Below, piece by piece: positions 1 to 64,000 of a DNA stretch of 64,000 nucleotides. This stretch comes from a virus (lineage: Duplodnaviria; Heunggongvirae; Uroviricota; Caudoviricetes). How positions within the stretch are numbered: position 1 is the first letter of the stretch; the number at the start of each line of letters is the position of its first letter. Below the pieces are notes generated by a model that saw nothing but the letters and a program-made list of their open reading frames with translations, made no database searches and was not told the origin of the DNA. The DNA lies in IMG/VR virus record IMGVR_UViG_3300028601_000019, positions 4,130-68,129 of that record; one strand, written 5' to 3'. A program made the translations under genes and the position numbers.

Positions 1-507
1 AATTCGCCCCTGAAGTAATCAAAGGGGGATGTATGAATTTCACGCAAGTGACTTTATAGAGTTCAATGACTTATGTTTGGTCCTATCCCATCTTAAGCCG
101 CCTCTATAATTGCTCAATGGATGTTGACCTAATAGCTATCCATTGAAGTGGTTAAACCGACTGTACTAGTTTCCTGTAACAATATCAATTTTTTCTAGTG
201 TTCTAGGGATTATATTTATTAATGGGGAAGGGAAGACCGTTTTGTAGATTGGGAGCAAGCAATTGCCCAAAAAGTTTAGATCAAACTAGACCATACCTAA
301 ACTTGGCTTAATCAACCAAACAGAACGTAGGGAAAACGTAAGATACCTCGCCGAAATGCATACTGCAATTTTTATTGTGGGATGTGGTTGGCAGGAAATT
401 GAGATGTTTCTTCTAGAATTTTAATAAGTCTAGGATAGATGTCTCAATTTCCTGCCGACTGCATTGAAAAATTAATTTTTATATTTTTAATTTTTTCTTT
501 GAGTGAA
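1..507. other. Noncoding region of about 500 bp with elevated GC and hairpins. A 15-17 bp inverted repeat (GGCAGGAAATTGAGAT / ATCTCAATTTCCTGCC) at about 400-468 encloses a TCTAGA-containing loop.
   Basis: No ORF is open in any of the three plus frames, even allowing TGA as sense. The inverted repeat was read directly from the sequence. Confidence 0.5.
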
Positions 508-939
508 TTAGATTTGAATAGCAATATTATCAATGTAGATTTTGTTTTCTGATTTCATTTGAATTGAAAACATTTGGAAACCTGATGGTGCTTCAATTTC
601 TTCAATCTGTTTAATTTTCTTTCTTTGAAAAAGAACATGACTTAGATTTAGACTTTTAGCTTTTACCAATGATTTATCAATAAGCATAAATTTTACATTA
701 TGGGAAACCTGAATATAATTTCCATCTTCAAGGGTTACTTTGATTAGAGATTTTTGATTGGCCTCTTCGATTAAAATGACTGGAGAAAAACCATTTACTG
801 TTAAAATTTCAAGAAATCTTTTGTTGATTTTTTTGTTGTCAAGTGCGCTTTTTAAAACATCAACCCTAATTGTGCTTAGTTTGTTTTTTCCCGTCTTAAC
901 AGTTACACTTGAACCTCTGTGAACATAACAATTTTCCAT
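508..939 (-). CDS. Hypothetical protein, 143 aa.
   Basis: ORF with an AAGGA ribosome-binding site 8 nt upstream of the ATG. A TAA lies in frame upstream. No in-frame TGA. Confidence 0.55.
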   Translation of the reverse strand: MENCYVHRGSSVTVKTGKNKLSTIRVDVLKSALDNKKINKRFLEILTVNGFSPVILIEEANQKSLIKVTLEDGNYIQVSHNVKFMLIDKSLVKAKSLNLSHVLFQRKKIKQIEEIEAPSGFQMFSIQMKSENKIYIDNIAIQI

Positions 940-1058
940 GATTATAATTCCTTTTCGTTTTGAATTATAATTATTTATTTAGATTCATTTTCTAATGAAG
1001 AACATTGATGTTTTAATGAATTTTTCATTGATTTCCTCTCAATTATAAATTTGTTTTC

Positions 1059-1066
1059 TATAAATA
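1059..1066 (+). promoter_or_regulatory. T4-type late promoter motif TATAAATA. It sits in an 8-nt insertion that is present in IS copy 1 and absent from copy 2, upstream of tnpB.
   Basis: Exact TATAAATA. Copy 2 reads TTCTATATATAATATT at the same place. Confidence 0.4.
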
Positions 1067-1098
1067 GATATATAATATTAAAACTAGGTTGTAAACAA

Positions 1099-2280
1099 AT
1101 GATTAGATCATCCAAACATATTTTGAAGTATCAGACTGGTTCCAAGACGAAAGTCTTGAACCAGCTTTTTGACGACTTCAGAACTGACTTGTCTTGGTAT
1201 ATAGATCTGATCATTGCTGGGCAATTGCCTCTAACCAAGTTCATGTCATCCAAGGACTTGCCTTCGGGGATCATTACTCATTCTGCTTGGAAACAAATTC
1301 TGTATAAAACAGCATCTGAAATTGTTCGTTCTCAATACAAACAAGCCTCTAATCAAAGATTCAAGCATTACAAGAAATTGTTCCACAAGTGCAGTAGTGC
1401 AAACAAACATTGTTTTTTTACTGACAAACGATTTAGTGAACTGAATCTCAAGCCAATTCATCAATCTAGGTTCTTTAGTAAGCCAGACTTAAAGAACTTT
1501 TCAATCACACTAGATTCTAGATTGATTGACTTTCAATATGGCTTGCATTTCGATGAATTTGTAAGAATTAAAACCCCATTGTTCCATGAGCACAAGAAAC
1601 GTGCCATTACAATCAATATTCCAATCAAACATCACAAACATAGTCGTAAATTCGAGTCATGGGAACGAAAGAACTCAGTTCGATTGACATTAAAGAACGG
1701 AGTCATGAATCTTGAATTGATCTATGAGAAAGATGCACCTAAACTAAAGACAGATGGTTCTGTTCTTGGAATCGATCAGGGCTACAAGAAACTAATGTCA
1801 TGCTCCGATGGAACATTTCTTGGTTCTGAGATGGAATCAATCTACAAGTTCATTTCCAACAAAAAACAAGGCTCTAAGGCTTTCAAGAGAGCATTGATTC
1901 ATAGGACCAATGAAACGAACAGAATTTGTAATTCTCTAGATCTTTCTGATGTCAAAGAACTTGTTGTCGAGGACCTCAAGAACTTGAAACATAAATCAAA
2001 ACTGTCAACAAATTTTATGAACAAGATGCAACGCTGGGTTTATCCAGCAGTACTGGGCAAATTGGAATCCTTGGCTGAAATGAACGGTGTTCATTTCACG
2101 AAGGTGAATCCTGCTTATACTTCGCAGACATGTTCTAATTGCGGATGTGTAGATCCTGAGTCTCGCCAAGGCGAAGACTTCATGTGTCTGCATTGTGGCT
2201 ATGAGATTGATGCAGACTGAAATGCATCAATCAACATTGCCCGTTTGGGAATTTATAGTTCCCAAAGTCCAAAAAGCTAA
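1099..2280 (+). CDS. tnpB: TnpB (IS605 OrfB family RuvC-like RNA-guided nuclease), about 393 aa.
   Basis: RuvC-I motif GIDQG; RuvC-II motif VVEDLKNL; zinc finger CSNCGC...CLHCG; RuvC-III motif DAD-TGA-NASINI. The ORF continues 20 codons past the TGA to a TAA. Confidence 0.85.
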
Positions 2281-2318
2281 TTTCATTGTTTTTCATTGAA
2301 ATTGGCAACTATGATCTC

Positions 2319-4310
2319 TTATCAAGTAGATTCTTCAAGATAGTGATCATCATTAATATCTGAAAGAATACCTCATACATCCTCTTCTTCTTTGTTTTTA
2401 AAAAGGTCAACCTCATCCTTAAAAAGTTCTGTATCAATAAGATAGCACATCCAATATAGACCTGAAACAAGGTCATCTCCACCATCTGTACTTGAAGTAA
2501 ACTTTCCATTCTTTTCAATAAAAGTAGAAATTTGTTTTGCTGTTTCCCTATCTTTAATTATTAGAGAACCGTCTTCAATAAGTTTTTTCATTGTGATAAC
2601 AGCTTTGGTTTTAGATGCTGATGTGGCTCTAATTCCGATTTCATTCTCTTTATTTCCAGAATTGTAAAGATTTGGATTTTCAAAAATTCACCAAAGATTT
2701 TGAGTAACAGTAGATCCCTCAGCATTGTTCTCTGCTCCAATAATAGCATCATTATAATAAATTGAAAGCCTGTTAATGATGGAAGAAAGTTCATAGGTAT
2801 CTGTGACATTGGATTGGAAAGTTGCAGCATTAACTAACTTAACTGGTTTGAATGAGTCTATTCTATAGATTTGAATAGTAGCATCATGAGCACCTGATCC
2901 TTTTGATGGATCAACACCAATAAGAAACTTTTCTCCTTGCTTTGGTTTATGATACACTCGTAATCTATCATTTAGATCTGTTTCTTGAGGATCTTCAATT
3001 GTTGTGTTAATAAATTCAATCCCAGCAGTTGAAACTAGAGTATTAGATGACCCGAGGAACTCAACTTCAAATTCCTGTTTGAATTTTGCAAGGTTGCCCA
3101 TATTCTTAATCTGTTTATCTCTTCAGGTCTTTGTTCTTCCAGGAATCATATCCCAAGTAACTTTCATATGTTTGTATTCATTTCTTTTTGCTTCAGCACC
3201 GGAATATATTTCATGAAATAGATTAAACACACCATTTGGGGTTGAAATGATAATAATTTTAGCCTCATCAGAAGATGAAATTGCTGGATATACTGAAGTA
3301 TAAAATTCTCTTGCTATACCGTCGGAGACGAATCCAAGTTCGTCGAGTAGAAGAAGTGCTACTGAACGCCCCCGAAAGGTATCTTCAGTTGTGCCGGCAG
3401 TTTCAATTTTTGACCCATTTTCAAATTCTATTGATTGTTTATTATATTCAACAACACCCGGTTTAAGATAGAAAGGAAGCTCTTCATACATAATTTTAAT
3501 ACGTCTAAGAAGGTCTTTTGCAGAACTTGCCTTATTAGATGCTATTCCAATAAATTTATCAGAGTGAAATATAGCATATCATAAAGCAAAAGCCCCTACT
3601 GTTGTTGAGTTATGACTCTTTACACCATTTGTATAATAACATTCTCCATCAACATCTAAACAATCATACATATTAGATGATGTATCTAATTTTTCAACAT
3701 TAGAAATTTCTATATCACCATTTTCGGTTTCTATAAAATCCCCAATAGTTAGATCCTTAGCATAAATTTCCTTGTCATCAGAAAATAGTATATGATTATC
3801 AGCACACACAAATTCAATGCCATTATTCAATGATACTTTATATTCATTATATTCAACAGTTTTACCAACACCAGAAAAATCTTTTCATCCATCTGGAGTT
3901 CAAATTTCATAATCTTCACAATTTCTTTTCTCTATAAATTTATCATTTATAACAAAAGAAGATGTTGTTAGTTTGTCAAAGAATTCCCCAATGGTTAATT
4001 CTTCTTCTATTCCTGTTTTCTTGTTTCTTATCTTTATTTTTGTATCCCAAGAAACGCACTTGCCCGATTGTCTACAGAATAAAAAAGTTAAGTATCTATG
4101 ATCTTTACACATTTTAATCATCTTTTTCTGGAAAGGATACAACAAATCTCCAAGCTTTTTTCTTCCACCATCAATTGTTACGATTGTAACAAAGTTTAAA
4201 AAATATAAAACATCTTCAGAACACTTTACAAGATCTGAAATCATTTCTGGTGTGTATTCATCTTCCATTCCTGGATTTTTTACAAATTTATCGTCATATC
4301 TAATTGACAT
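2319..4310 (-). CDS. gp17: Terminase large subunit (T4 gp17-like) containing a mini-intein. The precursor is about 663 aa and is read through 6 in-frame TGA codons.
   Basis: Five standard-code ORFs lie in one frame, separated only by TGA. T4 gp17 motifs are present: LFCRQSGK (Walker A), VEYNKQSIEFENGSKI and KIIIISTPNGVFNLFHEIY. The TGA aligns with an aromatic position in gp17. Confidence 0.85.
3609..4058 (-). other. Hint-domain mini-intein of 150 aa inserted in the terminase P-loop. It runs from Cys1 (CVSWDTKI...) to ...VKSHN and is followed by the +1 Ser of the extein (STTVGAFAL).
   Basis: The extein junctions QSGK|C and HN|STTV reconstitute QSGK-STTV, which matches T4 QLGKTTVV. Intein blocks A (CVSWDT), B (ADNH) and F/G (DCLDVDGECYYTNGVKSHN) are present. 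There is no endonuclease domain. Confidence 0.75.
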
Positions 4311-4356
4311 TTTCCTAACCTTATATATATTTTAATCTATTTATGATCAATAATCT

Positions 4357-4364
4357 TATAAATA
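4357..4364 (+). promoter_or_regulatory. T4-type late promoter TATAAATA upstream of the gp24-like gene. A divergent near-match, CATAAATA, lies on the minus strand at about 4333-4343 upstream of the terminase gene.
   Basis: Exact motif about 45 nt upstream of the ATG, followed by a GGAGGAATTTAAAC ribosome-binding site. Confidence 0.55.
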
Positions 4365-4409
4365 GTTTAAATTAGCACTGATATTCAATTCTTTTGGAGG
4401 AATTTAAAC

Positions 4410-5579
4410 ATGTCTGAATTTGATATTTTATTTACAGAACAGGAGAAGAAATCTAAGACTTTTTATCAAATTTCTACTCTATTGGAAAACACTTATAAGG
4501 TAATCAAGAATAACAACCCCAATTTTACTATTGAGGAAGCTGTTTCCTATGCTACAGGGAGTTTGGGGGATATTTCAGATTTCTCAACTAACGGAATTTA
4601 TCATAAAATTTCCATGGGGCTGTCAAAGAAAACTTGGGATAGACTTATTGCAAGAGAAATTGTTGGTGTTCAACCAATGAATGGTCCTGTTGGCTTATAT
4701 TATGCATTAAGATTTTATGCCAATTCTACTTATGGTGGACAAGCAAATCAAGAGCTTGGATTTAACAAGGTAGATACAACTTACACAGGATCATTAACAC
4801 CATCAGCAAGTGAAGCATTGGGATCAGGTATTTCTGGGTATCCCGGACTTGGAATTGGAACCGGGGAAAACATTAAAGAGATTAACATTAAACTTGAAAA
4901 GAAACAAGCTGAAGCACAAACAAGAAAACTAAATGCAAGATTTTCTGAAGAGCTTTTTCAAGATGTTTTCACAATGCACGATGTTAATCTAAGAGATCAG
5001 GTTTATACTGGAATTGCTCGTGAAGTCCAAACAGAAATTGACCTTGAAGTCATTGAAAAGATTAATAGTGTAGCAACAGCAAAAACATTAAATTTTGCTA
5101 CTGTTGCTGGTGATAACAAATCTGATAAGTATAATTCATTTGTTGCATATGTATTAAATCTTGCTAATGTAATTGGTAAGACTTCTAATCATGGTAATGG
5201 TAATTTTGTAATTGCAAGTTCAAATATTTCCGGTGTAATTGAATCTACTCCTCAATTTTCTGTATCAATGATTACAGACAAACAATATGAATGGGATGAT
5301 AGAGTTTGTTTCGCCGGAACAATTAATGGAATGAAGCTTTTTAGAAATATTTTTTGGGATACTGATAAGTACATTGTAGGATATAAGGGTGAAACAGAAC
5401 TTGATGCTGGGATTTTTTATCTTCCATATATTTTTATGCATCTACAAGCCATTCAAGAAAATTCTTTCCAGAATTCTATTGGTGTAATGAGTAGATATGC
5501 AATTGGTGAAAATATTTTTGGTGCTGAGAAATATTATCAGAAAGTTGAAGTAAGCAATATGGATGTTTTATATTCATAG
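4410..5579 (+). CDS. gp24: Major capsid protein paralog (T4 gp24-like vertex protein or second MCP), 389 aa.
   Basis: Shares the T4 gp23/gp24 motifs VGVQPMNGPVG..ALRF and KKQAEAQTRKLNARFS..LFQD with the 11055 gene. No in-frame TGA. Confidence 0.7.
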   Translation: MSEFDILFTEQEKKSKTFYQISTLLENTYKVIKNNNPNFTIEEAVSYATGSLGDISDFSTNGIYHKISMGLSKKTWDRLIAREIVGVQPMNGPVGLYYALRFYANSTYGGQANQELGFNKVDTTYTGSLTPSASEALGSGISGYPGLGIGTGENIKEINIKLEKKQAEAQTRKLNARFSEELFQDVFTMHDVNLRDQVYTGIAREVQTEIDLEVIEKINSVATAKTLNFATVAGDNKSDKYNSFVAYVLNLANVIGKTSNHGNGNFVIASSNISGVIESTPQFSVSMITDKQYEWDDRVCFAGTINGMKLFRNIFWDTDKYIVGYKGETELDAGIFYLPYIFMHLQAIQENSFQNSIGVMSRYAIGENIFGAEKYYQKVEVSNMDVLYS

Positions 5580-5626
5580 TGAAATATTCAGAACGAGGAA
5601 AGATAAATCCCTTTGATGCTTATATG

Positions 5627-5806
5627 GCAGGGTGTTCTATTTGAATCACACCACAAGTAATTCTAATTTTAGAAAAACTATGTGAAAAATATAAAGATGA
5701 ATTAGAAGGAATTGATTTAGATGGGTTTCTTGACTTTAAAGATCAGATAGATCATGAAGCAGTTATAAAAAGAAAAAAGTATATGTAAATTAAAAAGGGA
5801 GCTATA
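5627..5806 (+). CDS. Small hypothetical protein, 59 aa, with one in-frame TGA.
   Basis: ORF read with TGA as Trp. Weak support. Confidence 0.25.
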
Positions 5807-5826
5807 ATAGCTCCCTTTTCTTATTC
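5793..5826. terminator. Bidirectional rho-independent terminator: GGGAGCTAT-aat-ATAGCTCCC, with an A-run on one side and a T-run on the other.
   Basis: Perfect 9-bp stem lying between convergent genes. Confidence 0.75.
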
Positions 5827-6102
5827 AAAAATCTTTGAAATTTTCCTTGGTTTAACTTGTGTCTCTGTTAGTTTTACTTCAATCTTTGGTTCTTTAGATT
5901 CTAAATCTGCATTTGATATTTCGCTATCTGTCAATAAAGACAAATGAGTATTCATGATTGATAATTGACCCACAATCTTTTTCAATAAAATTTCATTAGA
6001 AGTATCATAAACTTTTAATTCATCTTGTTCTACTCCTGTTACTTTTAAATGGGCAGATGCACCATCTGCATTTTTAATTGAATTTGATGAATATAGGATC
6101 AT
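5821..6102 (-). CDS. Hypothetical protein, 93 aa.
   Basis: ORF with an AAGGAAGACAT ribosome-binding site before the ATG. No TGA. Confidence 0.5.
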   Translation of the reverse strand: MILYSSNSIKNADGASAHLKVTGVEQDELKVYDTSNEILLKKIVGQLSIMNTHLSLLTDSEISNADLESKEPKIEVKLTETQVKPRKISKIFE

Positions 6103-6116
6103 ATGTCTTCCTTTCT

Positions 6117-6124
6117 TATAAATA
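6117..6124 (+). promoter_or_regulatory. Late promoter TATAAATA.
   Basis: Exact motif 39 nt upstream of the 6163 gene, followed by a GGAGGG ribosome-binding site. Confidence 0.5.
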
Positions 6125-6162
6125 GTTTATAATGATTATTTATAAGAAAGTTGGAGGGATCT

Positions 6163-6537
6163 ATGCCTTTACCAGAGCCTAAATCAAATGAAAAAGAAAA
6201 AGATTTTGTTTGTAGATGTATTTCAATACTTTCTGAAGAAAGGGATGAAATGGGGAATCTTCGTTGGCCTCAACAGAATCAAAGAATTGCTGTTTGCTAT
6301 TCTCAATGAGAAAAAAAGAATGAATCAGTTATCATAGATAGAATAAATAAATTTTTAGATGAATCTACAGTGGCTGGAGATGTTGCATCTTATGAGAAGC
6401 CAATTGCAATGGGTAAAAATTCTTATATCCAAAAAAGAGATAAGAAATGATCTTACATTGTTGACGAAAAAGAAGTTGATTCAGATGAAGATGTTGAAGA
6501 ACTTAAAAAAAGAATTAAGAAGGTGGAAAAATAAATG
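6163..6537 (+). CDS. Hypothetical protein of about 124 aa, with 2 in-frame TGA.
   Basis: Read through TGA. Late promoter and ribosome-binding site present. Lies immediately upstream of the portal gene. Confidence 0.45.
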
Positions 6538-8085
6538 GGATTTTTAACAGGATTAAAAGATTTTTTCTTTTCCAACGATGTTAATGAGGAATTGAAACAA
6601 TTTAAAAACATAGGTCAAGAAACAAAAAGAAAGGATTCAGAATTTGGTGAAGGATTTGAAAATCCCCTGATGGCGGCAGCAGGGTTGATTTCCCAGCAAT
6701 TTTATGACAAGTATCTATATCAAAAGCTTGATACTAAAATCAAAAAGATTGAAGAGTATCGAAGAATTGCTGGCAATTCTGAAATTTCTGATGTTATTGA
6801 GGATGCTGTTATTGAATCTACAATGCCAAATGATCAAGATGAAATTTTTAAATTGATATTTAGAGATGAAAAACTTGAGAAAAATAAAAATGCTGTAAAA
6901 AACATTGAAAATGAATTCAATGAACTTATCTACAACAGACTTAGATTGAATACAAAAATTCAAAATTATATGGAAGATTATTTCATTGATGGCGAACTTT
7001 ATTTTGAAAATGTTATTGATACTAACAACGCCAAGAAAGGTATTTTATATTGAAAGAAACTTCCAACAGAAACCATGGATTTTATTTACAATTATGAGAA
7101 AGGAATGACAGATGCATATATCCAGTATCTTAAAGGCGGATTAACCAACACCCTAATTAGATCTATTGAAGATGCTAGAAACTGTAAAGATATTATAGTA
7201 TTTGATAAATCTCAAATTGCATATGTGAATTATGGTAAGTTTTCTCCAGTAGATAGAACAAAGGTATTTGGCTATCTTGAAAAAGCAAGAAAGCCCTTTA
7301 ATCAGCTTAATATGCTTGAAACATCGGTGATCATTTATAGATTAGTAAGAGCTCCTGAAAGATTTGTTTTTAATATTGATGTTGGCAATATGCCCAGAGA
7401 TAAAGCTATGCAATTTGTTGAAAAAATGAAACAAAAACTTTCAACAAAAGAGTCTTTTGATCCTGAAACCGGTCTTTTAAAGAAAGCAGTTAATGTAATG
7501 TCGATTTCTGAAAACTTTTTCTTGCCGACTTCATCGTCCGGACGAGCAAGTTCTGTTAGTACTGTTGGCGGCAATCCTTCTGGTTTTGCTGAATTAGATG
7601 ACATCTACTATTTTCAAAAGAAACTATATAAAGCTTTAAAATACCCCATTACCAGAGTTCAAAATGCTAAAGATGGCCATTCTGGAGACAGTTTATTTGG
7701 TGGATCTTCCAATTTTGGTGAAATCCCTAGAGATGAAGTAAAATGATCTGTTTTTCTTGAAAATCAACAAGATAAGTTTTGTAGAATGCTGCTTAAAACT
7801 TTTCTTATTCATCTTGAGTTTAAAGGATTTTTAAAACAATATGGATTAGATGAATATTCTTTAGCTATTTCTATGAATTGTCCTAATTCATATAGAGATC
7901 AAATTGAACAGAAAGGAAGAGAAACAAAATTCAATAACTATAATATGCTTGTATCTAATGCCGAATTTTCAAAAACATATTTAATGAAAAGATTTCTTGA
8001 TATGGATGATGATGAGATAAAGCTTAATGCCGAAGGCCACAAACTTGACAAAGAATTATTTGGGGCCGGAGAGGAGGACGTTTAA
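6535..8085 (+). CDS. gp20: Portal protein (T4 gp20-like), 516 aa, with 2 in-frame TGA.
   Basis: Three same-frame ORFs are joined by TGA. The size matches gp20, and it lies upstream of the protease, scaffold and MCP genes as in T4. Confidence 0.7.
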
Positions 8086-8402
8086 TGAAATTTAAAATCA
8101 AACCCATTTTTGTCGCTATTGGAGCAGTCATTGTTGCTATTGCTACGTTTTTTCTACAAAGGCTTTTTTCAACAGACCCAAGAGGGAATGTCAATAAACC
8201 TTCTGATTCTATCTTAGATGATGTTTCTGAAGATAGCTATGTTCATCCAGATATCTCAAAAGAAGAGGAGGCAGCAGACTATCAAACGCAAAATATTGAA
8301 ACAGTCATTAAGGATGGAGCGGAGAAAGTTGAAGCTGCAAAGAAAGATACAAACATTAAGTCAACACAAGAAAAAATAGATTCAAATTGGGATGATCTTT
8401 AA
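8085..8402 (+). CDS. Small protein with an N-terminal transmembrane helix (IFVAIGAVIVAIATFFL) and an acidic C-terminus, 105 aa.
   Basis: The ATG overlaps the portal TAA. Hydrophobic helix followed by charged residues. Confidence 0.55.
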   Translation: MKFKIKPIFVAIGAVIVAIATFFLQRLFSTDPRGNVNKPSDSILDDVSEDSYVHPDISKEEEAADYQTQNIETVIKDGAEKVEAAKKDTNIKSTQEKIDSNWDDL

Positions 8403-8403
8403 A

Positions 8404-8913
8404 ATGAAAAAATATGTTTTGTACCTTTTTTTAGTACTATTGTGTGTTGGTTGTGCCCCAAAGCAATTTGAACCATTTCAACCACCAGAAATAAAGTTTG
8501 AAAAAACACAAGAGTATAAACTTGATCTATCTTCTATAAAAAAACCAGAAAAGATAAATCCAATCTTTGTTGATGGAAATTTTAAAGAGGTTTCAATAGA
8601 TGAAGCAAAATTCGTTCTTCTAACCCCAAGCGAATATGCTAAAGTTGGAGCAGTAGTTCAAATGGCAGTAACGTACAAACAAATTGCTATAGAGGAAGAA
8701 ACTTTAATAAATTTACATATAAATACTATTAATGCACTTAAAGAATATCTTGAACTTGAAAGGCAAAAGTCTCTTCAGTATAGAGAACTTTGAGTCAATG
8801 CTGAAAACAACTATAGATATGAGAAATGGGAACATCAAAAATCTTCTTTCTTTTATCAAACAGGATTATATGCTATAAGTTTTGGATCATTGATTGCATT
8901 GTTTGTATTATAA
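8404..8913 (+). CDS. Putative lipoprotein (signal peptide MKKYVLYLFLVLLCVGC) with a C-terminal transmembrane segment after TGA read-through. About 170 aa.
   Basis: Lipobox L-L-C-V-G-C. After TGA at 8791 the frame continues to GLYAISFGSLIALFVL and a TAA. Confidence 0.5.
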
Positions 8914-8943
8914 AATTGTTTTTAATAAATAATTATAGGAGTA

Positions 8944-9119
8944 TGTTAATGGATAAGGAAAATTTTAAAAAAGCATTTACATCATTTGCTGAAGATGATT
9001 TTGAAACATCAAGAGAGATTCTTTCTAAAGAACTTGATTCAACGATTAATGATTATTTTAAGAAAGAACTTGAATTGGAAAATGATGTTCTAAAAATAGA
9101 AAAACAACCGGAGGAGTAA
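8944..9119 (+). CDS. Small acidic protein of 58 aa. A possible prohead core or assembly protein given its position.
   Basis: ATAGGAG ribosome-binding site with an ATG. Sits in the gp20-gp21 gap, as gp67/gp68 do in T4. Confidence 0.4.
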
Positions 9120-9122
9120 CCC

Positions 9123-9710
9123 GTGAAGTTAATTACGGAGACAACATATAACATTTCAACCAAGAAGGATGATAAGTCTCTCTTTATTGAAGGTATTTTT
9201 TCAACAGCAGAAGAAAGAAATAGAAATGGAAGAATTTATTCTAAAAAAATTCTTGAAAGAGAAGTTGATAAACTTAGAGAAAACATTTCTAATAAATCTT
9301 CATTGGGTGAATTAGAACATCCAGCTTCTAATACAATTACACTTGAACGAGCAGCTATTCTTATTGAAGATCTTGTTTGAGAAGGTAATCATGTAATGGG
9401 TAAAGCAAAGGTTCTTTCGACTCCATGCGGGCAGATTGTAAAAAGTCTGATTGAAGATGGTGCTCGTATTGGTATTAGTTCAAGAGGTCTTGGAACAGTA
9501 AATGAAAAGACAAATTATGTTAATGAAGATTTTAATTTAATTTGTTGGGACATCGTTTCTACTCCAAGCAACAGAGGAAGTTGGGTTAATGGTGTGTTAG
9601 AAAGTATGGATTTTGATTCTTCAAATCAAGAAAAATTGATTGAACAAGCTAAGAAAGAACATCAAAAGAAGATCTTTCAAGTAATTGATCAGATTTCAAA
9701 AAATTTATAA
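9123..9710 (+). CDS. gp21: Prohead core protease (T4 gp21-like), 196 aa, with 1 in-frame TGA.
   Basis: GTG start after a GGAGG ribosome-binding site. GELEHP and GISSRGLG motifs. Same position as in T4. Confidence 0.7.
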
Positions 9711-9719
9711 GAGAGAACT

Positions 9720-9956
9720 ATGAAACTAATTGAAAAGATTGATGAATATTTAAATGAAGAAAATGTTGCTAGAAATCCCAAAACCGATTCGGTTGTAGAA
9801 AAGGGAAAAGATTGAACACTTATGAAGTCCGACCCCTATGGTCCAAATGGCAAATATACTGACTTTTATATTGTTTTTAAATCTGGGGGTTCTAAACCGA
9901 CATTTGAAACTCTAAAAGATGCTAAGAAATACCTAAAAGATCAGGATTACAAATAA
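9720..9956 (+). CDS. Hypothetical protein of 78 aa, with 1 in-frame TGA.
   Basis: Ribosome-binding site plus ATG. Frame verified codon by codon. Confidence 0.4.
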
Positions 9957-9978
9957 GTCAAAATTTATAATTTATTTT

Positions 9979-9986
9979 TATAAATA
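9979..9986 (+). promoter_or_regulatory. Late promoter TATAAATA followed by the conserved 5' UTR ATAAGGAACAATTCTTTAGGAGGAATTTA.
   Basis: The cassette repeats at 11009. Confidence 0.55.
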
Positions 9987-10025
9987 GTTTTATAAGGAAC
10001 AATTCTTTAGGAGGAATTTATTATA

Positions 10026-10991
10026 ATGGATATTAAAGAAATTGCAAAACTACTTGGCATCGAAGCTCTTGATGAGTCAGTAGCCAATGAAGTAGAAACC
10101 AAGCTATCTACTTTAGTTGAAAATAAAGTACAAGAAAAAGTAGAAGCTGCTGCCACTAAGAAAGCTGAAGTTCTAGCTAAGACAATGGTAGAGGAAGCTC
10201 TTGTTGAGGAAAAAGAAACTCTCAAAGAAGAGCTGGTTAAGGAATATGAAGAGAAGTTTGAAACTTACAAAGATACTCTTGCTGAAAAGTTTTCCATCTT
10301 TGTAGATGACATTCTTGCTGAAAAACTTCAGATTCCAGAGAACATCAAGGAATTTGCTCGTAAAGGTGAACTTTATGCAGATCTAATTGAACAGTTCAAA
10401 GTTCGTCTTGGAATTGATGAAGGTCTAGTTAATGATGAAGCTAAATCTCTTCTTGGCGAAGCTAAAGACGAAATTCTAAAACTTCGTGATGAAAAGAATG
10501 CTCTAACTGAAAAGTTTTTAAATGGTAAGTCTCTTCTTCATGAAGCCTCCATTACTCTTTATCTTTATGAAAAGTGTGATGGTCTAACTGAAGCTCAGAA
10601 AGAAAAAGTCTTTGCTATTCTTGAGGGTGTAACTGATAAAGAAACTATTGACAAGAAGTTCGATATTATTGTTGATACACTCGATGAAGAAGTTCTTACA
10701 GAAAAGGCTATCTCAGTTAAAGTAGTAGATCCCAAAAAGGCAGTCTCTGAACTAAAAAAGATTGGTGTATCTGCTAAAGTCGTATCTGAGTCTGAGGTTT
10801 CTTTCGATGTAAAAGATAAAAAGTCTGCAGTAGAATGGTTACTTAAAGATGGTGGTTGGGACAAGAAAGAGCTTAAGAAGTCTTATCCTGATTTAGTAGA
10901 GTCTGAAGGTGATGGAGTTGCTACTCCACAAATTACAGAAGAAGTTAAAGAAGATACATCTTTCGTTTCTAAATACCTCAACTATATCTAA
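10026..10991 (+). CDS. gp22: Prohead scaffold protein (T4 gp22-like), 321 aa, acidic with coiled-coil character.
   Basis: Rich in KE and lies between the protease and the MCP. No TGA. Confidence 0.65.
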   Translation: MDIKEIAKLLGIEALDESVANEVETKLSTLVENKVQEKVEAAATKKAEVLAKTMVEEALVEEKETLKEELVKEYEEKFETYKDTLAEKFSIFVDDILAEKLQIPENIKEFARKGELYADLIEQFKVRLGIDEGLVNDEAKSLLGEAKDEILKLRDEKNALTEKFLNGKSLLHEASITLYLYEKCDGLTEAQKEKVFAILEGVTDKETIDKKFDIIVDTLDEEVLTEKAISVKVVDPKKAVSELKKIGVSAKVVSESEVSFDVKDKKSAVEWLLKDGGWDKKELKKSYPDLVESEGDGVATPQITEEVKEDTSFVSKYLNYI

Positions 10992-11008
10992 AACAAAAAA
11001 GAAAAAAT

Positions 11009-11016
11009 ATAAATAG
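11009..11016 (+). promoter_or_regulatory. Late promoter TATAAATA plus the same conserved UTR, upstream of the MCP gene.
   Basis: Exact motif. The downstream 30 nt are identical to the cassette at 9988-10017. Confidence 0.55.
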
Positions 11017-11054
11017 ATTTATAAGGAACAATTCTTTAGGAGGAATTTAATAAA

Positions 11055-12296
11055 ATGTCTAAAATTAATGTTAAACAGCTAGTGGAAAAATGGAATCCAC
11101 TTATCAATGAGGAAGCAGTAGTTTCCAAAATTGGCAAGATTAAAGATAATAAGATCGAAGCTATGACTGCTATTATGTTGGAAAATGAATTCAACTATCT
11201 AAAAGAGCAGAATATGATTAGTGAAGCATCTTATACAGATGGTTCTTTTGGTACCAACTATGCAACTTCTGGTGAATTCCATAAGATTGCTATTCCCATG
11301 GTTCGCAGAACTTTCCCTAACCTCATTGCTCATGAAACTGTTGGTGTACAGCCAATGACCACTCCTGTTGGTCTAGCTTTCGCCCTACGTTTCAAAGCTG
11401 GTCAAACTTATAATAGTGGTTCCAACACTGAGCTTGGTTATAACACAGTAGATAAAGCTTATACTGGATCTATGATTACTTCTGCTGGTGAAGCTCTAGG
11501 TTCAAGTGTATCTCCCCCAGTTGGTTTAGGTATTGGTTCTGGCGATCAGATCAAGGAAGTCAATTTAACAATTGAAAAATCCCAGATCGAAGCTAAGACC
11601 CGTAAGTTACGTAGCCGTTGGTCCCTAGAGGTTGCTCAGGATCTAAATGCTATGCATGGTCTTGACATTGAATCTGAAATGCTTGATATTCTTTCTTATG
11701 AAATTCAGGCTGAAATTGACCGAGAAATCGTAGATGCTGTTAAAGCTGCTGCTAATAACAACTCTTACTCTTACGTTGCTGGTAAACAAGGTACACTTTC
11801 TTGGGCTTCCAGTGCTAATTTTGATGGTCGTTGGGAACATGAAAAATATCGTAACCTTTATAACTACACAGTTCGTATGTCTAACCGTATTGCTATCACA
11901 ACTCGTAGAGGTGCTGGTAACTTTATCGTAGCTAATCCTACTGTATGTGCTGCTCTTGAAGGAACTTCTAGTTTTACTATCGCTCCTGTAAATGGTAATG
12001 TAAACACTGGTAACACCTCTGTAGAAATTATCGGTACACTTGACGGACGTATGAAAGTTATCCGTGATACCTTTGCTACTGTTGATGAACTCACAGTTGG
12101 GTATAAGGGTGCTTCTGCAACCGGTATGGATGCTGGTATTATCTATTGTCCTTATGTACAGCTAATGCTAAGTCGCGCTACATTCGAAAATAGCTTTAAC
12201 CCAAGTGTTGGTTTGTTAAGCAGGTATGGGCTTCATAGTAATATCTTTGGTAGCGAAAATTACTACATGCGTGCAGTTATTGAAAATATGCCTTAG
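11055..12296 (+). CDS. gp23: Major capsid protein (T4 gp23-like), 413 aa.
   Basis: PMVRRTFPNLIAHETVGVQPMTTPVGLAFALRF matches T4 gp23 MVRRAIPNLIAFDICGVQPMNSPTGQVFALR. IEKSQIEAKTRKLRSRWSLEVAQDL matches IDKQVIEAKSRQLKAAYSIELAQDL. No TGA. Confidence 0.9.
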   Translation: MSKINVKQLVEKWNPLINEEAVVSKIGKIKDNKIEAMTAIMLENEFNYLKEQNMISEASYTDGSFGTNYATSGEFHKIAIPMVRRTFPNLIAHETVGVQPMTTPVGLAFALRFKAGQTYNSGSNTELGYNTVDKAYTGSMITSAGEALGSSVSPPVGLGIGSGDQIKEVNLTIEKSQIEAKTRKLRSRWSLEVAQDLNAMHGLDIESEMLDILSYEIQAEIDREIVDAVKAAANNNSYSYVAGKQGTLSWASSANFDGRWEHEKYRNLYNYTVRMSNRIAITTRRGAGNFIVANPTVCAALEGTSSFTIAPVNGNVNTGNTSVEIIGTLDGRMKVIRDTFATVDELTVGYKGASATGMDAGIIYCPYVQLMLSRATFENSFNPSVGLLSRYGLHSNIFGSENYYMRAVIENMP

Positions 12297-12320
12297 GCTA
12301 TTGATTTTATTAACAATTAG

Positions 12321-12345
12321 AAAGGGACTTCGGTCCCTTTCTTTG
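12321..12345 (+). terminator. Rho-independent terminator AAAGGGAC-TTCG-GTCCCTTT followed by a T-run, after the MCP gene.
   Basis: Perfect 8-bp stem with a UUCG loop. Confidence 0.8.
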
Positions 12346-12375
12346 TTTACATTGCTTAATTTTTCATAAAAAATA

Positions 12376-12425
12376 GTTTACAAACTTTCAAAACTTTTAT
12401 ATTCTAATCTTAACAAAGCAACAGT
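12376..12425 (+). promoter_or_regulatory. Early-type promoter: GTTTAC (-35), 16 nt, TATATT (-10), followed by the conserved leader TCTAATCTTAACAAAGCAACA. A second GTTTAC lies at 12345.
   Basis: Matches the T4 early-promoter -35 GTTTAC. The same architecture is found at 23873, 24653, 24954 and 27895. Confidence 0.5.
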
Positions 12426-12576
12426 GGAGATTAGAATGAATCTTAGCACCTAAAACATTATGAATAAGTTCTCTAAAATGTTTGATATTGCTGGTAGTAT
12501 GGGGGTTGCCACAATATTTAATGTGTCTTCATAATCGAGTCCTTGTAAAGCTTTCTAAGTAAGGAGAAAAATAATT

Positions 12577-12837
12577 ATGTATTTTAACTATGATTTTAAA
12601 ACTACAGATGAGTTTTTAACTGAATCTAATTTAGAATCTTTTCTTAGAGATTTTGTAAGAGATACAGAAATTGTGAGAGATAAGAAAGTTCCTGACTCTC
12701 CCATTCTAAATAGACCAGACTTTAGAATTGAAGAATTAAAGCTTATTTTGGAATTTAATGGGAAATTTCACTATACAATTGCTAAAACTATTATGTCTGA
12801 TACACTCAAAAAGAGTATCTATACCAGTATGGAATAG
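12577..12837 (+). CDS. Hypothetical early protein, 86 aa.
   Basis: AAGGAG ribosome-binding site and a true TAG stop. Confidence 0.5.
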   Translation: MYFNYDFKTTDEFLTESNLESFLRDFVRDTEIVRDKKVPDSPILNRPDFRIEELKLILEFNGKFHYTIAKTIMSDTLKKSIYTSME

Positions 12838-12863
12838 AATCATTTCTATTCCATATTGGATTC

Positions 12864-13252
12864 AAATGAAAGCCGAAGTTATTCATCACATTTTTGATCA
12901 GTATGAACAATTTGATAAGAGCAAATTTATTTTTAGAGATTTTAATAATTATAATCATGGATTTAATTCGGAAAAGTGTCCACTTCCATGTGACTATTGT
13001 GAACTTGGAATACAAATATATAAGGAAGACTATTCTTATTGGGATTCTATTATTGATAAACTTTACAAGTATGTTGATTGTTCTTTACTAGATAGAATCT
13101 TATATGAAGATAGTTTCTATAAAGTAGCAAGCAAATCAGTTTTACCATATTTTAAAGAATTTTATGATAATAATGGTTATGGATTTGGGTATGAGTTTAA
13201 AAAGGAGAATTTTCCCATAATAGGTTGTGAGTTAGATTTATTTTGGGAATAA
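12864..13252 (+). CDS. Hypothetical protein of about 129 aa.
   Basis: ORF. The start is uncertain, because the standard-code ORF begins at 12758. Confidence 0.35.
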
Positions 13253-13306
13253 GAAAGGGGGCCGAAGTCCCTATCAAATTATGATAATTATTGCAATACA
13301 TTTACT

Positions 13307-14278
13307 CTATATTCATATTCATAGTTTATAATCAAAGCCTGCATTTTTAACACTTTGCTCTTTTAATAAGTTCTTTTGAAGTTCTTTATTATATGTAAAT
13401 GTTGATTTTACTTCAACAATAAGATTATCTTTAGGTATATAGAAATCTGGAAAATATCTATGTTTTTTCATATCAATGCCTATATATCAAAAAGGAGGAA
13501 TTTCTCTCTTTTTATAAACAATTTCATTTTCGTTATATATTTTTAAAAGTTCATCAAAAACTTCCGGTTCATATCCCTGAAGATTGATAATTTTACCAGA
13601 TGGTAGTACATATTCATGTCATGATTTTTTATAGCCGCCCTGTGTTCTTTCAAAAACAATAGAACTTTGTGATGGATGATCTACGCCATAATTATTTTGT
13701 CACGTTTCTTTACAAGCATTTTTATAAATATCTGTTTTTGAAAACCAATCTACACCATATTTCTCTAAACAGGTTTCTCTATTTTTATCAAATCGCTCTT
13801 TTCTTTCAATTGGGGTTTCATTTCTATATCTTTCTTTAATGCTTTCAATATGAGTCTCGGTTTGAGTATAGTGTGGTACACCATATTTCTCTAAACAGGT
13901 TTTTTCGCTTTTATCTAATAATTCTTTAGATTGCATAGATCAAGGAACCCCATATTTTTCAACCATTGAATTATTAAATTTTTTTATAACTTCAGGATTT
14001 TTCATAGAACATTTTTGCGAGCAATGTCTTTTATACCCTTCCCTAAGATTAACATATTTAACTTTTTTCTGGTTACATATACAGCACAACATAATGTCAA
14101 AATTATCATTGATAATATGTCAACATCTTTGTGATAATGATGCGGTTTCAGGAAGAAATGATGTGAGTTCAAAAATTTGTATTTTTCTGTCAGGAAATCT
14201 AAAAAGTTTTCTGGGACTTATTTTTCCTAGAGAATCTAGCAAATTCTCTTTAATTCATATTTTTAGTTGATCGTTCAT
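13307..14278 (-). CDS. Homing-endonuclease-like protein of 323 aa, with about 6 in-frame TGA. It has an N-terminal zinc ribbon (CCICN...HCSQKC), tandem KYGV-containing repeats and a C-terminal PD-(D/E)xK nuclease motif (YFPDFYIP...IVEVKS).
   Basis: Translated by hand through TGA. The frame length is divisible by 3. Repeats are VEKYGVPW, CLEKYGVPH, CLEKYGVDW and NNYGVDHPSQS. Confidence 0.5.
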
Positions 14279-14410
14279 GATGTTCTACTCCTTTAGAATT
14301 TGAAAATGTTAATAGAGGTTAGAAATTGAAGGAGCAATTTCAACAATGGCCGTTGCTGTCCCTCTATTAAATTTAAAGATAAGATATTTTATTTACATTG
14401 TAAACAAAAA

Positions 14411-16342
14411 TTAAACTGCTCCAATTAATTCGTCAAAATCTGCGCCTGTTTTTGTAGCAATGAAGTTAAGTCTCAAGAATTCGGCACTTCTAGCTGGTTG
14501 CAGTCATATGTTGCCGTGCAATTCGTTGCGATCAATACGTTCTGGAGTATTAGTTGTCTCGTCAATTTGTACTTTGAATGCATAAATACCTCTGCGACCC
14601 TGTACATCGCGTAAGAAGGGCTCGATCATAGATCTTAATAAAAATCACGTAACTTCATCCGACATCTCGAAAAGAAAATATTTTGCACTTTTAGCAATAG
14701 ATTTTTCTAATACGAGGAATAATCTACGAACGTTAATTCTATTAAAAGCACTTTGTTTATCAAGCAATGTCTTTTGGCCTCATACTACTTTACCCTGACC
14801 ACTAAAAGAAACAATAGGATTAATACCAGCAACATATAATGCATCTCTATTTCCTTCAGTAGGATTAAAAGCAAGTCTACGTACACCAGTAATAACTGCT
14901 CTATTTAAACCTGCAGGGGCCCACCAAGCATCAGCTACATCATCAGTATGAGCATATAACCCAGCCATGTGTCCAGAAGCAGGTATCCAACGATATTTCT
15001 TATTCCAAGTATCAAATACTTCAAGCCAGTTTCCATAGATAGCAGCATAAGAAGTATTGGGATTAAAAGTAGAACCTGCCTGGCCCTTTCTTCATTTTAC
15101 CATATCTAAAGTTTCGGAACCTTTATTATTTAGAACATGACTTCTAAGAACATCAAGAATAGCAAAAGAATCACTTCTAATAACTTGACAAAGTTCAATT
15201 AAATGATCTTTTACTGTGACACCCTTATCAGATTCGATAAAGAGATTAACATCAATTTCTTCAGCATTGGCATATAAATTATATGCATCAATACATGCTG
15301 CATCTTCACCAGCTTGAACAGAAACGTCAGCATGTCTTCCAAAAAGACCATTTTTGCCACCAGAAAGCGCTGTTATTCTGGTCATAATTACAGCAATATT
15401 TTCTGCTTCGACTTCAGATGTTGTTTTAAATATTGGGTTTAAAGCAACATTAATATACTTAGATTGTTCATTGATTACGGTTTCTACAAAGTTAGAGACA
15501 CCAGAATCGTCAATTGAAGTTTCATCAGAAGAAACAATAAAGACTTCTTTATCTTCCCACATTGTAGAGCCTTGATCTTTAGCTTGAACCATTACAACAA
15601 ACTGTTTTTCGTCTGTCATCGGAGTATCAAGATCACGAATTACTGCAAAAGGAAGATTATCTTGGTAACCCACAGTTCCAAAATCTGGATTTGCTTCATA
15701 GTCGTTCCACATTGTTGTTACAGCTGCAGTAGCCGCAAGAGTTAATGTTACTCCAGAAGGAATATCAAAGGTTTCTGTCTGAGTGTCAAAATATTTAACA
15801 GCATCATAGGTTGCTTTATTATAAACAAGAACTCTAGAATTGTTGCCGAATTCGCCACGATATTTTGCCATAATCCAAAGCGGATCATCTTCACCCATTA
15901 GAGTATCTACCATTTCAGGGAACATTTTAAGATCAGTTGTTCCTAAAGAAACATAACTATATGGGTCATCATCTTCTGTGCCCGCAACAGTTCCTGTAAC
16001 TTCAAAAGTAAAATTAACCATTGCTTCTTGAACTGAATTTGTTCCAGTAAGAATTTTTGTGCCAGCAAAAGTGGCATCCTGCGGCATTACTCTTGTACAA
16101 TAAAGAGCATTACCATATTTTAGATATCCAACAGAAGTTAAAATATCAGTAAAAGATGCATCAGTTGGCTTACCAAAAGTGCTAATTAGTTCATCTGTAT
16201 TTGTTACTAAATACTGTTCGTATTCAGGCCCTTTGTATGTTTTTCGCAAAACGTTAACTGCAATAGATGTTGCTACTGCTGGAATCGTAGTGCTTAGATC
16301 GACTTCCCGGGGATATACACCTGGGGATAGGGAAAAGCTCAC
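14411..16342 (-). CDS. gp18: Tail sheath protein (T4 gp18-like), 643 aa, GTG start, TGA codons in the C-terminal third.
   Basis: The N-terminus MSFSLSPGVYPREVDLS is a sheath signature. The C-terminus ...RNELHGNIWLQPARSAEFLRLNFIATKTGADFDELIGAV resembles the gp18 C-terminus. Confidence 0.8.
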
Positions 16343-16393
16343 GTTTAAATTCCTCCATAAATTAAAATCTAAGAATCATTAGATTGTTATATC

Positions 16394-16401
16394 TATTTAT
16401 A
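16394..16401 (-). promoter_or_regulatory. Minus-strand late promoter TATAAATA upstream of the sheath gene. The ribosome-binding site is GGAGGAATTTAAAC.
   Basis: The reverse complement gives an exact TATAAATA. Confidence 0.5.
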
Positions 16402-16525
16402 ATTTTTGATGAGGATTTATGTTATGATCCAAATAAATAGTTTTATAAATTCAAAGGAGGTATATTTGTTTTTGTTGTTTTCATCAGAAAAAATATTTTT
16501 ACAAAACCTAAGGGGAAACTGCTTG

Positions 16526-17740
16526 AAGAAAAAATACATTCTTGATACTAATGTTTTAATTGAGGACCACCTATCCATTGAAACTCTTAGAAATGGAGTA
16601 GAAAATGAAATATATATTCCCAAAACAGTAATAGATGAATTAGATGGTCTGAAAAAGAATGCTTCGAAAAGACCTCAAGTTCTAAGAGTACTTGGTGAAC
16701 TTGAGAAACATAAAGATTATATTCAGATTTTAGATACTCTAAATTATGAAGATAAGCCCGATAATAAAATTTTAAAAGAAATTTTAACACTTCAAGATAA
16801 TGAAAAATATATATTCGTTACTAATGATAGATTATTTAGATTAAAAGCAGAGAAAGAAGGTCTCAATGTAGAAGAATATAAAGCATCTAATCCATTCCTA
16901 GTAGATTCTGAAAAGTATACTGGATTTGTCGAACTATATACTAAAGATGGCAAAAACGAAGATTTTAGCAAATGACCAAACTCATTTTATTTTTCAGAAA
17001 CAAAGAAATTGATGTATTATTCTGGAAAAGATAAAAAGGTTACTGAAGTTCCTGAAGTAATGGAAGCCTGGAAAATTAAAGCATGAGATGTTTATCAAAG
17101 AGCATTAATGCAATTATTGCTTGATGATAGTGTTTTAGTTACTTCTGTGATGGGAAATGCTGGTTGTGGAAAGAGTCTAGTAGCATTAGCGTGTGCTCTT
17201 CATTTGGTTCTACAGGAAAAGAAACATAAGAAAATTTATATTACTACTTCAAATGTTGAAGCTACTGAGGAACTTGGATTTAGACCTGGTGATGTTGATG
17301 AAAAGTTCGGACCATTAATTAGACACATGAAAGAGTTAGTTTTAAAGCTACATGAGATTAGACCAGCGAATAAATTGTTTATTGATCCATCAGTTCAAGT
17401 CAACAATCTTGAATTTAATCCAAGAGTTATTGAACTAATCCCTCTAAACTTTCTGCGGGGGTCCACACTCTCCGATTGTGTGGTAATTCTCGACGAAGCA
17501 CAAAATCTTTCAAAAACAGAGATTAGAACATTAACAAGTAGATGTGGTGAGAATGTTAAGTTTATTGCTACTGGTGATTTGAACCAAATTGACAATCATC
17601 ACCTATCTAAAGAGAATAATGGATTAAATTGGTTGGTAAAATGTTTTCAGGGTGATAAAAGATATGGACATTTAAAGATGAGTGGGAAAAGAGCACGCGG
17701 GCCAATTTGTGAAATGACTAATGAAAGATTCAGCTCTTAA
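16526..17740 (+). CDS. phoH: PIN-domain / PhoH-like ATPase fusion (PhoH2/YlaK-type), about 404 aa, with 2 in-frame TGA.
   Basis: N-terminal PIN (ILDTNVLIED...IPKTVIDELDGL). A C-terminal PhoH P-loop NTPase (GNAGCGKSLVALA) follows in the same frame, joined by two TGA codons. Confidence 0.65.
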
Positions 17741-17742
17741 TT

Positions 17743-17750
17743 TATAAATA
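17743..17750 (+). promoter_or_regulatory. Late promoter TATAAATA.
   Basis: Exact motif 33 nt upstream of the 17784 ATG. Confidence 0.45.
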
Positions 17751-17783
17751 GAATATAAGAACGATTTTTAACGGAGTTATTAA

Positions 17784-18167
17784 ATGAAAACACTATTAGA
17801 ACGAATTGATCTTATCCTAACAGAGGAAAAAGATAAACAAAAGTTAAAAGATATATATAATTATTATAAGGAAATTAGAGGAACTCACTGAAATAGATTA
17901 GAATTTTTAAGTTCTGATACCCTAAAATTTAAAGTATTTGATGGTAACACACTTGTTATTGATAATAAAGCCGGTAAAAAAATATTACAGGATTTAAAAA
18001 TTATATTTGAAGATCTTGGATATAAAAATGAAGGAACAAAAAAAGCGTCAACTGGTGAGATTAATGTTTTTACAAAGAGTGATATTAAAATGAATATTCA
18101 AATTGTAAAAAGAAAAGATAAAGATGCTGGTGGCTTTATTGATATAAGTATCAACCATTTAAAATAA
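17784..18167 (+). CDS. Hypothetical protein of 127 aa, 1 in-frame TGA. The N-terminus MKTLLERI is shared with the next gene.
   Basis: The first 27 nt are identical to the start of the 18181 gene. Confidence 0.45.
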
Positions 18168-18180
18168 AAGAGGGCACTAA

Positions 18181-18420
18181 ATGAAAACACTATTAGAACG
18201 AATTGAAATGTTTACTGAGGAAAAAGATTCCGAATATCAGAAATTCTTTAAGGCAAAACTTAAAGAATTCGGTGTTAAAGAACCTGATGAATTAAGTAAA
18301 GAAGACAAGAAAAAGTTTTATTCCGAAGTTGAAAAAGAATGAGATAAAGAAGAAGATCATGAAGATGACAAAGACAAAGATGAAGATGACAAAGATGAAG
18401 ATGATGAAGAGGATGATTAA
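18181..18420 (+). CDS. Hypothetical highly acidic protein of 79 aa (Asp/Glu-rich tail), 1 in-frame TGA.
   Basis: Paralogous N-terminus MKTLLERI. Confidence 0.45.
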
Positions 18421-18422
18421 TT

Positions 18423-18854
18423 ATGCTATTCGAAGAATATATGGATGAAGAAGAGTATTTAGAAACTCTTAATGAGCTACTTTTTAATTTTATTGATTCA
18501 TTAGATTTGGAAACTTTGTCTGAAGAACAAGCTGAACTTCTTGATGAACTATTGGAATTTGCTACTGAAATTGACTATGAAGAAGATGATGTAGATGGTG
18601 ATGAATCTGAAGATGAAGAAGAACTAGAAGAAGCTCTAAGAAAAAGAGTTGTTCGTAAAGGTAAAATAGTTCGTAAACTTATTTGTAAACCGGGGTTTAA
18701 ATCTCTGGCAGGTAAATGTGTGAAGATGGCTGCATCTGAACGTAGAATTAGAAAGAAAATGGCAAAAAGAGGTGCTAAGAAACGTAGATCAAAGAAATCT
18801 GCAATGCTTAGACACAGAGCTAGATCTATGAAAATAGCCAAAAGAATTGCCTAG
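18423..18854 (+). CDS. Hypothetical protein of 143 aa with an acidic N-terminal half and a strongly basic C-terminal half (RKRVVRKGKIVRK...KKRRSKKS).
   Basis: ORF without TGA. Confidence 0.5.
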   Translation: MLFEEYMDEEEYLETLNELLFNFIDSLDLETLSEEQAELLDELLEFATEIDYEEDDVDGDESEDEEELEEALRKRVVRKGKIVRKLICKPGFKSLAGKCVKMAASERRIRKKMAKRGAKKRRSKKSAMLRHRARSMKIAKRIA

Positions 18855-18863
18855 GAGATAGAA

Positions 18864-19106
18864 ATGAAAATTGTTGAAAAAATTACAAAATACCTGGAAG
18901 AAGGTTCTACTGAAAATTGTCTTGCTACTCTTAAAGCTAACATTGAGTTTTATGAAAAGATGGAAGACAAGGATGATAAAGCTAAAGAAGTTCTTGACAC
19001 TATGAAAGGAATTTTAGACTACTATGAGAAAGAAGGTTCTTTCTCACCGGGCCAAGCTAAAGCTGTTTTTAATACTAGTACTGGCATTAAAAAGATGACA
19101 TCTTAA
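18864..19106 (+). CDS. Hypothetical protein, 80 aa.
   Basis: GGAG ribosome-binding site. Confidence 0.45.
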   Translation: MKIVEKITKYLEEGSTENCLATLKANIEFYEKMEDKDDKAKEVLDTMKGILDYYEKEGSFSPGQAKAVFNTSTGIKKMTS

Positions 19107-19131
19107 GAGATTAGTTTAGTACCTAAAGTTA

Positions 19132-19162
19132 AAAGGATCTATCGAAAGGTAGATCCTTTTTT
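19132..19162 (+). terminator. Rho-independent terminator AAAGGATCTA-tcgaaagg-TAGATCCTTT followed by a T-run.
   Basis: Perfect 10-bp stem. Confidence 0.7.
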
Positions 19163-19164
19163 GT

Positions 19165-19172
19165 TATAAATA
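19165..19172 (+). promoter_or_regulatory. Late promoter TATAAATA.
   Basis: Exact motif upstream of the 19178 gene. Confidence 0.45.
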
Positions 19173-19177
19173 GTTAT

Positions 19178-19645
19178 ATGAGTTATATGCATAATCAATA
19201 TGATCCGAAACGGCATAATTTATATAAACCAATGAATCCAGAAAAATATACTGGAGATGTTAATAAAATAGTATCTAGATCTTCTTACGAATGACAATTT
19301 TATAGATGATTAGATTCTAATAATAATGTATTAAAGTGGTGTACTGAGCCAATAGGACTACCTTATATAGATTATACAGGGAAGCAAAGACACTACTATC
19401 CTGATGTTGTTTTTCAATGTATGACTCCAACCGGAGAAACTAAAACCTATATGATAGAAATAAAACCATTAAAGGAAACTATACCCCCGGTTCCAAATAA
19501 AAGAAAAAGAACTAAAACTGTTCTTTATGAACAAAAAACCTGGGAAACAAATTGTAGAAAATGAAAAGCAGCAAAAACATTTTGTAAATTAAAGGGCTGA
19601 GAATTTAAACTAATTACAGAAAAAGAATTAGGTATGGGAAGATAA
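19178..19645 (+). CDS. PD-(D/E)xK nuclease-family protein of 155 aa, with 5 in-frame TGA.
   Basis: Frame verified codon by codon. The motif is YYPDVVFQ...TYMIEIKP. Confidence 0.45.
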
Positions 19646-19649
19646 TACA

Positions 19650-20117
19650 ATGGCAATTAAAGTATCTTTAACACATAAGCATGGTAATATAACAATGAAG
19701 TCTGGGGAATTTTATACATTTAAATATACTGGGTTTGCACATGATCCCTCCCCGCATATATTATTTTTAAATAAACTACAGGGAATTCATCCAACATCTG
19801 GACGAGAATGACGTTTTATACAAGGGATCAACCTTAACTATATACCCCGACAAGACAGAAGAAAATTTGTAGATGATTGAATAAAAAATTATTCTAAATC
19901 TAAAAACCTAGAATTTACATGACAACTAGTTAAACGCAAATATCCATATATTGCTTTTGGAATTAGAAGATATTTTTGAAGCCCCCCATATTATATGTCT
20001 AAAATGGAACATCTTAATACCATAGAAAAGATTGAAAAGACAATTGTCGGCAATTGAGCTAAGGATTTCAGTAAAAAACTTAGAATGAAAATTGCACAAA
20101 TTTTTAAAAAAATGTAA
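19650..20117 (+). CDS. Hypothetical protein of 155 aa, with 5 in-frame TGA.
   Basis: Read through TGA with the frame checked at both ends. Confidence 0.4.
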
Positions 20118-20132
20118 AGAGGAAGATTGTTA

Positions 20133-21188
20133 ATGTATTGGTTTAAATGTTTCTTTATAACTCTAATAATTGTATTTGATTTTTTAGTATTTACTAGCCC
20201 AGTATCAACATCGGATTTAGATAAAAGAGATTTACTTCCAATTTTAAAAATTGCTATTGTAAACTCTTATGATATAGATCATGTTTGTGGAAGCCCCCAA
20301 ACACAAGGAATTATACATGGATTATCTAAATTAGATTCTAAGTATCAGCTTGATATACAAGTTTGATATATGAAAACAGATATAACATTTACTACACAGG
20401 ATAAGATAGAATATATTTCGAAGAAAGTTATAGAGGACATTAAAGCCTTTAATCCTGACCATATATTTACAGTAGATGATACTGCTTTTAAAAATGTTGG
20501 AATTCCCTTTTCTAAAACTCATAATGTATTTTTTTCTGGAATCAACAAACCATTTAATGAATATCTTGTGTCTGAAGATATGGATGGTTTAAAATTTTCA
20601 GGAATTGAAGAACAATTGGATATGGAAAAATTTTTTAAAATTATTTCCAAAATTGAATTTTATCCCAGTCGATTCTGAATATTAGCAGATTCTAATACCA
20701 CATCATTTTATCTTGCTCAAAATTATAAAAACGAAATAAAAAAACATAGTTCATTCTCAAGTGAAATTATAACTGTTTCCAGGACATCTGATCTTCGTAA
20801 GATACTTTCAAACTTACAACAGGAAAAGAAGGGTGTTATAATATATGCTTTTCAAACATTACTGGATGATGATTATAATGTTATAAAAACTAAAAAATCC
20901 CTATTATCCGACCTTTTAAAATACAACAAAAAACATCTAGAATTATGTGAAAATTGTTATTACTCCAAAAGTGGCATCTCATTAACACTGTCTCCAGATT
21001 TTTATAAAATGGGTATAGATGTTGCTAATATGTTTGTAGATTTTATAGAAAGTAAATCGTTTAAAACAGATATATTTAGGTCTTCAAATTTGTTTTCAAT
21101 AAATATTAAAAGATTGGAAGATCTTGAATTTAAATGGGTCTACAATAAAATTATTGAAGAGGTAGATGGCTCTTATGCAATATATTAA
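20133..21188 (+). CDS. Membrane-anchored protein of about 351 aa with a periplasmic-binding-protein-like region (KIAIVNSYDIDHVCGSPQTQGIIHGL), 2 in-frame TGA.
   Basis: N-terminal transmembrane segment FFITLIIVFDFLVF. Resembles COG2984-type substrate-binding proteins. Weak assignment. Confidence 0.35.
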
Positions 21189-21480
21189 AGGTAGACTTGG
21201 AAATTTATTTCATAAATTTATTTCAAATCTACATTACATAATGATCTGTATTGTTGGAATTCTTTTTATAGCAAATTTGATGTTTTATAATACAGAAGAA
21301 ATAAATTATTCAGATATAGTGTTAGATAAAACATTTGAAAATGTTGACGAAGTATATATTAATAATGAATTTGGCAAATCTTTGATATTAAAAGTTCCTC
21401 ATAGATCTAGAATCATAGTGCAAAAAAAGGAACTTGCAAATTCAAATACATTTTTAATCCGTGTAGACGTATTAAAATAG
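21166..21480 (+). CDS. Small membrane protein, 104 aa.
   Basis: GAGGTAG ribosome-binding site. One transmembrane helix. Confidence 0.4.
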   Translation: MALMQYIKGRLGNLFHKFISNLHYIMICIVGILFIANLMFYNTEEINYSDIVLDKTFENVDEVYINNEFGKSLILKVPHRSRIIVQKKELANSNTFLIRVDVLK

Positions 21481-21516
21481 GAGGTGATGTATTCAAACCC
21501 ACTAAGGAGTTAGGTT

Positions 21517-21933
21517 ATGATAGAATTTTTTTTAACTTTACCATTTAGCATAGAAATCTGAAAAACAATATCATTGTTATCATTAGCAGCAATAATATTT
21601 CTCGTTAGAATATATAATAAGTATTTTGTACTGGAAGAAATATTAGAAGTTCATGTTAAAAGGATCAGTGAAAATATAGATAAAATTAATGAACGACATG
21701 AAGAATTTCTAATAACAGTAGATAAGTTCATTGGTGTAATTACAACGACAGATGAAATAAGCATAAAGCAAAAAGAGCAAATAGATCTTTTAAATAAGAT
21801 AGTAGACGGGTTTAGAGTAAAGGGTGTTTGTGAATCGAAAGAAGTTATCAAGAATGAAGATAGTGACACATTAACTTTAAAGAAACTTTTAGATTTAATT
21901 TGTGAGGATTATGAATTACACAGAAAAGATTAA
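21517..21933 (+). CDS. Small membrane protein of about 138 aa, with 1 in-frame TGA.
   Basis: AAGGAG ribosome-binding site. Transmembrane helix plus a coiled-coil region. Confidence 0.4.
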
Positions 21934-22002
21934 ACAAACCATTGTTTACAATTTAGTTCCCCTGTTTTAAATTTAACCAAATTTGAAATGGGGGAACTTT
22001 TT

Positions 22003-22500
22003 ATGAACACACAACTACTGGAGCCCGAAAAAACAAAAATAAATTACTATGTAAAAAATAAAGATCTTCTTATTGAGATTGAAAAGCTTCAGGAAACTAA
22101 TGTTTTTTCTGATACATTGGGAAGATATATTATTAGAATTGTTAATGGCCTTTCACATAGACCAAACTTTAGTGGATATACATACATTGAAGATATGAAA
22201 TCTGAAGCACATGTAGCCATTATTAAAGGGCTTAGAAATTTTAATCTTGAAAAATCTAGTAATCCATTTGCATATATTACTCAAATAGCATGAAATGCTT
22301 TTATAGCATTCATAGGAAGAGAAAAGAAAAAATCCAAAACAAAGAAAAGATTATTTGATTTAAAAGATCTTATTCAAGAAGAAGATTCTATGTGTGCAAT
22401 TAACTATTCATATTATTGTGAAATAGAAGTATTTGAAAATGTTGACGAAGTTCCAGATGTTAAAATGGAAGATTTAGAAATTTGTGAGGAAAATGAATAA
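22003..22500 (+). CDS. gp55: Late-transcription sigma factor (T4 gp55-like), about 165 aa, with 1 in-frame TGA.
   Basis: RPNFSGYT matches T4 RFNFSGYT. NPFAYITQIA-TGA-NAFIAFIGREKK matches [21 protein letters not shown]. It lies adjacent to a gp47 homolog, as in T4. Confidence 0.8.
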
Positions 22501-23484
22501 ATGAAACATGCTGTTTTTACTGATCTTCATGTTGGGTTAAATATTAATCAAGAAGTATGGGAAAAACTCCCTATTAAAGCTGTAGAATTTCTAACAACAG
22601 AAGCAAGAAGAAGAAATCTTAAATCTATTATTTTTGCTGGTGATTTTTATCATGATAAAAAAGAACTATCAATCAAAGCCATTGATTCAGCAAGAATAAT
22701 CTGCGAAATGTTAGATGAATTTCAAACATATATTATTTGTGGAAATCATGATGCGTATTTTAGAAATACAAACGAACTAAATTCCCTTCAAACAATAGAT
22801 AAGTTTAAAAACATTCATATTATTAATTCACCAACAATTATATATGATAAAATTGGTCTTTGCCCCTGGTCAACAGACTATAGAGAATTAAAATGCCCTA
22901 TTCTAATTGGTCATTTTGATATTAAAGATTTTAAAATGAATGATAATACAACATCTTTTAAAGGTGAAGAAATTTCAAGCTTTAAAGATTTTGAAATTGT
23001 TATTTCTGGTCATTATCATACATATTCCAAAAAAGGAAATATAGTATATATTGGAAATATGTATGGTCATAATTTTAATGATGTTAATGCAAGTAGAGGA
23101 TTTCATATTTTCGATGATGAAACTTTGGAATTAGAATTTGTAGAATTCAAAGATGCTCCTAAATTTATTCATGTTTTCGATATGGATCTTAATGAAGAAC
23201 AAATTAAAGGAAACATTATAAAAATCTATTTTACAAAAGAATATTCTGAAATGGATATCCTTGATTTTCTTACTCGAGTTAATTCGCTAAATCCTTTACA
23301 GGTTGATGTCAACTATTCCAGAATTGAAATGGAAGATGTTAAAATGGATATTCCTGAAGAGATTTTTTCAACATTAGATGAGAAACAATTGTTTCTTACT
23401 TACTTGGATAAAATTTCTATTCCTGATCATCTTAAACTTCCAATGTGTAAAAAGATTTTAGAAGATTTATTTAAAAATCAATAG
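22501..23484 (+). CDS. gp47: Mre11/SbcD-like recombination nuclease (T4 gp47-like), 327 aa.
   Basis: Metallophosphoesterase motifs DLHVG, GDFYH, GNHD and GHYH. T4 gene order 55-47. Confidence 0.8.
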   Translation: MKHAVFTDLHVGLNINQEVWEKLPIKAVEFLTTEARRRNLKSIIFAGDFYHDKKELSIKAIDSARIICEMLDEFQTYIICGNHDAYFRNTNELNSLQTIDKFKNIHIINSPTIIYDKIGLCPWSTDYRELKCPILIGHFDIKDFKMNDNTTSFKGEEISSFKDFEIVISGHYHTYSKKGNIVYIGNMYGHNFNDVNASRGFHIFDDETLELEFVEFKDAPKFIHVFDMDLNEEQIKGNIIKIYFTKEYSEMDILDFLTRVNSLNPLQVDVNYSRIEMEDVKMDIPEEIFSTLDEKQLFLTYLDKISIPDHLKLPMCKKILEDLFKNQ

Positions 23485-23486
23485 AA

Positions 23487-23525
23487 TAAAAAAGGTAACT
23501 AGAGCAATTTAGTTACCTTTTTAGT
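23487..23525 (+). terminator. Rho-independent terminator AAGGTAACTA-gagcaat-TTAGTTACCTT followed by a T-run.
   Basis: 10-bp stem. Confidence 0.7.
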
Positions 23526-23534
23526 TTCTGTTCA

Positions 23535-23860
23535 TTGTTTACCCAATCAATAATACCCATTAATCTATACCCTCCGTACTAAGTTATATTATAACTAACC
23601 TATCCGGATATCATTGTAAACAAACAAACTAGGAAAATTTTCGGCAATTTGATATCATGTCCGGAAAACTCAAGATTCTTGATGATTCTAGGAAACCTAA
23701 TTATATCAATAACTTAGAAATCCTCCAAATTCTTAGTTTTCCTAATCAAATTAAGTACTTAGAAGAAATCCTCAAAAAACTAGTGAAAATCGTGTATAAT
23801 TATATTGATTTTTTGCAGGATTCAGGAATCCTAATTATTGTAATAATTTAGGATTCTGAA
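23535..23860 (+). repeat. Copy 1 of a 330-bp dispersed repeat. It contains the palindromes AGTTATATTATAACT, AGGATTCAGGAATCCT and AATTATTGTAATAATT, and a small ORF (23657..23851).
   Basis: About 85-90% identical to 48598..48925. The first palindrome differs between copies but is perfect in both, a compensatory change. Confidence 0.7.
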
Positions 23861-23872
23861 AAAAGTAGTGTA

Positions 23873-23923
23873 CATTCTTTCAAAATCTGGTTATTCTGAA
23901 AACATCTTAACAAACAAAACCAA
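23873..23923 (+). promoter_or_regulatory. Early-type promoter AAAAAGTAGTGTACATT ... GGTTATTCTGAAAACATCTTAACAAAC.
   Basis: The 17-mer is shared with 27885. The leader resembles the others. Confidence 0.4.
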
Positions 23924-24304
23924 ATGGAGATTAAGATGTTTGCTATTATTAATGAAAAGAACGAAAGGTTGTCTAATGGTTACACACTTAAATTTGTAGA
24001 TGCTTCTAAACGCTGTTGTCTATGGAAGAATGAGACTCCTGCTAGGAATCTTTTGAATAAACTTACTGATGATGGTGTGGTTGGATTACGAGTTGAAGAT
24101 ATTGGGGATGAACTTCCTAAGGTTGAAAAGAAAGAACGAAAGCTAAAAGAAGAAACTCAATCTCAAGAAGAAGTTGAATTTGATGAAACTTCATTTTTTG
24201 AGCAAGGAATTAATGAAAAATGTTTGAGATGTGAGGGCGACTGTAAACAGTCAGCTCTTGTAAAAATTATTCGTTGCCCTAGTTTCAAAAAGATTAAAAA
24301 ATAA
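23924..24304 (+). CDS. Hypothetical protein of 126 aa with a C-terminal CxxC..C region.
   Basis: ORF with a ribosome-binding site. Confidence 0.5.
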   Translation: MEIKMFAIINEKNERLSNGYTLKFVDASKRCCLWKNETPARNLLNKLTDDGVVGLRVEDIGDELPKVEKKERKLKEETQSQEEVEFDETSFFEQGINEKCLRCEGDCKQSALVKIIRCPSFKKIKK

Positions 24305-24369
24305 TGTATGTACATTCTCTCAATAGTTTGATACTTCTATTTTTAACACAATCATTTAAGGAGATTTTA

Positions 24370-24645
24370 ATGAATTCATTATTTGAAAGAATAGAGCCCA
24401 TGGATGGAGAAGAAATTGCCAAAGAACTTGGAACAACCCGCCAGTATATTTGTAACACACTCAAATCTGCCCTCCGCAAAGTATACAAATCTCTTAAACA
24501 GAAAAATCCTGACATGACCCCCTTTGAAATTGTAAATGCTATTAGAGAATTTTTTGGAATTGAAGACACAGATGAAGTCCGCATATTTTTTCAATCTTTT
24601 CCCCCAGATGTTAGAGAAGAAGTAGAATCTTCAATGAAAATGTAA
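24370..24645 (+). CDS. Standalone sigma-70 region-4-like helix-turn-helix protein, 91 aa.
   Basis: MDGEEIAKELGTTRQYICNTLKSALRKV matches the sigma70_r4 pattern (L..eIA..lG.t...V.q....Al.kL). AAGGAG ribosome-binding site. Confidence 0.5.
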   Translation: MNSLFERIEPMDGEEIAKELGTTRQYICNTLKSALRKVYKSLKQKNPDMTPFEIVNAIREFFGIEDTDEVRIFFQSFPPDVREEVESSMKM

Positions 24646-24652
24646 TTTTTTA

Positions 24653-24700
24653 TTTACAAACATTAAAAAGTTTTATATTCTGATCTTAACAAAACAACAT
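24653..24700 (+). promoter_or_regulatory. Early-type promoter TTTACA (-35) ... TATATT (-10) plus the leader CTGATCTTAACAAAACAACA.
   Basis: Nearly identical to 24954-24995 and 12376-12425. Confidence 0.5.
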
Positions 24701-24717
24701 TAACAAAGGAAACGATC

Positions 24718-24948
24718 ATGGAAATCAAGAAGGGCGACATCATTAGAAGTTATGACTTTCATTTCAATACTGATTGTTATAATGTTGGCATCGTAACAGA
24801 TGTTGATGATAAATGGATTTATTTCACCTCTGGTAAGAAGGTTTGGATGGGAGAAGAGATTGAAGATTTCGATCCTTATATGAGAACCGCCCCAATTGGA
24901 TTCATGATGCTTGACGAAGAATTTGAAAGAATTTTAATTTTAGCTTAA
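24718..24948 (+). CDS. Hypothetical early protein, 76 aa.
   Basis: ORF after an early promoter. Confidence 0.5.
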   Translation: MEIKKGDIIRSYDFHFNTDCYNVGIVTDVDDKWIYFTSGKKVWMGEEIEDFDPYMRTAPIGFMMLDEEFERILILA

Positions 24949-25024
24949 TTTTTGTTTACAAACATTAAAAAGTTTTATATTTCTCTAATTAATATAAACA
25001 ACTTAATCAAATGGAGATTATCTC

Positions 25025-25846
25025 ATGGCTACCCCAGTAACTTCTATGAATCCTTTCTTTAATGTTGAACGTTCTCCCGTTTACACAAAGTTCAACGGCA
25101 AGGAAATTCGCCTCTCTAAGGATGTTCTTGTAAATGTTGAAACTGGAAACCCTGTAGGTATTGTTGGCAGGGACTACAAGGTAGTTACAAATGCCGAAGT
25201 TAATGAAATTTTTGGTGAAGCTTTTTCCAAATATAAGATTAAGCAAACTATGGATTTCATGAAGAAGGGTGGTGAAACTTGGGTACGCAGGATTGTTTTT
25301 GAAGATGATTCTCTTACCTTTGATGTTGGAAACGGCGACTCTCAACATGTAATGTTGGAAATTTTCAATGGATTCAATCTTACAACTCGCTACGGGTATG
25401 AAATTTCACTTTTCCGTTCTATTTGTTCAAATGGAATGGTTTTCGGAAGAAAAAATCTCTTTGGTTTGAACTTCACCCACATGAAGAATAATCTTGAAGT
25501 TATTCAAAACACCTTTGAACTTGGTACAAAGGAAATTGGTGAAACAATTATTCCTACCTGGCAAAAGTGGACCAAGATTCCTCACACAATGAAAGATATG
25601 GAAACATTTATTGATTCTCGAGATTATGTCAACAATGACAAGATGAAGGAACGAATTCTTGTCAAGTATGAGGAAATTATGAATCGTGAAAAGCATGATG
25701 AAACTCGATTCGGTGCGTTTAATACGCTTACTTACATGATGACTCATGAAACAAGTTCTCGTCGTGAAGATACATCAAACATTTTTGGCAATGCTTACAG
25801 GAAGTATGAGCGGCTTGCCCAAGATATGTACGAACTTCCCATGTAA
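25025..25846 (+). CDS. DUF932/TIGR03299-like phage-plasmid protein, 273 aa.
   Basis: NPVGIVGRDYKVVTNAEVNEIF and RSICSNGMVFG resemble conserved DUF932 motifs. Confidence 0.4.
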   Translation: MATPVTSMNPFFNVERSPVYTKFNGKEIRLSKDVLVNVETGNPVGIVGRDYKVVTNAEVNEIFGEAFSKYKIKQTMDFMKKGGETWVRRIVFEDDSLTFDVGNGDSQHVMLEIFNGFNLTTRYGYEISLFRSICSNGMVFGRKNLFGLNFTHMKNNLEVIQNTFELGTKEIGETIIPTWQKWTKIPHTMKDMETFIDSRDYVNNDKMKERILVKYEEIMNREKHDETRFGAFNTLTYMMTHETSSRREDTSNIFGNAYRKYERLAQDMYELPM

Positions 25847-25857
25847 ATAAAAATTTT

Positions 25858-25923
25858 GGGAGAGATGAACCTCTTTGAGGTCATAGCAAGCCTTGAACTT
25901 GCCTCAATTAAATTGACTCTCCC
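25858..25923 (+). repeat. 66-nt structured intergenic repeat, copy 1. It has an outer stem GGGAGAG/CTCTCCC and two internal hairpins.
   Basis: Identical to 29593..29658. It lies directly after a stop codon. Confidence 0.7.
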
Positions 25924-25942
25924 TAATTTTAAGGAGCTAATT

Positions 25943-26413
25943 ATGTATGGAACTACAGATGACCTTATAGGATATTATTTTCAATATAAAGGCATATATG
26001 TGGGTTGGGATGATAATAGTGGAATGGATATGTTTATTCATCATAAAATTAAAGCTGGAAATTTTTCAACAATTTTCAATATTGTACCAGATGATTTTGA
26101 ATTTCCAACGGGCGATGATTTAAAACAAATCTATAAAAACTGTAAAACAGTCAAAGGATTTAGAGAGTTTATTGGGTATCAAAATAAATATTGGACTTCA
26201 GATGTATATTCTGATAATATAATGTATGCTTTTAATTTTAATAGGGGGCAATTTTCTAGGGAATATAAATCTTCAGATGGTTGTTATGGAATTTATATTA
26301 GAAAGATTTACAGAAATGATGATTTAGGCAATGATGCCCACATGAAAAGTCGTGGGTTCTATTCCCATAGACTACGATGGAAGAAGGATCTACAAGAATA
26401 TGATTACAACTAA
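25943..26413 (+). CDS. Hypothetical protein of about 156 aa.
   Basis: AAGGAG ribosome-binding site. The standard-code ORF start at 25856 lies inside the repeat and was not used. Confidence 0.45.
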   Translation: MYGTTDDLIGYYFQYKGIYVGWDDNSGMDMFIHHKIKAGNFSTIFNIVPDDFEFPTGDDLKQIYKNCKTVKGFREFIGYQNKYWTSDVYSDNIMYAFNFNRGQFSREYKSSDGCYGIYIRKIYRNDDLGNDAHMKSRGFYSHRLRWKKDLQEYDYN

Positions 26414-26585
26414 AGAAGAATATCATAAAGCTCTTAGACGGCTTGATGAACTTTGTACAAAAGAAAATCTTTCAGTTAAAGAAACAATTGAACTTGACAA
26501 AGAACTAGTCATAGATATTCAACTTTATGAAGATTTTCTTTTTCGTGAGTATTTGGACGAAAACTTTTTAACTTATAAAAATTAG
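26400..26585 (+). CDS. Small hypothetical protein of 61 aa.
   Basis: Overlapping ATG. Weak. Confidence 0.3.
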   Translation: MITTKEEYHKALRRLDELCTKENLSVKETIELDKELVIDIQLYEDFLFREYLDENFLTYKN

Positions 26586-26597
26586 GAGGATTAGAAA

Positions 26598-26957
26598 ATG
26601 ATGATTCAGTATGTTAGACGTGGCAAGAGTAGGATTCCTTTTGGAACTATGACCGCGCAAAAGCTTACAAATGCGAAGGGAATTGAATATCTTTCTTTGG
26701 GCTGGTCTATTTGTAATAAGAAGGATACATTTTTTAAAAGTATTGGAAAGGTTGAATCTATGGATAGGGCTACACATCATGATTTTTTCATGATGGATAA
26801 TGAAACTACAAGAATGGATATTCCTTCATCTTTTGCAAAGAAGTTCGAGCGATTTGCACAAAGGGCATCAGCATATTTTCAAACTAAGCAGTTTCAGAAT
26901 GAATATTTTGTAACTACAACCGAAATTACAACAAAGGAAGAAAGATTGGATGTTTAG
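26598..26957 (+). CDS. Hypothetical protein, 119 aa.
   Basis: AGGAGG ribosome-binding site. Confidence 0.5.
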   Translation: MMIQYVRRGKSRIPFGTMTAQKLTNAKGIEYLSLGWSICNKKDTFFKSIGKVESMDRATHHDFFMMDNETTRMDIPSSFAKKFERFAQRASAYFQTKQFQNEYFVTTTEITTKEERLDV

Positions 26958-27087
26958 ACCAGATAAGGAAGATGGATTATTCACCTTAAATTCTGTCTTC
27001 CTTCTTATTAAGGATAATAATTATATATTAGTTACTTTTAAAGATTGCTCAGATGAAGCAAAGGGGGTTGAAATATGAAACATTGAA

Positions 27088-27324
27088 TTGCTTAAACAAT
27101 TGCCAACTGAATTTGCAATGGTTCCAAACATTCCTTGTAAAAAGGAGAATGATGCAGTTAGAGCCAAAGATGTATATAAGCTAAGAATGTTCTTTGAAAA
27201 ATTAGGTTTTGATTTCTTCTTTTGGCATGAAACGATGGAAGAAGAAAAAAACTTTGAAAATATTGAAAAATTCTATTTACAAAGAATCAAGCCTAGTATA
27301 GAAAAAGAATTAAGAAGACAATAA
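27088..27324 (+). CDS. Hypothetical protein of about 78 aa. Start uncertain.
   Basis: ORF. Confidence 0.3.
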   Translation: MLKQLPTEFAMVPNIPCKKENDAVRAKDVYKLRMFFEKLGFDFFFWHETMEEEKNFENIEKFYLQRIKPSIEKELRRQ

Positions 27325-27331
27325 TTTAACT

Positions 27332-27405
27332 GGCCCAGTAACTCAACTGGATAGAGTACGAACCTCCTAAGTTCGAAGTTGCAAGATCGTACCTTGCCGG
27401 GGTCA
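27332..27405 (+). tRNA. tRNA-Arg (anticodon CCU), 74 nt, with one A-G mismatch in the acceptor stem.
   Basis: Hand-folded cloverleaf: acceptor GGCCCAG, D-arm ACTC/GAGT, anticodon arm CGAAC-CTCCTAA-GTTCG, T-arm GCAAG-ATCGTAC-CTTGC. Confidence 0.6.
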
Positions 27406-27411
27406 CAAAAT

Positions 27412-27484
27412 GCTCCTGTAGTTCAATTAGCAGAATCCCCGGCTCATAACCGGACAGTTGTAGGTGCAAATCCTGCCGGGAGCA
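27412..27484 (+). tRNA. tRNA with a CAU anticodon (elongator Met, or Ile if modified to lysidine), 73 nt.
   Basis: Hand-folded cloverleaf: acceptor GCTCCTG/CGGGAGC, anticodon loop CTCATAA, T-arm GTAGG-TGCAAAT-CCTGC. The 1:72 pair is G-C, so it is not an initiator. Confidence 0.65.
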
Positions 27485-27508
27485 CAAACTTTTAAAAGGA
27501 GATTTGAA

Positions 27509-27739
27509 ATGATTAGAGAAAAATCAGAAAGAAGCAATAAACCAATTATTATTGATCTTACAGGGCCAGAAGGAAATGCGTATGCTCTTATGGCTTATGC
27601 CAAATCATTTGCAAAACATCTTAGCTACTCTGTTTCCGATATAGAACTAATGATATCTGATATGATGAGTTCAGATTATGAACATCTTCTTGAGGTTTTT
27701 GATTCCCATTTTGGTGATTATGTAATCTTGGAGCGATAA
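27509..27739 (+). CDS. Hypothetical protein, 76 aa.
   Basis: AAAGGAG ribosome-binding site. Confidence 0.5.
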   Translation: MIREKSERSNKPIIIDLTGPEGNAYALMAYAKSFAKHLSYSVSDIELMISDMMSSDYEHLLEVFDSHFGDYVILER

Positions 27740-27895
27740 ATGAAAAATATGATTGTGGTTGCTGATTTTTTCATGGATCAAGATGAAGTTTCTATTGTTG
27801 ATTTTATCTTAAAACATCAAAATGTTATTAAATCCATTTACTTTAATGGCGAATTTTATAGCGTAGAAAAAACTTTGGAAAATTTTAAAAAGTAG
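27740..27895 (+). CDS. Hypothetical protein, 51 aa.
   Basis: The ATG abuts the previous TAA. Confidence 0.35.
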   Translation: MKNMIVVADFFMDQDEVSIVDFILKHQNVIKSIYFNGEFYSVEKTLENFKK

Positions 27896-27945
27896 TGTAC
27901 ATTTGTTTTGACTTTTGTTATTCTGATCTTAACAAAACAACAATT
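27885..27945 (+). promoter_or_regulatory. Early-type promoter AAAAAGTAGTGTACATT..TTTGAC..GTTATTCTGATCTTAACAAAACAACAA.
   Basis: Shared 17-mer and conserved leader. Confidence 0.45.
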
Positions 27946-28018
27946 TAACCAAGGGAAAATAAAATGATCACTTTCTTCAAGAACTACGAAAATATTGATG
28001 AAAATGGGGGTATGAATA

Positions 28019-28483
28019 GTGAAGATTAGACATTGTTTCGTCTCAAATTCAAGTAGTTCAAGTTTTATCATTGGGTTAGCCAAGACAGATGACAACTCAG
28101 GAACAAAATTTGATTCTTCAAATTTGGTTTGGTCGGAATGGAACGAAAGTTATTTTCTGGAAGTAGAGGGTGGAAGATATTCCGGTGAAATTTATGTTCG
28201 TAAAAATGATGATGGGAGTTATAAACTTGAAATTGAATCTTTTATGGGATCATCAGTAACTTGTAATATTAAAGATGGAGAATACTTCCTTCATGTTGAT
28301 GGTGCTGGTCCAGGAGAGGATTCTTTCTTTTCTGTATATGATGATGATGGAAACTGGGTTGACATTGATTATGATATGATTGAACTTGACGATTTTGATA
28401 AAAAAGATGTTGAAAAGTTTTATAAGATTCGTGATCTTGGTGGGGATGCTACCTATGGAACAAAAGTTATTTTCTGGGAGTAG
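28019..28483 (+). CDS. Hypothetical protein of 154 aa with the N-terminus MKIRHCFVSNSSSSSFI. It is terminated by the junction of a tandem duplication.
   Basis: GTG start. Shares the MKIR.(C/F)FVSNSSSSSFI N-terminus with the 28794 gene. Confidence 0.45.
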   Translation: MKIRHCFVSNSSSSSFIIGLAKTDDNSGTKFDSSNLVWSEWNESYFLEVEGGRYSGEIYVRKNDDGSYKLEIESFMGSSVTCNIKDGEYFLHVDGAGPGEDSFFSVYDDDGNWVDIDYDMIELDDFDKKDVEKFYKIRDLGGDATYGTKVIFWE

Positions 28484-28780
28484 AGGGTGGAAGATATTCC
28501 GGTGAAATTTATGTTCGTAAAAATGATGATGGGAGTTATAAACTTGAAATTGAATCTTTTATGGGATCATCAGTAACTTGTAATATTAAAGATGGAGAAT
28601 ACTTCCTTCATGTTGATGGTGCTGGTCCAGGAGAGGATTCTTTCTTTTCTGTATATGATGATGATGGAAACTGGGTTGACATTGATTATGATATGATTGA
28701 ACTTGACGATTTTGATAAAAAAGATGTTGAAAAGTTTTATAAGATTCGTGATCTTGGTGGGGATGCTACCTATGGAGCAG
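28140..28780 (+). repeat. Tandem direct duplication of about 318 bp x 2. The second copy is out of frame.
   Basis: 28157-28470 is repeated at 28473-28790. The junction reads TTATTTTCTGG(G/A)AGTAGAGGGTGG. Confidence 0.8.
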
Positions 28781-28794
28781 GGAGGAATGGTTAA
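28561..28794 (+). pseudogene. Duplicated 3' fragment of the 28019 gene.
   Basis: The amino-acid sequence is identical to the C-terminus of the 28019 protein. Confidence 0.5.
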
Positions 28795-29116
28795 TGAAAA
28801 TTAGGAAATTTTTTGTAAGCAATAGTTCAAGCAGTAGCTTCATTGTCCTTACACAGGGAATTTCTGAAATTCAAAAAGAACTTCTTTTAAACATTGAAGA
28901 TGAGTGGTTTAAACAAGATCCTTGGAGAATTACTGAAGAAGAATTTTGGATTGAAGGGTATACATCCATGGATAACTTTGATATGAATGAATATATGGAA
29001 AAGATTGGTATTGATGTTAAAAAATATGTAAAATGGTGGTATGTTTACTTATGTTGGATCAATACTTGATGATGGAAATTTTGTTTATTCGATTGTCATT
29101 CGCATGTATTTACATT
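28794..29116 (+). CDS. Paralog of the 28019 gene (MKIRKFFVSNSSSSSFI). Its 3' end overlaps the 29041 ORF in another frame.
   Basis: N-terminal paralogy. Ends with a W-W-W run via TGA codons. Confidence 0.4.
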
Positions 29117-29262
29117 CCTTGGATAATGGGTTTATTGATGCTATTATTACATGGAATGATGGTGAGCGTGTAAATGTGACGGATGAAAAGGTTGATTATA
29201 ACATGCTCATGAATAAGCCGAACCTCTTTGCCACTACATATCTTGTTGAGGAAGCCCATTAA
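29041..29262 (+). CDS. Hypothetical protein of 73 aa in the +1 frame relative to the 28794 gene.
   Basis: Clean ORF without TGA. Confidence 0.35.
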   Translation: MFTYVGSILDDGNFVYSIVIRMYLHSLDNGFIDAIITWNDGERVNVTDEKVDYNMLMNKPNLFATTYLVEEAH

Positions 29263-29287
29263 TAATTTAACTTAGAGGAAAATTAAA

Positions 29288-29584
29288 ATGTGTGAAAATT
29301 CTACGATTATTGTTTATGATCCTTATGGAAATGCAAATTTGACCAATGACGGCAATTTGCATGAAAAGGCAAAGGAACTTCTTACTGACTTTAGGGTACA
29401 TGAGATTTATAGGTCCATTACCATTACTGTATGTCAGAAGTCTCTTGCAGGAACCCTTGTTTCCATGTGCAAAAGCAATTATCCCAATTATGGGTGGGTA
29501 AAGGTTTTTGACCCCTATAATGCTCTAACCAATTCCAAGTATCTGAAACATTACGTTCAGAATTCAAGTCCCGAAATCGACTAA
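29288..29584 (+). CDS. Hypothetical protein, 98 aa.
   Basis: GAGGAAAATTAAA ribosome-binding site. Confidence 0.5.
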   Translation: MCENSTIIVYDPYGNANLTNDGNLHEKAKELLTDFRVHEIYRSITITVCQKSLAGTLVSMCKSNYPNYGWVKVFDPYNALTNSKYLKHYVQNSSPEID

Positions 29585-29592
29585 TCTTTTTT

Positions 29593-29658
29593 GGGAGAGA
29601 TGAACCTCTTTGAGGTCATAGCAAGCCTTGAACTTGCCTCAATTAAATTGACTCTCCC
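29593..29658 (+). repeat. 66-nt structured intergenic repeat, copy 2.
   Basis: Identical to 25858..25923. Confidence 0.7.
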
Positions 29659-29683
29659 CTTCTTTATTTAAAAGGACTTATAT

Positions 29684-30226
29684 ATGGAAAAATATTTTAA
29701 AAATTTGGTTGAAGATTTAGAATGTTTACTTGATGATTATGTTGTTTACCCATATAAAAGAATTAGAGATAAGTATTACGATGTTAAATATGGAATCAAG
29801 AACCTAATTCGATGGTTCCCAGTTATTTGGGGTGATCGTGATTGGGATTTTGCATATATGTTTGCTCTTCTCGAAAAGAAGTTTGAACACTATGAAAAAG
29901 AGTGGAGTTCTGATGCATGTTTTGTTGTAGGATCTGAAAAACAAGTAAAGAGATTCAAGATTTGCAAAGAACTTTGTAGACGATTAAAAGATGATTGGTA
30001 TTATCATGAAAATACTTTTATGTTCCATGATAAGAAATGGGGGGATTTAGAATTTACAGATAGCCCTAGATGTATTACACGAACAAATATAAAATCTAAG
30101 GAAGATGATGATCTTGAAGCAACAGAATCCCTTAGATTATTTAAGATTGAAAATGCAAGAAAAGATGCGGATGTTGAACTTCTTCAAATGTATATTAGAA
30201 AATATTGGAAGACATGGTGGTGGTAA
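29684..30226 (+). CDS. Hypothetical protein, 180 aa.
   Basis: ORF with a ribosome-binding site. Confidence 0.5.
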   Translation: MEKYFKNLVEDLECLLDDYVVYPYKRIRDKYYDVKYGIKNLIRWFPVIWGDRDWDFAYMFALLEKKFEHYEKEWSSDACFVVGSEKQVKRFKICKELCRRLKDDWYYHENTFMFHDKKWGDLEFTDSPRCITRTNIKSKEDDDLEATESLRLFKIENARKDADVELLQMYIRKYWKTWWW

Positions 30227-30227
30227 T

Positions 30228-30525
30228 GGATAGAACATCTGACTCCACAAAGATTGAAAAGATTATTATAATCCACACACCGCTTGGAAGATGCTACTAT
30301 AATGTTGGTGGAATGAGAACTGATACAACAGCATGTATAATGTGTGAAAGTAATATTCCTTTTGAATCTGAATGTATAACGATTAAAATAGACGATTCAT
30401 TTGAAACAGAAGAAATAAATGAATGTGTGAAGTTTCATAAAGATGATTTACTTGATGAACAAGAAAGATTTTTGAAAGAAAAAGAGAAACGAAACTTTAG
30501 AAGAATGTGTAAAGGAAGGAGATAA
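30228..30525 (+). CDS. Hypothetical Cys-rich protein of about 99 aa.
   Basis: ORF. Start chosen at MDRTSDS. Confidence 0.4.
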
Positions 30526-30526
30526 A

Positions 30527-30961
30527 ATGACTATTCAAAATGACCTAATGAAAGAACTGGCTAATACTGCCAAAGAAGGCGTGACTATCCGTAGGAACAA
30601 CATCAAGTTTCTTGTTGGGCAGTTTCAAAGAGTGGCTAAAAACAAGGAAAAGATTGTTGAAGATTCTGAAGCTATCAAGATCATGAAGAATCTTTACTCA
30701 TCAATGAAGGAAATTACTCTTCCAAGTTTGAAAAAAGATGGTTATGAGTATTTTGAAGCCATTGATTTTATTGTCCTTTGTGAGGAACTTCTTCCAAAAA
30801 TGGCTACAGAATCAGAAGTTATTGAATTTCTTACATCTATTGACTTCAAAAGTCTGAAGTCTCCAATGCAAGCTATTGGAATTACAGTAAAACACTTTAA
30901 TGGAAATGTGAAACCTGAACTTGTAAGAAATTGTTTACCTTTTCTTGGGATCTATGTATAG
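30527..30961 (+). CDS. Hypothetical protein, 144 aa.
   Basis: ORF. Confidence 0.5.
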   Translation: MTIQNDLMKELANTAKEGVTIRRNNIKFLVGQFQRVAKNKEKIVEDSEAIKIMKNLYSSMKEITLPSLKKDGYEYFEAIDFIVLCEELLPKMATESEVIEFLTSIDFKSLKSPMQAIGITVKHFNGNVKPELVRNCLPFLGIYV

Positions 30962-30979
30962 TTGCTTTAGGAGGGATAA

Positions 30980-31345
30980 ATGGTTATTGATAATGTTGAT
31001 GAACTAAACGACCAGATTAGTAAATTTTTAAAATTTGAAAAGGATCTTAAAGATTATTTGATTGGTTATTTTAAAAACAAATCAATTTCTCTTGAAGATA
31101 GATGGGCTACCTTTGAAAGAATTGGGAACATTTTTCCAATCCATCCATGGTACATATCACTTAAAGAGCTTGATAATAATGATTTAGAATGGTATGCTGA
31201 TTTTGGATATGATAGATATAGAACAGTTGAATTTCTTGAAGTTGTTCAAACAATTGAAGAAAATGATTATATGGACGTAGATTTAAATAGATTAAAAGAA
31301 GAAATTCTTGAAAGTGGATATTTCGGGTTCACTCACGATTGGTAA
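30980..31345 (+). CDS. Hypothetical protein, 121 aa.
   Basis: GGAGGG ribosome-binding site. Confidence 0.5.
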   Translation: MVIDNVDELNDQISKFLKFEKDLKDYLIGYFKNKSISLEDRWATFERIGNIFPIHPWYISLKELDNNDLEWYADFGYDRYRTVEFLEVVQTIEENDYMDVDLNRLKEEILESGYFGFTHDW

Positions 31346-31584
31346 AAATTAACGGAGGAAAAATGTTAAAATTATATTGTTGGGTTGTTCTTGTGTTTTT
31401 TATTTTGGTAGGAAACTTTGGGTTTGTGTTACCCTATCTTGTATCTGCTGCTCATACTGAGCTTGTTCTTTTGGGTTGTGTTATTGGGTTGATTATTCCT
31501 ATTGCGTTAGTGTTTATTGTTAAATATAAAATTATCCCAATTGTTAAAGAAATGATTGGAAAAGCTACCAAAGGAGAAATGTAG
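31339..31584 (+). CDS. Small protein with two transmembrane helices, 81 aa. A possible NfeD-like partner of the SPFH gene.
   Basis: Two hydrophobic helices. Lies immediately upstream of the SPFH gene. Confidence 0.45.
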   Translation: MVKINGGKMLKLYCWVVLVFFILVGNFGFVLPYLVSAAHTELVLLGCVIGLIIPIALVFIVKYKIIPIVKEMIGKATKGEM

Positions 31585-31585
31585 A

Positions 31586-32449
31586 ATGAAAAAGATTATG
31601 TTGCTTGTGGGTCTAATGTTGATGATGTTTATGTGTACCGGATGCCTTGAGCGTGTTCCTTCTGGCCATGTTGGTGTAAAGGTTTTCCTACTTGGCGGTG
31701 ATAAAGGCGTAGATAGTCAAGAACTTGGGGTTGGTCGTTATTGGATTGGATGGAATGAGGAATTACATATTTTCCCAACATTTACTCAAAACTATGTTTG
31801 GACTGCCGATGTAACAGAGGGTTCTGAAACAGATGAATCAATTACATTCCAAACAATGGAAGGACTATCAGTAAATGCTGATATTGGTATTGCATATCAT
31901 ATTGATCCTACTAAGGTATCAGTAATTTTTCAGAAGTATCGTAAGGGTGTGCAAGAAATTACTGATATTTACCTACGAAACATTGTAAGAGATGCCTTTG
32001 CAACTGTCGCATCTAATCGCCCTGTAGAGTTTGTTTATGGTGAAGGAAAATCTGAACTTAGAACAGAAGTTGAAAATATTGTAAAGGCTAAAGTTGAACC
32101 AATTGGTATTATCATTGAACAGATTTCTTTTGTAGGCAATTTAAGACTTCCAGAAACTGTTATTAGTGCCATTAATGCTAAGATTGAGGCAACACAAACG
32201 GCACAGAGAGCAGAAAATCAACTTCGTGAAGCAGAGGCAGAAGCACGAAAGAAGATTGCAGAAGCTCAAGGCCAAGCCGAATCCATTAAGTTGGTCGCAA
32301 TTTCACAAGCCGAAGCTAACAAGATTCTTAGTGCATCTATTACATCTAACCTAGTAGAATATAAGCGTATTGAAAAGTGGAACGGGATCATGCCAACATA
32401 TATGGCAGGGAACATGCCAACACCAATGTTAAATATGAAGTCTGAGTAA
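31586..32449 (+). CDS. SPFH/Band-7 (prohibitin/HflK-like) family lipoprotein, 287 aa.
   Basis: Signal peptide with a lipobox (MKKIMLLVGLMLMMFMCTGC). SPFH core GHVGVKVFLLGG... A C-terminal EA-repeat coiled coil (REAEAEARKKIAEAQGQAE). Confidence 0.65.
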   Translation: MKKIMLLVGLMLMMFMCTGCLERVPSGHVGVKVFLLGGDKGVDSQELGVGRYWIGWNEELHIFPTFTQNYVWTADVTEGSETDESITFQTMEGLSVNADIGIAYHIDPTKVSVIFQKYRKGVQEITDIYLRNIVRDAFATVASNRPVEFVYGEGKSELRTEVENIVKAKVEPIGIIIEQISFVGNLRLPETVISAINAKIEATQTAQRAENQLREAEAEARKKIAEAQGQAESIKLVAISQAEANKILSASITSNLVEYKRIEKWNGIMPTYMAGNMPTPMLNMKSE

Positions 32450-32466
32450 AATAACTGTTTACAAGT

Positions 32467-32505
32467 ATGAAAGGGTTTGATAGGGTTTTCTTATCAAACC
32501 CTTTC
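32467..32505 (+). terminator. Hairpin GAAAGGGTTTGATA-gggttttct-TATCAAACCCTTTC, with a 14-bp stem.
   Basis: Perfect inverted repeat after the SPFH gene. The following T-run is weak. Confidence 0.55.
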
Positions 32506-32522
32506 ACATTTAGGAGATTAGA

Positions 32523-32591
32523 AATGGCAACAATTCACAATAATGGATGGGATTTTGTTAAAGAAGGAGAAACATACCAATATTATATTTA
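32523..32591 (+). CDS. Short ORF of 22 aa (MATIHNNGWDFVKEGETYQYYI) that ends at the IS left boundary. It may be the remnant of an interrupted gene.
   Basis: GGAG ribosome-binding site. The stop TAG is the first IS nucleotides. Confidence 0.25.
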
Positions 32592-33926
32592 GATTCATTT
32601 TCTAATGAAGAATATTGATGTTTTAATGAATTTTTCATTAATTTCCTCCTGAAATTATAAAATTAGTCAAAAACAAAATTTGTTTTCTATATATAATATT
32701 AAAATTAGGATTTCCAATGATTAGATCATCCAAGCACATTTTGAAGTATCAGACTGGTTCAAAGACGAGAGTCTTGAACCAGCTGTTTGACGACTTCAGA
32801 ACAGATTTGTCTTGGTACATAGATCTAATCATTTCGGGGCAATTGCCACTGACCAAGTTCATGTCATCCAAGGACTTGCCTTCAGGGATCATTACTCACT
32901 CCCAATGGAAACAAATTCTATACAAGACAGCATCTGAAATTGTTCGTTCTCAATACAAACAAGCCTCAAATCGACGATTCAAGCATTACAAGAAATTGTT
33001 CCATAGGTGCATTAGTGCAAATAAGCATTGTTCTTTCACTGATAAGAGATTTAGTGAACTGAACCTCAAACCAATTCATCAATCTAGGTTCTTTAGTAAA
33101 CCAGATCTAAAGAATTTCTCAATAACACTAGATTTAAGATTGATTGATTTTCAATATGGACTTCATTTCGATGAATTTGTTAGAATCAAGACTCCATTGT
33201 TTCATGAACACAAGAAACGAGCTATTACAATCAATGTCCCAATCAAGCATCACAAGCATAGTCGTAAGTTTGAGTCTTGGAAACGCAAGAACTCAGTTAG
33301 ATTGACACTAAAGAACAATGTCATGAATCTTGAATTGATCTATGAGAAAGAAGCTCCAAAACTAAAGACCAATGGTTCTGTTCTTGGAATTGATCAAGGC
33401 TATAAGAAATTATTGTCTTGTTCCGATGGAACATTTCTTGGTTCCGAAATGGAATCAATCTACAAATTCATTTCAAACAAAAAGCAAGGTTCCAAATCCT
33501 TCAAGAGAGCATTGATTCATAGGACCAATGAAACGAATCGAATTTGTAATTCTCTAAATCTTTCTAATGTCAAAGAGCTTGTTGTCGAGGACCTCAAGAA
33601 CCTAAAACATAAAACTAAACTAAGTACTAATTTTATGAACAAGATGCAACGCTGGGTTTACCCAGCAGTACTGGGCAAATTGGAATCCTTGGCTGAAATG
33701 AACGATGTTCATTTCACGAAGGTGAATCCTGCTTATACTTCGCAGACATGTTCACAATGCGGATGTGTAGATCCTGGGTCTCGCCAAGGCGAAGGCTTCA
33801 GGTGTTTGCACTGTGGACATGAGATTGATGCAGATTGAAATGCATCAATCAATATTGCCCGTTTGGGAATTTATAGTTCCCAAAGTCCAAAAAGCTAATT
33901 TCATTGTTCTTCATTGAAATTAGTAA
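32588..33926 (+). mobile_element. IS605/IS1341-family TnpB-only element, copy 2.
   Basis: More than 90% identical to 978..2312 across the left end, tnpB and the right end. Confidence 0.75.
32717..33898 (+). CDS. tnpB: TnpB, copy 2, about 393 aa. The terminal TGA is read as Trp.
   Basis: Same motifs as copy 1: CSQCGC...CLHCGHEIDAD-TGA-NASINIARLG. Confidence 0.85.
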
Positions 33927-34149
33927 CTATCTATAGTAACAAAAAAACGTAGTTGTGGGAAACCTTCATATGAATCAATGTGTTTTGCTCTACAAAACAT
34001 GGCCCAAGTTATGAAGGAAAACAACATTACAGAAGTTTTTATGCCTAGAATTGGTTGTGGTTTAGACCGACTATCTTGGCCAGCAGTAAGGGAACAACTC
34101 AAATATGTGTTTGGCGATAGTGAGGTAACTTTCAATGTCTACTATCTCT
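33927..34149 (+). pseudogene. Macro-domain C-terminal fragment. The N-terminal half is missing and the frame opens exactly at the IS right end.
   Basis: YESMCFALQNMAQVMKENNITEVFMPRIGCGLDRLSW...EVTFNVYY resembles the macro C-terminal strands (SIAFPAISTG type). There is no VNAAN/GGGV region upstream. Confidence 0.4.
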
Positions 34150-34632
34150 AATATATTTGAAAATAGTTTGATTGAAAGTTTTAAAGGAGATTATGTATTT
34201 TTAAGTAATTTTTATTTTACATATGTTCTTTATGATGGCATTGTTTGAAAAACAGCTGAGCATGCATATCAGGCCTCTAAAACTCTTGATCCAAAAGAAA
34301 AGAAATGGATATTAGATTGTCCTACTCCACACCTTACCAAAGATTTGGGCCAAAGACTATCATTAAGGGAAGATTGGAATAAAGTAAAGATTCAAATTAT
34401 GAGAGATATTATATTTCAAAAGTTTGAAGCTAATAAAAACATTAAAGATAAACTTATTGCAACACATCCATTTATACTAATTGAGGGAAATGTATGGCAT
34501 GACAACTTTTGAGGGATGTGTAAATGTATAAAATGTGAAAATTTAAAAGTAAAGCATAATCACCTAGGAATTATTCTTATGGAATTGCGATCTTTATATA
34601 TAAACAATTCAGTGTTTTTTAAGGAGAATTAA
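34135..34632 (+). CDS. NADAR (YbiA/DUF1768) domain protein, 165 aa, with 2 in-frame TGA.
   Basis: GDYVFLSNFY and TAEHAYQASK motifs. Confidence 0.6.
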
Positions 34633-34953
34633 ATGAAGGTTATTACATTGTGTGGATCTACAAAATTTCGCAAGGAATTTGAAGATGTAATGAGAGAAGA
34701 AACACTAAAAGGAAATCTTGTATTTAGTGTTGGATTGTTTGGACATTCTGAGGGAATGAATATGTCAAGTCCATTAAAGAAAATGCTTGATAAACTTCAT
34801 TTCCGTAAGATTGATATGTCTGATGAAATTTTTGTTATTAATCCAAATGGTTATATTGGTCTTTCTACTTGTGATGAAATCTATTATGCTTTATCTCAAG
34901 GGAAAACTGTAAGATTTTTAGAGGGTGATATGGAGAAACATGAATGTCTATAA
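34633..34953 (+). CDS. Nucleoside 2-deoxyribosyltransferase/DNPH1 (Rcl)-like protein, 106 aa.
   Basis: ITLCGSTKF ... DEIFVINPNGYIGLSTCDEIYYALSQGKTV resembles the Rcl/NDT Rossmann-like pattern. Confidence 0.4.
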   Translation: MKVITLCGSTKFRKEFEDVMREETLKGNLVFSVGLFGHSEGMNMSSPLKKMLDKLHFRKIDMSDEIFVINPNGYIGLSTCDEIYYALSQGKTVRFLEGDMEKHECL

Positions 34954-36971
34954 TTCACTTAGAAGAACTTAAGCTTAAGAATTTTCTATCTTATGGATCT
35001 ACTTTATCTACTTTCAAGATTAATTCAGGGTTGACTTTAATCTCGGGTCAGAACAAAGATACATCAAGATCAAATGGCGCAGGTAAGTCTGGACTCAATG
35101 AAAGTATTGTGTGGTCTTTATTTGGAAAAACAATCAAAGATATTTCAAAAGATCAGATTCTTAACTGGAAAAATAAAAAGAAATGTTATGTTGAAATTTC
35201 TTTTACTATTGATGAAATTAAGTATCGTGTCGAACGAGGGATTAAACCAAATATTTTAAAGATCTTTAAGGATGATGTTGAAATAGAACAAATGGCATCT
35301 GTTGTTGATTTTCAAAAATATCTAGAAGATGAAATTTTAAAAATTGATTATAAAACTTTTGTTTCTTTATTTTATTATAATCCAAATAACTTTGTTTCGA
35401 TTTTTGATATTCCTAAAGCTCAAAAAAGAAAGTTTTTGGAAAACATCTTTAATCTTGAAGCATATTCTGATATTAAGAATAAGATAAATAAAAAAGTCTC
35501 AAGCATAGATAACACTGTTCTTGAAAATAAAACAGCAATGTCAAAAAATGAAGAACGAATTTCATCATTAGAATCAAATATCTCAAAATACAATAATGAT
35601 ATTATTTCTATTGATATTTCAACAAATACACTAAATAGGTTAAACAAAGAACTATTAGAAATTCCTGATGATGCACCATCAAATGATGATATTTCTAACT
35701 TAGAAGAAAATATTGCAAATGTTAGAAATCTTGTAGAAAAAATCAACATCTCTCTATCTGAAAACAGGTCAGAGATTAAATCTAATCCATACACAAATGA
35801 TGCTGAAGATAAGCTAAAAGAGTGTGAGACAAAATTAGGTGGAATAACCCAAGATAAAGACCTTGAAAATTTGCTTTATCAAGAATCACTTGAATTTAAA
35901 ATTAAGAAGGATTCATTAAATAATGACCTTCGTAAAGTGTCCCAGAAGGGCGAATATGAGGACCTTGATAACTGTCCTATTTGTGGTTCGAAAATGGATA
36001 ATGAATCGCTTAGGAAGCATAAAGCGCAAGAAAAAGAGCGCATTCAAAAGGAGCTATCTGAGCTTACTTCCAAAGAAAAAGATATTATCGAAAAATATAA
36101 TAATATCAAACAACAGAATTTGGATTTCACATATTACAGTTCAGAAATTGAAAGGTTATCGAACGCTGTTGAAATAAACAAAAAATTTACTGAGCTAATG
36201 AAGTCTAAAGAGAAACTTACTAATACATATGATACATATAAAAGTTCTTTGGATGCAAAAGAACTTCAATTAAAGGAAATGAGGGAACTTGTATCAAAAT
36301 CTAATAAAGAACCTTTACTTGCTCTGATTAAAGCAGAATCTGAAAAAATTGAAGAAAGAAAAATTCAGATTCAGAAGCTTGAAGAATATAAAGGAAATGC
36401 TATTGCTGAAGTTACTCTTTTAAAGAGTGAAAATGTTGAACTCAATAAAAAGAACACTAACATTAGTCTTCTAAAAGATTACTACAGCTTCCTGAAGAGG
36501 CTCTGTGGTGACGATCAAATTAAGCAATATGCCATTAGTAGTCTAGTACCTATCATTAACCAGAGAGCTAACCATTACCTTTCGGAAGCGGCTGTAGGCT
36601 TCTATATTAAGTTAGATGGATGGCTTGATTGTGAAATTAAGGGTGCAGGAATTTCAAATGCTACTGCAAATAGTTTATCTGGTGGTGAGAAAAAATCTTT
36701 AGAACTTGCACTTCAATTTGCTCTGTATGATATTTCAAAACTTAAATGTAAAAATTTACCAAATATTCTTATTCTTGATGAAATTCTTGATTCATCAGTA
36801 GATGTAAAGGGAATTGAAAATCTCATGAATATTGTAAAAGTAAAACAAACTGAAGATGATCTTGCTTGTTTAATTATTTCACATAGAAAAGAAGTTAGTT
36901 CGTTTACATTTGATAATAGAATGACTATAGTAAAATCAAATGGCTATAGTTCAATTAAAGAGGAGAATTAA
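34944..36971 (+). CDS. gp46: Rad50/SbcC-like recombination ATPase (T4 gp46-like), 675 aa.
   Basis: Walker A motif GQNKDTSRSNGAGKSGL. Long coiled-coil region. ABC signature LSGGEKKS. D-loop ILILDEILD. No TGA. Confidence 0.8.
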   Translation: MSIIHLEELKLKNFLSYGSTLSTFKINSGLTLISGQNKDTSRSNGAGKSGLNESIVWSLFGKTIKDISKDQILNWKNKKKCYVEISFTIDEIKYRVERGIKPNILKIFKDDVEIEQMASVVDFQKYLEDEILKIDYKTFVSLFYYNPNNFVSIFDIPKAQKRKFLENIFNLEAYSDIKNKINKKVSSIDNTVLENKTAMSKNEERISSLESNISKYNNDIISIDISTNTLNRLNKELLEIPDDAPSNDDISNLEENIANVRNLVEKINISLSENRSEIKSNPYTNDAEDKLKECETKLGGITQDKDLENLLYQESLEFKIKKDSLNNDLRKVSQKGEYEDLDNCPICGSKMDNESLRKHKAQEKERIQKELSELTSKEKDIIEKYNNIKQQNLDFTYYSSEIERLSNAVEINKKFTELMKSKEKLTNTYDTYKSSLDAKELQLKEMRELVSKSNKEPLLALIKAESEKIEERKIQIQKLEEYKGNAIAEVTLLKSENVELNKKNTNISLLKDYYSFLKRLCGDDQIKQYAISSLVPIINQRANHYLSEAAVGFYIKLDGWLDCEIKGAGISNATANSLSGGEKKSLELALQFALYDISKLKCKNLPNILILDEILDSSVDVKGIENLMNIVKVKQTEDDLACLIISHRKEVSSFTFDNRMTIVKSNGYSSIKEEN

Positions 36972-37406
36972 ATGGTAGCAACAGATTTAGAGCTTTTGGA
37001 AGATCTTTGGGAAGAGGTAAATAATTCAGAAATCATTCCTTTTGGAAATGATGCTTTTCTTAATAAAGAATCTTTAACTATGTTTTTATTAAATGATCTT
37101 GTGATGATCACTGTAGATAGTGGACAATATTTTGTAAGTTTTAGTTGTGAAGTTGATGAAGCTTTTATTATTGCTGATGTTGTATTTTTTCTTTTTGAAA
37201 AGACGGGCGTAAAGCCAACTGTAATTGATAATTTTTATATTCAGTTTGTTGAAGAAAAATCAGAACCAAATTTCTTAATGGGTGATGAAGCTAGAGTTGT
37301 TTGTCTAAAAGATAAATGTTTCGAAACATTTAGAGAACTTCTTCAGACAAAGAATATGGGCGACTTTCTTGAAGATTTGGATGTGGAGGAGATGGTAAAA
37401 TGTTAG
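36972..37406 (+). CDS. Hypothetical acidic protein, 144 aa.
   Basis: ORF abutting gp46. Confidence 0.5.
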   Translation: MVATDLELLEDLWEEVNNSEIIPFGNDAFLNKESLTMFLLNDLVMITVDSGQYFVSFSCEVDEAFIIADVVFFLFEKTGVKPTVIDNFYIQFVEEKSEPNFLMGDEARVVCLKDKCFETFRELLQTKNMGDFLEDLDVEEMVKC

Positions 37407-37648
37407 AATTTAAATATATTATTACTAAAAAGAATGTTAGTGCATTTAAAGGAAAATCTGTATATGGCAAACATCATGAAGTTGGCGATAAAGCTGTATT
37501 TCTAATGATTCAAACTGAAGAAAATAAAAATGCAACTAAGTTTGAAGTTGTTCAACTTTTTGAAGTGGAAAAAGAAATGTTTTTGAATGAATATGAATTT
37601 GTAGAAAAGAAAGATGTTTTTTGTGTTTTTAAAAAGAAGGAGATGTAA
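37400..37648 (+). CDS. Hypothetical protein, 82 aa.
   Basis: ORF. Confidence 0.45.
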   Translation: MLEFKYIITKKNVSAFKGKSVYGKHHEVGDKAVFLMIQTEENKNATKFEVVQLFEVEKEMFLNEYEFVEKKDVFCVFKKKEM

Positions 37649-38701
37649 ATGAGTTTATTAGATCTAAAAAAGAAGATTGAGAAAGCATCAAAGGGTATTC
37701 ATGTTTCGATTCTTTCAGAATCAGATATTGCACATGTTAGTGAGTGAATTCCTACTCCAAGTTATGATCTAAACCGAGTTTTAACAGGAAATCTTTTTAA
37801 AGGTCTTCCTGAAAAAAGTTTAACTTACCTCGTGGGGGTCGAGGCCTCGTTCAAATCATCCTTTTCATGTCTTTGCGCTGCAAATGCTCAAAAACAAGGA
37901 TACACTCCTATTGTTATAGATTCTGAGGGTGCATGAACGGGTGATTTCGTAAAGCGATGGGGACTTGACCCCGATAATATGCTTTACATTTATGAGCCTT
38001 TTGTAGATAATGTATGTGCTACTATTGCTCAGCTTATTGATTCTGATGATGAAAAGTTTATCATTATTTTGGATTCACTTGGTGGATTGGAAAATGAAAA
38101 GCTTCTTACAGATGCAACTTCCGGTGATGTAAAAGCAGATCAAGGTGGTTTACAAAAAAGAATTAAGCGTTTATTGAAATTAATGCTTAATTTAATCAAA
38201 AAGAAAAAATCTATTGGTATTTATACTGGGCATATGTATGGTAATCCGGGGGCGTCATATGGGCCAACTGAAAGTATAGGGGGAGGTAAATTTGCCGCCC
38301 TGGCCCCGGACACAATAATTCAGTTAAAAAAATCAAAAAATATAGATAAAGATAAAAATGTAATTGGAAATTTGGTAACTGCAACAACATTAAAAAATAG
38401 ATTTTATCCAGCATTTAATCAATGTATTATTGATATTAATTATACTGACGGAATTCAGAGAAAGGCAGGAATGGTGGAACTTGCAATCAAGGCTGGGTAT
38501 ATTGACAAGGCCGGGGCTGGGTGGATGACAAATACTATTACAAACGAAAAGGTTCAGGGCGAATTAAAAGCTGAAGCATGGATCAATGATGATATGCTTA
38601 ATAAACTTAATGAGTTTCTTGAAGATACTGGTTATAGCACAATCAATGAAGAACTTAAAGAGGAACTTGTTGATGCTGAGACTGGTGAAGTAAAATTATA
38701 G
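37649..38701 (+). CDS. uvsX: RecA-like recombinase UvsX, 350 aa, with 2 in-frame TGA.
   Basis: IPTPSYDLNRVLTGNLFKGLPEKSLTYLVGVEASFKSSF matches T4 UvsX IPMMNIALSGEITGGMQSGLLILAGPSKSFKSNF. IILDSLGGLENEK matches VFIDSLGNLASKK. One TGA aligns with Phe in T4. Confidence 0.8.
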
Positions 38702-38710
38702 GAGATATAT

Positions 38711-39082
38711 ATGAATACTACTGTTATGACTAATGAAAGATTAATAGATTTGGCTGCCAAAACTGCTCATAATGTAAACACTGCTTTTTGTGAGGTATAT
38801 GAGCATCCTCATTGTGGAAATTGAGATGAAGCACCAGATTGGCAAAAGGAATCTTGTATCGCTGGAGTTAAATTTCATTTAGAATCTCCAAATGCCACGC
38901 CAGAAGATTCCCATAAGAGTTGAATGGAACATAAAGAAAAATATGGTTGGGTGTATGGAGAGGTTAAAGATGCTGAAAAGAAAACACATCCATGTATGGT
39001 TCCATATGAAAAACTTCCCATTGAACAACGAGTAAAAGACTACCTATTCAAAGCTGTAATAGATAGTATTTTTAAAGGGTAA
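38711..39082 (+). CDS. RyR-domain protein, 123 aa, with 2 in-frame TGA.
   Basis: The motif E.SHKSW...GWVYGEVKDAEKKTHPCMVPYEKLP fits the RyR-domain consensus (H..W..GW.YG...hP.lvpY.eL). Confidence 0.4.
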
Positions 39083-39088
39083 AATAAT

Positions 39089-39271
39089 ATGCTAAAATGA
39101 ATCAACGAAATAACAGCAGACTCACTAAAACACTGGAACACGCAGGTTGAAACAGTAGACGGGTGGAAATTGGCTCGGCCTATAGGAAGAGGTGGGTTTC
39201 TTCGTAGACTATCTAAAGCATGGAAAGTATTCAAAGGCGCAGCTGATGTACTGATCTGGCACAAGCAATAA
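39089..39271 (+). CDS. Small hypothetical protein, 60 aa, with 1 in-frame TGA.
   Basis: Frame verified. Confidence 0.35.
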
Positions 39272-39304
39272 CCAATACGAATAACATTTTATAAAAAAGT
39301 ATTA

Positions 39305-39337
39305 TATATGTCTCCTTACGTAATATAAGGAGACATA
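39305..39337. terminator. Bidirectional terminator hairpin ATATATGTCTCCTTA-cgtaa-TAAGGAGACATATAT between convergent genes.
   Basis: Perfect 15-bp stem. Confidence 0.7.
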
Positions 39338-39838
39338 TATGTATCATTATAATTTAAATTTAATTTTTAATTTTTTTAGAAGTCTTTTGCTTCCAAAATG
39401 AATAGGTGATGGAATTTCATCAAAAGATTTAATTCATTTAAAATCGGAGTGTTCTCAATTTAGTCTAGGTTCAAAAATTTCATCTACTGTTATTATAAAT
39501 GTTGTAAAAACAAAACTACCATCTTCAAAAATATCGAATGGTTTTTCTGAAATTTTAAAGGGGCCATTATATCGCAGTTCTTCTTTAAATTCTCTTTTGG
39601 CTGTTATTTTTGGTCATTTATCATAATCATCGACTTTTCCTGAAACAACAATGCTTCAAGTTCCTGCTTCTTTGACTGTTTTTCATCCGTCTATTGTATC
39701 TTTTTGTCTTTGAAGAACTAAAAATGCTTTTTCTTTCTTAGCGTATATAATAGCACCCGCAGCTTCTTTTCCAAAATAAGATCTTTCAGATTCACCACTT
39801 TTCAGATCCATTCTCAAAAATTTAATAAATTGTGTCAT
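39338..39838 (-). CDS. NUDIX hydrolase, 166 aa, with 6 in-frame TGA.
   Basis: Nudix-box-like SGKVDDYDK-TGA-PKITAKREFKEEL. Length divisible by 3. Confidence 0.45.
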
Positions 39839-39841
39839 AAT

Positions 39842-39866
39842 AAAGGGGAGAGTTTACTCTCCCCGC
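39842..39866 (-). terminator. GC-rich hairpin GGGGAGAG-ttta-CTCTCCCC with a T-run on the minus strand.
   Basis: Lies downstream of the large minus-strand gene. Confidence 0.65.
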
Positions 39867-39870
39867 TCCT

Positions 39871-42800
39871 TTATCCTTTACATTCATCTAATAGCATTAG
39901 AAATTGTGAATATAAACCTTCGGGGTCATCTGTCATAAATGCATCAGTAAATGGTACTCGAATAACACCATCTAAATCTCTTTCTGTATGAAAGACCACC
40001 CCAATTCCAAACTGATTAGAATCTACATACATTTTTTTAGATTTTTTAATAATCTTAGATTCAAAGTCTTGCCAAGGCATCATTTCCTTATGAGTTGGTA
40101 CTAATCCTTGATGAAAAACAAATGTAATAACATTTTTTGATTTAATCATTTCTTGCTCCTGTAGAAAATCTGCAAATGATTTAAAATACTTATTTTCTTT
40201 AATAGCATGGGGATACTGCTTTTTAAGTTTATTCACATATGATTTTGTTGTGAACTTTACTTTGTGTGCTTTAACAATATTAATCTGCGCTTGTGGTCAG
40301 CAAAGTGCTCATTCAGGAGATCTAATAGAATCGGTTCCAGTTCCTGCAACATGATAATGAAGACCTTTTGCTCCAAGATTTACCTCACATTCATATATAG
40401 TCCCAATAGTTCCTTCTTTACGACTAAATCCTTCATCACCAAGATATTGAGCAACTTTCTCAATAACATTAGAAACATAAATACCGCCAACAGTACTAAT
40501 AGTTGCTCTGTGATATAAATCTGAAGGATAGTTTACTATAGCTCTAGTATTTGCTGCACCAGAATCTATAGGAAAATATCCATTTTCCAAATATTCTACA
40601 TAATCATTAGTCTTTTCTATAGCATCACCATCTGCCTTTGCTTTTACTAATGTCATATTGTGGATGTCTAGCATTCTACCAACAGTTGAAGAGTCGTTGG
40701 CCGGAATAACAGTAAATCCAAATCTTAAAATAAAGTTAGAAGCAGTTAATCCCGAAGCATGAAATGCTGGTATGAGATTATCATTTCCAAATCTGGTTTT
40801 AAACTCTTCAAACTGAGGATACTTCATATTAACATTAAATGATTCAAGAAATTCAACTGCTGATGAACCATGCATTCCATTATAATATTTTGAATATTCA
40901 ACTGTCTTCTCATTGAGTTGATCTTGACTTTCTTCAATTTTATCGATTTTAATATCTGGAATTAATGCATCACTCTTTAAAACATCACTTACTCTCTCAA
41001 AATAAGAGGCCCAGGATTCTCGAGGTTTCTTTCTTAACATTGCACCTTTAAATTCAAAGTTATTATAGGTTAATAAGGTTTTAATTCTATTTGGTGTCAA
41101 TTGTGTAAATGGTTTTAGTGGGTTATTCGAAACATAAATATCATTTAAAAGAGGATAAATTAGTAGTTGCTCTTTAAGAGTATTTACTAAGCTATTTTTA
41201 ATTTTATCTGGAAATGCATCTAATAACTTATCAAGATTTTGTATTTTATCTTTGCTAGAAAGCATATCTAACATGATAAATTCAAGACTATTGGTTTTGT
41301 TAAGAAGTCTTTTACCTGATGAAATCTTATCCCAAATTCCACTTACATCCGGATCTGAAAAATATTCTACAAGAGCATCAACTCCATGATCATCATAAAG
41401 CTTTCCAATATAGAATGAGTTCTTATCAAGATACTGAGAGATAACATCTGTTGCTTCTTTAGATGTATAATAATTTGGGTCTCCAAGTCTTATTAAAAGA
41501 AATGAATTCATATAGGATCTTGTAAGAAAATCTTTAAGAGTATCTTTATCAGAAATAAAGTCCAAAAGAAATGAATCTTTTAACTTTTCGGAATCATAAG
41601 AACCAAAATCATCTAATACACTAAAAAGTCGAGCTTTATTATTTTTAGTAGATGTTTGAAAAAGTTCTTTTGCTTCATCCTTAGTTATTATACTTAGGTT
41701 TGCCATATAATTAAGATCTAAAACTATGCTTTTAATTTTACCGCCAGCCAAAAGCTTGTTTTTTAAATGAGTTAAAATTTTATCTTTAAATGCAAGTAAT
41801 GTTGGCTTATTAAGTTTATATGATATAGCCACAGAAAAATAATTATACTCAGTGTCTGAATTCAATTGATCAATTCTTTCATCAATAGCCTTAAAAACTT
41901 TTGCATTTTTGGAAAGATCATAATCTGTATCACGAAATAATTCAATAAATGACCTAAAATTAGAGTGACCAAGATTCTCACTATCTAAATTAACAAATAA
42001 CTCTGTATTATTAAGAATAAAATCAAGAGAAACATTAAAACTTCTAATTAAACTAAAAGGAATATATTCACCAATCAATTTAATTATAAGTTTTATTAAA
42101 TAATAATATTCTGTAGAACCAACAGGCACATTTTTAAATAATGTGTTTACAACTGTTTCATCACTTAATGAATAAACACTCAATGAATTTTGTTGTGTGT
42201 TAGAAGAAATATGATTTAAAAGCTTATTAAAATCATCTCATTTGCCTTTTGTAGCAAAATAAGTTAAACATCTAAATGCCAAAAATTGTTCATACTTTGA
42301 AGCGCCATAATATGGAAATCATTTAAAATTTGAAGGTGTATCGAATACTAAATCTTCAATTAGATATGAGTTATCTAATCTATATTCTCCATATAGATAA
42401 AAAGCTAAAATAATATATTTTGACATATATCTATGATCACTTTTAACTTCATTTAAAAAATCATCATATTTAAGTCCATACTTTTCCATAAATTGTTTAA
42501 TATCTAACCCAGTATCTTGTAAATAAGATTTGTAAAAATTATCTCATTTTGATTCTCCGTCAATAATGTCGGAATTTAACATAGCAAATGTTAGGCCAGA
42601 AGCAACTTTATCTGCAAATGTTAATCGTGAATCTGCTCATTTATATGCATCACATGATTTATTTGTTAACGTTATAAATCTTTTAGCAAGATCTTTTGCT
42701 GGAGTATTATCCTTTCCAATAAATGCAATTAAATCTTCTTCTGGAAGATATTCAATTTGAGCATTTTTAATATAAGAAAAAATAGGAAACTTAGTATCAC

Positions 42801-44085
42801 TATAAATGAAAAATAAAAACTTATCAGTATCAAGACTATGAGAAGCTATAATAGATTTCAGTATTTCAGTACTATCATTCTTAAAATCTCTATCAAAAAC
42901 AAATCTTATATTACTTAATGTTTTATCTAAAAAGTCTTGTGGAACACCAGCTCTAGCTAAACTTCCTATAGTATCTCCAATGAAAGTTTCAATATCATTA
43001 ACAAAAAGATACATAGAATACAAATCACTCATACTATCCATTTTAGAATATAAAAATAATCTACCAAAAGATCGTCTATAATCATCAGCCAAAATAAAAT
43101 CTTTAAAGAAGGTGGGTACTTTAGAAATATCACCAAGAATAGGTGTAAATAAGGTTTCTATATTTGGAAATTCTTGTTTAATAGTGGCAGGTATTGGGTG
43201 AAAAAAGAAAGCTGCAAGATCTTCATATGAAAATGTATACGCAATATGACTTGCAGGAATTCCAAATTTAGCGCAACTTTGAATTACTTCCTTAATAGAA
43301 GAATTATTGCCGTACATATACATTAATATAGCATATTTTGCATGATAAGATGCTCTATCAGAACCAATAAAAGCAACAATGTCATTCCATGTTACCTGTT
43401 TTGTAACTGTAGGAGAAGCAGTAATAACAGAAGTTTTGACAGGGATTGGATCGGGTTTTGGTGCTCCAGTTAATGCAGACTTAACAGGAGACACTGTCTG
43501 AGTTTGTGTGTTAGGATCTATTACATTAGTTGTTGGTGAGCTCTGGGTGCCATCAGTAACACCAGCAAGCCTCTTATACATAACTCTAAATTCATGAGCT
43601 CTTTTATTTTGTAGGGCCAAATTATAAAGCTCTGGAAGCATATCAGCAAGTGTCTTATTACCCTTTACGAAATCCTTAATTAATGCTGAAATTTGTGGGT
43701 ATGGATATACAGAACTAACTTTGATTTTTTTAATAATTTCAGTTCTAACAAGATTCTCATCAAGACCGCCTAATGTTCCGGTTTTAATCTTGGCAAGCAT
43801 TTTGGTAATCTTTGTCATTGTCATATCAGGAATAACCTTCTTGTCATCAATGATCTTAAGAATTACCATTAAATCTGTGTCAGAATCAGTTATCTTTTCA
43901 AGTCTAACTGATGATTGTTTAAAATATTGAATAAGTTTGATATCATCTTTATATTTTGCATAAAGGCCCAAAAATCCTAGAAAATTGATTCAGAATTCAT
44001 TAGTAATTTTCTTTTCCTTAGTAAGAAATTTATCTTTTCCTTCTTGATCTTTTCATATATGGTTCTCAATTAAAAGTTCTCTCAT
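39871..44085 (-). CDS. Very large protein of 1404 aa, read through about 8 in-frame TGA. Its C-terminal third carries an ADP-ribosyltransferase-like R/STS/ExE pattern (FILRFGF ... ATISTVGG ... IYECEV). A candidate Alt-like injected effector.
   Basis: Three standard-code ORFs (39871-40236, 40309-42183, 42637-43971) share one frame. Hand translation of the gaps shows only TGA between them. ATG at 44085 with a GAAGGAGA ribosome-binding site. Confidence 0.5.
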
Positions 44086-44268
44086 TTAAAGAATGTCTCC
44101 TTCAGTGTAATAAAACTATTTATTACTTTCTTGTGCTTTCTTAAACTTAGTAACTATCAAACCTTCACCATCATCTACAAATTTATTGTTATTTTTCTTA
44201 TCCTTTTCTTTCTTCTCTTTTTCTTCTTGAAGATAGTGATTTAATTTTTCATTTATATCGCTCATCAT

Positions 44269-44826
44269 TTAATCCCCTATCAGTTCCACATGTAATTTGT
44301 TTCCTACTTTTTTAAGGATTCTAAATTTAGATTCTTTGTTAAGAAGAATCTCCTCTTCTGCTGCAAAACCACTTAATTCTTTTACAGACATTGCTTTAGA
44401 TCCTTTTGGAACGTGTATTTGTAGTATTGTGGAATCTCTTGACCTTCCAAATCCTATTGCTCGTGTTTCATCAGAAGATGTAGAAACAAACCCCTTATCT
44501 TCAATAACATCATCAAAATCAACTTTAGCAGCAATATGAGCTTTTCCTTTTTTATGAGCGGCCTTTATTTTTTCCTTATATGAATTATAATAGTCTTTAG
44601 TTACTTCTTTCAAATGATGTTTATTTTTGTCAGATTCTTGGACCCCTTCGCTTTTCTTTTCAGTAGACGGCTTATCTATATTGTCAAAATGCTTTTGAAC
44701 ATCATCTAGATGTTTACCAATTAGATCATCATCAAGCCCCTTTAAAATATGTCCATTTTTATCTATTTGAACATGCCGGCCATTAATTGTTATTCATTTT
44801 TCGTTTATATAGGAATAGAAATTCAT
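44269..44826 (-). CDS. ADP-ribosyltransferase (R-S-E class, C3/iota/Alt-like), 185 aa, with 1 in-frame TGA.
   Basis: STS motif GFVSTSSDE. ARTT/ExE motif GFAAEEEILL (compare EQEVLL in C3 and iota toxin). Candidate catalytic Arg in NGRHV. The ATG overlaps the stop of the upstream gene (TAATG). Confidence 0.55.
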
Positions 44827-45116
44827 TACATATCCTCTATTTCATCTTTCCCTTCCTCTTCGGTGGGAACATCTTCTTTATCCAACATTTCAAGTAAACC
44901 TTTAAATTCACCAATATGAACCTTTTCTTCTCTTGCTACATCAAGAAGAACTTCTTTTACTTTCTTGTTCTTTACTTTTCTAGACATCAACTGATACAAG
45001 ACAATTGCATCTTGCTCCGCAACAATAGCCATTCTTAAAATTTCATCATCTGTTTTATCATTGAGATTCATTTCGTTAGATAACATCTCATTAAGTATGA
45101 ATTCTTTAAATTTCAT
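44826..45116 (-). CDS. Ferritin-like/rubrerythrin-family small protein, 96 aa, with an acidic C-terminal tail.
   Basis: The pattern AEQDAIVLY...VAREEKVHIGEFKGLL suggests a ferritin-like ExxH four-helix-bundle half. Translationally coupled to the ART gene. Confidence 0.35.
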   Translation of the reverse strand: MKFKEFILNEMLSNEMNLNDKTDDEILRMAIVAEQDAIVLYQLMSRKVKNKKVKEVLLDVAREEKVHIGEFKGLLEMLDKEDVPTEEEGKDEIEDM

Positions 45117-46535
45117 TTAGGGTTCTTTTAACTCCTTCTCAACTACTTCAAATTTTTCTTTGTCATAGATTCTTAATCTGATATCTCCATATTTAGGAAA
45201 CCATTTATTACTGTGGTCTACCAAATCATATACAATAGCCATATCTTTACTTATATGTTTTCTTAAAACTCTACCAATGCTTTGGCAAATTCTAATAGAA
45301 CTTTTATAGGGAGCAGCAAAAATTAAGTGACCCAAATTTGGAATGTTTATGCCAGTCGAAAATGTGGCATAGGTCGCTAAAACTATAAATTTTTTATCTG
45401 GATTTTGGATAATCTTCTGTCTCCAAATTTCTCTATCCGCAGTGGCCATTGCACCAGAAATAAAAACAATTTTATTATCATCACACAATTCTTGTGAAAT
45501 GAGATGTTGTTTTAAAAATTCACCTTCAGTTTCAACTTTACCAACAAGCAACAACGTGGTTTTCTTTACATCTCTTAAAATGTTTGTAATAATATTTAAT
45601 CTGAAGGGATTTCTGAAAATCTCATCTTTTGCTTCGAAATAATCTTTGCTAAATTTATCATTATATTCAATATGATACATTAAAATTTTGCTATTTGCAA
45701 TGTATCCAAGATCCTGAAGTTCTGATGCTGACACTTCTACTACAATTGGACCCAAATAACTTTTAACATTAAGTACTTCCAATCTAGCATCTGGCATTGT
45801 ACCAGTACAGCCAATTCTATACTCAGCAGAAGAAATCTTTAAAATATCTCTAATAGCGGTTGCTCGTGCCCCATGTACTTCATCTATAATTACGCAGTTA
45901 AATCTCTCAACATTTGTTTTGCAATGTTGTAGACTTTGCCAAGTAGAAATAACTATCTTCTTATCCCACTCTTTAAATTTGGAATATACTCTACCAAGAT
46001 CTTCTTTAAAGAATCCATAATCAAGAATGTCTTTATAAAACTGTTCTACGAGAGAAGTTGTAGGTACAATAATAATAGCATTAGAAATTTTTTTGCAATG
46101 AAGAAGATTCTTAATTATGCCAGCAATGATATAACTCTTGCCTGCACTAGTAGCTGCTCGTAAAATACATTTTTTATATTTAATGGCTTTTCTAATACAA
46201 TTATCTTGATATGGTCTATAATCTCATGGTTCACATTTTTCTAATTCTAGATTATCAAAGTATGAATCTTGTCTTAGAAAATCTTTAACGCAATCTTCGA
46301 TCACCAATTCTGTTTTTGGAAAGTTCTTTTTGTAGAAAGCAAGAAACTCAGTTAATAGACCATACGGAAGAGTCTTCTCATAGATACTAAAAAGATAAAT
46401 TTTACCATCCCAATGACCAACTTTAAATTTTGGATTAAAAGCATATCCCGGGGCATATTCAGCAAAATAATCTTTTAAGGAAAGAAGAATCTCCCTATCT
46501 TCACAGTCTACATAAAAGTGTAGAGCATCTCACAT
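45117..46535 (-). CDS. uvsW: UvsW-like SF2 helicase, about 473 aa, with about 3 in-frame TGA.
   Basis: The N-terminus ALHFYVDCEDREILLSLKDYF...AFNPKFKVGHWDGKIYLF matches T4 UvsW VHFHDFSHVRIDCEE...RFNPRFRYGNWDGRIRLL. Motif I ATSAGKS, motif II DEVH, motif VI QSIGRVLR. Confidence 0.8.
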
Positions 46536-46549
46536 TCTTAGTTTTATCA

Positions 46550-46963
46550 CTACATCCTCTTGTTAGCATCAATGAACCCTTTCATGGACCAATATTGTCT
46601 ATCTAGTCCTTTTACACATAGTTCAAAAAATGCTATTCTTATTTTTTGTTTTCTTAAAATTTCGTTCATTTTTAAATATTTAGGGTCTTTAGGTATGTAA
46701 TATTTCTCAATTTCCTTATTTGTTAGCTCTTCTTCAGTATGAAATCGATATTTATGATAAAGTTCACCAACAAGCTTTTCTTGTAGTTCTTCAAGCTCTT
46801 CATATCTGTTCTTTTCCTTGATGAGTTGATCTTGAAATTTCATACTTTGATATGGGTTATCTTGCAGCTTCTGGCAAATGTTAAGTTCATCAAAAGCTAC
46901 AAGATCATATATAGGATATTCTTTTAATAGGTCATCTACAATTTTATCTTTATCTACAACCAC
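46550..46963 (-). CDS. Hypothetical protein, 137 aa.
   Basis: ORF without TGA. Confidence 0.5.
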   Translation of the reverse strand: MVVDKDKIVDDLLKEYPIYDLVAFDELNICQKLQDNPYQSMKFQDQLIKEKNRYEELEELQEKLVGELYHKYRFHTEEELTNKEIEKYYIPKDPKYLKMNEILRKQKIRIAFFELCVKGLDRQYWSMKGFIDANKRM

Positions 46964-46970
46964 AAATTTA

Positions 46971-47519
46971 TCTCCCTTTCTACTTTAAGTTAGGATATGT
47001 ATCAAAAAATCCTTCTGCTTTTAGATCATCATAATCACCAACAATTGACATATCAAATGGGGTCTTACCATCAATAAGTTCTTTATCCATTCTTTTAATA
47101 ATGATATCTCTAATTTGTTCAGCTTTTCTATCTATATCTTTTAGTGCAAATCCTGCTGTTCAATCAAGAACATTCATAAAAAAGCCATCAACATAAATTT
47201 CTTTGCCCATACCGCTTGTTTCAAATTCATATTCTTTTGGTCTTTTTTGATTAAAACTTCAAGCATTAAGAATCTGATCTTCTTTAAGATCTTTTAGAGC
47301 AGATCCCTTATCTCCCTTCTTTAAATTAATAACCCCTTCTGGGAATATATGTTTGAAATTTTTAATAAAGAGATAAATATAATCTAAGGATCATTTGTTT
47401 CTAAGTTCAAAATTTTTCTTATGAAAGACTTTAAACTCTTGTTTTGTCATTTCTGAATATGGTTTATGACTTACTACTGCTTCGGACATAATGTCTTTTA
47501 ATTTTGTATATAATTCCAT
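46971..47519 (-). CDS. Hypothetical protein, 182 aa, with 4 in-frame TGA.
   Basis: Hand translation. Length divisible by 3. Confidence 0.4.
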
Positions 47520-47532
47520 TATAATAAACTCC

Positions 47533-48507
47533 TTAAGATAGTAAATAATGTTCTATTTTTCCTTCAATACTATTTTCAAAAAGTTTCAATTTTCTTGGAA
47601 GAATGGTTATTGAAACATCTCTCTCCTTTGTAACTCTCTCTAATGATGAGTCACTAAATGAACATTCAATAGGAACAACGTACATAGACGACGTTGGAGT
47701 TAACAAAACTACTGATGTTGAAATATAAGGAGAAGGATTTTCTCTAATTGGACAGAATTTAGTATCTCTCTTCAAATTTTTTGATGTGAGATTTTTAAGT
47801 AATGTTAAAACTTCCAATGGATGATTTGGATTTTCATCTTCAATTGCTTTGATTACCGTATCTCTTCTCATTATAGAAGACTTATACCCCTCGCCATCTT
47901 CTTTAGTATATCCAGCATCTTTTAAAAGAATCCCATGATTAGTTCTTACAACTAGTACATCATCTTTAATTTCTTTGACTTTAACATCATAATCTTCTGG
48001 TGTAATATGTTTCAACAAAATAGCTTTAACATCATCCTCATTTTCAATTGAGTCGATTTCTAAATCTTTAAGAATAGCTTCTTTGGTTTTATTATTAAGA
48101 AATATCTCCAAACAAAAAAGCTTCTCACCATCAGAAACAAGAGTATTACCCTCAAATCTTTCTTCAACTAATGTATCTACAACATCTTGAAGTTTATCCA
48201 TTTTAAGAACTTGTCTTAGAATAACTCCATTTCTACTAGTTTTTCGATTTTTAATAGATAGCCTTTTTTGCCCATCCTTCTTATCTTCATGATTTTGAAG
48301 AGCAACAGAAACAAGCATGATTCCTTTTGAATTGATTCCCTCAGTTCAATCATTATATTCATCGATTAAAAAGGCTGAAGTTGTCTTATCATGAGAATAA
48401 TACTTGATAGAATATTTTGGTTTATAAGCTCTGTCCCTGATCTTATATAAAAATCATTGTTCCTTGCTATTTTTGTTTTTAATCTTCATGCCAACGGCAA
48501 CACACAT
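47533..48507 (-). CDS. Hypothetical protein, 324 aa, with 2 in-frame TGA. The N-terminus is MCVAVG, a possible Ntn-hydrolase-like N-terminal Cys.
   Basis: ORF extended through TGA to the ATG at 48507. Confidence 0.4.
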
Positions 48508-48597
48508 AGAGTTAAAATCTCCATAAAATTAATTTTGTTTTAATTATTTATAAGAAATTAAAGATGTCAATGCCGATTCATTCACCATAGCATTTGT

Positions 48598-48925
48598 TTA
48601 CCCAATCAATATTACATATTAATCTATGCCCTCCGTACTAAGTTAATATATTAACTAACCTATTTCTCCAGGGTTGTAAACAAAGAAAATTCAAAAACAT
48701 TCAAAATTCTCACCTTCTAAATTAATAAGTCCAGAAAACTCAAGATTCTTGATGATTTTAGGAAGCCTAATTATATCAATAACTTAGAAATCCTCCAAAT
48801 TCTTAGTTTTCCTAATAAATCTAAATACTTAGAAGAAATTATCCGGAAAATCATAGAAATGGTGTATAATTATATTGATTTTTTGCAGGATTCAGGAATC
48901 CTAATTATTGTAATAATTTAGGAAT
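48598..48925 (+). repeat. Copy 2 of the 330-bp dispersed repeat (see 23535). It lies between divergent gene clusters.
   Basis: Same palindromes, with compensatory substitutions (AGTTAATATATTAACT). Confidence 0.7.
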
Positions 48926-48966
48926 CCTAAAAGAATTTTTGTTTTTTATGGATGATTATATTTTTT

Positions 48967-48974
48967 CTATAAAT
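48967..48974 (+). promoter_or_regulatory. Late promoter TATAAATA.
   Basis: Exact motif about 35 nt upstream of the 49010 ATG. Confidence 0.45.
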
Positions 48975-49009
48975 AATTAAAACACATTATTATGTTTAGA
49001 GGAAATATT

Positions 49010-49813
49010 ATGACAAGAGCGGAATTACGAGCTAGATTAAAAAGGGATCTTGGTTATCCTTATAACAAAGTAGAAGTGACTGATGATCATTTAAATGATG
49101 CTATTGACGATGCATTAGAAAAATGAGAGGAATGAGCAGTTGGCAATGCTATTAAAGAATATTATTTTACTATTCCATTATCTGCTGGTCAAAGTGAGTA
49201 TGTTCTTCCCGTTTATGTTACAGACGTTCTGGGCTTCAAATCAGACACTTGGAGTACCGGCATTAATACTCTATTTACCATCGAGAATTTCTTATACACA
49301 CAAGGATATATTGATCCTCAGCAATTTATGGGTTCTGGTGGGTTAATTGGATATCAATTGGCTATGGATTATATCGAGACATTAGAACGATACATGCCCG
49401 AACAATATACATTTAAATATGCTAGACATAAAAAAATTCTTCAATTAAGTCCTACACCCGTCTTGAAGGATATAAGAACAATCAATGGCACAGCGTGAGA
49501 TTTTGCTGGATATCTTTTGGTTAGATGTATGGCGTATGATGGCTCCTTTGTTACTGGTTGAACATATGAAGATTTTGAAGATCAGTCCTTAAGTGAAGGC
49601 TGAGTTAAAAAATATTCGCTAGCAAAGTTAAAAACAACGGTTGGTCAAATTAGAAGAAAGTTTTCTGGGTATGGTTCATTAGGAAATACTGGAATTACGT
49701 TAGACGGTCCCGAACTTATTTCTGAAGGCAAAGAAGAGATGGAAAAATTAATTGAAGAATTAGATACAAATTATGCCTATGAAGGTTATGGAATCTTTAT
49801 GGGTAGCATGTAA
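49010..49813 (+). CDS. Putative virion structural protein, 267 aa, with 5 in-frame TGA.
   Basis: Late promoter. Frame verified at both ends. Starts a structural gene block. Confidence 0.4.
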
Positions 49814-49828
49814 AAGGAGAATATGTTA

Positions 49829-50157
49829 ATGGAACTAAAATATGGATGGATTTGCCCATTATGTGGAAAGGCTTTAAGCCCAGATACTAAAGCTTGCCTT
49901 TGTTACAAGGAAAAGAAAAAAGAAGATGTTGAAAAAAAGGATTCAAAGCCAGAGGAAAATGTTAAAATTTCTCCATGAGATTTGTCAAAAATTAATGATC
50001 CATTTCCAATTTATAAATGAGTAAAGCCTTATAATCCCTATGAAGATCAACCAATGTTTAGATTTTACACTTCTGGCTCAAGTGATCCATGTGAAGGATG
50101 CCAAAATAAAGGAAATGGTTTTTGTCATTGTACACTAGGGATTAAAACAACCTATTA
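49829..50157 (+). CDS. Cys-rich small protein of about 109 aa with a zinc-ribbon-like region. Boundaries approximate.
   Basis: CPLCGK...CLCY and CEGC...CHC motifs. The end frame was not reconciled. Confidence 0.3.
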
Positions 50158-50167
50158 AGGATTTAAA

Positions 50168-50518
50168 ATGGAAAAAATTGAATTACCAACACATATATCA
50201 GGTGATTGATGGAATGGTATGGGTCCAATAACTGTAAAAGTTAATGGCGATCCATTGAATATAACAGGGACTGAAATAAAAATGCAAATCCGTAGAAGTC
50301 GAAAACCTAATGAGGTTGTTCTTGCTGAATGAACTACAACTGATGGGACAATTGAAATTATTAATGGTGTAAATGGTGTATTTAATATCGTGGGAAGAGA
50401 GCTTTCTCTTCCTGGTGGTAATCTTTTTTCTGATGTTCAAGTTACTACATTAGATGGAAGATCATTTACTATTATTCCAGAAATAGTTTGAAATGTTATA
50501 AATGATATAACAAGGTAA
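50168..50518 (+). CDS. Hypothetical, likely structural, protein of 116 aa, with 4 in-frame TGA.
   Basis: Frame verified. Confidence 0.4.
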
Positions 50519-50524
50519 TTTACT

Positions 50525-50785
50525 ATGGGAAACATATTTGAGGTAAATGTAGAAGGTATTGTAGATAATAAATATGATATTGATATTGGATTAACAACAA
50601 ATGATATTAGTATTGATATTATTAAAGAAGAGAAAAATTATGAAATTTCAATTGAAACAATTACATCCACTTCTCTTGTTAGTCCAAATACTGGAAATAG
50701 ATTAATAAGAACTATTGAGGGTGGATTATATGTACCAGAAATAGATATTGATTTAGTTTCTATATATGAAGAGGCTAAACTTTAG
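50525..50785 (+). CDS. Hypothetical protein, 86 aa.
   Basis: ORF. Confidence 0.4.
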   Translation: MGNIFEVNVEGIVDNKYDIDIGLTTNDISIDIIKEEKNYEISIETITSTSLVSPNTGNRLIRTIEGGLYVPEIDIDLVSIYEEAKL

Positions 50786-51000
50786 GAGTTAATATGACAA
50801 GTGAAGAAACATTAATAAATTTCGCACGAGCGGTTGGTTTAGACATAAAATCAATTAAGAATTCCATGGGATCTTTAAGTGACTTTGAAATTGTTAATCC
50901 ACTAGAAAGTGATTTAATACAATACAAAAGTGGTAAATGAAAAAATATTAGAAAAGAAGTAATATCAGATGGTGGAAACTTTTAAGGGGGATTAATATAA

Positions 51001-52587
51001 ATGGCGAACACAATTAGAATTAAAAGACGAGATAGTGGTGGGGCAATAGGTGCTCCTTCTACTTTAGAAAATGCTGAATTAGCTTTTAATGAAGCTGATG
51101 ACGTTCTTTATTATGGTAAAGGAACTGGCGGGGCTGGTGGTTCTGCTACAACAATTGAGGCTATTGGTGGCCAAGGGGCGTTTGTAAGTAAAAACAATGT
51201 AAATCAAGACATCGCTGGAACAAAAAATTTCACAGGCACAGTAACTGCCCCAACACAATTAACAAGTGATAGTTCAACAAAAGTTGCAACTACAGCCTTT
51301 GTTAAGGGATTGGGTTATACTGCTTCTCCTACAACAGTTTCTGGTACTTTTACAAAGGTAACAGTTAATGCAAGTGGTTATGTTACATTGGGTGATAATC
51401 TTAGTGCTACTGATATTCCTACATTAACTGCTTCAAAGATTTCTGATTTTGATACTCAAGTAAGAACATCAAGATTAGATCAAATGGCTTCTCCAACTGC
51501 TTCGGTTTCATTAAATTCTCAAAAAATTACAAACTTAGCTACACCAACTGCTGATACAGATGCCGCTAATAAAGTATATGTAGATAATCTTATTCAAGGA
51601 ATCAGTGCAAAGGACTCTGTAAAAGTTGCTACCACGGCAAACATTACATTATCCGGAACTCAAACCATTGATGATATAGCTGTCATTGCTGGGGATAGAG
51701 TATTAGTTAAAAGTCAAACAACCTCTTCTCAAAATGGTGTTTATGTTGTTGCTGCGGGTGCGTGGTCCAGAACTTTAGATTGCAATATTTGAAACGAACT
51801 AATATCTGCCTTTGTATTTGTTGAGCAAGGAACACAATATTCAGATTCTGGTTGGTTATGTACTGTTGATGCTGGTGGAACATTAGGTACAACTTCAGTT
51901 ACATGAACCCAATTTTCTGGGGCAGGCTCTGTTGAAGCTGGAACTGGCCTTTCAAAAGATGGCAATACATTAAATGTTGGTGCTGGAACTGGTATTGCTG
52001 TTGCTGCTGATTCTGTAGGATTGACTGGGCAAGCTCTTGCTCTTCATAATTTAGCAACAAATGGAATGGTTACACGTACTGCAAGTGGTACATTCTCTGC
52101 CAGAACAATTTCAACATCTGGAAACGGTGTTTCTGTTTCAAATGGTGACGGTGTTTCTGGGAATCCTACTATTTCTTTAACTGCCGCATTATCTTCTGTA
52201 GGAGCATTAACCCCTGTAGCTGATAGAATTGCTTATTACACAAATGAGACAACTGCCGCCCTATCAACATTAACATCTTTTGGTAGGTCTTTAATTGATG
52301 ATGCTGATGCTGCCACTGCACAAACCACTTTAGGTTTAGTAATTGGAACAAACGTACAAGCCTATAATGCAAAACTCACCACAATTGCGGGTTTGTCATC
52401 TACTGATGGTAACTTTATAGTTGGTAATGGGTCTACATGGGTAGTAGAATCTGGCTCAACTGCAAGAACCTCATTAGGTCTTGGAACAATAGCTACTCAA
52501 GCGTCTACTGCTGTTTCAATTACTGGTGGGTCAATCACAAACTTAACAACCTTTGATGGTATAACTATTGATGGTGGAACATTCTAA
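51001..52587 (+). CDS. Tail fiber protein, 528 aa, rich in Gly, Thr, Ser and Ala, with fiber-repeat motifs. 2 in-frame TGA.
   Basis: Two same-frame ORFs joined by TGA. Repetitive (T/S)xT...G segments. The N-terminus MANTI is shared with the next gene. Confidence 0.65.
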
Positions 52588-52658
52588 ATAAATACTGGGC
52601 TATCTTTATAGCCCTTTAAAATCCTGCTTCTTTAAGCAAACACATAAGGAAAGTCACT

Positions 52659-53021
52659 ATGGCAAATACGATTATTCATAAAAAATCTTCTGTAAGTGGA
52701 AAAGCCCCACTTACAACAGATCTTGCACTAGGCGAGATTGCAGTTAATACATATGATGGAAAAATTTATTTAAAGAAAAACAATGGGACTGAATCTATTG
52801 TTGAGTTTGCTCCGGGTGTAAAAGTTTATAACCATACCCAAGCAAGTGCAAATACAACTTGAACCATTACACACAATTTAAATACTAGATTGGTTGACGT
52901 TATTGTTTCTGATGGGTCATATGTTAAAATTGTTCCTGATGAAATAACCTTTACATCTGTAAACCAAGTAACCCTAACATTTTTTGAAACTGTTTCTGGA
53001 TATGCTAAGATAATAGGATAA
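52659..53021 (+). CDS. Fiber-associated small protein, 120 aa, N-terminus MANTIIHKK. 1 in-frame TGA.
   Basis: Frame verified. The MANTI(R/I) N-terminus parallels the fiber gene. Confidence 0.4.
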
Positions 53022-53029
53022 ATAGATTT

Positions 53030-53698
53030 ATGACTTTAGATATAAACTTTAAACCACAATGAGAACTTTTAGATTTTGAACAACCTGAACAAGAATATGA
53101 ATTATTTGATTCTATTGCTTCAGAATTTAATGACATTGCTGGATTTCCAATAGAGTATTATGTTCTTGATGCTGTTAATGGAAATATTGATCTTTTATAC
53201 GGCGAAGATCCAAATATGAATTGAAATGGCCCGTTTAGAACAAAAATAGTTTATGAGCCAACAAATGAATCTGAAGTTTTAAACTCTTTTGGTTTTTCTT
53301 CTGATGACGTTATTACAGCAATGATGATGACAAAATCGGTTTTTTCAAGAGATGTTTCATATGACTATGTTCCTAAAGTTGGCGATGTAATTAAAACCCT
53401 TTGAAACAACAAGATGTATGAACTCACAGATGTTGGTGCAGAATCTAAAATTTTTAATGGAAAGAAAATGGTTTGAGATTTTATTTGTAGACCATTTAGA
53501 CATAGTGCTCAAAGCTCTTCAGCAGATGAGATTATTTTCAATACACCAACTAATATTGATTTCCCTGATATCAACTTTGAATATGATACTAAGCCTCTTT
53601 CTGCATTTGGTGACAATGAGTATATTGAAGAAGAATCAGATAAAATTGATAGTAATAGTGTAGATTCTACTTTTTATGGATATGATACTTTAGATTAG
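53030..53698 (+). CDS. Putative neck or baseplate structural protein, 222 aa, with 4 in-frame TGA.
   Basis: Frame verified. Position within the tail module. Confidence 0.35.
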
Positions 53699-53705
53699 GA
53701 TAAAA

Positions 53706-54413
53706 CATGGATACATTTTTTCATTACCATACGTTAAGAAAGACAACAATTCAATTTCTTAACATTTTTAACAATATTAAAATTGCAAAATATAATACTG
53801 ATGGATCTATAAGGGAATTTGTAAAGGTTCCTTTAAAATATGCCCCAAAGGAAAAGTTTTATTATTGATTATTTCAAAGAAAACACGAAGTAAAGCTGCC
53901 AATGATGAGTGCATATATAGTTAGCATTATGCCAGCTATTAATGAAAGAGGAACTAACAAACATATGAAAGTTCTGTCTTGTGATAGAACCAAATATCAT
54001 AAAACATTGGTTCCCTATACTATTGAATATGAGCTTTCTATTTCTGCATTGTTTCATAACGAAATAGATCAGATTTTTGAACAGATCATTCCTTACTTTA
54101 CTCCTTATGTAATGACAAGAGTAACTTTACCAGAAATTGATAATCACTTTGATTGTAAAGTTATTTTAGAATCTATCTCTCCAGATATGGAAACAGATAT
54201 CCCAGAAGATGATTATAGAAATATAAATTGAAAGTTGAATTTTACTGTTCATACATTTGCTTTACAACCAATTACAGATGGAAAATATATTGAAGAAATC
54301 TTTCTTGAAATGAAAAATAATGATTTAGTTTATGAAACTATGCATGTTTCTGGATATATGAATGACGATAATCAAATCATATCTTCATACGAATTAATAC
54401 CAGGAGATGAATA
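53706..54413 (+). CDS. Putative tail or baseplate structural protein, 235 aa, with 2 in-frame TGA.
   Basis: Frame verified. Confidence 0.35.
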
Positions 54414-54917
54414 ATGGGATGTACATCATTTAATATTGCATCTGGAAATAATTTTCAACTACATTTTCCAGTATTGCCGTTTTCTACTACATTGCAAGAC
54501 AGTAAAGATCTAACTTTGAATATTCATAATGTTGTTATTCCAAGTATGTCTTTTGATAGTACACCAATTAGTTGGCAAGGATGAGATACTAAGCGCGTAG
54601 ATAGTAATTTGATTTTTACTGACTTCACCTTTGATTTTATGTTAGATGAAGAATTTAAAAACTGAGGAATTTTGTTTGATTGAATGACTCACATCAACAA
54701 TAATAAGGATGTAATAAGCAAACACCCTCGGAGCTATACAACAGATGCTTACATAAATGTAATGAATAATTTTGGAAAAACAATTTTAAAATTAAATCTA
54801 ATTAACAGTTTTCCTATGGATTTAGGATCAGTTACTTTATCTTATAGAGATGGAGAAACATATATTGAATGTAGTGCAACAATTTCTTATGATAGAATGG
54901 AAAGAACTACCTCATAA
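54414..54917 (+). CDS. Putative tail structural protein, 167 aa, with 3 in-frame TGA.
   Basis: Same frame as ORF 54684..54917. Confidence 0.35.
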
Positions 54918-55346
54918 GTTTTAAAATATCTTCTCTTGAACTAACAACAATATTATTTTGAGTATAGGTGTTATTATCTCCGGATGGTAACACCTTTTCA
55001 TCTTTATTTTTCTTTAATTCAAATTCTAATTTTTTCAAATCCAAAAATTCTTGCTTTTGATTAGTGGTTTCTAATGATACATCATTAGATATCATTGAAT
55101 TAGCAGCACTAGTTATACAATCAATTAATTTAGCAGCAATCTCAACTAATTTAACTGTGGCTCCAGTCGTGCCAACACTTCATTCATCTTCAATTTTATC
55201 AAGAAGTCTCTGCGCCCTTGCGATATTTCCTTGAAGAATTTCATTAGGATTGTTTACATCCTCATCCAACTGGTTTTTAATATTCTTAAGTTCTTGTTTT
55301 GCTACTTCAATATCGAAACAATCTGAGAGGGTTTTATCCAACATAA
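54907..55346 (-). CDS. Hypothetical protein of about 146 aa, with 1 in-frame TGA. A minus-strand TATAAATA lies upstream at 55367..55374.
   Basis: The reverse complement shows a GGAG ribosome-binding site and an ATG. Confidence 0.4.
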
Positions 55347-55966
55347 TAAACTCCTAATTTTTTAACTATTTATATAAGGAGGTATGTGTGAAGAAATTAT
55401 TTCGCGAAGAATATGAAACATATAATGATGAGGCCATTAAAATTTCTAAAGAAATAGGAGTTGAGATCAGAAAAATGATTGATCATTATTGTAATGATTG
55501 CGGGTACTACGTAAATGAGATTCAACATATTTTATTTGACGAGGAATATTGAAATCAAAAAGGAGAAAAGAAAGAATGATTTGGCATAGTATTAGGGATT
55601 TTTTACCTGGACGAAATGTAAGACAAATACTACTATATTTTGCATCATCTCAAAACTTAGTTCTGATAAATTTAGATGAAGATCCTACCAATACTTCTAA
55701 TATAGTTCGGGAGTACATTTTTAAACGAAAATATCATGTAGAAGATAAACCTGATAATTATATTGATTGGCCCACTCATTGGATGGAAGTCAAATTTCCG
55801 GTAATTTAATTTATGAAAAGATACAAAATTAAAGTGTTTAAATATGGGGATGCTAGTTTTGATTATATAATCATACGAGCATTTGGATTTGATTCTCTTT
55901 GTTTACAAGCTGAAGATTTTTGTAGGAAGTCAACAACATATAAAGAATGGATTTTTGTTGGAGAAG

Positions 55967-56686
55967 ATGATGAGATTTAAACCATATTCAGTATCTAAGA
56001 TCGAATGCTTCTTAGATTGTCCCAAAAAATTTGAATGAAGATATATTACTAAACCAGATGTTAAACAAACAGTCAAACACTTTGAAAAAGGAAAGCTTTG
56101 ACATTCACTAATTGAACACTCAATCAAAAGAACAACTAAAAATTTTGTTAAACCAAAGTTCTATGAATTATCTCAAGAAGAATATTTACATGAACTTTCT
56201 AATATAGTAAAGTTTGTTAAAGGAAGGTTTTTCTTACCATATCTTCAAGATGTAATGAGATTTAAACAACTTTTGGAACAGCGATTTTCTATTACTGATG
56301 ATGGAGAAGTTTCCTTTAATAATGATCTAAACCCTCTTTTCAAAGGATTCATTGACTTAGTTCAGTTTGATGATTTCGATGTTGAGATTATAGATTGGAA
56401 GACTGGTGGAAAGAGTGTTGAGAATATTCAAAGATATCCCAAGTCAACTTTTCAATTAGATGTGTATGCTTATGTTGCTCATAAGATCTTTAACCCTAAG
56501 TCTATTATTGGTAAGTATGTCTATGTTGAACACGAATACGAACATGTTTTAAAAAATTTTAATCATATGGAAACCTGGAGAGAAATATTATGGAATATTA
56601 ACACTATAGAGAATTGTAAAGATTTTGAAAGAAAAGAAAGTACACTTTGCGACTGGTGTGAGTTTAGAGGAATCTGTTTAGAATAA
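55967..56686 (+). CDS. Cas4/RecB-like PD-(D/E)xK exonuclease with an Fe-S cluster (DUF83), 239 aa, 2 in-frame TGA.
   Basis: N-terminus YSVSKIECFLDCPKKFE-W-RYI. Motifs GFIDLV and DWKTG. C-terminal cysteines CDWCEFRGIC. Confidence 0.55.
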
Positions 56687-56698
56687 AAGGAGAAAATT

Positions 56699-57340
56699 AT
56701 GTTTAAGAAAGCTATGTTTTTGCTAATGTTTGTTATCTTTATGGCGGTTGGTTGTGATCAAGTTATTAACACAAAGATTGAGCTTGATACACTTGAATCA
56801 TTTAATCCAGAAAGTGGAATGATTTTTGTTCCTGGACGGCTTGCTTTCGAAGTGCCATCTGAAAAGGAGTTCAATAAGACTCGTCACTTTCTTGAAGTAA
56901 CTTTAAATGATTATTTTATGAATGTTAGAAATGTTAAACATGTTAAAGAGAATTTTGATGATATAGTGCTTGTAGATGTTGATATTCCACTAACCTTTAA
57001 AAGAGTAGATGATATGCCAACACCATTTTATTTCACTTATAACGATAAGACTCTATATATAAATCTTTCCGGGGTTGCATTAACTAGACTTAATGATGAT
57101 CTTAAGAAGGCTCTTAACCAGGGAATAAATAGACTTGTAGACATTAGGGTTAACGCTTATGTTGTTAATACAACTCACTACCCAGTTACTCTTACCACTC
57201 CATCTCTGTTTATTGATAATACATCAGTAAACGACAACACAACTATTGAACTTGATTCTGGAGAATCAACAACTATTACATGTTCTAACGTAATGGTAGA
57301 TTTATCATCTAAGCAATCTGTAAAGATTTTCTCATTCTAA
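56699..57340 (+). CDS. Lipoprotein, 213 aa. The signal peptide has the lipobox MAVGC.
   Basis: MFKKAMFLLMFVIFMAVGC. Confidence 0.55.
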   Translation: MFKKAMFLLMFVIFMAVGCDQVINTKIELDTLESFNPESGMIFVPGRLAFEVPSEKEFNKTRHFLEVTLNDYFMNVRNVKHVKENFDDIVLVDVDIPLTFKRVDDMPTPFYFTYNDKTLYINLSGVALTRLNDDLKKALNQGINRLVDIRVNAYVVNTTHYPVTLTTPSLFIDNTSVNDNTTIELDSGESTTITCSNVMVDLSSKQSVKIFSF

Positions 57341-57346
57341 ATAGGG

Positions 57347-57373
57347 AGGGATTAAGTTCCCTCTTCTATTTTA
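57347..57373 (+). terminator. Hairpin GAGGGA-ttaagt-TCCCTC followed by a T-run.
   Basis: 6-bp stem after the lipoprotein gene. Confidence 0.5.
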
Positions 57374-57394
57374 AAAAAGTTTAAAGGAGGTTGA

Positions 57395-58642
57395 ATGTAT
57401 AGTACTGAAGAAATTTATAAAGTATATTTTGAATTGAATAAAAACAAATCCGCTACAGCAAAAGAACTTGGAATCGATTGAGGAACTGTTCATAGACATG
57501 TAGAAAAGTTTGAAAATGGTCAAGAACAGTTTTCCTATGGAAATATGAATGATAATTCAGCTGATGAATCTGATGTCTTTGAAGGTGAAATTGATGGTGA
57601 ATCTTTTACAGATGAAGATCTCTTTAAGAAATTCAATCTAAGTCCAGATCAATGAGCTATAAGTTCTATTGTTCACAACGAATGAGAAACTCCGATCAAG
57701 AATGATCTTGGAGAAGTTACACCACATACTAACAAACAATCTAAAGTTATTTTCAAAAAAATTATTAAGGATATAACATTAGATATCATTAAAGAACAAT
57801 ATAATCTTCTTTCTAAAAAGTATGTACCAATTATAAGAAGTGAAACAAAACAAAAGAAACCTTGTATGTATGAAATCGCCATTGCCGATCATCATTTTGC
57901 AAAACTTGCTTGGGATATGGAAACTGGTGAATCTTACGATATTAAGATTGCTAAGAGTTATTACATTAATGCGGTCCGGGACCTTCTAGCAAGGGCTTCT
58001 CATCTCAATATCAATAAGATTCTCATGCCTATTGGAAATGATTTGTTTAACTTTGATGGAATCAGAAATGAAACCACTGCCGGTACTCCACAAGATTCTG
58101 ATTCAAGATGGACAAAGGTTTTTAGAGTAGTATCAGAAACCCTAGTTGAAGTTATTGATATCTGTAGAGAAGTTGCTGATGTAGATGTTATTGTTGTTCC
58201 AGGAAATCATGATAGAGCATCATGTTTTTATCTTGGGGAATTTCTCTCAGCGTGGTATAGATTAGATAAGAATGTTAATGTTAATAATGATCCAACACTA
58301 AGAAAGTACTATGCTTATGGTAAAACTTTAATTGGGTTAAGTCATGGGAATGAAGAGAAACATGCTAATCTTCCATTACTAATGGCACGCGAAGCTAAAG
58401 AGGCTTGGGGACAATGTGAGTTTTATGAATATCAGATTGGACACTGGCATAGGAAGAAAATGACAGAGTATGTTTCTGGGGATACCTATAATGGGGTTCA
58501 AGTAAGAGTTTTACCCTCTTTAACTGGGACAGATGCTTGACATTATTCCAAAGGATTTGTAAAGGGCATCAAATCTGCTGTTGGTATTGTATATGATAAA
58601 AATGAAGGCTGTATTGCTGAATTTATAACAAAGGTGAAATAA
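57395..58642 (+). CDS. Helix-turn-helix plus calcineurin-like metallophosphoesterase protein, 415 aa, with 4 in-frame TGA.
   Basis: N-terminal helix-turn-helix (KSATAKELGID-W-GTVHRHV). C-terminal DHHF, GNDLF, GNHD and GHWH motifs. Frame verified. Confidence 0.45.
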
Positions 58643-58828
58643 ATGAATGAGAAACATTATTGTTGCGTTTGTGCAAGACAAATAACTAACAACAAAAATA
58701 ATAATGATTATGAATGTCAGGGTCCTGTAAAATATATGGGGCCAACATTGGGTTTTATTTGTGCAGAATGTTCTAAAGATTTAGATGAAGATGGTTTATT
58801 CCCCGAAGAAAGAAATGGTTTACTATAA
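58643..58828 (+). CDS. Zinc-ribbon small protein, 61 aa.
   Basis: CCVCAR...CQG...CAEC. Confidence 0.4.
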   Translation: MNEKHYCCVCARQITNNKNNNDYECQGPVKYMGPTLGFICAECSKDLDEDGLFPEERNGLL

Positions 58829-58831
58829 ATA
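58824..58831 (+). promoter_or_regulatory. Late promoter TATAAATA upstream of the tail tube gene.
   Basis: Exact motif plus an AAGGAG ribosome-binding site. Confidence 0.5.
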
Positions 58832-58867
58832 GTTATATGAAACTTATTTCAAGGAGATTTAATTAAA

Positions 58868-59383
58868 ATGGCTATTAACGGATTCGATATCGATGCTTTC
58901 AGAAGCAATTACGCTGATTTAGCTCGCCAATATACTTTCGTTATTCATTTGAATAACCCATTTGGCACTTTAGGAACAGAAGCAACAAAATTTTTGGTTA
59001 ATGCTTCAAGTATGCCTGGATCTACTATTGATCCAATTGAAGCACATTGGCAAGGCAATATTATGCCACTTGCTGCTACACATACTTTTGAAGATTGGAC
59101 AGTAACTTTTAAATGTGATAGCAAAGCTCAAATTAGAAAGGATTTGCTTAAATGGCATGAAACTATTCATAATCCACGTACCAATGTTCATGCTGCCCCA
59201 AGTGTTTATATGGTTGATCAAGAAATTTGGCAGCTTAATACAGAGGGCAACCCAATTCATAAAATGAAATTAATTGGTGCTTGGCCTACTGTAGTTGGTG
59301 AATTAACTTTGGATTATAGTGCCAAAGATATCTGTACTTTCGACGTTACAATAAAGTACATTAGACACGAGACAATCGGTTAA
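58868..59383 (+). CDS. gp19: Tail tube protein (T4 gp19-like), 171 aa.
   Basis: TFEDWTVTF matches T4 TFDDWTVTV. LIGAWPTVVGELTLDY matches IKGLWPTNVGELQLDW. Confidence 0.8.
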   Translation: MAINGFDIDAFRSNYADLARQYTFVIHLNNPFGTLGTEATKFLVNASSMPGSTIDPIEAHWQGNIMPLAATHTFEDWTVTFKCDSKAQIRKDLLKWHETIHNPRTNVHAAPSVYMVDQEIWQLNTEGNPIHKMKLIGAWPTVVGELTLDYSAKDICTFDVTIKYIRHETIG

Positions 59384-59400
59384 TTAAGGAGATTTTGTGT

Positions 59401-60135
59401 ATGGCTTTTAATTTTCAGCAGCACTTAAATGTGTATGAAAAAATTGTGGAACTCCCTTCTAATGGGGAACAAGTAAAGATTAAACCTATTACTACAAACC
59501 AAATGAAAAAGCTTTTGGTTTATGAAAATGAAAGTGATCCTATTTTTGGAGAAGTAATTCTTGATGAAATTCTAGGATTTTCCGTAATTGATAAAGATGT
59601 TAAAGAATTGCTTCTTCAAGATAGATATTATCTTTTTATTGAAGTAAGAAAATTAACTAAAGGTTCGAAACATTCTTACAATCATACATGTGAAAAGTGT
59701 AACTCCCCTATTATTAGTACTATTGACTTAAATAAATTAAAGGTTCAAAAACCTAAAAAAAATCTAGTTAAAGAAGTAGAGATTTTAAATGGGACTTTAA
59801 TTTTGACTCTTGATTTTCCTACTAGAGCAAAACAGGAAGAAGGATATTCTCATATTGATTCAAAACTTTCTGTATCTGAAAAGCAAGTAGAAATGATTAT
59901 TGCTAATTTAGCACAATCTATTGTATCTATTAAGTCTCCTTCTGGTGTAGATGAAAATATTCCAGTTAAAGACAAAATGGATTTTGTTGGAAATCTTCCG
60001 GGTACTGATTATGATACTTTAAAAGATTGGTTTGATAAAAATGATTTTGGTATTGATTTAACAATCAAAACAAAGTGCCCATATTGTTCTACAGTAAATG
60101 AGCATTCTTTACCCATGAACAATTTTTTTCAATAA
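59401..60135 (+). CDS. Hypothetical tail-associated protein of 244 aa. A possible chaperone given its position.
   Basis: ORF between the tube and tape-measure genes. Confidence 0.35.
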   Translation: MAFNFQQHLNVYEKIVELPSNGEQVKIKPITTNQMKKLLVYENESDPIFGEVILDEILGFSVIDKDVKELLLQDRYYLFIEVRKLTKGSKHSYNHTCEKCNSPIISTIDLNKLKVQKPKKNLVKEVEILNGTLILTLDFPTRAKQEEGYSHIDSKLSVSEKQVEMIIANLAQSIVSIKSPSGVDENIPVKDKMDFVGNLPGTDYDTLKDWFDKNDFGIDLTIKTKCPYCSTVNEHSLPMNNFFQ

Positions 60136-60357
60136 TTAAACTGTTTACAATGGATTGTTCATTAAATTCTATTATAGAAGAGCAATATCAATTGTCAAAA
60201 AATGTTAATATAAGCATTGTGGAATCTGGTGAGCTTATTGATTTTGAAAGACTGGCATATATCTCTTTATTAGTTAGAGACAAAAGAAAAGAAAATGAAA
60301 TATTAAAAGCTAATAAATAGATATAACTCACTTGGACATCGATCCAAAGGATTCATA

Positions 60358-60400
60358 AAGAGTCTAAAGAGTGTTTAAAACATTTTTTAGACTCTTTTTA
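60358..60400 (+). terminator. Hairpin AAGAGTCTAAA...TTTAGACTCTT followed by a T-run.
   Basis: 11-bp stem. Confidence 0.55.
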
Positions 60401-60414
60401 TTTGGAGAAAATAT

Positions 60415-61974
60415 ATGGCTGAAAAAGATACTTTAAGAGATAATGTAAGGAAGGATGTTAAACAGACTACAACACTTCCTTTTAGTTTTAAAAATTTTGT
60501 TACTGGTATAGGGCTTGCTATTTCAAGATCTGGTGCACGGACATGAGATAAATTAGCTGATATGCCAGATGAAATAAAAAATGGATTTTCAAAAGTTTCT
60601 AGTACTATTCAATCTAGTACTACTGAAATTATGGGGTCCGCTTTAAATTCAATGATTGGAGATATTAAGTCTTTAGCATCGGGAATAAAAGATATTACTA
60701 CAGGAACTTTTAAAAAACTTTTTTCATTCTTTGGTGGTGATAATGAAGAGCTCAGTGAAGAAAAGAAACAAACAAAAACTCTTGGCAATATTTTTAAGAT
60801 TTTTAAGAAATGAAGCATTAGAGATATGTTTAAACCTAAAGAAAAGAATAAAGATGATGGAGGTTTTTTTGCCCCATTAGCTATTATAGGTCTTGCACTT
60901 GGAGCTATCACTGGTGGAATAGCTGCTGGTATTGGTGGTGTCATTGAATATTTTCTTATTCCTTTTAAAGTGGTTTTAAATAGTTTAAGAGGTGTTACTA
61001 CTCTTTTAAAGGAATCTTCAATTGGAAAACTTTTTATTGATTTTTTTGGAAAAGTAAGAGCATTTTTTAGTGGGTGAATTGATAACGCTTTAGTTTCTAT
61101 TAATAGTTTTTTTGGAAAGTTTAAAATTTTTGCTGGATTTTTTAAAGGGTTTAGTATTGGATTTATGAAACTATTTTCAAAAATTCCTGTTATCGGATGA
61201 TTTATTACTGGCGTAATGGCAATTATTGATTTTTTTACTGGGTTTTTCGGAACGGAAGGAAGCTTCTTTGAAAAAATAAAGGCCGGCTTAATAAACATGA
61301 CCACTGGATTTTTTTCCCCAATTTTTGAATTTATAGGATGAATTGGAGATTGAATTTTAAATCTATTTGGAATAAATTCTGATATAGGAACAACCTTAAA
61401 TACTTGATTTTCTAATCTTTTAAATTTCTTTTTTAATTTTCCTATAGTTGAAAAACTTAAGAATGCTTGAGAAGGAATACAAAATGCTGCAAATGCACTT
61501 GTTGAATCATTAAAAAATTGACTAATATCATTAATTCCCTCTTTCGATTCTATTAAAGAAATGCTTCCATCTTTTGACTCTATTAAAAAATCTATAATTG
61601 GGACAAGAGATACTATCAAAGATGAGGCTAAAAATGCTTGAAATTCGGCAGGCGAATATATTGGATCTTTTTTTGAAAAGGACAATTTATCACCAGCTCA
61701 GACTATTAGTGATCTTGATTCATCTACTAAAGCAAAAGAAGTATCCAATAATAAAGAAATGGCAAAAGCATTATATAAAATGACAGAACAACAAATTAAA
61801 GAATCTAAAAAACGTGATGAAGAAAAGAAAGAAACAGTTAATCAGCAAGTTAATGTTTCTTCAGTTCAAAATTCAAGAGGATCTTCCGGAGGCACATTTA
61901 TTGAGGCTCCGGATGAAATTGAAAACTTTGGAATTGTATTTATGAATAAAACAACACTAGGAGGAACGTTCTAA
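60415..61974 (+). CDS. gp29: Tail tape-measure-like protein of about 519 aa, Gly-rich with hydrophobic segments and about 9 in-frame TGA.
   Basis: ORFs 60562, 60826 and 61759 share a frame. Position after the tube gene and before a gp48-like gene, matching the T4 order 29-48. Confidence 0.55.
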
Positions 61975-62795
61975 TGGATTATGATTTAGTTCCAGTTCCT
62001 TTTTCAAACTTAGTTAAAATTAAGTTTGTATCTAAAAAACTTAGTTCTCAAAGGGCATATGCTAGAGGAGCAAATCAACTTAATGTTGATGAATCTGATA
62101 GAAACACATGAACTTTTATTGCTCCAGAAGAACTTCAGGAAAACGTTTCTCATACTTGGGATACTTATGAAAGCTTAGCAAGTCGCCTTTCATCTAAAGT
62201 TGGTGAAATTCACACAGCATTAACAGATTTACAGGGGTTTAAAAGTGCTGTTGGTGGAGCATATACAGGATTAAAGCCCAATGAAGGTCAGAGTTTTGCC
62301 TCAACAGAAACAATTAAAAATGTTGTGTCTTCTGCAGTTAGAGAATCTGCTAAAGTAGATATACCATCATACAGAGTAGATACTGCTATGGTTTATAAGG
62401 ATTCTTCAAGACTCGAATACTCTCTGACAATGACACTTGCAGATATGAATGGTGATCCATATAATTCTATAGTTAAACCTGTTAGAGAACTTGAAAAACT
62501 TTCTTGCCCTGAAATGGCTGATGACACTATTCTTATTAATTTTCCTTATATATTTCAAGTATATACAGTTGGATCTGAAATTATAAATGTAAAAAATGCG
62601 GCAATTATTAATGTTGCTCCATTATGAAAGGGGCCAATTGTTAACAATTATTATAGTATGTGTGAACTTACTATAATTTTTAGAGATATAGAACCCCTAT
62701 ATAGAACTACTTTTAGTAAAGGTGGAATTATAAGAACTTCGAAATCACAACCACAAGCAAGAACAGATTTAACAAATGGATTTAGTGGGAGATAA
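61974..62795 (+). CDS. gp48: Baseplate-tube junction protein (T4 gp48/gp54-like), 273 aa, with 2 in-frame TGA.
   Basis: Follows the tape-measure gene as in T4. Frame verified. Confidence 0.4.
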
Positions 62796-62797
62796 AT

Positions 62798-63169
62798 ATG
62801 GACCTTTCTAAATATAATGAATATACTAAACAGAATCTATCTAATTCTACACAGCTTAAGCTGTTTACTATTTTAGATGATGTTACTAATAATACATATT
62901 ATTTAAATATTTTTAGATCATATATAATAAACATGTCGTCATTGAATGATACATCATTCTATGAATTATATGAAGTTGATAATAATGATTGATTTGATAA
63001 TATAAGTTATAAATTTTATAATACCCCACAACTATGGTGGGTTATTTGTATGGTTAACAATATAATTAATCCTTTTGAAGAACTTCAACCTGGCCAAATT
63101 CTTAGAATTCTTAAAAATTCTTATATATATAACATATTAAAAGAAGTTAGAAATATAGGAAATGCATAA
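62798..63169 (+). CDS. Small baseplate-associated protein, 123 aa, with 1 in-frame TGA.
   Basis: Frame verified. Confidence 0.35.
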
Positions 63170-64000
63170 TGTATACACAGGAAGATGTAAGAACTTTTGC
63201 TATTGTTATTAATACTGCTAGAGGATTGGTAACATTAGACTCATCAGATATAATTCAATTTTATTTTATTGAAGATATATTTTCTATGTCCATGGTTGGA
63301 AAACTTATAATGAAGGATAACAGAGGACTTGTTGAATTTGCACCATTAACAGGAAATGAAACTCTTTCTATTTCCTATGGTGAGGAAGAAACTATAGACA
63401 AGGAATTTAGAATTTATAGCATTTCAAAAATTGATAAACTTGAAAATGTAGATCCAACTGGCAAGAATGTTATTGAGCTTTTCTTTACTGATCAGATGTT
63501 TTTCCCTGTTAATTTCCTTCAATTTTCAAAATCTTGAGGACCAATGAGAATTTCTGATATTGTTAAAGATATTGGAGAAAAAATGCTAGGAATTCGGGTT
63601 TGAGATAAATTTGAAAAGTCCAATGAATTTATAGAGGGATTTTATTCTCCGTATTGGAACCTAAGCACGTGTATTAAGTGGTTAATGAAACGAGCATCTG
63701 GTGTCACCTCTGATAAAACCGGATATTGCTTTTATAATAACTCATATGGATCTAATCTCATTACTCTAAACACACTTTTAGAGCAAACAGAGCTAATGAA
63801 AATTAGCTCAGAAGATGATGGGGTTTACACTTTTGAGGATCCCAATCTTTTTCTTTATAATAAAATTTTAAATTGAAGTATGATGGGAATAGATAATTCA
63901 TCATTAAGATTTATTGCTGGCGGCACAAGATTTGGTTTTAATAATGCAAAAAAGAAATTTATTAAAAAGGAATATCTATATAAGGATATTTTAAAAAATC
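63169..64000 (+). CDS. Baseplate protein, truncated by the window end, with at least 4 in-frame TGA.
   Basis: Continuous frame to the window edge. Confidence 0.35.

What the first reader, a model, noticed from the sequence alone, without database searches (positions are those of the whole stretch)
1..64000. T4-like myovirus that reads TGA as Trp (genetic code 4)
Core T4 homologs are present: gp23, gp20, gp21, gp18, gp19, gp55, gp46/47, UvsX and UvsW. They are only contiguous if TGA is translated. TGA falls where T4 has an aromatic residue (Phe in UvsX, Cys/Phe in gp55, His/Phe in gp17) and at the conserved TnpB position DAD-x-NAAxNI. This favours Trp over Gly (code 25). GC is about 30%, Shine-Dalgarno sites are strong and there are several lipoproteins. 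These fit a Mollicutes-like host, for which no T4-like phage is known. Alternatively this is a recoded phage of a standard-code host. No suppressor tRNA-Trp(UCA) is seen in this window.
Basis: partly seen in the sequence, partly recalled or inferred. Interest (0 to 1): 0.85.

Follow-up and report, generated by a model that had tools for sequence, protein, structure and literature searches.

The report
T4-like phage reading TGA as tryptophan
This is part of a T4-like phage genome from an oxygen-free environmental sample that reads the stop codon TGA as tryptophan in most genes but keeps a block of probable early genes free of TGA, the pattern already known from recoded phages of normal-code bacteria rather than a sign of a mycoplasma-like host.

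Summary
The window is a T4-like myovirus: gp17, 18, 19, 20, 21, 22, 23, 24, 46, 47 and 55, UvsX and UvsW are all present. In-frame TGA falls on tryptophan columns of standard-code relatives (W 81, G 1), so this is code 4, not code 25.

The Mollicutes-host reading is not supported.
- The tail spike, 0.4 kb past the window, carries a peptidoglycan-hydrolase domain.
- The closest relative has a GH108 endolysin.
- A spanin-like lipoprotein and anaerobic ribonucleotide reductase point to a walled anaerobe.

TGA use is uneven. A 15-kb block (22.5-37.6 kb) has 6 TGA against 51 TGG; the rest of the window has 114 against 78. The same avoidance is seen in two relatives, and the closest relative's DNA polymerase has 0 TGA against 11 TGG. 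True Mycoplasma phages use TGA in every Trp-containing gene (77-87% of Trp codons).

This matches the known staged recoding of phages that infect standard-code hosts (Borges et al.). No tRNA(UCA) was found in the window, in its flanks, or in 78 kb of the closest 133-kb relative, so what decodes TGA is unknown. I class it as a new member of a known kind. The host and the decoder remain inferred.

The parts
1..64000 (.). Segment of a T4-like myovirus genome (probably about 130 kb or more) that reads TGA as Trp
   Evidence: The same phage, at 100% nucleotide identity, is in ENA ERZ27247324, JGI 3300044603 and SRR25572339.
1099..2280 (+). TnpB copy 1 (Cas12f-like TNB domain), 1 TGA
   Evidence: Pfam PF07282, E=3.6e-20. 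89% nucleotide identity to copy 2.
2319..4310 (-). Large terminase gp17, 7 TGA / 4 TGG. It carries a probable mini-intein at aa 85-234 (about 3609-4058).
   Evidence: TGA sites 244, 396, 541 and 646 align to invariant W in relatives. The intein hit is weak.
4410..5579 (+). gp24-like vertex protein, 0 TGA / 3 TGG. A late-promoter motif lies 53 nt upstream.
6535..8085 (+). Portal gp20, 2 TGA
   Evidence: Portal_T4, E=5.9e-90. TGA site 404 aligns to W in 13 of 13 relatives.
8404..8913 (+). Lipoprotein with a C-terminal membrane segment, resembling a unimolecular spanin
   Evidence: Lipobox LLCVGC and a C-terminal hydrophobic segment, read from the sequence. phrog_812 Rz-like spanin, E=3.2e-5. Weak evidence.
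9123..9710 (+). Prohead protease gp21, 1 TGA
   Evidence: Peptidase_S77, E=8.2e-36. The TGA site aligns to W in 13 of 13 relatives.
10026..12296 (+). Scaffold gp22 and major capsid protein gp23. Neither has a TGA (6 TGG in all). Each has TATAAATA 47 nt upstream.
13307..14278 (-). DUF7487 gene, probably from a mobile element, 8 TGA / 1 TGG
   Evidence: PF24308, E=7e-57. Counts.
14411..16342 (-). Tail sheath gp18, 4 TGA / 8 TGG
16475..17740 (+). PIN-PhoH fusion protein, 2 TGA
   Evidence: PhoH E=9e-41 and PIN_4 E=1e-19.
19178..20117 (+). gp4-like head completion protein and gp2-like DNA end protector, 9 TGA / 2 TGG together
   Evidence: Several of the TGA sites align to W.
21988..22500 (+). Late sigma factor gp55, 1 TGA in the conserved AYITQIAxNAF motif
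   Evidence: T4 has F and HTVC008M has Y at this position.
22501..37648 (+). TGA-poor block with 6 TGA / 51 TGG. It holds gp47, about 20 small ORFs, DUF932, the two tRNAs, the Band-7 lipoprotein, TnpB copy 2, NADAR and gp46. I infer it is the early, standard-code-compatible module.
   Evidence: Fisher p=1.5e-11 against the rest of the window. The avoidance is conserved in relatives L051 (p=6e-11) and L050 (p=0.003). The A-ending bias of other codons is unchanged in the block. No TATAAATA site lies between 19.2 and 38.2 kb.
27332..27485 (+). tRNA-Arg(CCT) and tRNA-Met(CAT), the only tRNAs in the window
   Evidence: ARAGORN and Rfam. Relatives have Arg(TCT) and Met(CAT) at the same place.
32717..33898 (+). 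TnpB copy 2, 1 TGA at DADxNAS
   Evidence: 100% identical to P0001, which the ENA gene caller predicted with W at that site. Column analysis.
37649..38701 (+). UvsX recombinase, 2 TGA / 3 TGG
39871..44085 (-). 1404-aa protein of unknown function, 8 TGA / 4 TGG
   Evidence: The only match is phrog_18612, of unknown function. No Pfam match.
45117..46550 (-). UvsW helicase, 2 TGA / 5 TGG
48992..63999 (+). Neck, tail and baseplate module. It includes gp13-like, a fibre or decoration protein, gp15, two tail-tube paralogues, a baseplate hub, a tape-measure-like protein (60415-61974, 10 TGA / 0 TGG), gp53-like and gp27-like (cut by the window end). The module is TGA-rich, except the tube gene at 58868-59383 (0 TGA / 5 TGG).

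Best explanation
This is a lytic T4-like phage of a peptidoglycan-walled, probably diderm, anaerobic bacterium that itself uses the standard code. The phage genome is written in two dialects. A block of probable early genes, and in the closest relative the replication genes, avoid TGA, so the unmodified host ribosome can translate them. Most middle and late genes use TGA as a tryptophan codon. These include gp55, UvsX, UvsW, terminase, portal, sheath, baseplate, spike, the endolysin of the relative and the mobile-element genes. They can only be made once TGA termination is suppressed in the infected cell. The most abundant virion proteins (gp23, gp24, gp22 and the tube) keep TGG. I take this as a sign that TGA is decoded less efficiently than an ordinary codon.

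Shown: TGA means Trp, its distribution among genes is uneven and conserved, and the phage carries cell-wall hydrolases.
Inferred: the expression timing of the TGA-poor block, the standard code of the host, and the existence of a phage-made decoding factor. That factor was not found.
For: TGA means Trp.

TGA is avoided in a specific block.
- Block 22.5-37.6 kb has 6 TGA / 51 TGG, against 114 / 78 elsewhere (p=1.5e-11).
- The same holds in relatives at about 75-80% nucleotide identity: L051 has 2 / 51 against 29 / 17, and L050 has 2 / 14 against 26 / 20.
- Lys, Glu and Gln codons show the same A-ending bias inside and outside the block, so the avoidance is specific to TGA.
- In the closest 133-kb relative, DNA polymerase has 0 TGA / 11 TGG and the other replication genes are TGA-poor. 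Its endolysin has 3 / 2 and its DUF7487-like genes have 3 / 0 and 5 / 3.

T4 late-promoter motifs sit 30-59 nt upstream of structural genes, and none lies between 19.2 and 38.2 kb.

Overall, TGA is 49% of Trp codons, against 69-88% A-ending for the other NNR pairs. Phages of true code-4 hosts show 77-87% TGA, in every Trp-containing gene including the replication genes.

Host clues.
- Spike with a VgrG3-like peptidoglycan hydrolase, E=2e-48.
- GH108 + PG_binding_3 endolysin in the relative.
- Spanin-like lipoprotein.
- NrdD and NrdG upstream of the window.

The pattern matches published TGA-recoded phages of standard-code hosts. In those, replication genes stay in the standard code, structural, lysis and homing-endonuclease genes are recoded, and only 35% of genomes have a detectable suppressor tRNA (bioRxiv 10.1101/2021.08.26.457843).
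Against: No tRNA(UCA), release factor 1 or TrpRS was found. I searched the window, 4.2 kb upstream of it and 5.4 kb downstream. I also searched 78 kb (21.7-100.0 kb) of the closest 133-kb relative. That stretch holds 8 tRNAs and a CCA-adding enzyme, but no Trp or suppressor tRNA.

The host is not identified, and its code is inferred only from phage codon usage.

gp55, UvsX and UvsW are not late genes in T4, yet they contain TGA. Suppression would therefore have to start early.

Six TGA codons lie inside the 'standard-code' block.

The expression timing of the block is inferred from gene content and the lack of late promoters. A sigma-70-type promoter scan was uninformative.

Other recoded clades of the same family show TGA fractions of 0.72-0.94 near their capsid genes, which looks host-adapted.
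Confidence: 0.6

Rival explanations
1. The host itself reads TGA as Trp. It would be an unrecognised, walled, anaerobic bacterial lineage using code 4, and the phage simply shares its code, so no phage suppressor is needed.
For: No suppressor tRNA was found in roughly the whole gene content sampled across the window and its closest relative. TGA-recoded clades of this phage family are deep: capsid identity between them is only 50-59%, and all use TGA for Trp. Some clades have TGA fractions of 0.83-0.94, equal to their mutational bias. TGA occurs in gp55, UvsX and UvsW, which are not late genes in T4.
Against: The conserved, TGA-specific avoidance in a 15-kb block and in the relative's replication genes has no explanation under a code-4 host. 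Real Mycoplasma phages show no such avoidance. From general knowledge, not tested here, no walled free-living code-4 lineage is known. Standard-code sister phages use TGA as a stop codon (25 of 198 stops).
Confidence: 0.2
2. The host is a Mollicute (Mycoplasma or Spiroplasma-like, wall-less, code 4).
For: Code 4 and GC of 31%. A standard-code relative's contig is binned in a 'Candidatus Izimaplasma HR2' MAG.
Against: The spike carries a peptidoglycan hydrolase, the relative has a GH108 endolysin, and there is a spanin-like lipoprotein. TGA usage is far from that of Mycoplasma phages. The close relatives that could be traced come from a landfill biofilm. The Izimaplasma-binned contig uses the standard code, and binning is weak evidence for a host.
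Confidence: 0.03
3. TGA encodes glycine (code 25), and the host is an Absconditabacteria or Gracilibacteria bacterium.
For: Low GC and an anoxic environment rich in CPR bacteria. Related phage contigs are binned in CPR MAGs.
Against: TGA aligns to W 81 times and to G once. W is the majority in every recoded clade. No homologue has G at the TnpB site.
Confidence: 0.01
4. The TGAs are real stops. The sequence would then be a decaying genome full of pseudogenes, or contain assembly errors, or rely on occasional read-through.
For: None beyond the standard-code reading itself.
Against: 120 in-frame TGA codons are spread evenly along the genes. They sit at conserved Trp columns. They are at the same places in independent assemblies from three sources. 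They are conserved in relatives.
Confidence: 0.01

Closest known systems
TGA-to-Trp recoded phages of standard-code hosts (code-4 'Agate' and 'Jade' clades and others; Borges et al., bioRxiv 10.1101/2021.08.26.457843)
   Same: TGA is read as Trp. GC is low. Early and replication genes are kept in the standard code, while structural, lysis and homing-endonuclease-type genes are recoded. Close standard-code relatives exist. The genome is of about 130 kb and the phage is virulent. A suppressor tRNA is often not detectable (35% of code-4 genomes have one).
   Different: Those phages come from human and animal guts. Here the relatives that could be traced come from a landfill biofilm. This lineage is demonstrably T4-like, whereas the paper gives no morphotype for its clades, so identity with one of them cannot be excluded. 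Here the most abundant virion proteins avoid TGA, and gp55, UvsX and UvsW contain it. No suppressor tRNA, RF1 or TrpRS was found.
T4-like phages of aquatic bacteria (Kyanoviridae, e.g. Pelagibacter phage HTVC008M) and T4 itself
   Same: The same core gene set (gp17-24, 46, 47, 55, UvsX, UvsW, baseplate genes), the TATAAATA late-promoter motif, PhoH, a tRNA cluster, and homing-endonuclease or intein-type insertions.
   Different: Capsid protein identity is only 35-38%. The gene order is rearranged. Those phages use the standard code. This lineage carries TnpB elements.
Phages of code-4 hosts (Mycoplasma phages MAV1 and phiMFV1)
   Same: TGA is read as Trp, and GC is low.
   Different: In those phages TGA is 77-87% of Trp codons and occurs in every Trp-containing gene. 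They are small, not T4-like, and the parts read here have no annotated cell-wall hydrolases.
Code-25 phages of Absconditabacteria and Gracilibacteria (Borges et al.; Liu et al. 2023, PMC10746230)
   Same: TGA is a sense codon, GC is low, and CPR-rich habitats are involved.
   Different: There TGA means Gly and about 90% of genes are recoded. Here TGA means Trp and about half of all genes are recoded (45 of 88, or 45 of the 67 that contain Trp).

Membership tests
T4-like myoviruses (T4 core-gene set) | Presence of the T4 core structural and replication or recombination genes (gp23, 20, 17, 18, 19, 21, 22, 46, 47, 55, UvsX, UvsW) | tested here: met
   Pfam, PHROGs and tblastn to T4 and HTVC008M.
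T4-like myoviruses (T4 core-gene set) | gp55-dependent late promoters (TATAAATA) upstream of late genes | tested here: met
   12 of 16 motif sites lie 30-59 nt upstream of gene starts (gp24-like, gp22, gp23, gp18, gp13-like and tail tube among them). The motif is not enriched overall (16 sites against 26 expected), so only its placement counts as evidence.
Genetic code 4 (TGA = Trp) | In-frame TGA in conserved genes, and no gene needs TGA as its stop | tested here: met
   120 in-frame TGA codons in 45 genes. All 88 gene models end in TAA or TAG.
Genetic code 4 (TGA = Trp) | TGA falls on conserved Trp columns of standard-code homologues | tested here: met
   W 81 of 138 aligned residues, and W is the majority at 18 of 35 sites. 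Aromatic residues predominate in the T4 and HTVC008M alignments.
Genetic code 4 (TGA = Trp) | A tRNA-Trp with anticodon UCA (or another decoder) is available | tested here: not met
   None in the window, its flanks or 78 kb of the closest relative. The rest of the genome and the host could not be examined.
Genetic code 25 (TGA = Gly) | TGA falls on conserved Gly columns | tested here: not met
   G once among 138 aligned residues. W is the majority in all recoded clades.
Stop-codon-recoded phage of a standard-code host (Borges type) | A set of early or replication genes free of the recoded stop codon, with late, structural and lysis genes recoded | tested here: met
   The timing itself is inferred from gene content and promoter motifs.
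Stop-codon-recoded phage of a standard-code host (Borges type) | Phage-encoded code-change machinery (suppressor tRNA, RF1, TrpRS) | tested here: not met
   Not found in any sequence fetched. Only 35% of published code-4 phages have a detectable suppressor.
Stop-codon-recoded phage of a standard-code host (Borges type) | The host uses the standard code | not testable with these tools
   The host is not identified. MAG bins that hold related contigs (Shapirobacteria, Izimaplasma) are not reliable links to a host.
Phage of a Mollicute host | A wall-less host, so the virion and lysis system need no peptidoglycan hydrolase | tested here: not met
   VgrG3-like hydrolase domain in the spike. GH108 + PG_binding_3 endolysin in the closest relative.
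Phage of a Mollicute host | TGA is used at the level of mutational bias in all gene classes | tested here: not met
   TGA is 0.49 of Trp codons overall and 0.11 in the block. MAV1 and phiMFV1 show 0.77-0.87.
TnpB (IS200/IS605 OrfB, Cas12f-like) | C-terminal TNB/RuvC-Zn domain with the DADxNA motif | tested here: met
   PF07282, E=3.6e-20. 1014 homologues found. Motif alignment. The flanking guide RNA and element ends were not analysed.

The most novel reading that the evidence does not exclude
This phage lineage may turn TGA into a Trp codon without any suppressor tRNA. One route would be to disable host release factor 2 and let a CCA-anticodon tRNA-Trp read UGA. Another would be to edit or modify C34 of that tRNA. 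Several observations fit this reading. No tRNA(UCA) was found in almost the whole gene content sampled. Other recoded clades of the family carry tRNA-Trp(CCA). TGA is under-used. The most abundant proteins avoid TGA.
Probability: 0.2. Interest if true: 0.8.

Novelty: new member of a known kind. Interest (0 to 1): 0.42.

Why it matters
The finding extends stop-codon recoding, described mainly for gut phages, in two directions. It now reaches the best-understood phage architecture, T4-like, whose early, middle and late programme and late promoters can be read from sequence. It also reaches anoxic environmental habitats.

Several deep clades of this family use TGA for Trp, and standard-code relatives sit beside them. 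This makes the family a good place to study how a code change arises and how it is timed.

There are practical consequences too. Standard-code gene calling shatters these genomes: JGI's gene calls for this same phage are fragments, while the ENA and Logan gene callers used code 4. In addition, GenBank MAGs labelled Shapirobacteria and Izimaplasma hold contigs of this phage family. The missing decoder is the part that could turn out to be new.

Tried and rejected
- ORF cover as a test of the code. It is not specific, because making TAA a sense codon also raises cover in this AT-rich DNA. I used alignments instead.
- megablast against GenBank phages: no match.
- TnpB as a host tracer.
  - No close TnpB was found in GTDB genomes.
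  - The named homologues (Shapirobacteria) sit on T4-like phage contigs, not on host DNA.
- Band-7 lipoprotein as a host tracer. Its homologues are unnamed metagenome proteins at about 60% identity plus one Portnoybacteria MAG fragment, which is uninformative.
- Capsid search of GTDB genomes. It found three MAG contigs, and the two long enough to judge use the standard code. Binning is not host evidence.
- Search for a suppressor tRNA. No credible tRNA(UCA) was found by any of these routes.
  - ARAGORN and Rfam on the window and on all 100+ fetched loci.
  - ARAGORN at relaxed thresholds, which gave only noise inside genes.
  - Walking along the closest 133-kb relative with all eight viral scans and the one metagenome scan.
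- Hirsh-type D-arm feature in the tRNA-Trp(CCA) genes of other recoded clades: not consistent between them.
- The base following TGA: it does not differ from the base following TGG (p=0.17).
- Sigma-70 promoter scan of the TGA-poor block: no enrichment.
- Literature search for T4-like code-4 phages or for the sample accessions. It identified only the landfill origin of sample 3300028601.

Full report
**What is in the window.** The 64-kb window has 31.3% GC and is a stretch of a T4-like myovirus.
- Pfam finds Gp23, Portal_T4, Peptidase_S77, Terminase_6N/6C, sheath domains, PIN-PhoH, a sigma-70 region-2 protein and a Metallophos nuclease.
- PHROGs adds the gp13-type adaptor, gp15, two tail-tube paralogues, a baseplate hub and a tape-measure-like protein.
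- tblastn against T4 and Pelagibacter phage HTVC008M pairs window genes with gp17, 23/24, 20, 21, 18, 4, 55, 47, 46, UvsX, UvsW, 15 and 19.
- The capsid protein is at most 38% identical to any GenBank phage, and there is no nucleotide match.

**TGA is a sense codon.** A codon-scored gene model gives 88 genes ending in TAA or TAG. They contain 120 in-frame TGA and 129 TGG codons, and 45 of the 67 Trp-containing genes have at least one TGA. Non-overlapping ORF cover rises from 78% to 92% when TGA is read through. This measure is not specific in AT-rich DNA, because making TAA a sense codon also raises it.

The evidence that decides the question is that terminase (7 TGA), sheath (4), portal (2), protease, gp55, UvsX and UvsW are full-length only with TGA read through. 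Not every core gene needs this. gp23, gp24, gp22, gp47, gp46 and one tube gene have no TGA at all.

**TGA means tryptophan.** IMG/VR holds 48 relatives of the capsid gene, some recoded and some using the standard code. I aligned window proteins, with X at each TGA, to the standard-code relatives. The aligned residues were W 81, I 11, F 8, Y 7 and G 1, and W was the majority at 18 of 35 sites. Many of those sites are invariant W columns. Against the distant T4 and HTVC008M proteins, the aligned residues are mostly aromatic. All other recoded clades of the family also place TGA on W. At the TnpB DADxNA position, 119 homologues have L, Y, I, F, T or V and never G. Code 25 is excluded.

**Source and relatives.**
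- The same phage, at 100% nucleotide identity, occurs in ENA ERZ27247324, JGI 3300044603 and SRR25572339. It is broken into contigs at its TnpB copies.
- The ENA and Logan gene callers had already used code 4. JGI's calls are fragments.
- These contigs add 4.2 kb upstream of the window (anaerobic ribonucleotide reductase NrdD and NrdG, and an ATP-grasp protein) and 5.4 kb downstream (gp27, a gp5-type spike, gp25 and gp6).
- The closest IMG/VR relatives come from a landfill biofilm metagenome.
- The closest long relative is a 133-kb contig, IMGVR_UViG_3300042267_000149. Its capsid protein is 89% identical and its DNA about 80% identical.

**How TGA is distributed.** TGA makes up 49% of Trp codons, whereas the A-ending member of the other NNR codon pairs makes up 69-88%. 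The distribution among genes is over-dispersed (p=4e-5).
- A contiguous block at 22.5-37.6 kb has 6 TGA against 51 TGG. The rest of the window has 114 against 78 (Fisher p=1.5e-11). The block holds gp47, about 20 small ORFs, the two tRNAs, a Band-7 lipoprotein, TnpB, NADAR and gp46.
- Lys, Glu and Gln codons have the same A-ending bias inside and outside the block, so the avoidance is specific to TGA.
- The avoidance is conserved in relatives at 75-80% nucleotide identity. L051 has 2 / 51 against 29 / 17 (p=6e-11), and L050 has 2 / 14 against 26 / 20.
- In the 133-kb relative, DNA polymerase has 0 TGA and 11 TGG, and the neighbouring replication genes are TGA-poor. The endolysin (3 / 2) and the DUF7487-type mobile genes (3 / 0 and 5 / 3) use TGA.
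- The T4 late-promoter motif TATAAATA lies 30-59 nt upstream of twelve genes, among them the gp24-like gene, gp22, gp23, the sheath, the gp13-like gene and the tube gene. It is absent from 19.2-38.2 kb.
- The most abundant virion proteins avoid TGA (4 TGA of 26 Trp codons, all four in the sheath).
- As a calibration, the Mycoplasma phages MAV1 and phiMFV1, whose hosts really use code 4, have 77-87% TGA, close to their A-ending bias. They use TGA in every Trp-containing gene, including the replication genes.

**Host clues.**
- The gp5-type spike of this phage lies 0.4-2.2 kb past the window end. It has 7 TGA and 0 TGG, and it carries a VgrG3-like C-terminal domain (PF21277, E=2e-48). From general knowledge, that domain is a peptidoglycan hydrolase in Vibrio VgrG3.
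- The closest relative has a GH108 + PG_binding_3 endolysin next to a membrane protein.
- Window gene 8404-8913 is a lipoprotein with a C-terminal membrane segment and a weak match to Rz-like spanins.
- NrdD and NrdG point to anaerobic growth.
- SD-like cores precede 84% of well-scoring genes.

Together these indicate a walled, probably diderm, anaerobic host, not a Mollicute. The MAG labels attached to related contigs (Shapirobacteria, Portnoybacteria, Izimaplasma HR2) refer to phage contigs, and the two long enough to judge use the standard code. I do not take them as evidence for a host.

**The decoder was not found.** The window has only tRNA-Arg(CCT) and tRNA-Met(CAT). Relatives have Arg(TCT) and Met(CAT) at the same place. 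I used all eight viral scans to read 21.7-100.0 kb of the 133-kb relative (L002, L107, L095, L076, L069 and L112). That stretch holds eight tRNAs (Asn, Ala, Leu-CAA, Thr, Glu, Leu-TAG, Pro and Gly) and a CCA-adding enzyme. It has no Trp or UCA tRNA, RF1 or TrpRS.

The window plus this stretch probably cover most of the gene content of the lineage. That estimate rests on assumed synteny of the unread 55 kb, which I did not show. Two other recoded clades carry tRNA-Trp with a CCA anticodon, not UCA.

**Interpretation.** The conserved, TGA-specific avoidance in probable early and replication genes fits the published model for phages that infect standard-code hosts and switch the code during infection. 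So do the recoded structural, lysis and mobile-element genes, the under-use of TGA and the wall-degrading enzymes. In that study only 35% of code-4 genomes had a detectable suppressor tRNA (bioRxiv 10.1101/2021.08.26.457843).

I give this reading 0.6. A walled host that itself uses code 4 gets 0.2, mainly because no decoder was found and because some sister clades use TGA at the level of mutational bias. A Mollicute host gets 0.03. Code 25 and the pseudogene reading are refuted.

**Novelty.** TGA-to-Trp recoding of phages is known. I found no report of it in a T4-like lineage or from landfill-type habitats in the literature I could search. I class the finding as a new member of a known kind. 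The open point with real potential is how TGA is decoded without a recognisable suppressor tRNA.

Noticed in passing
window 3609-4058 (- strand), inside the terminase gene 2319-4310: A roughly 150-aa insertion sits directly after the Walker A GK. It starts with Cys and ends with HN followed by S, so it is probably a mini-intein (Pfam Intein_splicing E=0.002, below the cutoff). The relative L002 has the same insertion plus a second one carrying a GIY-YIG-like endonuclease.
   Followed up: partly
window 1099-2280 and 32717-33898; also L051, L063, L069 and L088-L093: A TnpB-only element is present in two copies in the window (89% nucleotide identity). It sits at different sites in relatives, including inside the head module and next to replication genes. 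At least six fragments occur in one other metagenome (contigs Ga0265295). It seems to be actively transposing in a lytic T4-like lineage, and assemblies break at it. Its ends and guide RNA were not analysed.
   Followed up: partly
window 27332-27406: The tRNA-Arg has anticodon CCT here but TCT in relatives L050 and L051, although AGG is rare in the window (57 AGG against 404 AGA).
   Followed up: no
window 13307-14278 (- strand): A DUF7487 gene between the capsid and sheath genes has 8 TGA and 1 TGG, among the most TGA-biased genes in the window. Similar genes in the relative are also TGA-rich. This parallels the preferential recoding of a homing endonuclease reported for Agate phages.
   Followed up: partly
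window 39871-44085 (- strand): A 1404-aa ORF with no Pfam match, matching only PHROG 18612 (unknown function). It lies next to a Nudix gene (39347-39838) and an ADP-ribosyltransferase gene (44269-44826).
   Followed up: no
window 54414-54917 and 58868-59383: There are two tail-tube (gp19-type) paralogues. One has 3 TGA / 1 TGG. The other has 0 TGA / 5 TGG and a late-promoter motif upstream.
   Followed up: no
L077 1048-1140 and L099 6461-6553 (another recoded clade): A 93-nt tRNA-like gene with a long variable arm. A palindrome (AAAATCTGCAGATTTT) takes the place of a normal anticodon stem-loop. Rfam did not report it at its gathering threshold.
   Followed up: no
L064 (JRFF01000075.1), L065 (JBAZML010000002.1); proteins P0022, P0027-P0030 and P0153: GenBank MAG contigs labelled Candidatus Izimaplasma HR2 and Candidatus Shapirobacteria carry T4-like capsid genes. 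Proteins from Shapirobacteria and Portnoybacteria MAGs match this phage family's TnpB and Band-7 genes. These are probably binning errors.
   Followed up: partly
L037, L041, L030, L032 and L036 (IMG/VR relatives): Other deep clades of the same T4-like family are also TGA = Trp. Near their capsid genes TGA reaches 72-94% of Trp codons, and standard-code ORF cover drops as low as 54%. They are recoded much more heavily than the window's clade.
   Followed up: partly
window 28237-28640 compared with L057: The ENA contig of the same phage aligns to the window in two pieces that overlap by about 320 nt in the contig, near window position 28455. ARAGORN's relaxed mode also reported the same weak hit twice in the window, 317 nt apart. 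This suggests a short tandem duplication whose copy number differs between assemblies.
   Followed up: no

What the first reader, a model, noticed from the sequence alone, without database searches (positions are those of the whole stretch)
978..2312. Two nearly identical TnpB-only IS605/IS1341-family elements in a phage genome; copy 1 carries a late-promoter insertion
A 1.33-kb element is present twice in direct orientation (978..2312 and 32588..33926). Each encodes a complete TnpB (RuvC-I/II/III and zinc finger) and no TnpA. Copy 1 has an extra 8 nt that creates an exact T4 late promoter TATAAATA upstream of tnpB. This would couple TnpB expression to the late phase. The conserved 3' region (NASINIARLGIYSSQSPKS plus about 35 nt) is where the omegaRNA scaffold is expected. 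The sequences just beyond the right ends differ (GATCTCTTATCAAGTAG versus CTATAGTAACAAAAAAACG), and these would be the guides. Both left flanks end in TATTT, a candidate TAM.
Basis: partly seen in the sequence, partly recalled or inferred. Interest (0 to 1): 0.75.

Follow-up and report, generated by a model that had tools for sequence, protein, structure and literature searches.

The report
RNA-guided nuclease transposons in a phage
A T4-like phage that reads the stop codon TGA as tryptophan carries two old, still well-preserved copies of a small mobile element encoding an RNA-guided DNA-cutting enzyme (TnpB); the element is a transposase-less member of an undescribed TAT-targeting branch of the IS607 family, not the IS605 type first proposed.

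Summary
The two copies are real: 979-2312 and 32589-33930, direct orientation. They are diverged (ORF 89.7% nt, 94% aa), so this is not an assembly duplicate.

1. The genome reads TGA as Trp. tnpB is a 393-aa ORF (1099-2280; 32717-33898) that runs through an in-frame TGA one codon after the RuvC-III aspartate. "NASINIARLG..." is therefore coding sequence.
2. The 8 nt that make TATAAATA are ancestral. Copy 2 lost them.
3. The family is IS607-type. At least 30 relatives carry a serine-recombinase TnpA directly upstream of tnpB, and none carries a Y1 TnpA. Junctions read flank-TAT|element...AACTAT|flank, not the canonical GG.

Both copies are under purifying selection (dN/dS 0.07) and keep D226/E291/D373 and the zinc finger. 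Their last ~300 nt form a structured, covarying, omegaRNA-like region with no Rfam match. Related phages carry the element at three other sites, and empty sites were found for four of the five. TATAAATA behaves as a genuine late promoter in this phage.

Most likely function: an RNA-guided homing or retention nuclease made late in infection, with new-site transposition needing a TnpA in trans. Activity, TAM and expression timing are inferred. New variant of a known kind; moderate interest.

The parts
976..978 (+). Target-side TAT at the left junction of copy 1 (candidate TAM / crossover core)
   Evidence: Homology to empty sites L015-L019 stops after ...TTATTTAT. All independent insertions have flank-TAT at this position.
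979..2312 (+). Copy 1 of the tnpA-less IS607-type element (1,334 bp), from TTAGATTC to GGCAACTAT
   Evidence: Alignment of the two copies, comparison with L001, L180 and L261 at other sites, coordinates checked.
979..1045 (+). Left end with repeated TTCATT/AATGAA motifs; 56 of the first 60 nt are identical between the copies
   Evidence: Similar motifs occur in the left ends of L012 and L183.
1059..1066 (+). TATAAATA, a T4-type late promoter 33 nt upstream of the tnpB ATG (copy 1 only)
   Evidence: The motif is ancestral: present in L001 and L261, mutated in L005 and L180, deleted in copy 2.
1099..2280 (+). tnpB copy 1, 393 aa when TGA is read as Trp; catalytic D226, E291, D373; zinc finger C345/C348/C363/C366
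2218..2220 (+). In-frame TGA (Trp374) between the RuvC-III Asp373 and Asn375; it lies in the loop of a conserved hairpin
   Evidence: Evidence that TGA = Trp.
2009..2312 (+). Predicted omegaRNA scaffold region, overlapping the last ~270 nt of the ORF plus the 32-nt tail
   Evidence: MFE -108 kcal/mol against -74 +/- 5 for shuffles, z = -6.5. dS falls from 0.64 to 0.16 here. 65.6% of cells paired against 38-42% in slid controls.
2244..2266 (+). Conserved stem with a TATAG loop (TTTGGGAATT / AGTTCCCAAA)
   Evidence: 85% of cells paired; 4 pairs with 7-9 of 20 sequences changed on both sides.
2276..2312 (+). Terminal hairpin (2276-2306) plus single-stranded AACTAT (2307-2312) ending at the right boundary
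   Evidence: A hairpin of 8-17 bp with unrelated stem sequences sits at the same position in about 17 of 20 family members. The boundary is fixed by L001, L180 and L260.
2313..2332 (+). Predicted guide / target of copy 1; overlaps the stop codon (2319-2321) and last codons of terL on the minus strand
   Evidence: Guide position inferred by analogy with IS607 omegaRNAs (PMC10690162, PMC10711439).
2319..4310 (-). Large terminase (T4 gp17-like) read through 7 in-frame TGA codons; contains a 150-aa intein at 3609-4058. Context gene next to copy 1.
32586..32588 (+). Target-side TAT at the left junction of copy 2
32589..33930 (+). Copy 2 of the element (1,342 bp); lacks the 8 nt that complete TATAAATA and retains a 17-nt block that copy 1 lost
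   Evidence: L260 is 99.98% identical up to the last base, 33930.
32717..33898 (+). tnpB copy 2, 393 aa, in-frame TGA at 33836-33838
33627..33930 (+). Predicted omegaRNA scaffold region of copy 2
33931..33950 (+). Predicted guide / target of copy 2, inside the interrupted macrodomain ORF
32524..32588 (+). 5' fragment of the TARG1/OARD1-like macrodomain gene interrupted by copy 2 (MATIHNNGWDFVKEGETYQYYI)
33933..34151 (+). 3' fragment of the interrupted macrodomain gene (IVTKKRSCGKPSY...VYYL*)
   Evidence: Intact homolog in L020-L022; L020 against PDB 4J5R, E = 1.4e-23.
9939..9944 (+). Unoccupied site in the window (junction 9941|9942) where the related phage L261 carries a 74%-identical element
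55345..55380 (-). Unoccupied promoter region in the window where related phages L005/L006 carry a decaying copy flanked by a ~25-30-nt duplication of this sequence

Best explanation
Each copy is a transposase-less derivative of an IS607-type insertion sequence. It consists of a left end, a short promoter/RBS segment, tnpB, and a right end whose last ~300 nt (overlapping the 3' end of tnpB) fold into an omegaRNA scaffold ending in ...AACUAU.

Proposed mechanism:
1. Transcription reads through the right boundary and adds about 16-20 nt of flank as the guide: GATCTCTTATCAAGTAG... for copy 1, CTATAGTAACAAAAAAACG... for copy 2.
2. TnpB (393 aa, intact RuvC D226/E291/D373 and zinc finger) binds this RNA and cuts DNA that has a TAT-ending motif directly followed by the guide match. 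That is the unoccupied allele, found either in a co-infecting related phage or after excision.
3. The break is repaired from the occupied genome, which copies or restores the element and co-converts neighbouring markers. For copy 1 the cut would fall in the 3' end of the essential terminase gene.
4. Insertion at new TAT sites needs a serine-recombinase TnpA supplied in trans by an autonomous relative.
5. The lineage is adapted to its phage. It carries a T4-type late promoter (retained in copy 1), and a TGA (Trp) codon sits one residue after the catalytic Asp373. Full-length nuclease can therefore be made only where TGA is decoded as Trp, probably late in infection.

SHOWN: sequence anatomy, selection, RNA covariation, family association, multiple sites with empty alleles, TGA = Trp, promoter-motif behaviour.
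INFERRED: expression, omegaRNA processing, the TAM, cleavage, homing and timing.
For: PROTEIN
- NCBIfam guided_TnpB E = 1e-28 (100.7 bits, cutoff 100); Pfam PF07282.
- D226, E291, D373 and the zinc-finger cysteines are invariant or nearly so in 40- and 45-sequence alignments.
- AlphaFold model pLDDT 88.6. Full-length fold matches: AsCas12f (E = 1e-16), ISFba1 IS607 TnpB 8iaz (1.3e-13), ISDra2 TnpB (1.6e-12).

SELECTION
- dN/dS = 0.071 between the copies.

RNA
- dS drops 4-fold in the last 90 codons.
- z = -6.5 for the last 304 nt.
- Covarying TATAG-loop stem and terminal hairpin across relatives 35-94% identical in protein.

FAMILY
- Serine TnpA directly upstream of tnpB in at least 30 loci of the clade (NCBIfam transpos_IS607, 182 and 169 bits). 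Y1 TnpA occurs only beside distant TnpBs.
- One autonomous relative is 99.6-99.8% identical in 9 phage contigs at 5 sites, with junctions GTAT|...CTAT| and an empty site.

MOBILITY
- The element lies at 5 different sites in related T4-like phages. Empty alleles exist for four of them.

CODE AND PROMOTER
- TGA aligns with TGG in relatives 19 and 21 times, against 1 Gly.
- TGA share of Trp codons is 16% in the 22.5-37.6 kb block against 60% elsewhere, p = 4e-10.
- TATAAATA: 12 of 16 upstream of gene starts, p = 3.5e-14. It is conserved upstream of tnpB in L001 and in the 74%-diverged L261.

LITERATURE
- IS607 TnpB-omegaRNA cleaves the donor joint and drives homing; the TAM equals the TnpA target (PMC10690162).
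Against: - There are no expression, RNA or cleavage data.
- No database sequence has an intact TAM + guide target for either copy. Related empty sites differ at 6 of 21 positions for copy 1.
- The TAM is unresolved. The element's own right end also ends in TAT next to the guide target, so self/non-self discrimination is unexplained. In most cases position -4 differs (C in the right end), but L001 has C on both sides.
- Copy 2 has lost the late promoter.
- The L005/L006 copy is decaying: ACG start codon, left end and right-end hairpin lost.
- No TnpA was found in the window or in contigs of this phage group.
- No suppressor tRNA lies in the window, so late gating by recoding is conjecture. The host could simply use code 4.
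- The low 3' dS could partly reflect gene conversion between copies.
- The tip of the right end is shared with an element that encodes a different TnpB clade. It may therefore serve TnpA binding rather than, or as well as, the omegaRNA.
Confidence: 0.62

Rival explanations
1. One reading: IS200/IS605 (IS1341-type) TnpB-only elements that move as single-stranded DNA through a Y1 TnpA and insert 3' of a TATTT TAM, with copy 1 having gained a late promoter by insertion.
For: The elements are TnpB-only. Hairpin-forming repeats occur near both ends. The flanks are AT-rich, which is typical of IS605 TAMs. TnpB-only IS200/IS605 elements have been reported in T4-like Campylobacter phages (PMC2853527).
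Against: No Y1 TnpA lies next to any close relative, whereas at least 30 have an IS607 serine TnpA. TAT occurs at both junctions, including in an autonomous relative with an empty site. TATTT is not conserved at the L261 junction or in the autonomous relative. The 8 nt are ancestral.
Confidence: 0.04
2. Inert relics: the copies are immobile leftovers of old insertions, kept only because they are harmless. TnpB and the RNA no longer function.
For: No TnpA in the window or the phage group. The copies are old, dS about 0.5. Copy 2 lost its promoter. The L005/L006 copy is clearly decaying. No perfect target was found anywhere.
Against: dN/dS is 0.07 over 393 codons with all catalytic residues intact in both copies. 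RNA structure is kept through compensatory changes. The in-frame TGA was acquired after entry into recoded phages and is retained in five lineages. The element lies at different sites in phages whose backbones are only 72-84% identical.
Confidence: 0.12
3. Phage-exapted weapon: the phage keeps TnpB and its fixed guides mainly to cut competing related phages at terL and at the macrodomain locus (exclusion or marker exclusion), not for the benefit of the element.
For: The copy 1 guide covers the end of an essential gene. A late promoter typical of the phage's own genes drives it. Free-standing homing endonucleases of T-even phages behave this way (PMC13565253).
Against: It cannot be told apart from selfish homing by sequence. 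The guides are simply the insertion flanks, as in any IS607/IS605 element. The copies sit at different sites in different phages, as expected for a mobile element rather than a fixed phage gene. Known relatives with empty sites have mismatched targets.
Confidence: 0.12
4. IStron: copy 2 sits inside an ORF, so it could be an IS607-type IStron that splices out of the mRNA through a group I intron.
For: Copy 2 interrupts a TARG1-like macrodomain ORF in the sense orientation. IS607-family IStrons exist (PMC10690162).
Against: No group I intron or any other Rfam family matches, even at E <= 10. Only about 120 nt lie upstream of tnpB, too short for an intron core. The interrupted gene also lacks its N-terminal third, so it is a remnant.
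Confidence: 0.02
5. Assembly artefact: one element was duplicated by misassembly.
For: None, apart from the general risk in metagenomic assemblies. L260 shows a different right flank for copy 2, which could be an assembly chimera in that contig.
Against: 121 nucleotide differences in the ORF, biased towards third codon positions (84 of 121). The indels in the left end differ and the flanks are unrelated. Each site has its own empty or occupied counterpart in other contigs.
Confidence: 0.01

Closest known systems
IS607-family TnpB-omegaRNA elements (CboIStron/CboTnpB, ISXfa1, ISFba1 and other RAGATH-18-type IS607 TnpBs)
   Same: Relatives have a serine-recombinase TnpA directly upstream of tnpB. 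The TnpB is about 390 aa. The guide RNA overlaps the tnpB 3' end and the right end. The same short motif occurs at the left junction and at the right terminus. There are no terminal inverted repeats and no target duplication beyond the core. TnpA-less copies exist. The fold matches ISFba1 TnpB (8iaz, E = 1.3e-13).
   Different: The junction/core motif is TAT (GTAT against CTAT in an autonomous relative), not GG. The implied TAM is AT-rich, whereas all characterised ones are G-rich: TGGG, GGG, AGGAG, GAGGG. There is no RAGATH-18 or other Rfam match. Sequence similarity to ISFba1 TnpB is weak (E = 0.003). The window copies have no tnpA. They carry a phage late promoter and an in-frame TGA.
TnpB-only IS200/IS605 elements (IS1341 group), including ISCaje1-3 in the T4-like Campylobacter phages CP220/CPt10
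   Same: TnpB-only elements of about 1.3 kb, present in several copies and at different sites in related lytic T4-like phages (PMC2853527). An RNA-guided nuclease with the guide taken from the right flank.
   Different: Different transposase partner and mechanism: Y1 single-strand 'peel and paste' against serine-recombinase double-strand crossover. The clade studied here is never found with a Y1 TnpA.
Free-standing homing endonucleases of T-even phages (Seg and Mob proteins, I-TevI)
   Same: Selfish nucleases lodged between or beside essential genes of T4-like phages. They are thought to spread during co-infection by cutting the allele that lacks them and being copied in during repair, co-converting flanking markers (PMC13565253). 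Late-phase expression (my recollection for I-TevI).
   Different: Target recognition here would be by a guide RNA plus a short TAM, not by protein-DNA contacts. The element also keeps transposon ends.
Cas12f (type V-F CRISPR effectors)
   Same: These are the best sequence and fold matches among solved structures: 9nzq E = 1.7e-15 by sequence, AsCas12f E = 1e-16 with TM about 0.55 by fold. Same RuvC / zinc-finger (TNB) core and a small size.
   Different: No CRISPR array or cas genes nearby. The guide is fixed by the insertion site. The element has transposon ends.
Stop-codon-recoded (TGA to Trp) phages, such as Agate, Jade and Sapphire
   Same: TGA is read as Trp. TGA-rich structural genes contrast with a TGA-poor block, as described in bioRxiv 10.1101/2021.08.26.457843.
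   Different: That work does not mention transposases. Here a mobile-element nuclease has itself acquired a recoded codon at its active site.

Membership tests
TnpB (RNA-guided endonuclease, OMEGA system) | Full-length match to a curated TnpB model | tested here: met
   NCBIfam NF040570 guided_TnpB, 100.7 bits (cutoff 100), E = 1e-28, residues 77-382. Pfam PF07282, 72.3 bits (cutoff 26.3). The NCBIfam score is only just above its cutoff.
TnpB (RNA-guided endonuclease, OMEGA system) | RuvC catalytic triad D-E-D and CxxC..CxxC zinc finger | tested here: met
   D226, E291 and D373 are invariant. C345, C348 and C366 are invariant and C363 is above 90% conserved in 40- and 45-sequence alignments. 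All are present in both copies. This holds only if TGA374 is translated.
TnpB (RNA-guided endonuclease, OMEGA system) | TnpB/Cas12f fold over the whole protein | tested here: met
   AlphaFold2 pLDDT 88.6, pTM 0.74. All top Foldseek PDB hits are Cas12f, TnpB or Fanzor (E = 1e-16 to 1e-10, more than 420 aligned columns).
TnpB (RNA-guided endonuclease, OMEGA system) | Structured guide-RNA scaffold overlapping the 3' end of tnpB and ending at the right end | tested here: met
   z = -6.5. Covariation score 0.231 against 0.10-0.14 for slid controls. TATAG-loop stem 85% paired, with compensatory changes. The terminal hairpin is conserved in structure but not in sequence. dS drops 4-fold. This is sequence evidence only; the RNA itself has not been observed.
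TnpB (RNA-guided endonuclease, OMEGA system) | RNA-guided, TAM-dependent DNA cleavage | not testable with these tools
   Needs a TAM-library or interference assay.
IS607 family | Serine-recombinase TnpA encoded in the element | tested here: not met
   Absent from both window copies and from the whole window. It is present directly upstream of tnpB in at least 30 relatives of the same TnpB clade (NCBIfam transpos_IS607, 182 and 169 bits against a cutoff of 110). The window copies are therefore non-autonomous derivatives.
IS607 family | The same core motif at the left junction and at the right terminus (crossover site); no inverted repeats, no larger target duplication | tested here: met
   TAT lies before the left end, and ...TAT forms the last bases of the element, at 5 sites of the window-type element and 5 sites of an autonomous relative. 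Empty sites carry a single TAT.
IS607 family | GG core dinucleotide / G-rich target and TAM (as stated for the family in PMC13565253, PMC10690162, PMC11061315) | tested here: not met
   The junction motif is TAT (GTAT target, CTAT right terminus). No GG occurs at any junction examined.
IS607 family | RAGATH-18-type omegaRNA (for the characterised subgroup) | tested here: not met
   No Rfam family reaches its gathering score in the window, and nothing relevant appears at E <= 10 in either copy.
IS200/IS605 family (including the IS1341 TnpB-only group) | Association of the TnpB clade with a Y1 (HUH) TnpA | tested here: not met
None of the close relatives was hit.
IS200/IS605 family (including the IS1341 TnpB-only group) | Insertion 3' of a 4-5-nt TAM, with a right end that does not repeat it | tested here: not met
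   The right end repeats the junction TAT.
IStron | Group I intron at the 5' end of the element | tested here: not met
   No Intron_gpI or other match. Only about 120 nt lie upstream of tnpB.
TldR-type domesticated TnpB (RNA-guided repressors) | Loss of RuvC catalytic residues | tested here: not met
   The triad is intact in both copies.
T4-type late promoter | TATAAATA placed a few tens of nt upstream of the start codon, in a phage that uses this motif | tested here: met
   Copy 1: 1059-1066, 33 nt before the ATG. 12 of 16 motifs in the window are within 60 nt upstream of a same-strand start, against 4.1% background, p = 3.5e-14. Not met for copy 2. Transcription itself was not tested.

The most novel reading that the evidence does not exclude
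The window elements belong to an undescribed, largely phage-borne branch of IS607-like transposons that recombine at TAT instead of GG, use an AT-rich TAM and have a new class of omegaRNA. Within TGA-recoded T4-like phages this branch has become a phage-locked, doubly late-gated homing nuclease: a T4-type late promoter drives it, and a TGA (Trp) codon placed one residue after the catalytic RuvC-III aspartate means that active enzyme is made only after the phage has switched the cell's genetic code.
Probability: 0.3. Interest if true: 0.7.

Novelty: new variant of a known kind. Interest (0 to 1): 0.55.

Why it matters
1. It corrects the family assignment. It also shows that the 'strict GG' rule for IS607-type elements is not universal: a TAT-junction clade exists, is common in large phages and includes recently active copies (one element 99.7% identical at five sites in nine phage contigs). 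This predicts compact (~390 aa) IS607-type TnpBs with AT-rich TAMs and a new guide-RNA scaffold, which is relevant to the search for small genome editors.

2. It gives a natural example of RNA-guided nucleases behaving like the free-standing homing endonucleases of T-even phages. One copy lies 6 nt from the terminase stop codon, with empty and occupied alleles available in related phages. That makes 'transposon homing between co-infecting phages' testable.

3. A mobile-element gene has acquired a recoded stop codon at its active site. This ties the element to alternative-code phages and offers a test of the idea that recoding gates late proteins.

4. A practical point: standard-code gene calling truncates this TnpB and fragments most genes in the window.

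Tried and rejected
- Rfam, at gathering thresholds on the whole window and at E <= 10 on both copies: only two tRNAs. No group I intron, no RAGATH-18, no other omegaRNA family. The IStron idea for copy 2 was rejected.
- GenBank phage collection: no near match to the backbone, and only a weak 270-nt hit to the element.
- Guide searches: each guide matches only its own flank in the window with up to 3 mismatches. The copy 1 target has no exact match in IMG/VR.
- Code 25 (TGA = Gly) rejected in favour of Trp.
- TATTT as the TAM rejected in favour of a TAT-ending motif. I could not resolve the positions upstream of TAT.
- An extra CTAT as part of copy 2's right end was considered, because it would make the macrodomain frame continuous and L005 shares it. 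It was rejected because L260 diverges exactly after AACTAT.
- Y1 TnpA association: none.
- Serine TnpA in the window or in contigs of the same phage group: none.
- Pfam did not recognise the interrupted ORF. A PDB sequence search did: TARG1.
- MAFFT and RNAalifold could not align the variable terminal hairpin, so I documented it by folding each sequence separately. I did not build a covariance model.
- The left boundaries of most autonomous relatives could not be fixed without empty sites.
Full report
**1. What is in the sequence**

A ~1.33-kb element occurs twice in direct orientation. With boundaries refined by comparison with other insertions, copy 1 is 979-2312 and copy 2 is 32589-33930.

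The copies are clearly diverged. The ORF is 89.7% identical in nt, with 83 synonymous and 24 non-synonymous codon differences, and 84 of the 121 substitutions fall at third positions. The indels in the left end differ and the flanks are unrelated. This is not an assembly duplication.

The window has no third copy, no solo ends, and no TnpA of the serine type.

**2. The genetic code changes the reading of the gene**

The large terminase on the minus strand (2319-4310) is a single frame interrupted only by TGA codons, and it ends at TAA. With TGA read as sense the window is 90% coding, and every called gene ends in TAA or TAG.

Where the window has TGA, related phages most often have TGA or TGG: 19 cases of Trp in one direction and 21 in the other, against one Gly. 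So TGA = Trp. Trp frequency becomes a normal 1.40% instead of 0.73%.

As a result tnpB does not end at 2220. It continues through TGA (2218-2220; 33836-33838) to TAA at 2278-2280 / 33896-33898 and gives 393 aa in both copies. At the TGA column, homologs have L, I, F, Y, V, H, T or S and never G.

**3. The protein**

- It matches NCBIfam guided_TnpB (E = 1e-28, 100.7 bits, just above the cutoff of 100) and Pfam PF07282.
- D226, E291, D373 and the CxxC..CxxC cysteines are conserved across 40-45 homologs and are present in both copies.
- An AlphaFold2 model (pLDDT 88.6) matches Cas12f, ISFba1 TnpB (an IS607 TnpB), ISDra2 TnpB and Fanzor2 over its full length.
- dN/dS between the copies is 0.071, so both have stayed under strong purifying selection through a long divergence (dS about 0.5).

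**4. The 3' RNA**

Identity between the copies rises to 117/120 in 2009-2128. dS falls from 0.64 in codons 1-303 to 0.16 in codons 304-393 while dN is unchanged.

The last 304 nt fold with an MFE of -108 kcal/mol, against -74 +/- 5 for shuffles (z = -6.5).

Across 20 family members whose TnpBs are 35-94% identical to the window protein, three features recur:
- A hairpin over the DAD-x-NA codons, with the TGA in its loop.
- A stem with a TATAG loop whose arms covary: TTGGG/CCCAA, AGAGG/CCTCT, CAGGG/CCCTG and others. It is 85% paired, and in four of its pairs 7-9 of the 20 sequences are changed on both sides and still pair.
- A terminal hairpin of 8-17 bp with unrelated stem sequences, ending 5-8 nt before the boundary and followed by ...AACUAU.

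For the window's full MFE structure, 65.6% of cells pair against 38-42% when partners are slid. The covariation score is 0.231 against 0.10-0.14. That structure was derived from one of the aligned sequences, which inflates the contrast. The two 3' helices carry the real signal.

Rfam has no match.

I read this region as the omegaRNA scaffold, with the guide starting right after AACUAU. That placement follows characterised IS607 systems, where the scaffold ends with the core motif (PMC10690162, PMC10711439). One caveat: the last ~20 nt (TTCATTGAAAT..G.AACTAT) also occur in an autonomous relative that encodes a different TnpB clade. This tip may therefore double as the transposase's recombination site.

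**5. Which IS family**

In L007, L101 and L183 (TnpB 45-50% identical) the gene directly upstream of tnpB is an IS607-family serine transposase: NCBIfam transpos_IS607, 182 and 169 bits against a cutoff of 110, plus the Pfam Resolvase domain. A tblastn survey found a serine TnpA upstream of tnpB in at least 30 loci of this clade. A Y1 probe hit only loci with distant TnpBs. L183 and L012 share the window's right end almost base for base.

The junctions fit a serine-recombinase mechanism, but the motif is unusual. Every insertion reads flank-TAT|element...TAT|flank:

| Insertion | Left junction | Right junction |
|---|---|---|
| Copy 1 | TTTAT\|TTAGATTC | AACTAT\|GATC |
| Copy 2 and L180 | TATAT\|TTAGATTC | AACTAT\| |
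| L001 | TCTAT\|TTAAATTC | AACTAT\| |
| L261 | AATAT\|AATTTTT | AATTAT\|CAGG |

Empty alleles support this:
- L015-L019 have terL directly followed by the neighbouring gene, and they share sequence with the window only up to ...TTATTTAT.
- L020-L022 have an intact macrodomain gene.
- The window itself is empty at 9941|9942, the site occupied in L261.

The strongest evidence comes from one autonomous 1.89-kb element (serine TnpA of 193 aa plus a TnpB of 392 aa). It is 99.6-99.8% identical in nine large phage contigs, at five sites, with junctions GTAT|TGTAAC...TGTAACTAT|. The flank of one insertion (...CCGTAT|CTGAAG...) serves as the empty site for another.

Published IS607 elements 'terminate in GG', integrate at GG and have G-rich TAMs: TGGG, GGG, AGGAG, GAGGG (PMC10690162, PMC10711439, PMC11061315, PMC13565253). 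This clade is therefore IS607-like in transposase and logic but fails the GG feature. By analogy with CboIStron (TAM TGGG against right end TCGG), GTAT against CTAT could distinguish target from self. For the window-type copies this remains unresolved, because L001 has C at -4 on both sides.

TATTT is not supported as the TAM. The TT after TAT is element sequence.

**6. Mobility and history**

The phage-borne lineages (W1, W2, L001, L005, L180) are about equally distant from one another, at 83-88% nt identity. W1 and W2 are barely closer to each other (88.3%) than W2 is to L005 (87.7%). This is not a recent duplication within the genome.

Element divergence does not track backbone divergence. 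The window and L005 backbones are 72-78% identical but their elements are 85-88%. The window and L261 backbones are 77-84% identical but their elements are about 71%.

L005/L006 carry a decaying copy with an ACG start and with the left end and right-end hairpin lost. It is flanked by a ~25-30-nt duplication of a late-promoter region, which looks like recombination rather than transposition.

L260 is 99.98% identical to the window over 4.2 kb up to the last base of copy 2 and is unrelated beyond it. That is either a rearrangement exactly at the right end or a chimeric contig.

**7. Adaptation to the phage**

The window is a T4-like phage. It has a gp17-like terminase (E = 9e-57 once the intein is removed), two Gp23-family proteins, and relatives with Portal_T4, the gp21 protease and the gp22 scaffold.

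TATAAATA is not over-represented overall (16 observed against 11.9 expected). However, 12 of the 16 lie within 60 nt upstream of a same-strand start codon, against 4.1% background (p = 3.5e-14). Copy 1's motif sits 33 nt before the ATG.

L001 has both the 8 nt and the 17-nt block, and the 74%-diverged L261 also has TATAAATAGATATATAAT. The promoter is therefore ancestral to this phage-borne lineage. Copy 2 lost it by an 8-nt deletion, and copy 1 lost 17 nt elsewhere.

TGA makes up 16% of Trp codons in the 22.5-37.6 kb block and 60% elsewhere (p = 4e-10). This is the pattern reported for phages that switch a standard-code host to TGA = Trp late in infection (bioRxiv 10.1101/2021.08.26.457843).

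If that applies here, the TGA one codon after D373 would restrict full-length TnpB to the late phase. Under the standard code the product ends at D373 and lacks the helix at residues 372-385 of the model. This is conjecture. No suppressor tRNA lies in the window, the host is unknown, and with only five Trp codons the gene's own codon usage is uninformative.

What is firm is that these tnpB copies cannot make a complete protein in a standard-code cell.

**8. Context of the two copies**

Copy 1 lies between an unannotated 143-aa gene and terL. Its right end is 6 nt from the terL stop codon, so the predicted guide (2313-2332) covers the end of an essential gene. The same gene also hosts a 150-aa intein at 3609-4058.

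Copy 2 interrupts a TARG1/OARD1-type macrodomain gene. The intact homolog matches PDB 4J5R at E = 1.4e-23. In the window this gene also lacks its N-terminal third. A NADAR gene follows it.

**9. Verdict**

The interpretation needs revision on four points: ORF extent, polarity of the 8-nt change, TAM and IS family.

The elements are best described as non-autonomous members of a TAT-junction, IS607-like clade that is widespread in large phages, here adapted to a TGA-recoded T4-like phage. TnpB-only elements in T4-like phages (PMC2853527) and homing by IS607 TnpB (PMC10690162) are already known.

The departures from what is known are the TAT core, the AT-rich implied TAM, the unclassified omegaRNA, and the recoded codon at the active site.

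Noticed in passing
window, whole; e.g. terL 2319-4310 (-), 13307-14278 (-), 60415-61974 (+): The phage reads TGA as Trp. 123 in-frame TGA codons occur in called genes, and all genes stop at TAA or TAG. TGA supplies 16% of Trp codons in 22501-37648 but 60% elsewhere (p = 4e-10), suggesting a standard-code-compatible early block and recoded late genes. No suppressor tRNA is in the window; the only tRNAs are tRNA-Arg(CCT) at 27332-27406 and tRNA-Met at 27412-27485.
   Followed up: partly
window 3609-4058 (-): A 150-aa intein (C...HN, with Ser at +1) is inserted in the Walker A motif of the large terminase (GK|C...HN|STT). After removing it, the protein aligns with T4 gp17 at E = 9e-57.
   Followed up: partly
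L260 (ENA ERZ27247324 k141_937490), locus 1-4214 against window 29717-33930: This contig is 99.98% identical to the window up to the last base of copy 2 and completely different from the next base on. It is either a rearrangement exactly at the element's right end or a chimeric assembly.
   Followed up: partly
L005/L006 5920-7225; window equivalent about 55345-55380 (-): Related phages carry a decaying copy: ATG changed to ACG, the first ~65 nt of the left end missing, and the right-end hairpin deleted. It sits between two copies of a ~25-30-nt late-promoter segment (TATAAATAGTTAAAAA), which suggests insertion by recombination at promoter sequences.
   Followed up: partly
L269-L277 (IMG/VR 3300045988 contigs), locus about 2403-4291: One autonomous 1.89-kb IS607-like element (serine TnpA plus a TnpB of a different clade) is 99.6-99.8% identical in nine large phage contigs, at five sites, always as GTAT|TGTAAC...TGTAACTAT|. 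This implies very recent activity in phages.
   Followed up: partly
window 23535-23870 and 48594-48935: A ~330-nt non-coding direct repeat (~90% identical) lies in two long intergenic regions. It is rich in iterated AGGAAnCCTAATTAT and TTAGAAATCC motifs and could be an origin or a regulator-binding array.
   Followed up: no
window 28138-28437 / 28455-28754; 25854-25923 / 29589-29658: A 99%-identical tandem duplication with a 317-nt period, and a 100%-identical 70-nt repeat 3.7 kb apart (TTTTGGGAGAGATGAACCTC...).
   Followed up: no
window 32524-32588 + 33933-34151; 34135-34632: The gene interrupted by copy 2 is a TARG1/OARD1-like macrodomain remnant that also lacks its N-terminal third. A NADAR-domain gene follows it, so the pair forms an ADP-ribose-processing module. 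The two reading frames overlap slightly.
   Followed up: partly
window 4410-5579 and 11055-12296: There are two Gp23-family proteins (389 and 413 aa). They are probably gp24-like vertex and gp23-like major capsid paralogs, as in T4.
   Followed up: no
window 9979-10028 and 11008-11057: A 50-nt repeat (94% identical) contains TATAAATA, an RBS and the ATG in front of the scaffold-like and major capsid genes. This extended late-promoter/leader cassette resembles the promoter segment inside the element's left end.
   Followed up: partly

What the first reader, a model, noticed from the sequence alone, without database searches (positions are those of the whole stretch)
3609..4058. Mini-intein in the Walker A P-loop of the large terminase
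QSGK|CVSWDT.....VKSHN|STTV. Removing 150 aa restores QSGK-STTVGAFAL, which matches T4 gp17 QLGKTTVVAIFL. Cys1, the TxxH-like block B, the terminal HN and a +1 Ser are all present. There is no homing-endonuclease domain. The terminase P-loop is a known intein insertion hotspot, but here it occurs in a code-4 T4-like phage.
Basis: partly seen in the sequence, partly recalled or inferred. Interest (0 to 1): 0.7.

Follow-up and report, generated by a model that had tools for sequence, protein, structure and literature searches.

The report
Mini-intein in phage terminase P-loop
The large terminase gene of this TGA-recoded T4-like phage carries a genuine 150-residue self-splicing mini-intein inside its ATP-binding loop. 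This is a well-known kind of element at a well-known hotspot, though sister phages show the same site empty or holding a split version of the same intein.

Summary
On the minus strand, 4058..3609 encodes 150 aa (Cys1…Ser-His-Asn, then +1 Ser) inside the Walker A motif (RQSGK|S) of a 663-aa T4-type TerL (4310..2319, TGA read as Trp).

It is an intein:
- A 93-95% identical sister TerL (L010/P0023) lacks exactly these 150 aa and reads RQSGK-STTVGAFAL.
- The spliced sequence aligns without a gap across the junction to T4 gp17 (E=8e-57).
- The insert matches solved inteins (CatC 2e-11).
- Its AlphaFold model (pLDDT 95) matches only inteins (VidaL 2.5e-9).
- Cys1, block-B His, block-F Asp, terminal His-Asn and +1 Ser are conserved.
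- dN/dS is 0.06, the same as the extein.
- There is no endonuclease domain.

It is not new in kind:
- Homologous inteins occupy the same site in 331 cultured-phage records (Ackermannviridae, Campylobacter phages).
- The Lys|Thr P-loop site is described as the "classic" intein site.
- An intein plus stop-codon recoding in one TerL gene has been reported in crAss-like phages.

The added value is a natural allele series in this clade: empty, contiguous (here), and atypically split (30-aa IntN) around a 398-aa putative endonuclease gene.

This is a new member of a known kind, of modest interest.

The parts
2319..4310 (-). Large terminase (TerL, T4 gp17 type) precursor gene: 663 codons plus TAA, with seven in-frame TGA=Trp codons (aa 137, 142, 244, 396, 541, 646, 663)
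   Evidence: Identical to the public protein P0141. With the insert removed: Pfam Terminase_6N 58.4 bits (cut-off 22) and T4 gp17 structures at E=8e-57.
4059..4310 (-). N-extein, aa 1-84, ending in Walker A ...C-R-Q-S-G-K (4076..4059)
   Evidence: The -1 residue is the invariant Walker A Lys.
3609..4058 (-). Class-1-type mini-intein, 150 aa (precursor aa 85-234), with no homing-endonuclease domain
   Evidence: Exactly absent from the sister allele L010/P0023 and from T4 gp17. PDB intein hits. AF2 pLDDT 95.1, pTM 0.87. Foldseek finds inteins only, VidaL E=2.5e-9. dN/dS 0.06.
3969..4058 (-). Intein residues 1-30 (block A, CVSWDT...). This part equals the 30-aa IntN of the split sister allele
   Evidence: 29/30 aa identical to the L004 IntN and 30/30 to L007, despite pS of about 0.6-0.7. 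L004 ends '...GEFFDKM*'.
3951..3971 (-). Linker loop (intein residues 30-36, LTTSSFV). In sister phage L004/L005 these 21 nt are replaced by a 1.26-kb insert carrying a 398-aa putative homing endonuclease, which splits the intein
   Evidence: The blastn break falls at window 3972/3950. Junction DNA. It overlaps the only dip in model confidence, the residue 31-40 block at pLDDT 78.
3885..3902 (-). Two in-frame TGA codons inside the intein (residues 53 and 58; 3902..3900 and 3887..3885)
   Evidence: They align to Trp in the standard-code homologues Kuja (YEVWT) and Cba120 (SGWVP).
3783..3821 (-). Block B (GIEFVCADNHILF), with His89 and Ala86 in place of the canonical Thr
   Evidence: A86, D87 and H89 are invariant in 14 contiguous family members. 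The block aligns to the CSDNH of CatC.
3609..3674 (-). Blocks F and G (NMYDCLDVDGECYYTNGVKSHN): Asp132, His149, Asn150
   Evidence: M130, D132, T143, S148, H149 and N150 are invariant.
2322..3608 (-). C-extein, aa 235-663. It starts with the +1 Ser (3608..3606), which is the Walker A Ser/Thr. There is no second intein at the RGRS|V site
   Evidence: The second hotspot is occupied in L007-9, P0030/31 and P0046 but not here.

Best explanation
A contiguous, cis-splicing, class-1-type mini-intein interrupts the Walker A P-loop of the phage's T4-type large terminase, between the invariant Lys and the Ser that coordinates Mg-ATP. The gene is translated as one 663-aa precursor, which requires TGA to be read as Trp, including twice inside the intein.

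Inferred mechanism, from the established class 1 pathway:
1. Cys1 undergoes an N-S acyl shift.
2. The N-extein is transferred to the +1 Ser hydroxyl.
3. Asn150, assisted by His149, cyclises and releases the intein.
4. An O-N shift restores the peptide bond, giving the 513-aa TerL with an intact RQSGKS P-loop.

Until splicing occurs the ATPase site cannot form. The intein has no endonuclease of its own. Its spread in this phage clade is best explained by recombination, helped by free-standing homing endonucleases such as the 398-aa ORF that splits the same intein in sister phages.

Shown here: boundaries, fold, homology, residue conservation, purifying selection and presence/absence polymorphism. 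Inferred: splicing chemistry and the mode of mobility.
For: Boundaries:
- Sister TerL L010/P0023 (93-95% aa identity) reads CRQSGK-STTVGAFALWYAIFHSDKF with the 150 aa missing.
- T4 gp17 aligns without a gap across the junction.
- MAFFT with Kuja, Cba120 and CP21 shows the same site occupied, and a clean gap in T4.

Homology and fold:
- phmmer against PDB: CatC 2e-11, gp41-1 0.012, VidaL 0.013.
- Family profile: CatC 1e-10, gp41-1 5e-9, VidaL 4e-8, Npu DnaE 6e-5.
- AF2 of the window intein: pLDDT 95.1, pTM 0.87.
- Foldseek against PDB: the top 50 are all inteins or BIL domains; VidaL E=2.5e-9 with TM 0.78/0.81, RadA TM 0.84.

Catalytic residues invariant across 14 family members: C1, H89, D132, S148, H149, N150.

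Selection:
- Window vs L004: intein omega 0.061, extein 0.073.
- Window vs L007: intein omega 0.093.

Mobility:
- Intein synonymous divergence is lower than the extein's (pS 0.395 vs 0.651; 0 of 2000 extein resamples are as low).
- Empty (L018) and split+ORF (L004) alleles sit in exteins that are 95.7% nt identical, and the blastn alignment breaks within a few nt of the intein boundaries.
- Of the 120 best TerL homologues, at least 56 are empty, at least 22 contiguous and at least 15 are IntC-start pieces.

TGA=Trp. Public code-4 call of the same protein.
Against: - Pfam Intein_splicing scores only 18.4 bits, below the 35.8-bit gathering cut-off, and PHROGs has no match.
- The block-B Thr is Ala. 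This is family-wide and is also seen in the VidaL intein.
- No splicing assay or proteomic junction peptide exists, so activity is inferred.
- The lower synonymous divergence of the intein could partly reflect codon or composition constraints (intein GC3 14% vs extein 20%) rather than recent transfer.
- Only 64 kb of a genome of at least 165 kb was seen, so a second, uninterrupted TerL elsewhere cannot be formally excluded.
Confidence: 0.93

Rival explanations
1. The 150 aa are an ordinary, non-splicing, lineage-specific insertion domain of the terminase ATPase that stays in the mature protein.
For: Pfam's intein model is below threshold. Phage ATPases do tolerate insertions.
Against: The insert splits the Walker A GK|S motif itself. 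It has an intein fold and significant intein homology. It carries all splice-junction residues. It is precisely absent from near-identical orthologues.
Confidence: 0.01
2. It is a decaying, splicing-dead intein in a TerL pseudogene, with packaging done by another terminase copy elsewhere in the genome.
For: Only part of the genome was examined. There is no HE domain, which fits a late stage of the intein life cycle. A degenerate stand-alone HINT-like ORF lies nearby (508..939).
Against: dN/dS is 0.06-0.09 in the intein and 0.03-0.07 in the extein. All catalytic residues are intact. The ORF is intact over 663 codons. No second Terminase_6-like ORF was noticed in the window, though no dedicated terminase scan was run (only the ORF list and the HINT-profile scan).
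Confidence: 0.04
3. The gene works as a split (trans-splicing) system here too: translation stops at the TGA codons inside the intein (residues 53 and 58) and a downstream piece is made separately.
For: Sister phages do have a split version. Under table 11 the first ORF ends at intein residue 52.
Against: No start codon or ribosome-binding context gives a complete IntC after the TGA codons. Five more TGA codons interrupt the C-extein, so stop-reading would destroy TerL anyway. The TGA positions align to Trp in standard-code homologues. The natural split point in relatives is residue 30, not 52.
Confidence: 0.02

Closest known systems
TerL P-loop mini-inteins of cultured Ackermannviridae (CBA120, PhaxI, Kuja, Magnus and others) and Campylobacter Firehammervirus phages (CP21)
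   Same: Same host protein family (T4-type TerL). Same insertion point, RQSGK|C...SHN|S/T. Same size class (145-173 aa), with no HE domain. They are 32-34% identical over the full length. An intein in the Magnus large terminase gene is noted in print (PMC6763660).
   Different: Only about 33% identical. Those phages use the standard code. Their linker after residue 30 is longer. In the three GenBank records inspected (Kuja, Cba120, CP21) the gene is annotated simply as a terminase / terminase large subunit, with no intein feature.
Atypical naturally split TerL inteins (the Lake Gatun terminase locus of Dassa et al. 2009; AceL-TerL, GOS-TerL; the engineered consensus Cat, PDB 6DSL)
   Same: CatC is the best solved-structure sequence match (E=2e-11, 31-34% identity). 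Sister phage L004/L005 carries this very intein split at residue 30 (30-aa IntN, 113-aa IntC) around a free-standing ORF. That is the 'fractured gene' layout (PMC2677866; PMC11766414).
   Different: In the window the intein is contiguous and must splice in cis. From memory, not verified here, AceL-TerL and Cat have a +1 Cys. That would place them at the second TerL hotspot (RGxS|C...HN|C) rather than at the P-loop.
'Classic' P-loop inteins (Lys|Thr of Walker A), e.g. mycobacteriophage TerL1-a (Kelley et al. 2016)
   Same: The insertion lies between the invariant Walker A Lys and the nucleophilic Ser/Thr, which also serves as the +1 splice nucleophile. Five representative TerL inteins at other sites (b, c, e, f, g) spliced experimentally in that study (PMC5050341).
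   Different: The host there is a Terminase_1 family protein. In that study the Terminase_6 proteins carried inteins only at the C-motif. The tested b- and c-site inteins have HE domains.
Inteins in stop-codon-recoded crAss-like phage TerL (Yutin et al. 2021)
   Same: An intein and reassigned stop codons occur in the same TerL ORF, with recoded codons inside the intein as well (PMC7886860).
   Different: That case is TAG recoding, with Hint-Hop-type inteins, in Crassvirales. Here it is TGA=Trp, a mini-intein, in a T4-like myovirus-type genome.

Membership tests
Intein (HINT splicing domain, class 1) | In-frame insertion that is precisely absent from orthologues, leaving a continuous conserved host motif | tested here: met
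   L010/P0023 and other clade members read RQSGK-STTVGAFAL. T4 gp17 aligns without a gap across the junction.
Intein (HINT splicing domain, class 1) | HINT fold | tested here: met
   AF2 pLDDT 95.1, pTM 0.87. The Foldseek top 50 are all inteins or BIL domains; VidaL 2.5e-9, RadA TM 0.84.
Intein (HINT splicing domain, class 1) | Block A nucleophile (Cys/Ser/Thr at position 1) | tested here: met
   Cys1 at 4058..4056, invariant in the family.
Intein (HINT splicing domain, class 1) | Block B TxxH motif | tested here: inconclusive
   His89 is present and invariant. The Thr position is Ala86, which is invariant in this family and also Ala in the solved VidaL intein. Established knowledge is that the His is the critical residue, but the canonical motif is only half met.
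Intein (HINT splicing domain, class 1) | Block F Asp, block G penultimate His, terminal Asn, and a +1 Cys/Ser/Thr | tested here: met
   D132, H149, N150 and +1 Ser. All are invariant, or S/T at +1.
Intein (HINT splicing domain, class 1) | Score above Pfam PF14890 (Intein_splicing) gathering threshold | tested here: not met
   18.4 bits against a 35.8-bit cut-off. Direct and profile searches against solved inteins are significant, so this reflects divergence from the Pfam seed and is not evidence against membership.
Intein (HINT splicing domain, class 1) | Autocatalytic protein splicing | not testable with these tools
   Inferred from intact residues and dN/dS of 0.06 in an essential gene.
Mini-intein (no homing endonuclease) | Only the splicing domain is present, with no LAGLIDADG/HNH/other nuclease insert | tested here: met
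   150 aa. Intein_splicing is the only Pfam hit. The model is a single compact HINT domain.
Atypical split intein (AceL-TerL/GOS-TerL/Cat type) | Intein encoded as two separate ORFs, with a short (25-37 aa) IntN | tested here: not met
   In the window the ORF is continuous through residues 30-40. The split form exists in sister phages L004/L005, P0024 and P0027.
T4-type large terminase (Terminase_6) | Terminase_6N ATPase with Walker A/B, plus an RNaseH-like nuclease domain | tested here: met
   Terminase_6N 58.4 bits (cut-off 22). Terminase_6C 20.4 bits (just under the 22.6 cut-off). T4 gp17 full-length E=8e-57 and RB49 nuclease domain E=3.6e-15.
TGA=Trp recoding (translation table 4) | In-frame TGA at positions that are Trp in standard-code homologues; a decoding tRNA | tested here: inconclusive
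   Five of the seven TGA codons align to Trp in at least one standard-code homologue, the other two align mainly to aromatic or other hydrophobic residues, and none aligns to Gly. No tRNA-Trp(UCA) lies in the 64-kb window, so host code 4 versus phage-encoded suppression is unresolved.

The most novel reading that the evidence does not exclude
The window allele is the cis-splicing ancestral state of a naturally, atypically split TerL intein. Within one TGA-recoded T4-like clade the same P-loop intein exists in three states:
- absent (L010, L018);
- contiguous (window, L007-9);
- split at residue 30 by insertion of a 398-aa zinc-finger / PD-(D/E)xK-like endonuclease gene into a 21-nt loop (L004/5).

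The split and empty alleles sit in exteins that are 95.7% nt identical. The split IntC start codon was created by a 1-nt change in the retained linker sequence (ATAAATGA-TAAATTT to ATAAATGAGTAAATTT). If so, this clade is a ready-made natural experiment on how atypical split inteins are born, and it supplies a matched cis/trans pair (94% identical) for protein engineering.
Probability: 0.55. Interest if true: 0.5.

Novelty: new member of a known kind. Interest (0 to 1): 0.33.

Why it matters
For annotation, the gene is shredded by standard-code gene callers (the JGI contig lists it as 136-, 83-, 122-, 137- and 72-aa fragments). Recognising both TGA=Trp and the intein is needed to recover the phage's terminase, which is the usual phylogenetic marker.

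For biology, it adds a recoded T4-like lineage to the hosts of the classic Lys|Ser/Thr P-loop intein. The intein has lived in a recoded genome long enough to carry two TGA-Trp codons itself.

The clade-level series (empty, contiguous, split with an endonuclease gene) illustrates the 'fractured gene' model of split-intein origin proposed in 2009. It could also give protein engineers a natural cis counterpart of a 30-aa-IntN split intein. None of this changes current understanding of inteins.

Tried and rejected
I first modelled a 55%-identical sister allele as a proxy. The window's own intein was accepted once the identical public protein P0141 was on record.
- The Pfam and PHROGs scans of the insert were weak or empty. 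The solved-structure and family-profile searches were what resolved it.
- My first dN/dS runs used boundaries 4 codons off (80/230 instead of 84/234). I redid them and the conclusions did not change.
- The 398-aa ORF of the sister allele has no convincing solved-structure match. It has only a zinc-finger Pfam hit plus a sub-threshold PvuRts1I-like nuclease hit, so 'homing endonuclease' is inferred from position and motif. It is absent from the window (tblastn).
- I looked for a co-conversion signal in the flanking exteins and found none at synonymous sites: the first 100 C-extein codons have pS 0.66.
- TGA=Gly (code 25) was considered and rejected.
- A crAss-like identity was considered and rejected, because the T4 core genes Gp23, Portal_T4, T4_CASP, Peptidase_S77 and gp13 are present.
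- PMC4661395 (the GOS-TerL paper) is not held in the library.

Full report
**1. Observation**

The gene lies on the minus strand. Translating 4310..2319 with TGA=Trp gives one 663-aa ORF.
- The N-extein is aa 1-84 and ends ...FCRQSGK.
- The insert is aa 85-234 (window 4058..3609): 150 aa, starting with Cys and ending Ser-His-Asn.
- The next residue is Ser (3608..3606), followed by TTVGAFAL.

Under table 11 the gene falls apart at seven in-frame TGA codons, two of them inside the insert. Public pipelines independently called the identical 663-aa protein on a 164,754-bp contig (P0141).

**2. What the host gene is**

With the 150 aa removed:
- The protein scores 58.4 bits on Pfam Terminase_6N (cut-off 22).
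- It aligns over its full length to T4 gp17 structures (E=8e-57), with no gap at the junction: rqsgkSttvgaf against rqlgkTtvvaif.
- The nearest cultured-phage TerLs are only 34-37% identical.

The same contig carries two Gp23-family genes, Portal_T4, T4_CASP and Peptidase_S77, so 'T4-like' is justified.

TGA=Trp is supported. Five of the seven TGA codons align to Trp in at least one standard-code homologue. That includes both TGA codons inside the insert, which align to Trp in Kuja and in Cba120. The other two align mainly to aromatic or other hydrophobic residues (mostly Tyr or Phe), and none aligns to Gly.

Whether the host uses code 4 or the phage recodes is open. No tRNA-Trp(UCA) lies in the window, and TGA usage is very uneven between genes.

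**3. The insert is an intein**

(a) Exact absence. A sister TerL (L010 = P0023, 93-95% aa identical) reads CRQSGK-STTVGAFALWYAIFHSDKF, which is the predicted spliced product. Several other clade members are also empty.

(b) Homology.
- phmmer against PDB: the engineered consensus atypical intein CatC E=2e-11, gp41-1 0.012, VidaL 0.013.
- A five-member family profile improves these to 1e-10, 5e-9 and 4e-8, and adds Npu DnaE.

(c) Fold.
- AlphaFold2 of the window's own intein gives pLDDT 95.1 and pTM 0.87.
- Foldseek against PDB returns only inteins and BIL domains in the top 50: VidaL E=2.5e-9 with TM 0.78/0.81, and RadA TM 0.84.
- A 55%-identical sister allele gave the same picture.

(d) Residues. 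C1, H89 (block B, C-A-D-N-H), D132 (block F), S148-H149-N150 (block G) and a +1 Ser/Thr are invariant across 14 contiguous family members. The canonical block-B Thr is Ala throughout this family.

(e) Selection (Nei-Gojobori, code 4).
- Against the split sister allele L004: intein omega 0.061 (141 codons), extein omega 0.073.
- Against the contiguous allele L007: intein omega 0.093.

(f) No nuclease domain. The insert is 150 aa, a single HINT domain, with no other Pfam hit.

The one negative result is that Pfam Intein_splicing is below its cut-off (18.4 vs 35.8 bits).

**4. How it most likely works**

By analogy with class 1 inteins (established mechanism, inferred here):
1. Cys1 forms a thioester with Lys84.
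2. The N-extein is transferred to the hydroxyl of the +1 Ser.
3. Asn150 cyclises with help from His149.
4. An O-N shift yields the mature 513-aa TerL.

The insertion separates the Walker A Lys from the Ser/Thr, so the ATPase site exists only after splicing. Kelley et al. call this Lys|Thr position the 'classic' P-loop intein site. They showed that five representative TerL inteins (at other insertion sites) splice, and argued from structural mapping that an unspliced intein is unlikely to allow pentamer assembly (PMC5050341).

**5. Relatives and mobility**

The same site holds a homologous mini-intein (32-34% identity, full length) in 331 cultured-phage records. These are Ackermannviridae such as CBA120, PhaxI and Kuja, and Campylobacter phage CP21. 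One genome announcement notes an intein in an Ackermannviridae terminase gene (PMC6763660).

Among the 120 best metagenomic TerL homologues, the P-loop site is empty in at least 56, carries a contiguous intein in at least 22, and at least 15 proteins begin with an IntC.

Within the window's own clade all three states occur.
- Empty: L010 and L018.
- Contiguous: the window; L007-9 (85% aa identity in the intein); and a second 152-aa allele, 55% identical, in P0018-22.
- Split: L004/L005, P0024 and P0027.

In L004:
- The N-terminal ORF ends '...GEFFDKM*' after a 30-aa IntN.
- A 398-aa ORF follows.
- A 542-aa ORF then restarts 'MSKFIEKRNCEDYEIW...'.

The 1.26-kb insert replaces just 21 nt of the window (3971..3951, intein residues 30-36). 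This overlaps the only low-confidence stretch of the model. The IntC start codon arose within retained linker sequence through a 1-nt change, which suggests the contiguous form is ancestral.

The 398-aa ORF has an N-terminal ROS/MucR-type zinc finger (2.5e-7) and a sub-threshold PvuRts1I-like nuclease match (3e-4). It has no solved-structure match and is absent from the window.

The split allele L004 and the empty allele L018 have exteins that are 95.7% nt identical, and the alignment breaks within a few nt of the intein boundaries.

Between the window and L004, the intein is less diverged at synonymous sites than the extein (pS 0.395 vs 0.651; 0 of 2000 resamples as low). This fits horizontal exchange of the intein, although composition differences (GC3 14% vs 20%) could contribute.

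A second hotspot (RGRS|C, just before Walker B) carries contiguous or split inteins in relatives but is empty here.

**6. Comparison with the literature**
- Fractured genes with split inteins and free-standing GIY-YIG or Vsr-like endonucleases were described in 2009. They include a Myoviridae gp17-like terminase split 'at an unusual point' with a 122-residue C-part (PMC2677866).
- AceL-TerL, GOS-TerL and the consensus Cat are the characterised atypical split TerL inteins (PMC11766414).
- An intein plus stop-codon reassignment in a single TerL ORF was shown for a crAss-like phage with TAG recoding (PMC7886860).

The element is therefore a new member of a known kind.

**7. Verdict**

Confidence that this is a functional cis-splicing mini-intein is about 0.93. 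Novelty is low to moderate.

What is worth keeping is the matched allele series in a TGA-recoded T4-like clade, and the practical point that the gene is invisible to standard-code annotation.

Noticed in passing
window 508..939 (-): A free-standing 143-aa ORF (MENCYVHRGSSVTV...IYIDNIAIQI*, no TGA) that is HINT-like. The TerL-intein family profile hits it at E=7.9e-5 (search space 352 ORFs), CatC at E=0.025 and Pfam Intein_splicing at E=0.027. It has no exteins and no terminal His-Asn, and the block-B His is not at the aligned position. It looks like a degenerate or stand-alone HINT domain of unknown role.
   Followed up: partly
window 972..2312 (+) and 32581..33930 (+): Two copies of a TnpB/Cas12f-like (IS605-type) element, 393-aa ORFs at 1099..2280 and 32717..33898. 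They are 88.7% nt and 94% aa identical. Copy 1 abuts the 3' end of TerL. Both use a TGA=Trp codon in the RuvC-III 'DADWNASINI' motif.
   Followed up: partly
whole window, e.g. 4410..5579 and 11055..12296 versus 60415..61974 and 13307..14278: TGA=Trp use is very uneven. Both Gp23-family genes and several other long ORFs have zero TGA but 3-10 TGG. Others have 8-10 TGA and 0-1 TGG. Only tRNA-Arg(CCT) and tRNA-Met are found in the window (27332..27485), with no tRNA-Trp(UCA). This may indicate block-wise or expression-linked recoding rather than a uniform host code 4.
   Followed up: no
window 4410..5579 (+) and 11055..12296 (+): Two separate Gp23-family (major capsid / vertex-type) genes, one directly upstream of and divergent from TerL (Pfam marks on the same contig, L006).
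   Followed up: no
L007-L009 (about 4000..6100) and P0046; P0030/P0031; P0036/37/41: A second TerL intein hotspot after 'FRGRS(IN)', just before Walker B. It holds a contiguous mini-intein with +1 Cys in P0030/31. In L007-9 and P0046 an IntN runs in frame into a long GIY-YIG-like ORF, with separate IntC pieces (P0036/37/41). The window is empty at this site.
   Followed up: partly
L001 (Kuja), L002 (Cba120), L003 (CP21): In these three cultured-phage GenBank records the TerL CDS (748 and 736 aa in Kuja and Cba120) contains the homologous P-loop mini-intein without any intein feature annotated. CP21's terminase is additionally broken at the second site, and its downstream CDS is labelled hypothetical.
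   Followed up: partly
L018 3244..3249 versus L004 / window / L010 junction codons: The empty allele L018 uses AGT-GGA for the Walker A Ser-Gly just upstream of the insertion point. The intein-bearing alleles and the empty L010 use TCG-GGC. These synonymous differences at a possible endonuclease target site were not analysed further.
   Followed up: no

What the first reader, a model, noticed from the sequence alone, without database searches (positions are those of the whole stretch)
23535..23860. 330-bp dispersed repeat with compensatory palindromes
Two copies sit about 25 kb apart (23535..23860 and 48598..48925), both in intergenic regions at transcription-unit boundaries. Each contains three perfect palindromes. 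The first differs in sequence between copies but stays perfect in each (AGTTATATTATAACT versus AGTTAATATATTAACT). This implies selection for structure, either DNA cruciform or RNA hairpin. A GTTTAC -35-like motif and a small ORF are embedded. Candidate functions are a replication origin, a recombination site or a promoter/regulatory cassette.
Basis: seen in the sequence. Interest (0 to 1): 0.65.

Follow-up and report, generated by a model that had tools for sequence, protein, structure and literature searches.

The report
Repeated phage promoter cassette, IHF-like sites
The 330-bp repeat is a real, non-coding, multi-copy control cassette of an uncultured T4-like phage, and what it conserves is a promoter-like box plus three evenly phased sites that look like binding sites for the DNA-bending protein IHF, rather than its palindromes.

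Summary
The repeat is real: 23535-23862 and 48594-48932, with conserved blocks 89-92% identical around a variable middle. The window is a deep-branching T4-like phage that reads TGA as Trp.

The repeat is not a recent duplication. Orthologous copies sit after the gp47 gene in five other phage genomes. A third copy lies upstream of gp41 outside the window. Short-read contigs break at its borders. Copies within one genome resemble each other more than their orthologues do, which indicates gene conversion.

The embedded ORF is not coding. No Rfam family and no consistent RNA fold was found.

Three things are conserved across genomes:
- A -10-like TATA(A/T)AT box, a pyrimidine tract, a small weak hairpin and TGTAAAC.
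- Two 18-nt sites, AATnATWTCARnnASTTA, exactly 45 bp apart in every genome. A third lies 134-135 or 144-146 bp from the first, about one helical turn apart.
- At the gp47 locus, the third site ends 16-18 bp before the -35 of the next T4-type early promoter.

The sites match the canonical IHF elements: WATCAR, TTR, two AA steps 9 bp apart, and often an A-tract.

Best reading: a DNA-level promoter and architectural cassette. A replication origin of the T4 oriE kind remains a serious rival. The "compensatory palindrome" argument is only weakly supported.

The parts
23489..23522 (+). Intrinsic terminator of the gp47/Mre11-like gene. It marks the left boundary of the intergenic region that holds copy A.
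   Evidence: 15-pair stem followed by a T run. The gene was identified by Pfam Metallophos hits on its homologues.
23535..23862 (+). Copy A of the cassette, whole element.
   Evidence: Orthologues follow gp47 in phages X, Y, Z, W and V.
23537..23575 (+). Promoter-like module P1: GTTTAC (23537-42), an 18-nt spacer, TAATCT (23561-66) overlapping TATACC (23566-71), then the pyrimidine tract CCCTCC (23570-75).
   Evidence: It has the same form as the window's T4-type early promoters, GT(G/T)TAC-N18-TATTCT. A TATA(A/T)AT box plus a C/T tract is kept in all relatives. The generic sigma-70 scan did not call it, so this is inferred.
23582..23596 (.). Palindrome 1, AGTTATATTATAACT, a small hairpin or dyad just after the pyrimidine tract.
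   Evidence: Stability is -2.4 kcal/mol as DNA, z = -2.45.
23615..23621 (+). Conserved TGTAAAC, the reverse complement of the early -35 motif GTTTACA. It lies 45-46 nt after the pyrimidine tract in the copies of win, X, Y and W.
   Evidence: for the spacing; for invariance in win, X and Y; for Z and W. It is absent in V.
23622..23656 (.). Variable, locus-specific middle region.
   Evidence: 50% identity between A and B. The B orthologues of win and X are the most alike here, at 63%.
23657..23851 (+). It is judged non-coding.
   Evidence: variable sites fall 40/41/39 over the three codon positions. There is no start codon in winB, X_B or X_C, and stops occur at different places.
23699..23716 (+). 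Site a, AATTATATCAATAACTTA, an IHF-consensus-like site with core TATCAATAACTTA at 23704-16.
23744..23761 (+). Site b, AATCAAATTAAGTACTTA, exactly 45 bp after site a.
   Evidence: The 45-bp spacing holds in all six genomes.
23767..23822 (.). Long imperfect hairpin H3. Its arms are AATCCTCAAAAAA and TTTTTGCAGGATT, and its core is GTGTATAATTATAT (TATAAT at 23796-23801). The core is inverted in some paralogues of phage X.
   Evidence: Inversion is shown: reverse-complement scores of 20-25 against 8-13 direct.
23833..23850 (+). Site c, AATTATTGTAATAATTTA, a degenerate third site that is also part of the palindrome CCTAATTATTGTAATAATTTAGG. It lies 134 bp after site a.
23868..23897 (+). Early-type promoter P2 (GTGTAC-N18-TATTCT) of the downstream gene at 23924. 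It lies outside the repeat but in fixed register with site c.
   Evidence: (family D5). One search shows the end of site c lies 16-18 nt before the -35 in five orthologues.
48594..48932 (+). Copy B of the cassette, whole element.
   Evidence: The orthologue in phage X is L019:639-985.
48596..48634 (+). P1-like module of copy B: GTTTAC 48596-601, TAATCT 48620-25, CCCTCC 48629-34.
48641..48656 (.). Palindrome 1 of copy B, AGTTAATATATTAACT. The same form occurs in all X copies and in Z.
48769..48786 (+). Site a of copy B, AATTATATCAATAACTTA.
48814..48831 (+). Site b of copy B, 45 bp after site a. It is degenerate, with 3 mismatches to the 18-nt consensus.
48903..48920 (+). Site c of copy B, 134 bp after site a.
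48968..48975 (+). T4-type late promoter TATAAATA of the head-tail adaptor gene. It follows copy B in place of an early promoter.
   Evidence: and 51 (SU10_adaptor).
48543..48570 (-). Leftward sigma-70-like promoter (TTGACA-16-AATAAT), back to back with the 5' end of copy B.
   Evidence: 11 of 12 matches to the consensus.

Best explanation
The repeat is a non-coding cassette that acts at the DNA level. It marks the heads of transcription units in this T4-like phage lineage and has two modules.

Module 1, about 90 bp, is an early-type promoter (P1). It has a -35 GTTTAC in the window phage and a -10-like TATA(A/T)AT box in all relatives. A pyrimidine-rich tract follows, then a small dyad, then TGTAAAC.

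Module 2, about 200 bp, is an array of three same-orientation sites, each roughly 34 bp. The sites carry the canonical recognition elements of the DNA-bending protein IHF. Two of them are always 45 bp apart. The third lies a further 89-90 or 99-101 bp on, a difference of about one helical turn.

Proposed mechanism (inferred): an IHF-type protein bends the DNA sharply at the three sites. That protein could be the host's, or a phage protein of the same specificity. The bends fold the roughly 200 bp into a compact nucleoprotein structure. This structure lies directly upstream of the next promoter, since site c ends 16-18 bp before its -35 at the gp47 locus. It would set the activity or the insulation of early transcription there. 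P1 adds a second start upstream.

The copies are kept alike within each genome by gene conversion between them.

Shown here: the repeat, its copy number, its orthology, its non-coding nature, the motif, the spacings and the concerted evolution. Inferred: promoter activity, the identity of the binding protein and the effect on transcription.
For: - The 18-nt motif AATnATWTCARnnASTTA is invariant or nearly so at the positions of WATCAR, at TTR four bases further on, and at an AA step 9 bp upstream of the AA/AR of the core. Two of the four 'N' positions and all flanks vary between genomes. These are the elements of the canonical 34-bp IHF site as described in PMC1874591. About half the sites also have a 4-7 nt A-tract 8-10 nt upstream (sequences).
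- The motif is asymmetric and all sites point the same way. This fits a heterodimeric bender rather than a dimeric repressor or a hairpin.
- The a-to-b spacing is exactly 45 bp in six phage genomes, although the sequence between the sites is unrelated.
- The a-to-c spacing is 134, 134, 134, 134 and 135 bp, or 144, 145 and 146 bp. This keeps helical phase, as expected for a DNA-protein architecture and not for RNA or coding sequence.
- At the gp47 locus the end of site c lies 16-18 nt before the T(G/T/A)TAC of a T4-type early promoter in five genomes.
- Solo sites in phage X and in an unrelated contig also lie just upstream of early-type promoters.
- A -10-like box plus a C/T tract is conserved in all relatives. 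In the window phage P1 has the same GTTTAC-N18-TAnnnT form as its other early promoters. That form matches the T4/PST early consensus TTTACW-N17-TAYWAT (PMC4122927).
- The element is non-coding: there is no codon-position bias and no conserved start or stop.
- The element is probably not an RNA gene: there is no Rfam match, and RNAalifold gives -3.4 kcal/mol with no supporting covariation (its covariation term is +0.28). The 5' block folds with z-scores from +0.7 to -0.7 in five of six copies and -2.2 in phage Y, and different folds are predicted for the two window copies.
- Evolution is concerted: paralogues are 89-98% identical in the conserved blocks, against 77-82% for win-versus-X comparisons, orthologues included. 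The variable middle follows orthology instead.
Against: - No IHF or HU gene was seen in the window or in 354 kb of related loci. The host is unknown, so a protein able to read the sites is assumed.
- Position 2 of the core is T as often as A. Several b and c sites have 2-3 mismatches to the 18-nt consensus.
- The bare 13-nt IHF consensus is not enriched in the window: 12 matches found against 15 expected. The case therefore rests on cross-genome conservation, not on the match itself.
- T4 itself has no known need for IHF, and no paper linking IHF sites to T4-like phages was found.
- P1 was not called by the generic promoter scan, and its -35 is not conserved in W and L040.
- In the B copies the cassette is followed by a late promoter 39-47 bp away, not by an early one. 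A role restricted to early promoter P2 therefore cannot be general.
- The distance from site to promoter varies from 6 to 38 bp at solo sites and other loci.
Confidence: 0.45

Rival explanations
1. The copies are the phage's origins of replication. An early-mode promoter supplies a primer RNA, and an array of evenly spaced protein-binding repeats, bent by IHF as at oriC, pSC101 or R6K, helps open the DNA. This is the architecture proposed for T4 oriE, an early promoter plus iterons. Here the same cassette would be used at several places in the genome.
For: [quoted passage not shown] The most active origins lie where transcription diverges (PMC3016281).
- Copy B and the copy upstream of gp41 (X_C and winC) lie at divergent junctions.
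- The copies sit next to replication and recombination genes: gp47, uvsW, and the gp41 helicase with RNase H.
- The spacing of the sites is strictly conserved and keeps helical phase.
- The sequence after the promoter is variable, as tolerated in the unwinding elements of T4 oriF and oriG.
- A small inversion inside hairpin H3 suggests the inverted repeat is extruded, or recombines, in vivo.
Against: - There is no helical-stability minimum inside the element. The region just after P1 is average or more stable than average.
- An RNA made from P1 would be C-rich at its start, which is unfavourable for a persistent R-loop (inference).
- Copies A and D lie within co-directional gene runs rather than at divergent junctions.
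- Site c is in fixed register with the next promoter. That points to transcription rather than replication.
- T4 origins share no motif, and the role of the oriE iterons is itself unproven.
Confidence: 0.25
2. The element works as RNA. It would be either a roughly 300-nt leader or a non-coding RNA made from P1. Its hairpins (palindrome 1, H3, site-c hairpin) would control stability, termination or translation. The CCCUCC tract would act as an anti-Shine-Dalgarno-like sequence.
For: - A hairpin lies right after the putative start in every lineage, with different sequences: AGTTA/TAACT, GATAA/TTATC and GAAAT/ATTTC.
- H3 is kept as an inverted repeat with changed arms in different copies.
- The 3' block folds better than shuffled sequence, z = -2.6.
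- One U-G pair in H3 of phage Y would work only on the + strand. This comes from reading the sequence.
Against: - No Rfam family matches.
- The consensus fold is -3.4 kcal/mol with no supporting covariation; RNAalifold's covariation term is +0.28.
- The 5' block is not better than shuffles in five of six copies.
- Both strands fold equally well, and the two window copies give different folds.
- The core of H3 occurs in both orientations.
- The best-conserved features are asymmetric sequence motifs at fixed DNA spacing that differ by one helical turn.
- No terminator follows the element.
Confidence: 0.1
3. The main role of the repeat is as a recombination substrate. It would be a large relative of the PeSL cassettes of T4-like phages, or an attP-like site with three IHF sites. 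Exchange between copies would shuffle or excise gene modules.
For: - Gene conversion between copies is evident.
- Modules occur separately. Copy X_D has the 3' block only, fused to the end of an ORF, and solo sites exist.
- A small inversion has occurred between the arms of H3.
- PeSLs are promoter plus stem-loop cassettes that mediate modular shuffling (PMC4122927).
- Lambda attP also carries three IHF sites (my own knowledge, not tested here).
Against: - No integrase or site-specific recombinase is seen nearby.
- The positions of copies A, B and C are stable across genomes.
- Conserved spacings and motifs imply a function beyond mere homology.
- Recombination between direct copies 25 kb apart would delete essential genes.
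Confidence: 0.1
4. The element encodes a small protein, the 64-aa ORF at 23657-23851, and the repeat is a duplicated gene.
For: An ATG-initiated ORF is present in copy A and, at the same place, in phage Y (60 aa). Several A/B differences look conservative.
Against: - Variable sites are spread evenly over the codon positions, 40/41/39.
- There is no start codon in winB, X_B or X_C, and stops fall at different places.
- Sites a and c are the same DNA motif read in different frames.
- No Pfam or PHROG search was run on the ORF itself; the one Pfam call that included it failed on another sequence.
Confidence: 0.02
5. The repeat is a recent duplication or a non-autonomous mobile element (MITE or IS-derived) with no function of its own.
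For: It is dispersed and multi-copy. The same window carries two TnpB-type IS copies.
Against: - Orthologous positions are kept in six genomes whose gp47 proteins are 60-87% identical to the window's.
- The middle region is locus-specific and follows orthology.
- I saw no terminal inverted repeats or target duplications when reading the two ends; no dedicated test was run.
- There is no similarity to the IS ends.
- Strict motif and spacing conservation persists despite 20-50% divergence elsewhere in the element.
Confidence: 0.03

Closest known systems
Canonical IHF binding sites and the multi-site IHF architectures built from them (lambda attP H1/H2/H'; upstream regions of lambda pL and Mu Pe; oriC, pSC101 and R6K origins)
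   Same: The sites are asymmetric, roughly 34-bp units. They carry WATCAR, TTR four bases on, two AA steps 9 bp apart and often a 5' A-tract. Several sites lie in fixed phase within about 200 bp next to a promoter.
   Different: Position 2 is T or A. There are extra conserved bases: T at -2, A at 0, and A-S before TTA. Binding is untested. The host is unknown and no IHF gene was seen. The setting, a lytic T4-like phage, has no precedent that I could find. The named multi-site systems come from my own knowledge and were not tested here.
PeSL cassettes (promoter-early stem-loop) of T4-like phages (Arbiol 2010; Comeau 2014, PMC4122927)
   Same: Both are repeated intergenic regulatory cassettes of T4-like phages, built around a T4-type early promoter with a stem-loop just upstream. 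Copies are alike within a genome, and both are linked to recombination between copies.
   Different: PeSLs are short: an A/T-rich tract, a promoter, a Shine-Dalgarno sequence and a start codon. They occur many times in hyperplastic regions. This element is 330 bp and present in 3-4 copies at conserved positions. It has its own upstream promoter-like module and three phased protein-site motifs, and in copy B it precedes a late promoter.
T4 oriE (and oriF/oriG) replication origins (Kreuzer and Brister 2010, PMC3016281)
   Same: Both combine an early-mode promoter with a cluster of evenly spaced direct repeats in a non-coding or small-ORF region. Some copies lie at points of transcriptional divergence and near replication genes.
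   Different: The T4 oriE repeats are 12 nt and unrelated in sequence. T4 origins share no common motif, whereas here one cassette is reused. No A+T-rich unwinding element was detected. Origin activity is untested.
RIP/RIB (BIME-1) elements of E. coli: repeated intergenic elements with an IHF site flanked by REP palindromes
   Same: Both are dispersed intergenic repeats at transcription-unit boundaries that combine IHF-type sites with palindromes.
   Different: RIP/RIB elements are chromosomal, about 100 bp, have a single IHF site and no promoter module. This comparison rests on my own knowledge only and was not tested here.

Membership tests
Canonical IHF-type binding site | Core WATCAR | tested here: met
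   In twelve a and b sites from six genomes, T1 is 11/12, T3 is 12/12, C4 is 10/12, A5 is 12/12 and R6 is 12/12. Position 2 is A in 6 and T in 6.
Canonical IHF-type binding site | TTR four bases after the core, with poorly conserved bases between | tested here: met
   TTA is present in 12/12 sites. The first two of the four spacer bases vary (TA, CT, CC, GT, TG), while the last two are mostly A-C/G.
Canonical IHF-type binding site | Two AA steps 9 bp apart (the proline intercalation sites) | tested here: met
   AA at -4/-3 is present in 12/12 sites, 9 bp upstream of the AA/AR at +5/+6. The definition comes from PMC1874591. The mapping of positions is my own reading.
Canonical IHF-type binding site | A-tract of 4-6 in the 5' half (present in some sites only) | tested here: inconclusive
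   It is present 8-10 nt upstream in about 10 of 18 sites, for example W b, Z a and b, V a and b, and Y a and c. It is absent from the window's sites a, b and c.
Canonical IHF-type binding site | Bound and bent by an IHF protein available in the infected cell | not testable with these tools
   The host is unknown. No HU/IHF-like ORF was found in the window or in 354 kb of related loci.
PeSL cassette | T4-type sigma-70-like early promoter (TTTACW-N17-TAYWAT) | tested here: met
   P2 is GTGTAC-N18-TATTCT at 23868-97. P1 is GTTTAC-N18-TAATCT at 23537-66.
PeSL cassette | Stem-loop immediately upstream of the promoter | tested here: inconclusive
   In the window phage site c is part of a 14-15 bp inverted repeat that ends 10 nt before P2. 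In W and Z the same site is not palindromic.
PeSL cassette | Short unit ending in a Shine-Dalgarno sequence and start codon, present many times in hyperplastic regions | tested here: not met
   The element is 330 bp and present in 3-4 copies at conserved loci. The repeat ends before P2, and in copy B it precedes a late promoter.
T4-type replication origin | Promoter supplying a primer transcript | tested here: inconclusive
   P1 is promoter-like by sequence and by conservation only.
T4-type replication origin | [quoted passage not shown] | tested here: not met
   The nearest-neighbour stability profile shows no minimum inside the element. The region 23600-23700 is of average or above-average stability.
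T4-type replication origin | Evenly spaced direct repeats (oriE type) | tested here: met
   Three same-orientation sites lie at 45 bp and then 89-101 bp.
T4-type replication origin | Initiation of DNA synthesis at the site | not testable with these tools
   This needs nascent-strand or marker-frequency data from infected cells.
Structured non-coding RNA | Match to a described family, or a conserved fold with covariation | tested here: not met
   No Rfam hit has an E-value below 1. RNAalifold gives -3.4 kcal/mol. The 5' block is not better than shuffles in five of six copies.
Protein-coding gene (ORF 23657-23851) | Conserved reading frame with a third-position excess of changes | tested here: not met
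   Variable sites fall 40/41/39 over the codon positions. Start and stop are not conserved.
MITE / IS-derived element | Terminal inverted repeats, target duplication and variable insertion sites among relatives | tested here: not met
   I saw no terminal inverted repeats or target duplication when reading the ends; this was by eye only. The loci are the same in six genomes. There is no similarity to the TnpB IS ends.

The most novel reading that the evidence does not exclude
One reusable, sequence-defined origin cassette fires at three or four places in the genome of a T4-like phage. Each copy would have an early promoter for the primer RNA and a phased array of three IHF-type bends that opens the DNA. 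This lineage would then depend on an IHF-type host (or phage) protein for initiating replication or early transcription. Neither is known for T4, whose origins share no motif.
Probability: 0.2. Interest if true: 0.7.

Novelty: new variant of a known kind. Interest (0 to 1): 0.5.

Why it matters
T4-like phages are the textbook case of transcription and replication control, but that knowledge comes almost entirely from T4 itself. This deep-branching, TGA-recoded lineage has a major capsid protein only 37% identical to that of any cultured phage. It reuses one 330-bp cassette at the heads of several transcription units, with protein-site spacing kept to the base pair across genomes.

If the sites are read by IHF, three things follow:
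- It would be the first indication that a T4-like phage relies on this host architectural protein.
- It would narrow the host to organisms that have IHF-type proteins.
- It would give a concrete, mutable target for asking how early transcription or origin firing is organised outside the T4 model.

The cassette also has a practical effect. It breaks short-read assemblies of these phages at predictable points.

Tried and rejected
- **Searches for the repeat elsewhere.** BLASTN of the element against 50,697 phage records found no match. An exact 45-mer search in IMG/VR found none.
- **Metagenome scan.** A scan with the 5'-block pattern returned only phage Y plus four chance hits.
- **Adaptor-gene search.** A protein-based search around the adaptor gene returned only phage X again.
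- **Rfam.** Searches at gathering and at E-value thresholds found nothing relevant.
- **RNA structure.** The consensus was weak, the 5' block was not better than shuffles in five of six copies, and both strands folded equally well. I rejected this as the main explanation.
- **Small ORF.** Rejected on codon-position counts.
- **Unwinding element.** None was found.
- **Bare IHF consensus.** The 13-mer is not enriched in the window, 12 found against 15 expected. The IHF argument was kept only because of the cross-genome conservation pattern.
- **HU/IHF-like genes.** None were found by motif search in the window or in any fetched locus.
- **Host identification.** Searching bacterial and archaeal genomes with the TnpB protein gave only 49-58% matches on 2-kb contigs of MAGs labelled Woesearchaeota and Peribacteria, which is uninformative.
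- **Link to the TnpB IS copies.** There is no sequence similarity.
- **A candidate trans-factor.** A 91-aa protein two genes downstream of copy A resembles sigma-70 region 4. The hits are below threshold: Pfam E = 0.0012 and PHROG sigma factor E = 2e-4. I note it only as a lead.
Full report
**Setting**

The window is part of a T4-like myovirus. It carries a gp55-like late sigma factor (Sigma70_r2) and a gp47/Mre11-like nuclease. It also carries gp46-, UvsX-, UvsW-, portal-, sheath- and gp23-like genes, which I recognised by reading the translations. T4-type late promoters TATAAATA are present. Its G+C content is about 31%. Many genes are open only if TGA is read as a sense codon, taken here as Trp: the longest ORF rises from 676 to 1405 codons. 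The major capsid protein is at most 37.7% identical to that of any cultured phage, so this is a deep, uncultured branch.

**The observation**

Two direct copies exist at 23535-23862 (A) and 48594-48932 (B). They consist of three parts:
- a conserved 5' block, 89% identical over the first 66 alignment columns;
- a variable middle, 50% identical;
- a conserved 3' block, 92% and 87% identical in its two halves.

Copy A lies between the terminator of gp47 (23489-23522) and an early-type promoter. Copy B lies between a leftward sigma-70-like promoter and the late promoter of the head-tail adaptor gene.

Dyad symmetry exceeds shuffled controls moderately. The 3' block has z of about -2.5 in both copies. 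The first hairpin has z of about -2.4 but is worth only about -2.5 kcal/mol.

**More copies and relatives**

Searches with conserved motifs and with flanking proteins brought in five related phage genomes.

| Phage | Loci |
|---|---|
| X | several IMG/VR contigs with identical sequence |
| Y | L001, L025 |
| Z | L032, L033 |
| W | L037, L038 |
| V | L036 |

All carry an orthologous element directly after gp47.

Phage X also has these copies:
- the orthologue of copy B;
- a further full copy upstream of the gp41 helicase gene, at a divergent junction;
- a partial copy with the 3' block only;
- a solo site.

The window phage itself has a third copy upstream of gp41. A contig from the same samples begins with TGTATAATTATATTGATTTTTTG.AGGATTCA, the core shared by A and B.

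Short-read contigs of six phages stop 30-140 nt after the gp47 stop, or start 138-230 nt before gp41. That is at the borders of the repeat, as expected for a multi-copy sequence.

The element is therefore old and stable in position, not a recent duplication. Within a genome the conserved blocks are 89-98% identical, while win-versus-X comparisons, orthologues included, are only 77-82% identical. The variable middle is most alike between the B orthologues of win and X, at 63%. This pattern is concerted evolution by gene conversion.

**What it is not**

The 64-codon ORF in copy A is not a gene. Variable sites fall equally on the three codon positions (40/41/39). Three copies have no start codon, and stops differ between copies.

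No Rfam family matches. RNAalifold finds a consensus of only -3.4 kcal/mol. The 5' block folds no better than shuffles in five of six copies. Both strands of the 3' block fold equally well, and the predicted folds of the two window copies differ.

I saw no terminal inverted repeats or target duplications when reading the ends, and there is no similarity to the two TnpB-type IS copies in the window. No helical-stability minimum lies in the element.

**What is conserved**

1. *The 5' module.* A -10-like TATA(A/T)AT box is followed within 0-5 nt by a pyrimidine tract: CCCTCC, CCCTCTTCCC, CCCCTCTCCCC or CCCTTTCCCC. A small dyad follows. Then comes TGTAAAC, 45-46 nt after the tract in the win, X, Y and W copies. 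In the window phage the upstream part reads GTTTAC-N18-TAATCT. This is the same form as its other early promoters, GT(G/T)TAC-N18-TATTCT. It is close to the T4/PST early consensus (PMC4122927).

2. *The site array.* An 18-nt motif, AATnATWTCARnnASTTA, occurs twice exactly 45 bp apart in every genome, although the sequence between the two sites is unrelated across genomes. A third, more degenerate copy lies 134-135 bp from the first in five elements and 144-146 bp in three, about one helical turn apart. All sites point the same way, and the motif is not palindromic.

3. *Register with the next promoter.* At the gp47 locus the third site ends 16-18 nt before the -35 of the next early promoter in five genomes.

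4. *Hairpin H3.* Between the second and third sites lies a long imperfect inverted repeat with A-run and T-run arms. Its core (GTGTATAAT...) is inverted in three paralogues of phage X relative to the fourth. Reverse-complement alignment scores are 20-25 against 8-13 direct.

**The sites look like IHF sites**

Per-position counts over twelve sites from six genomes show invariance at these places:
- T-(A/T)-T-C-A-R;
- TTA four bases further on;
- an AA step nine bases upstream of the AA/AR of the core.

Two of the four spacer bases and the flanks vary between genomes. According to PMC1874591, the canonical 34-bp IHF site is defined by WATCAA, by TTR four base pairs away, by two AA steps nine base pairs apart, and in some sites by an A-tract in the 5' half. 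About half of the sites here also have a 4-7 nt A-tract 8-10 nt upstream, for example AAAAAAGTGTAATAATATCAACCAGTTA in W.

The bare 13-nt consensus is not enriched in the window, with 12 found against 15 expected. The argument therefore rests on which positions are conserved across genomes, not on the match alone. Binding is untested. No HU/IHF gene was seen in the sequences held, and the host is unknown.

**Interpretation**

Base-pair-exact spacing, steps of one helical turn, asymmetric same-orientation sites and unrelated sequence between sites together indicate a nucleoprotein architecture on DNA. They do not fit an RNA or a protein-coding sequence.

The most economical reading is a promoter-plus-architectural cassette. 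P1 is followed by three sharp bends that form the upstream region of the next promoter. The copies are kept alike by gene conversion.

A replication origin of the T4 oriE kind is a serious rival. oriE combines an early promoter with evenly spaced repeats and lies at a point of transcriptional divergence (PMC3016281). Two loci, copy B and the gp41-upstream copy, are at divergent junctions, and the latter sits directly upstream of the replicative helicase gene. The missing unwinding element and the fixed register with the next promoter tip the balance towards transcription.

The hairpin is A/T-only and marginally stable. Only five pairs are common to all close relatives. More distant relatives have a different small dyad at the same place. 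One uncompensated change is seen.

**Comparison with known systems**

The element shares features with PeSL cassettes, but it fails their definition in size, copy number and content. It resembles multi-site IHF architectures and T4 oriE, but membership of either cannot be tested in silico.

I found no report linking IHF sites to T4-like phages. I rate it a new variant of a known kind: a repeated phage regulatory cassette built from promoter and architectural-protein sites.

Noticed in passing
window 25854-25923 and 29589-29658: This is an exact 70-nt repeat. It folds as a cloverleaf-like four-way junction, with a 7-bp closing stem GGGAGAG/CUCUCCC and three hairpins. The fold is -25.4 kcal/mol, z = -4.55, and 0 of 200 shuffles fold as well. 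Neither ARAGORN nor Rfam calls it. It could be a tRNA-like element or another structured RNA or mobile-element end.
   Followed up: partly
window, whole; e.g. 22501-37648 versus 2319-4310, 13307-16087, 48992-54917: TGA must be read as a sense codon, taken here as Trp, in many genes, but its use is uneven. A block of early or replication-type genes is almost free of TGA, while the terminase, sheath, baseplate and tail genes carry up to 10 each. No suppressor tRNA is in the window; only tRNA-Arg(CCT) and tRNA-Met are present, at 27332-27485.
   Followed up: partly
window 972-2312 and 32581-33930: There are two copies of an IS-like element, 88% identical, each encoding a 393-aa TnpB/Cas12f-like protein. 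The closest genomic relatives are 49-58% identical, on 2-kb contigs of MAGs labelled Woesearchaeota and Peribacteria.
   Followed up: partly
window 2319-4310 (- strand): The terminase large subunit has an insertion of about 150 aa right after the P-loop (...QSGK|CVSWD...VKSHN|STT...). This looks like a mini-intein. The Pfam Terminase_6N match starts only at residue 235.
   Followed up: no
window 28138-28779: This is a tandem duplication with a 317-bp period, 99% identical. It duplicates part of an ORF (27998-28483 and 28561-28794).
   Followed up: no
window 9979-10028 and 11008-11057: This is a 50-nt repeat, 94% identical: a late promoter TATAAATA plus leader and ribosome-binding site. It precedes ORF 10026-10991 and the gp23-like major capsid gene.
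   Followed up: no
window 12368-12407, 23860-23899, 24647-24679, 24949-24981, 27887-27926: This is a family of T4-type early promoters, A-rich tract + GT(G/T)TAC + N16-18 + TAT(A/T)(T/C)T, followed by a shared leader ...CTTAACAAA.... These resemble PeSL cassettes.
   Followed up: partly
window 24370-24645 (91-aa reading of ORF 24304-24645): This small protein has a weak sigma-70 region 4-like helix-turn-helix (Pfam E = 0.0012, PHROG sigma factor E = 2e-4, both below threshold). It lies two genes downstream of copy A. A 91-aa ORF sits at the same position in Z and W; its homology to this protein was not checked. It is a possible trans-acting factor, but this is untested.
   Followed up: partly
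L034, L035, L039, L040, L042, L043 (ends) and L044, L045, L046 (starts): Short-read assemblies of these phages break at the borders of the cassette, 30-140 nt after gp47 and 138-230 nt before gp41. This is a practical cause of fragmented genomes for this lineage.
   Followed up: yes
window 13307-14278 (- strand); L004:4019-5413: A gene between the capsid and sheath genes shares a C-terminal ...HRYFPDFYIPKDNLI.E.KS..TY... motif with a gene next to gp32 in phage X. That motif suggested to me a free-standing homing-endonuclease-like gene. In phage X the gene's stop codon lies inside a solo IHF-like site.
   Followed up: no
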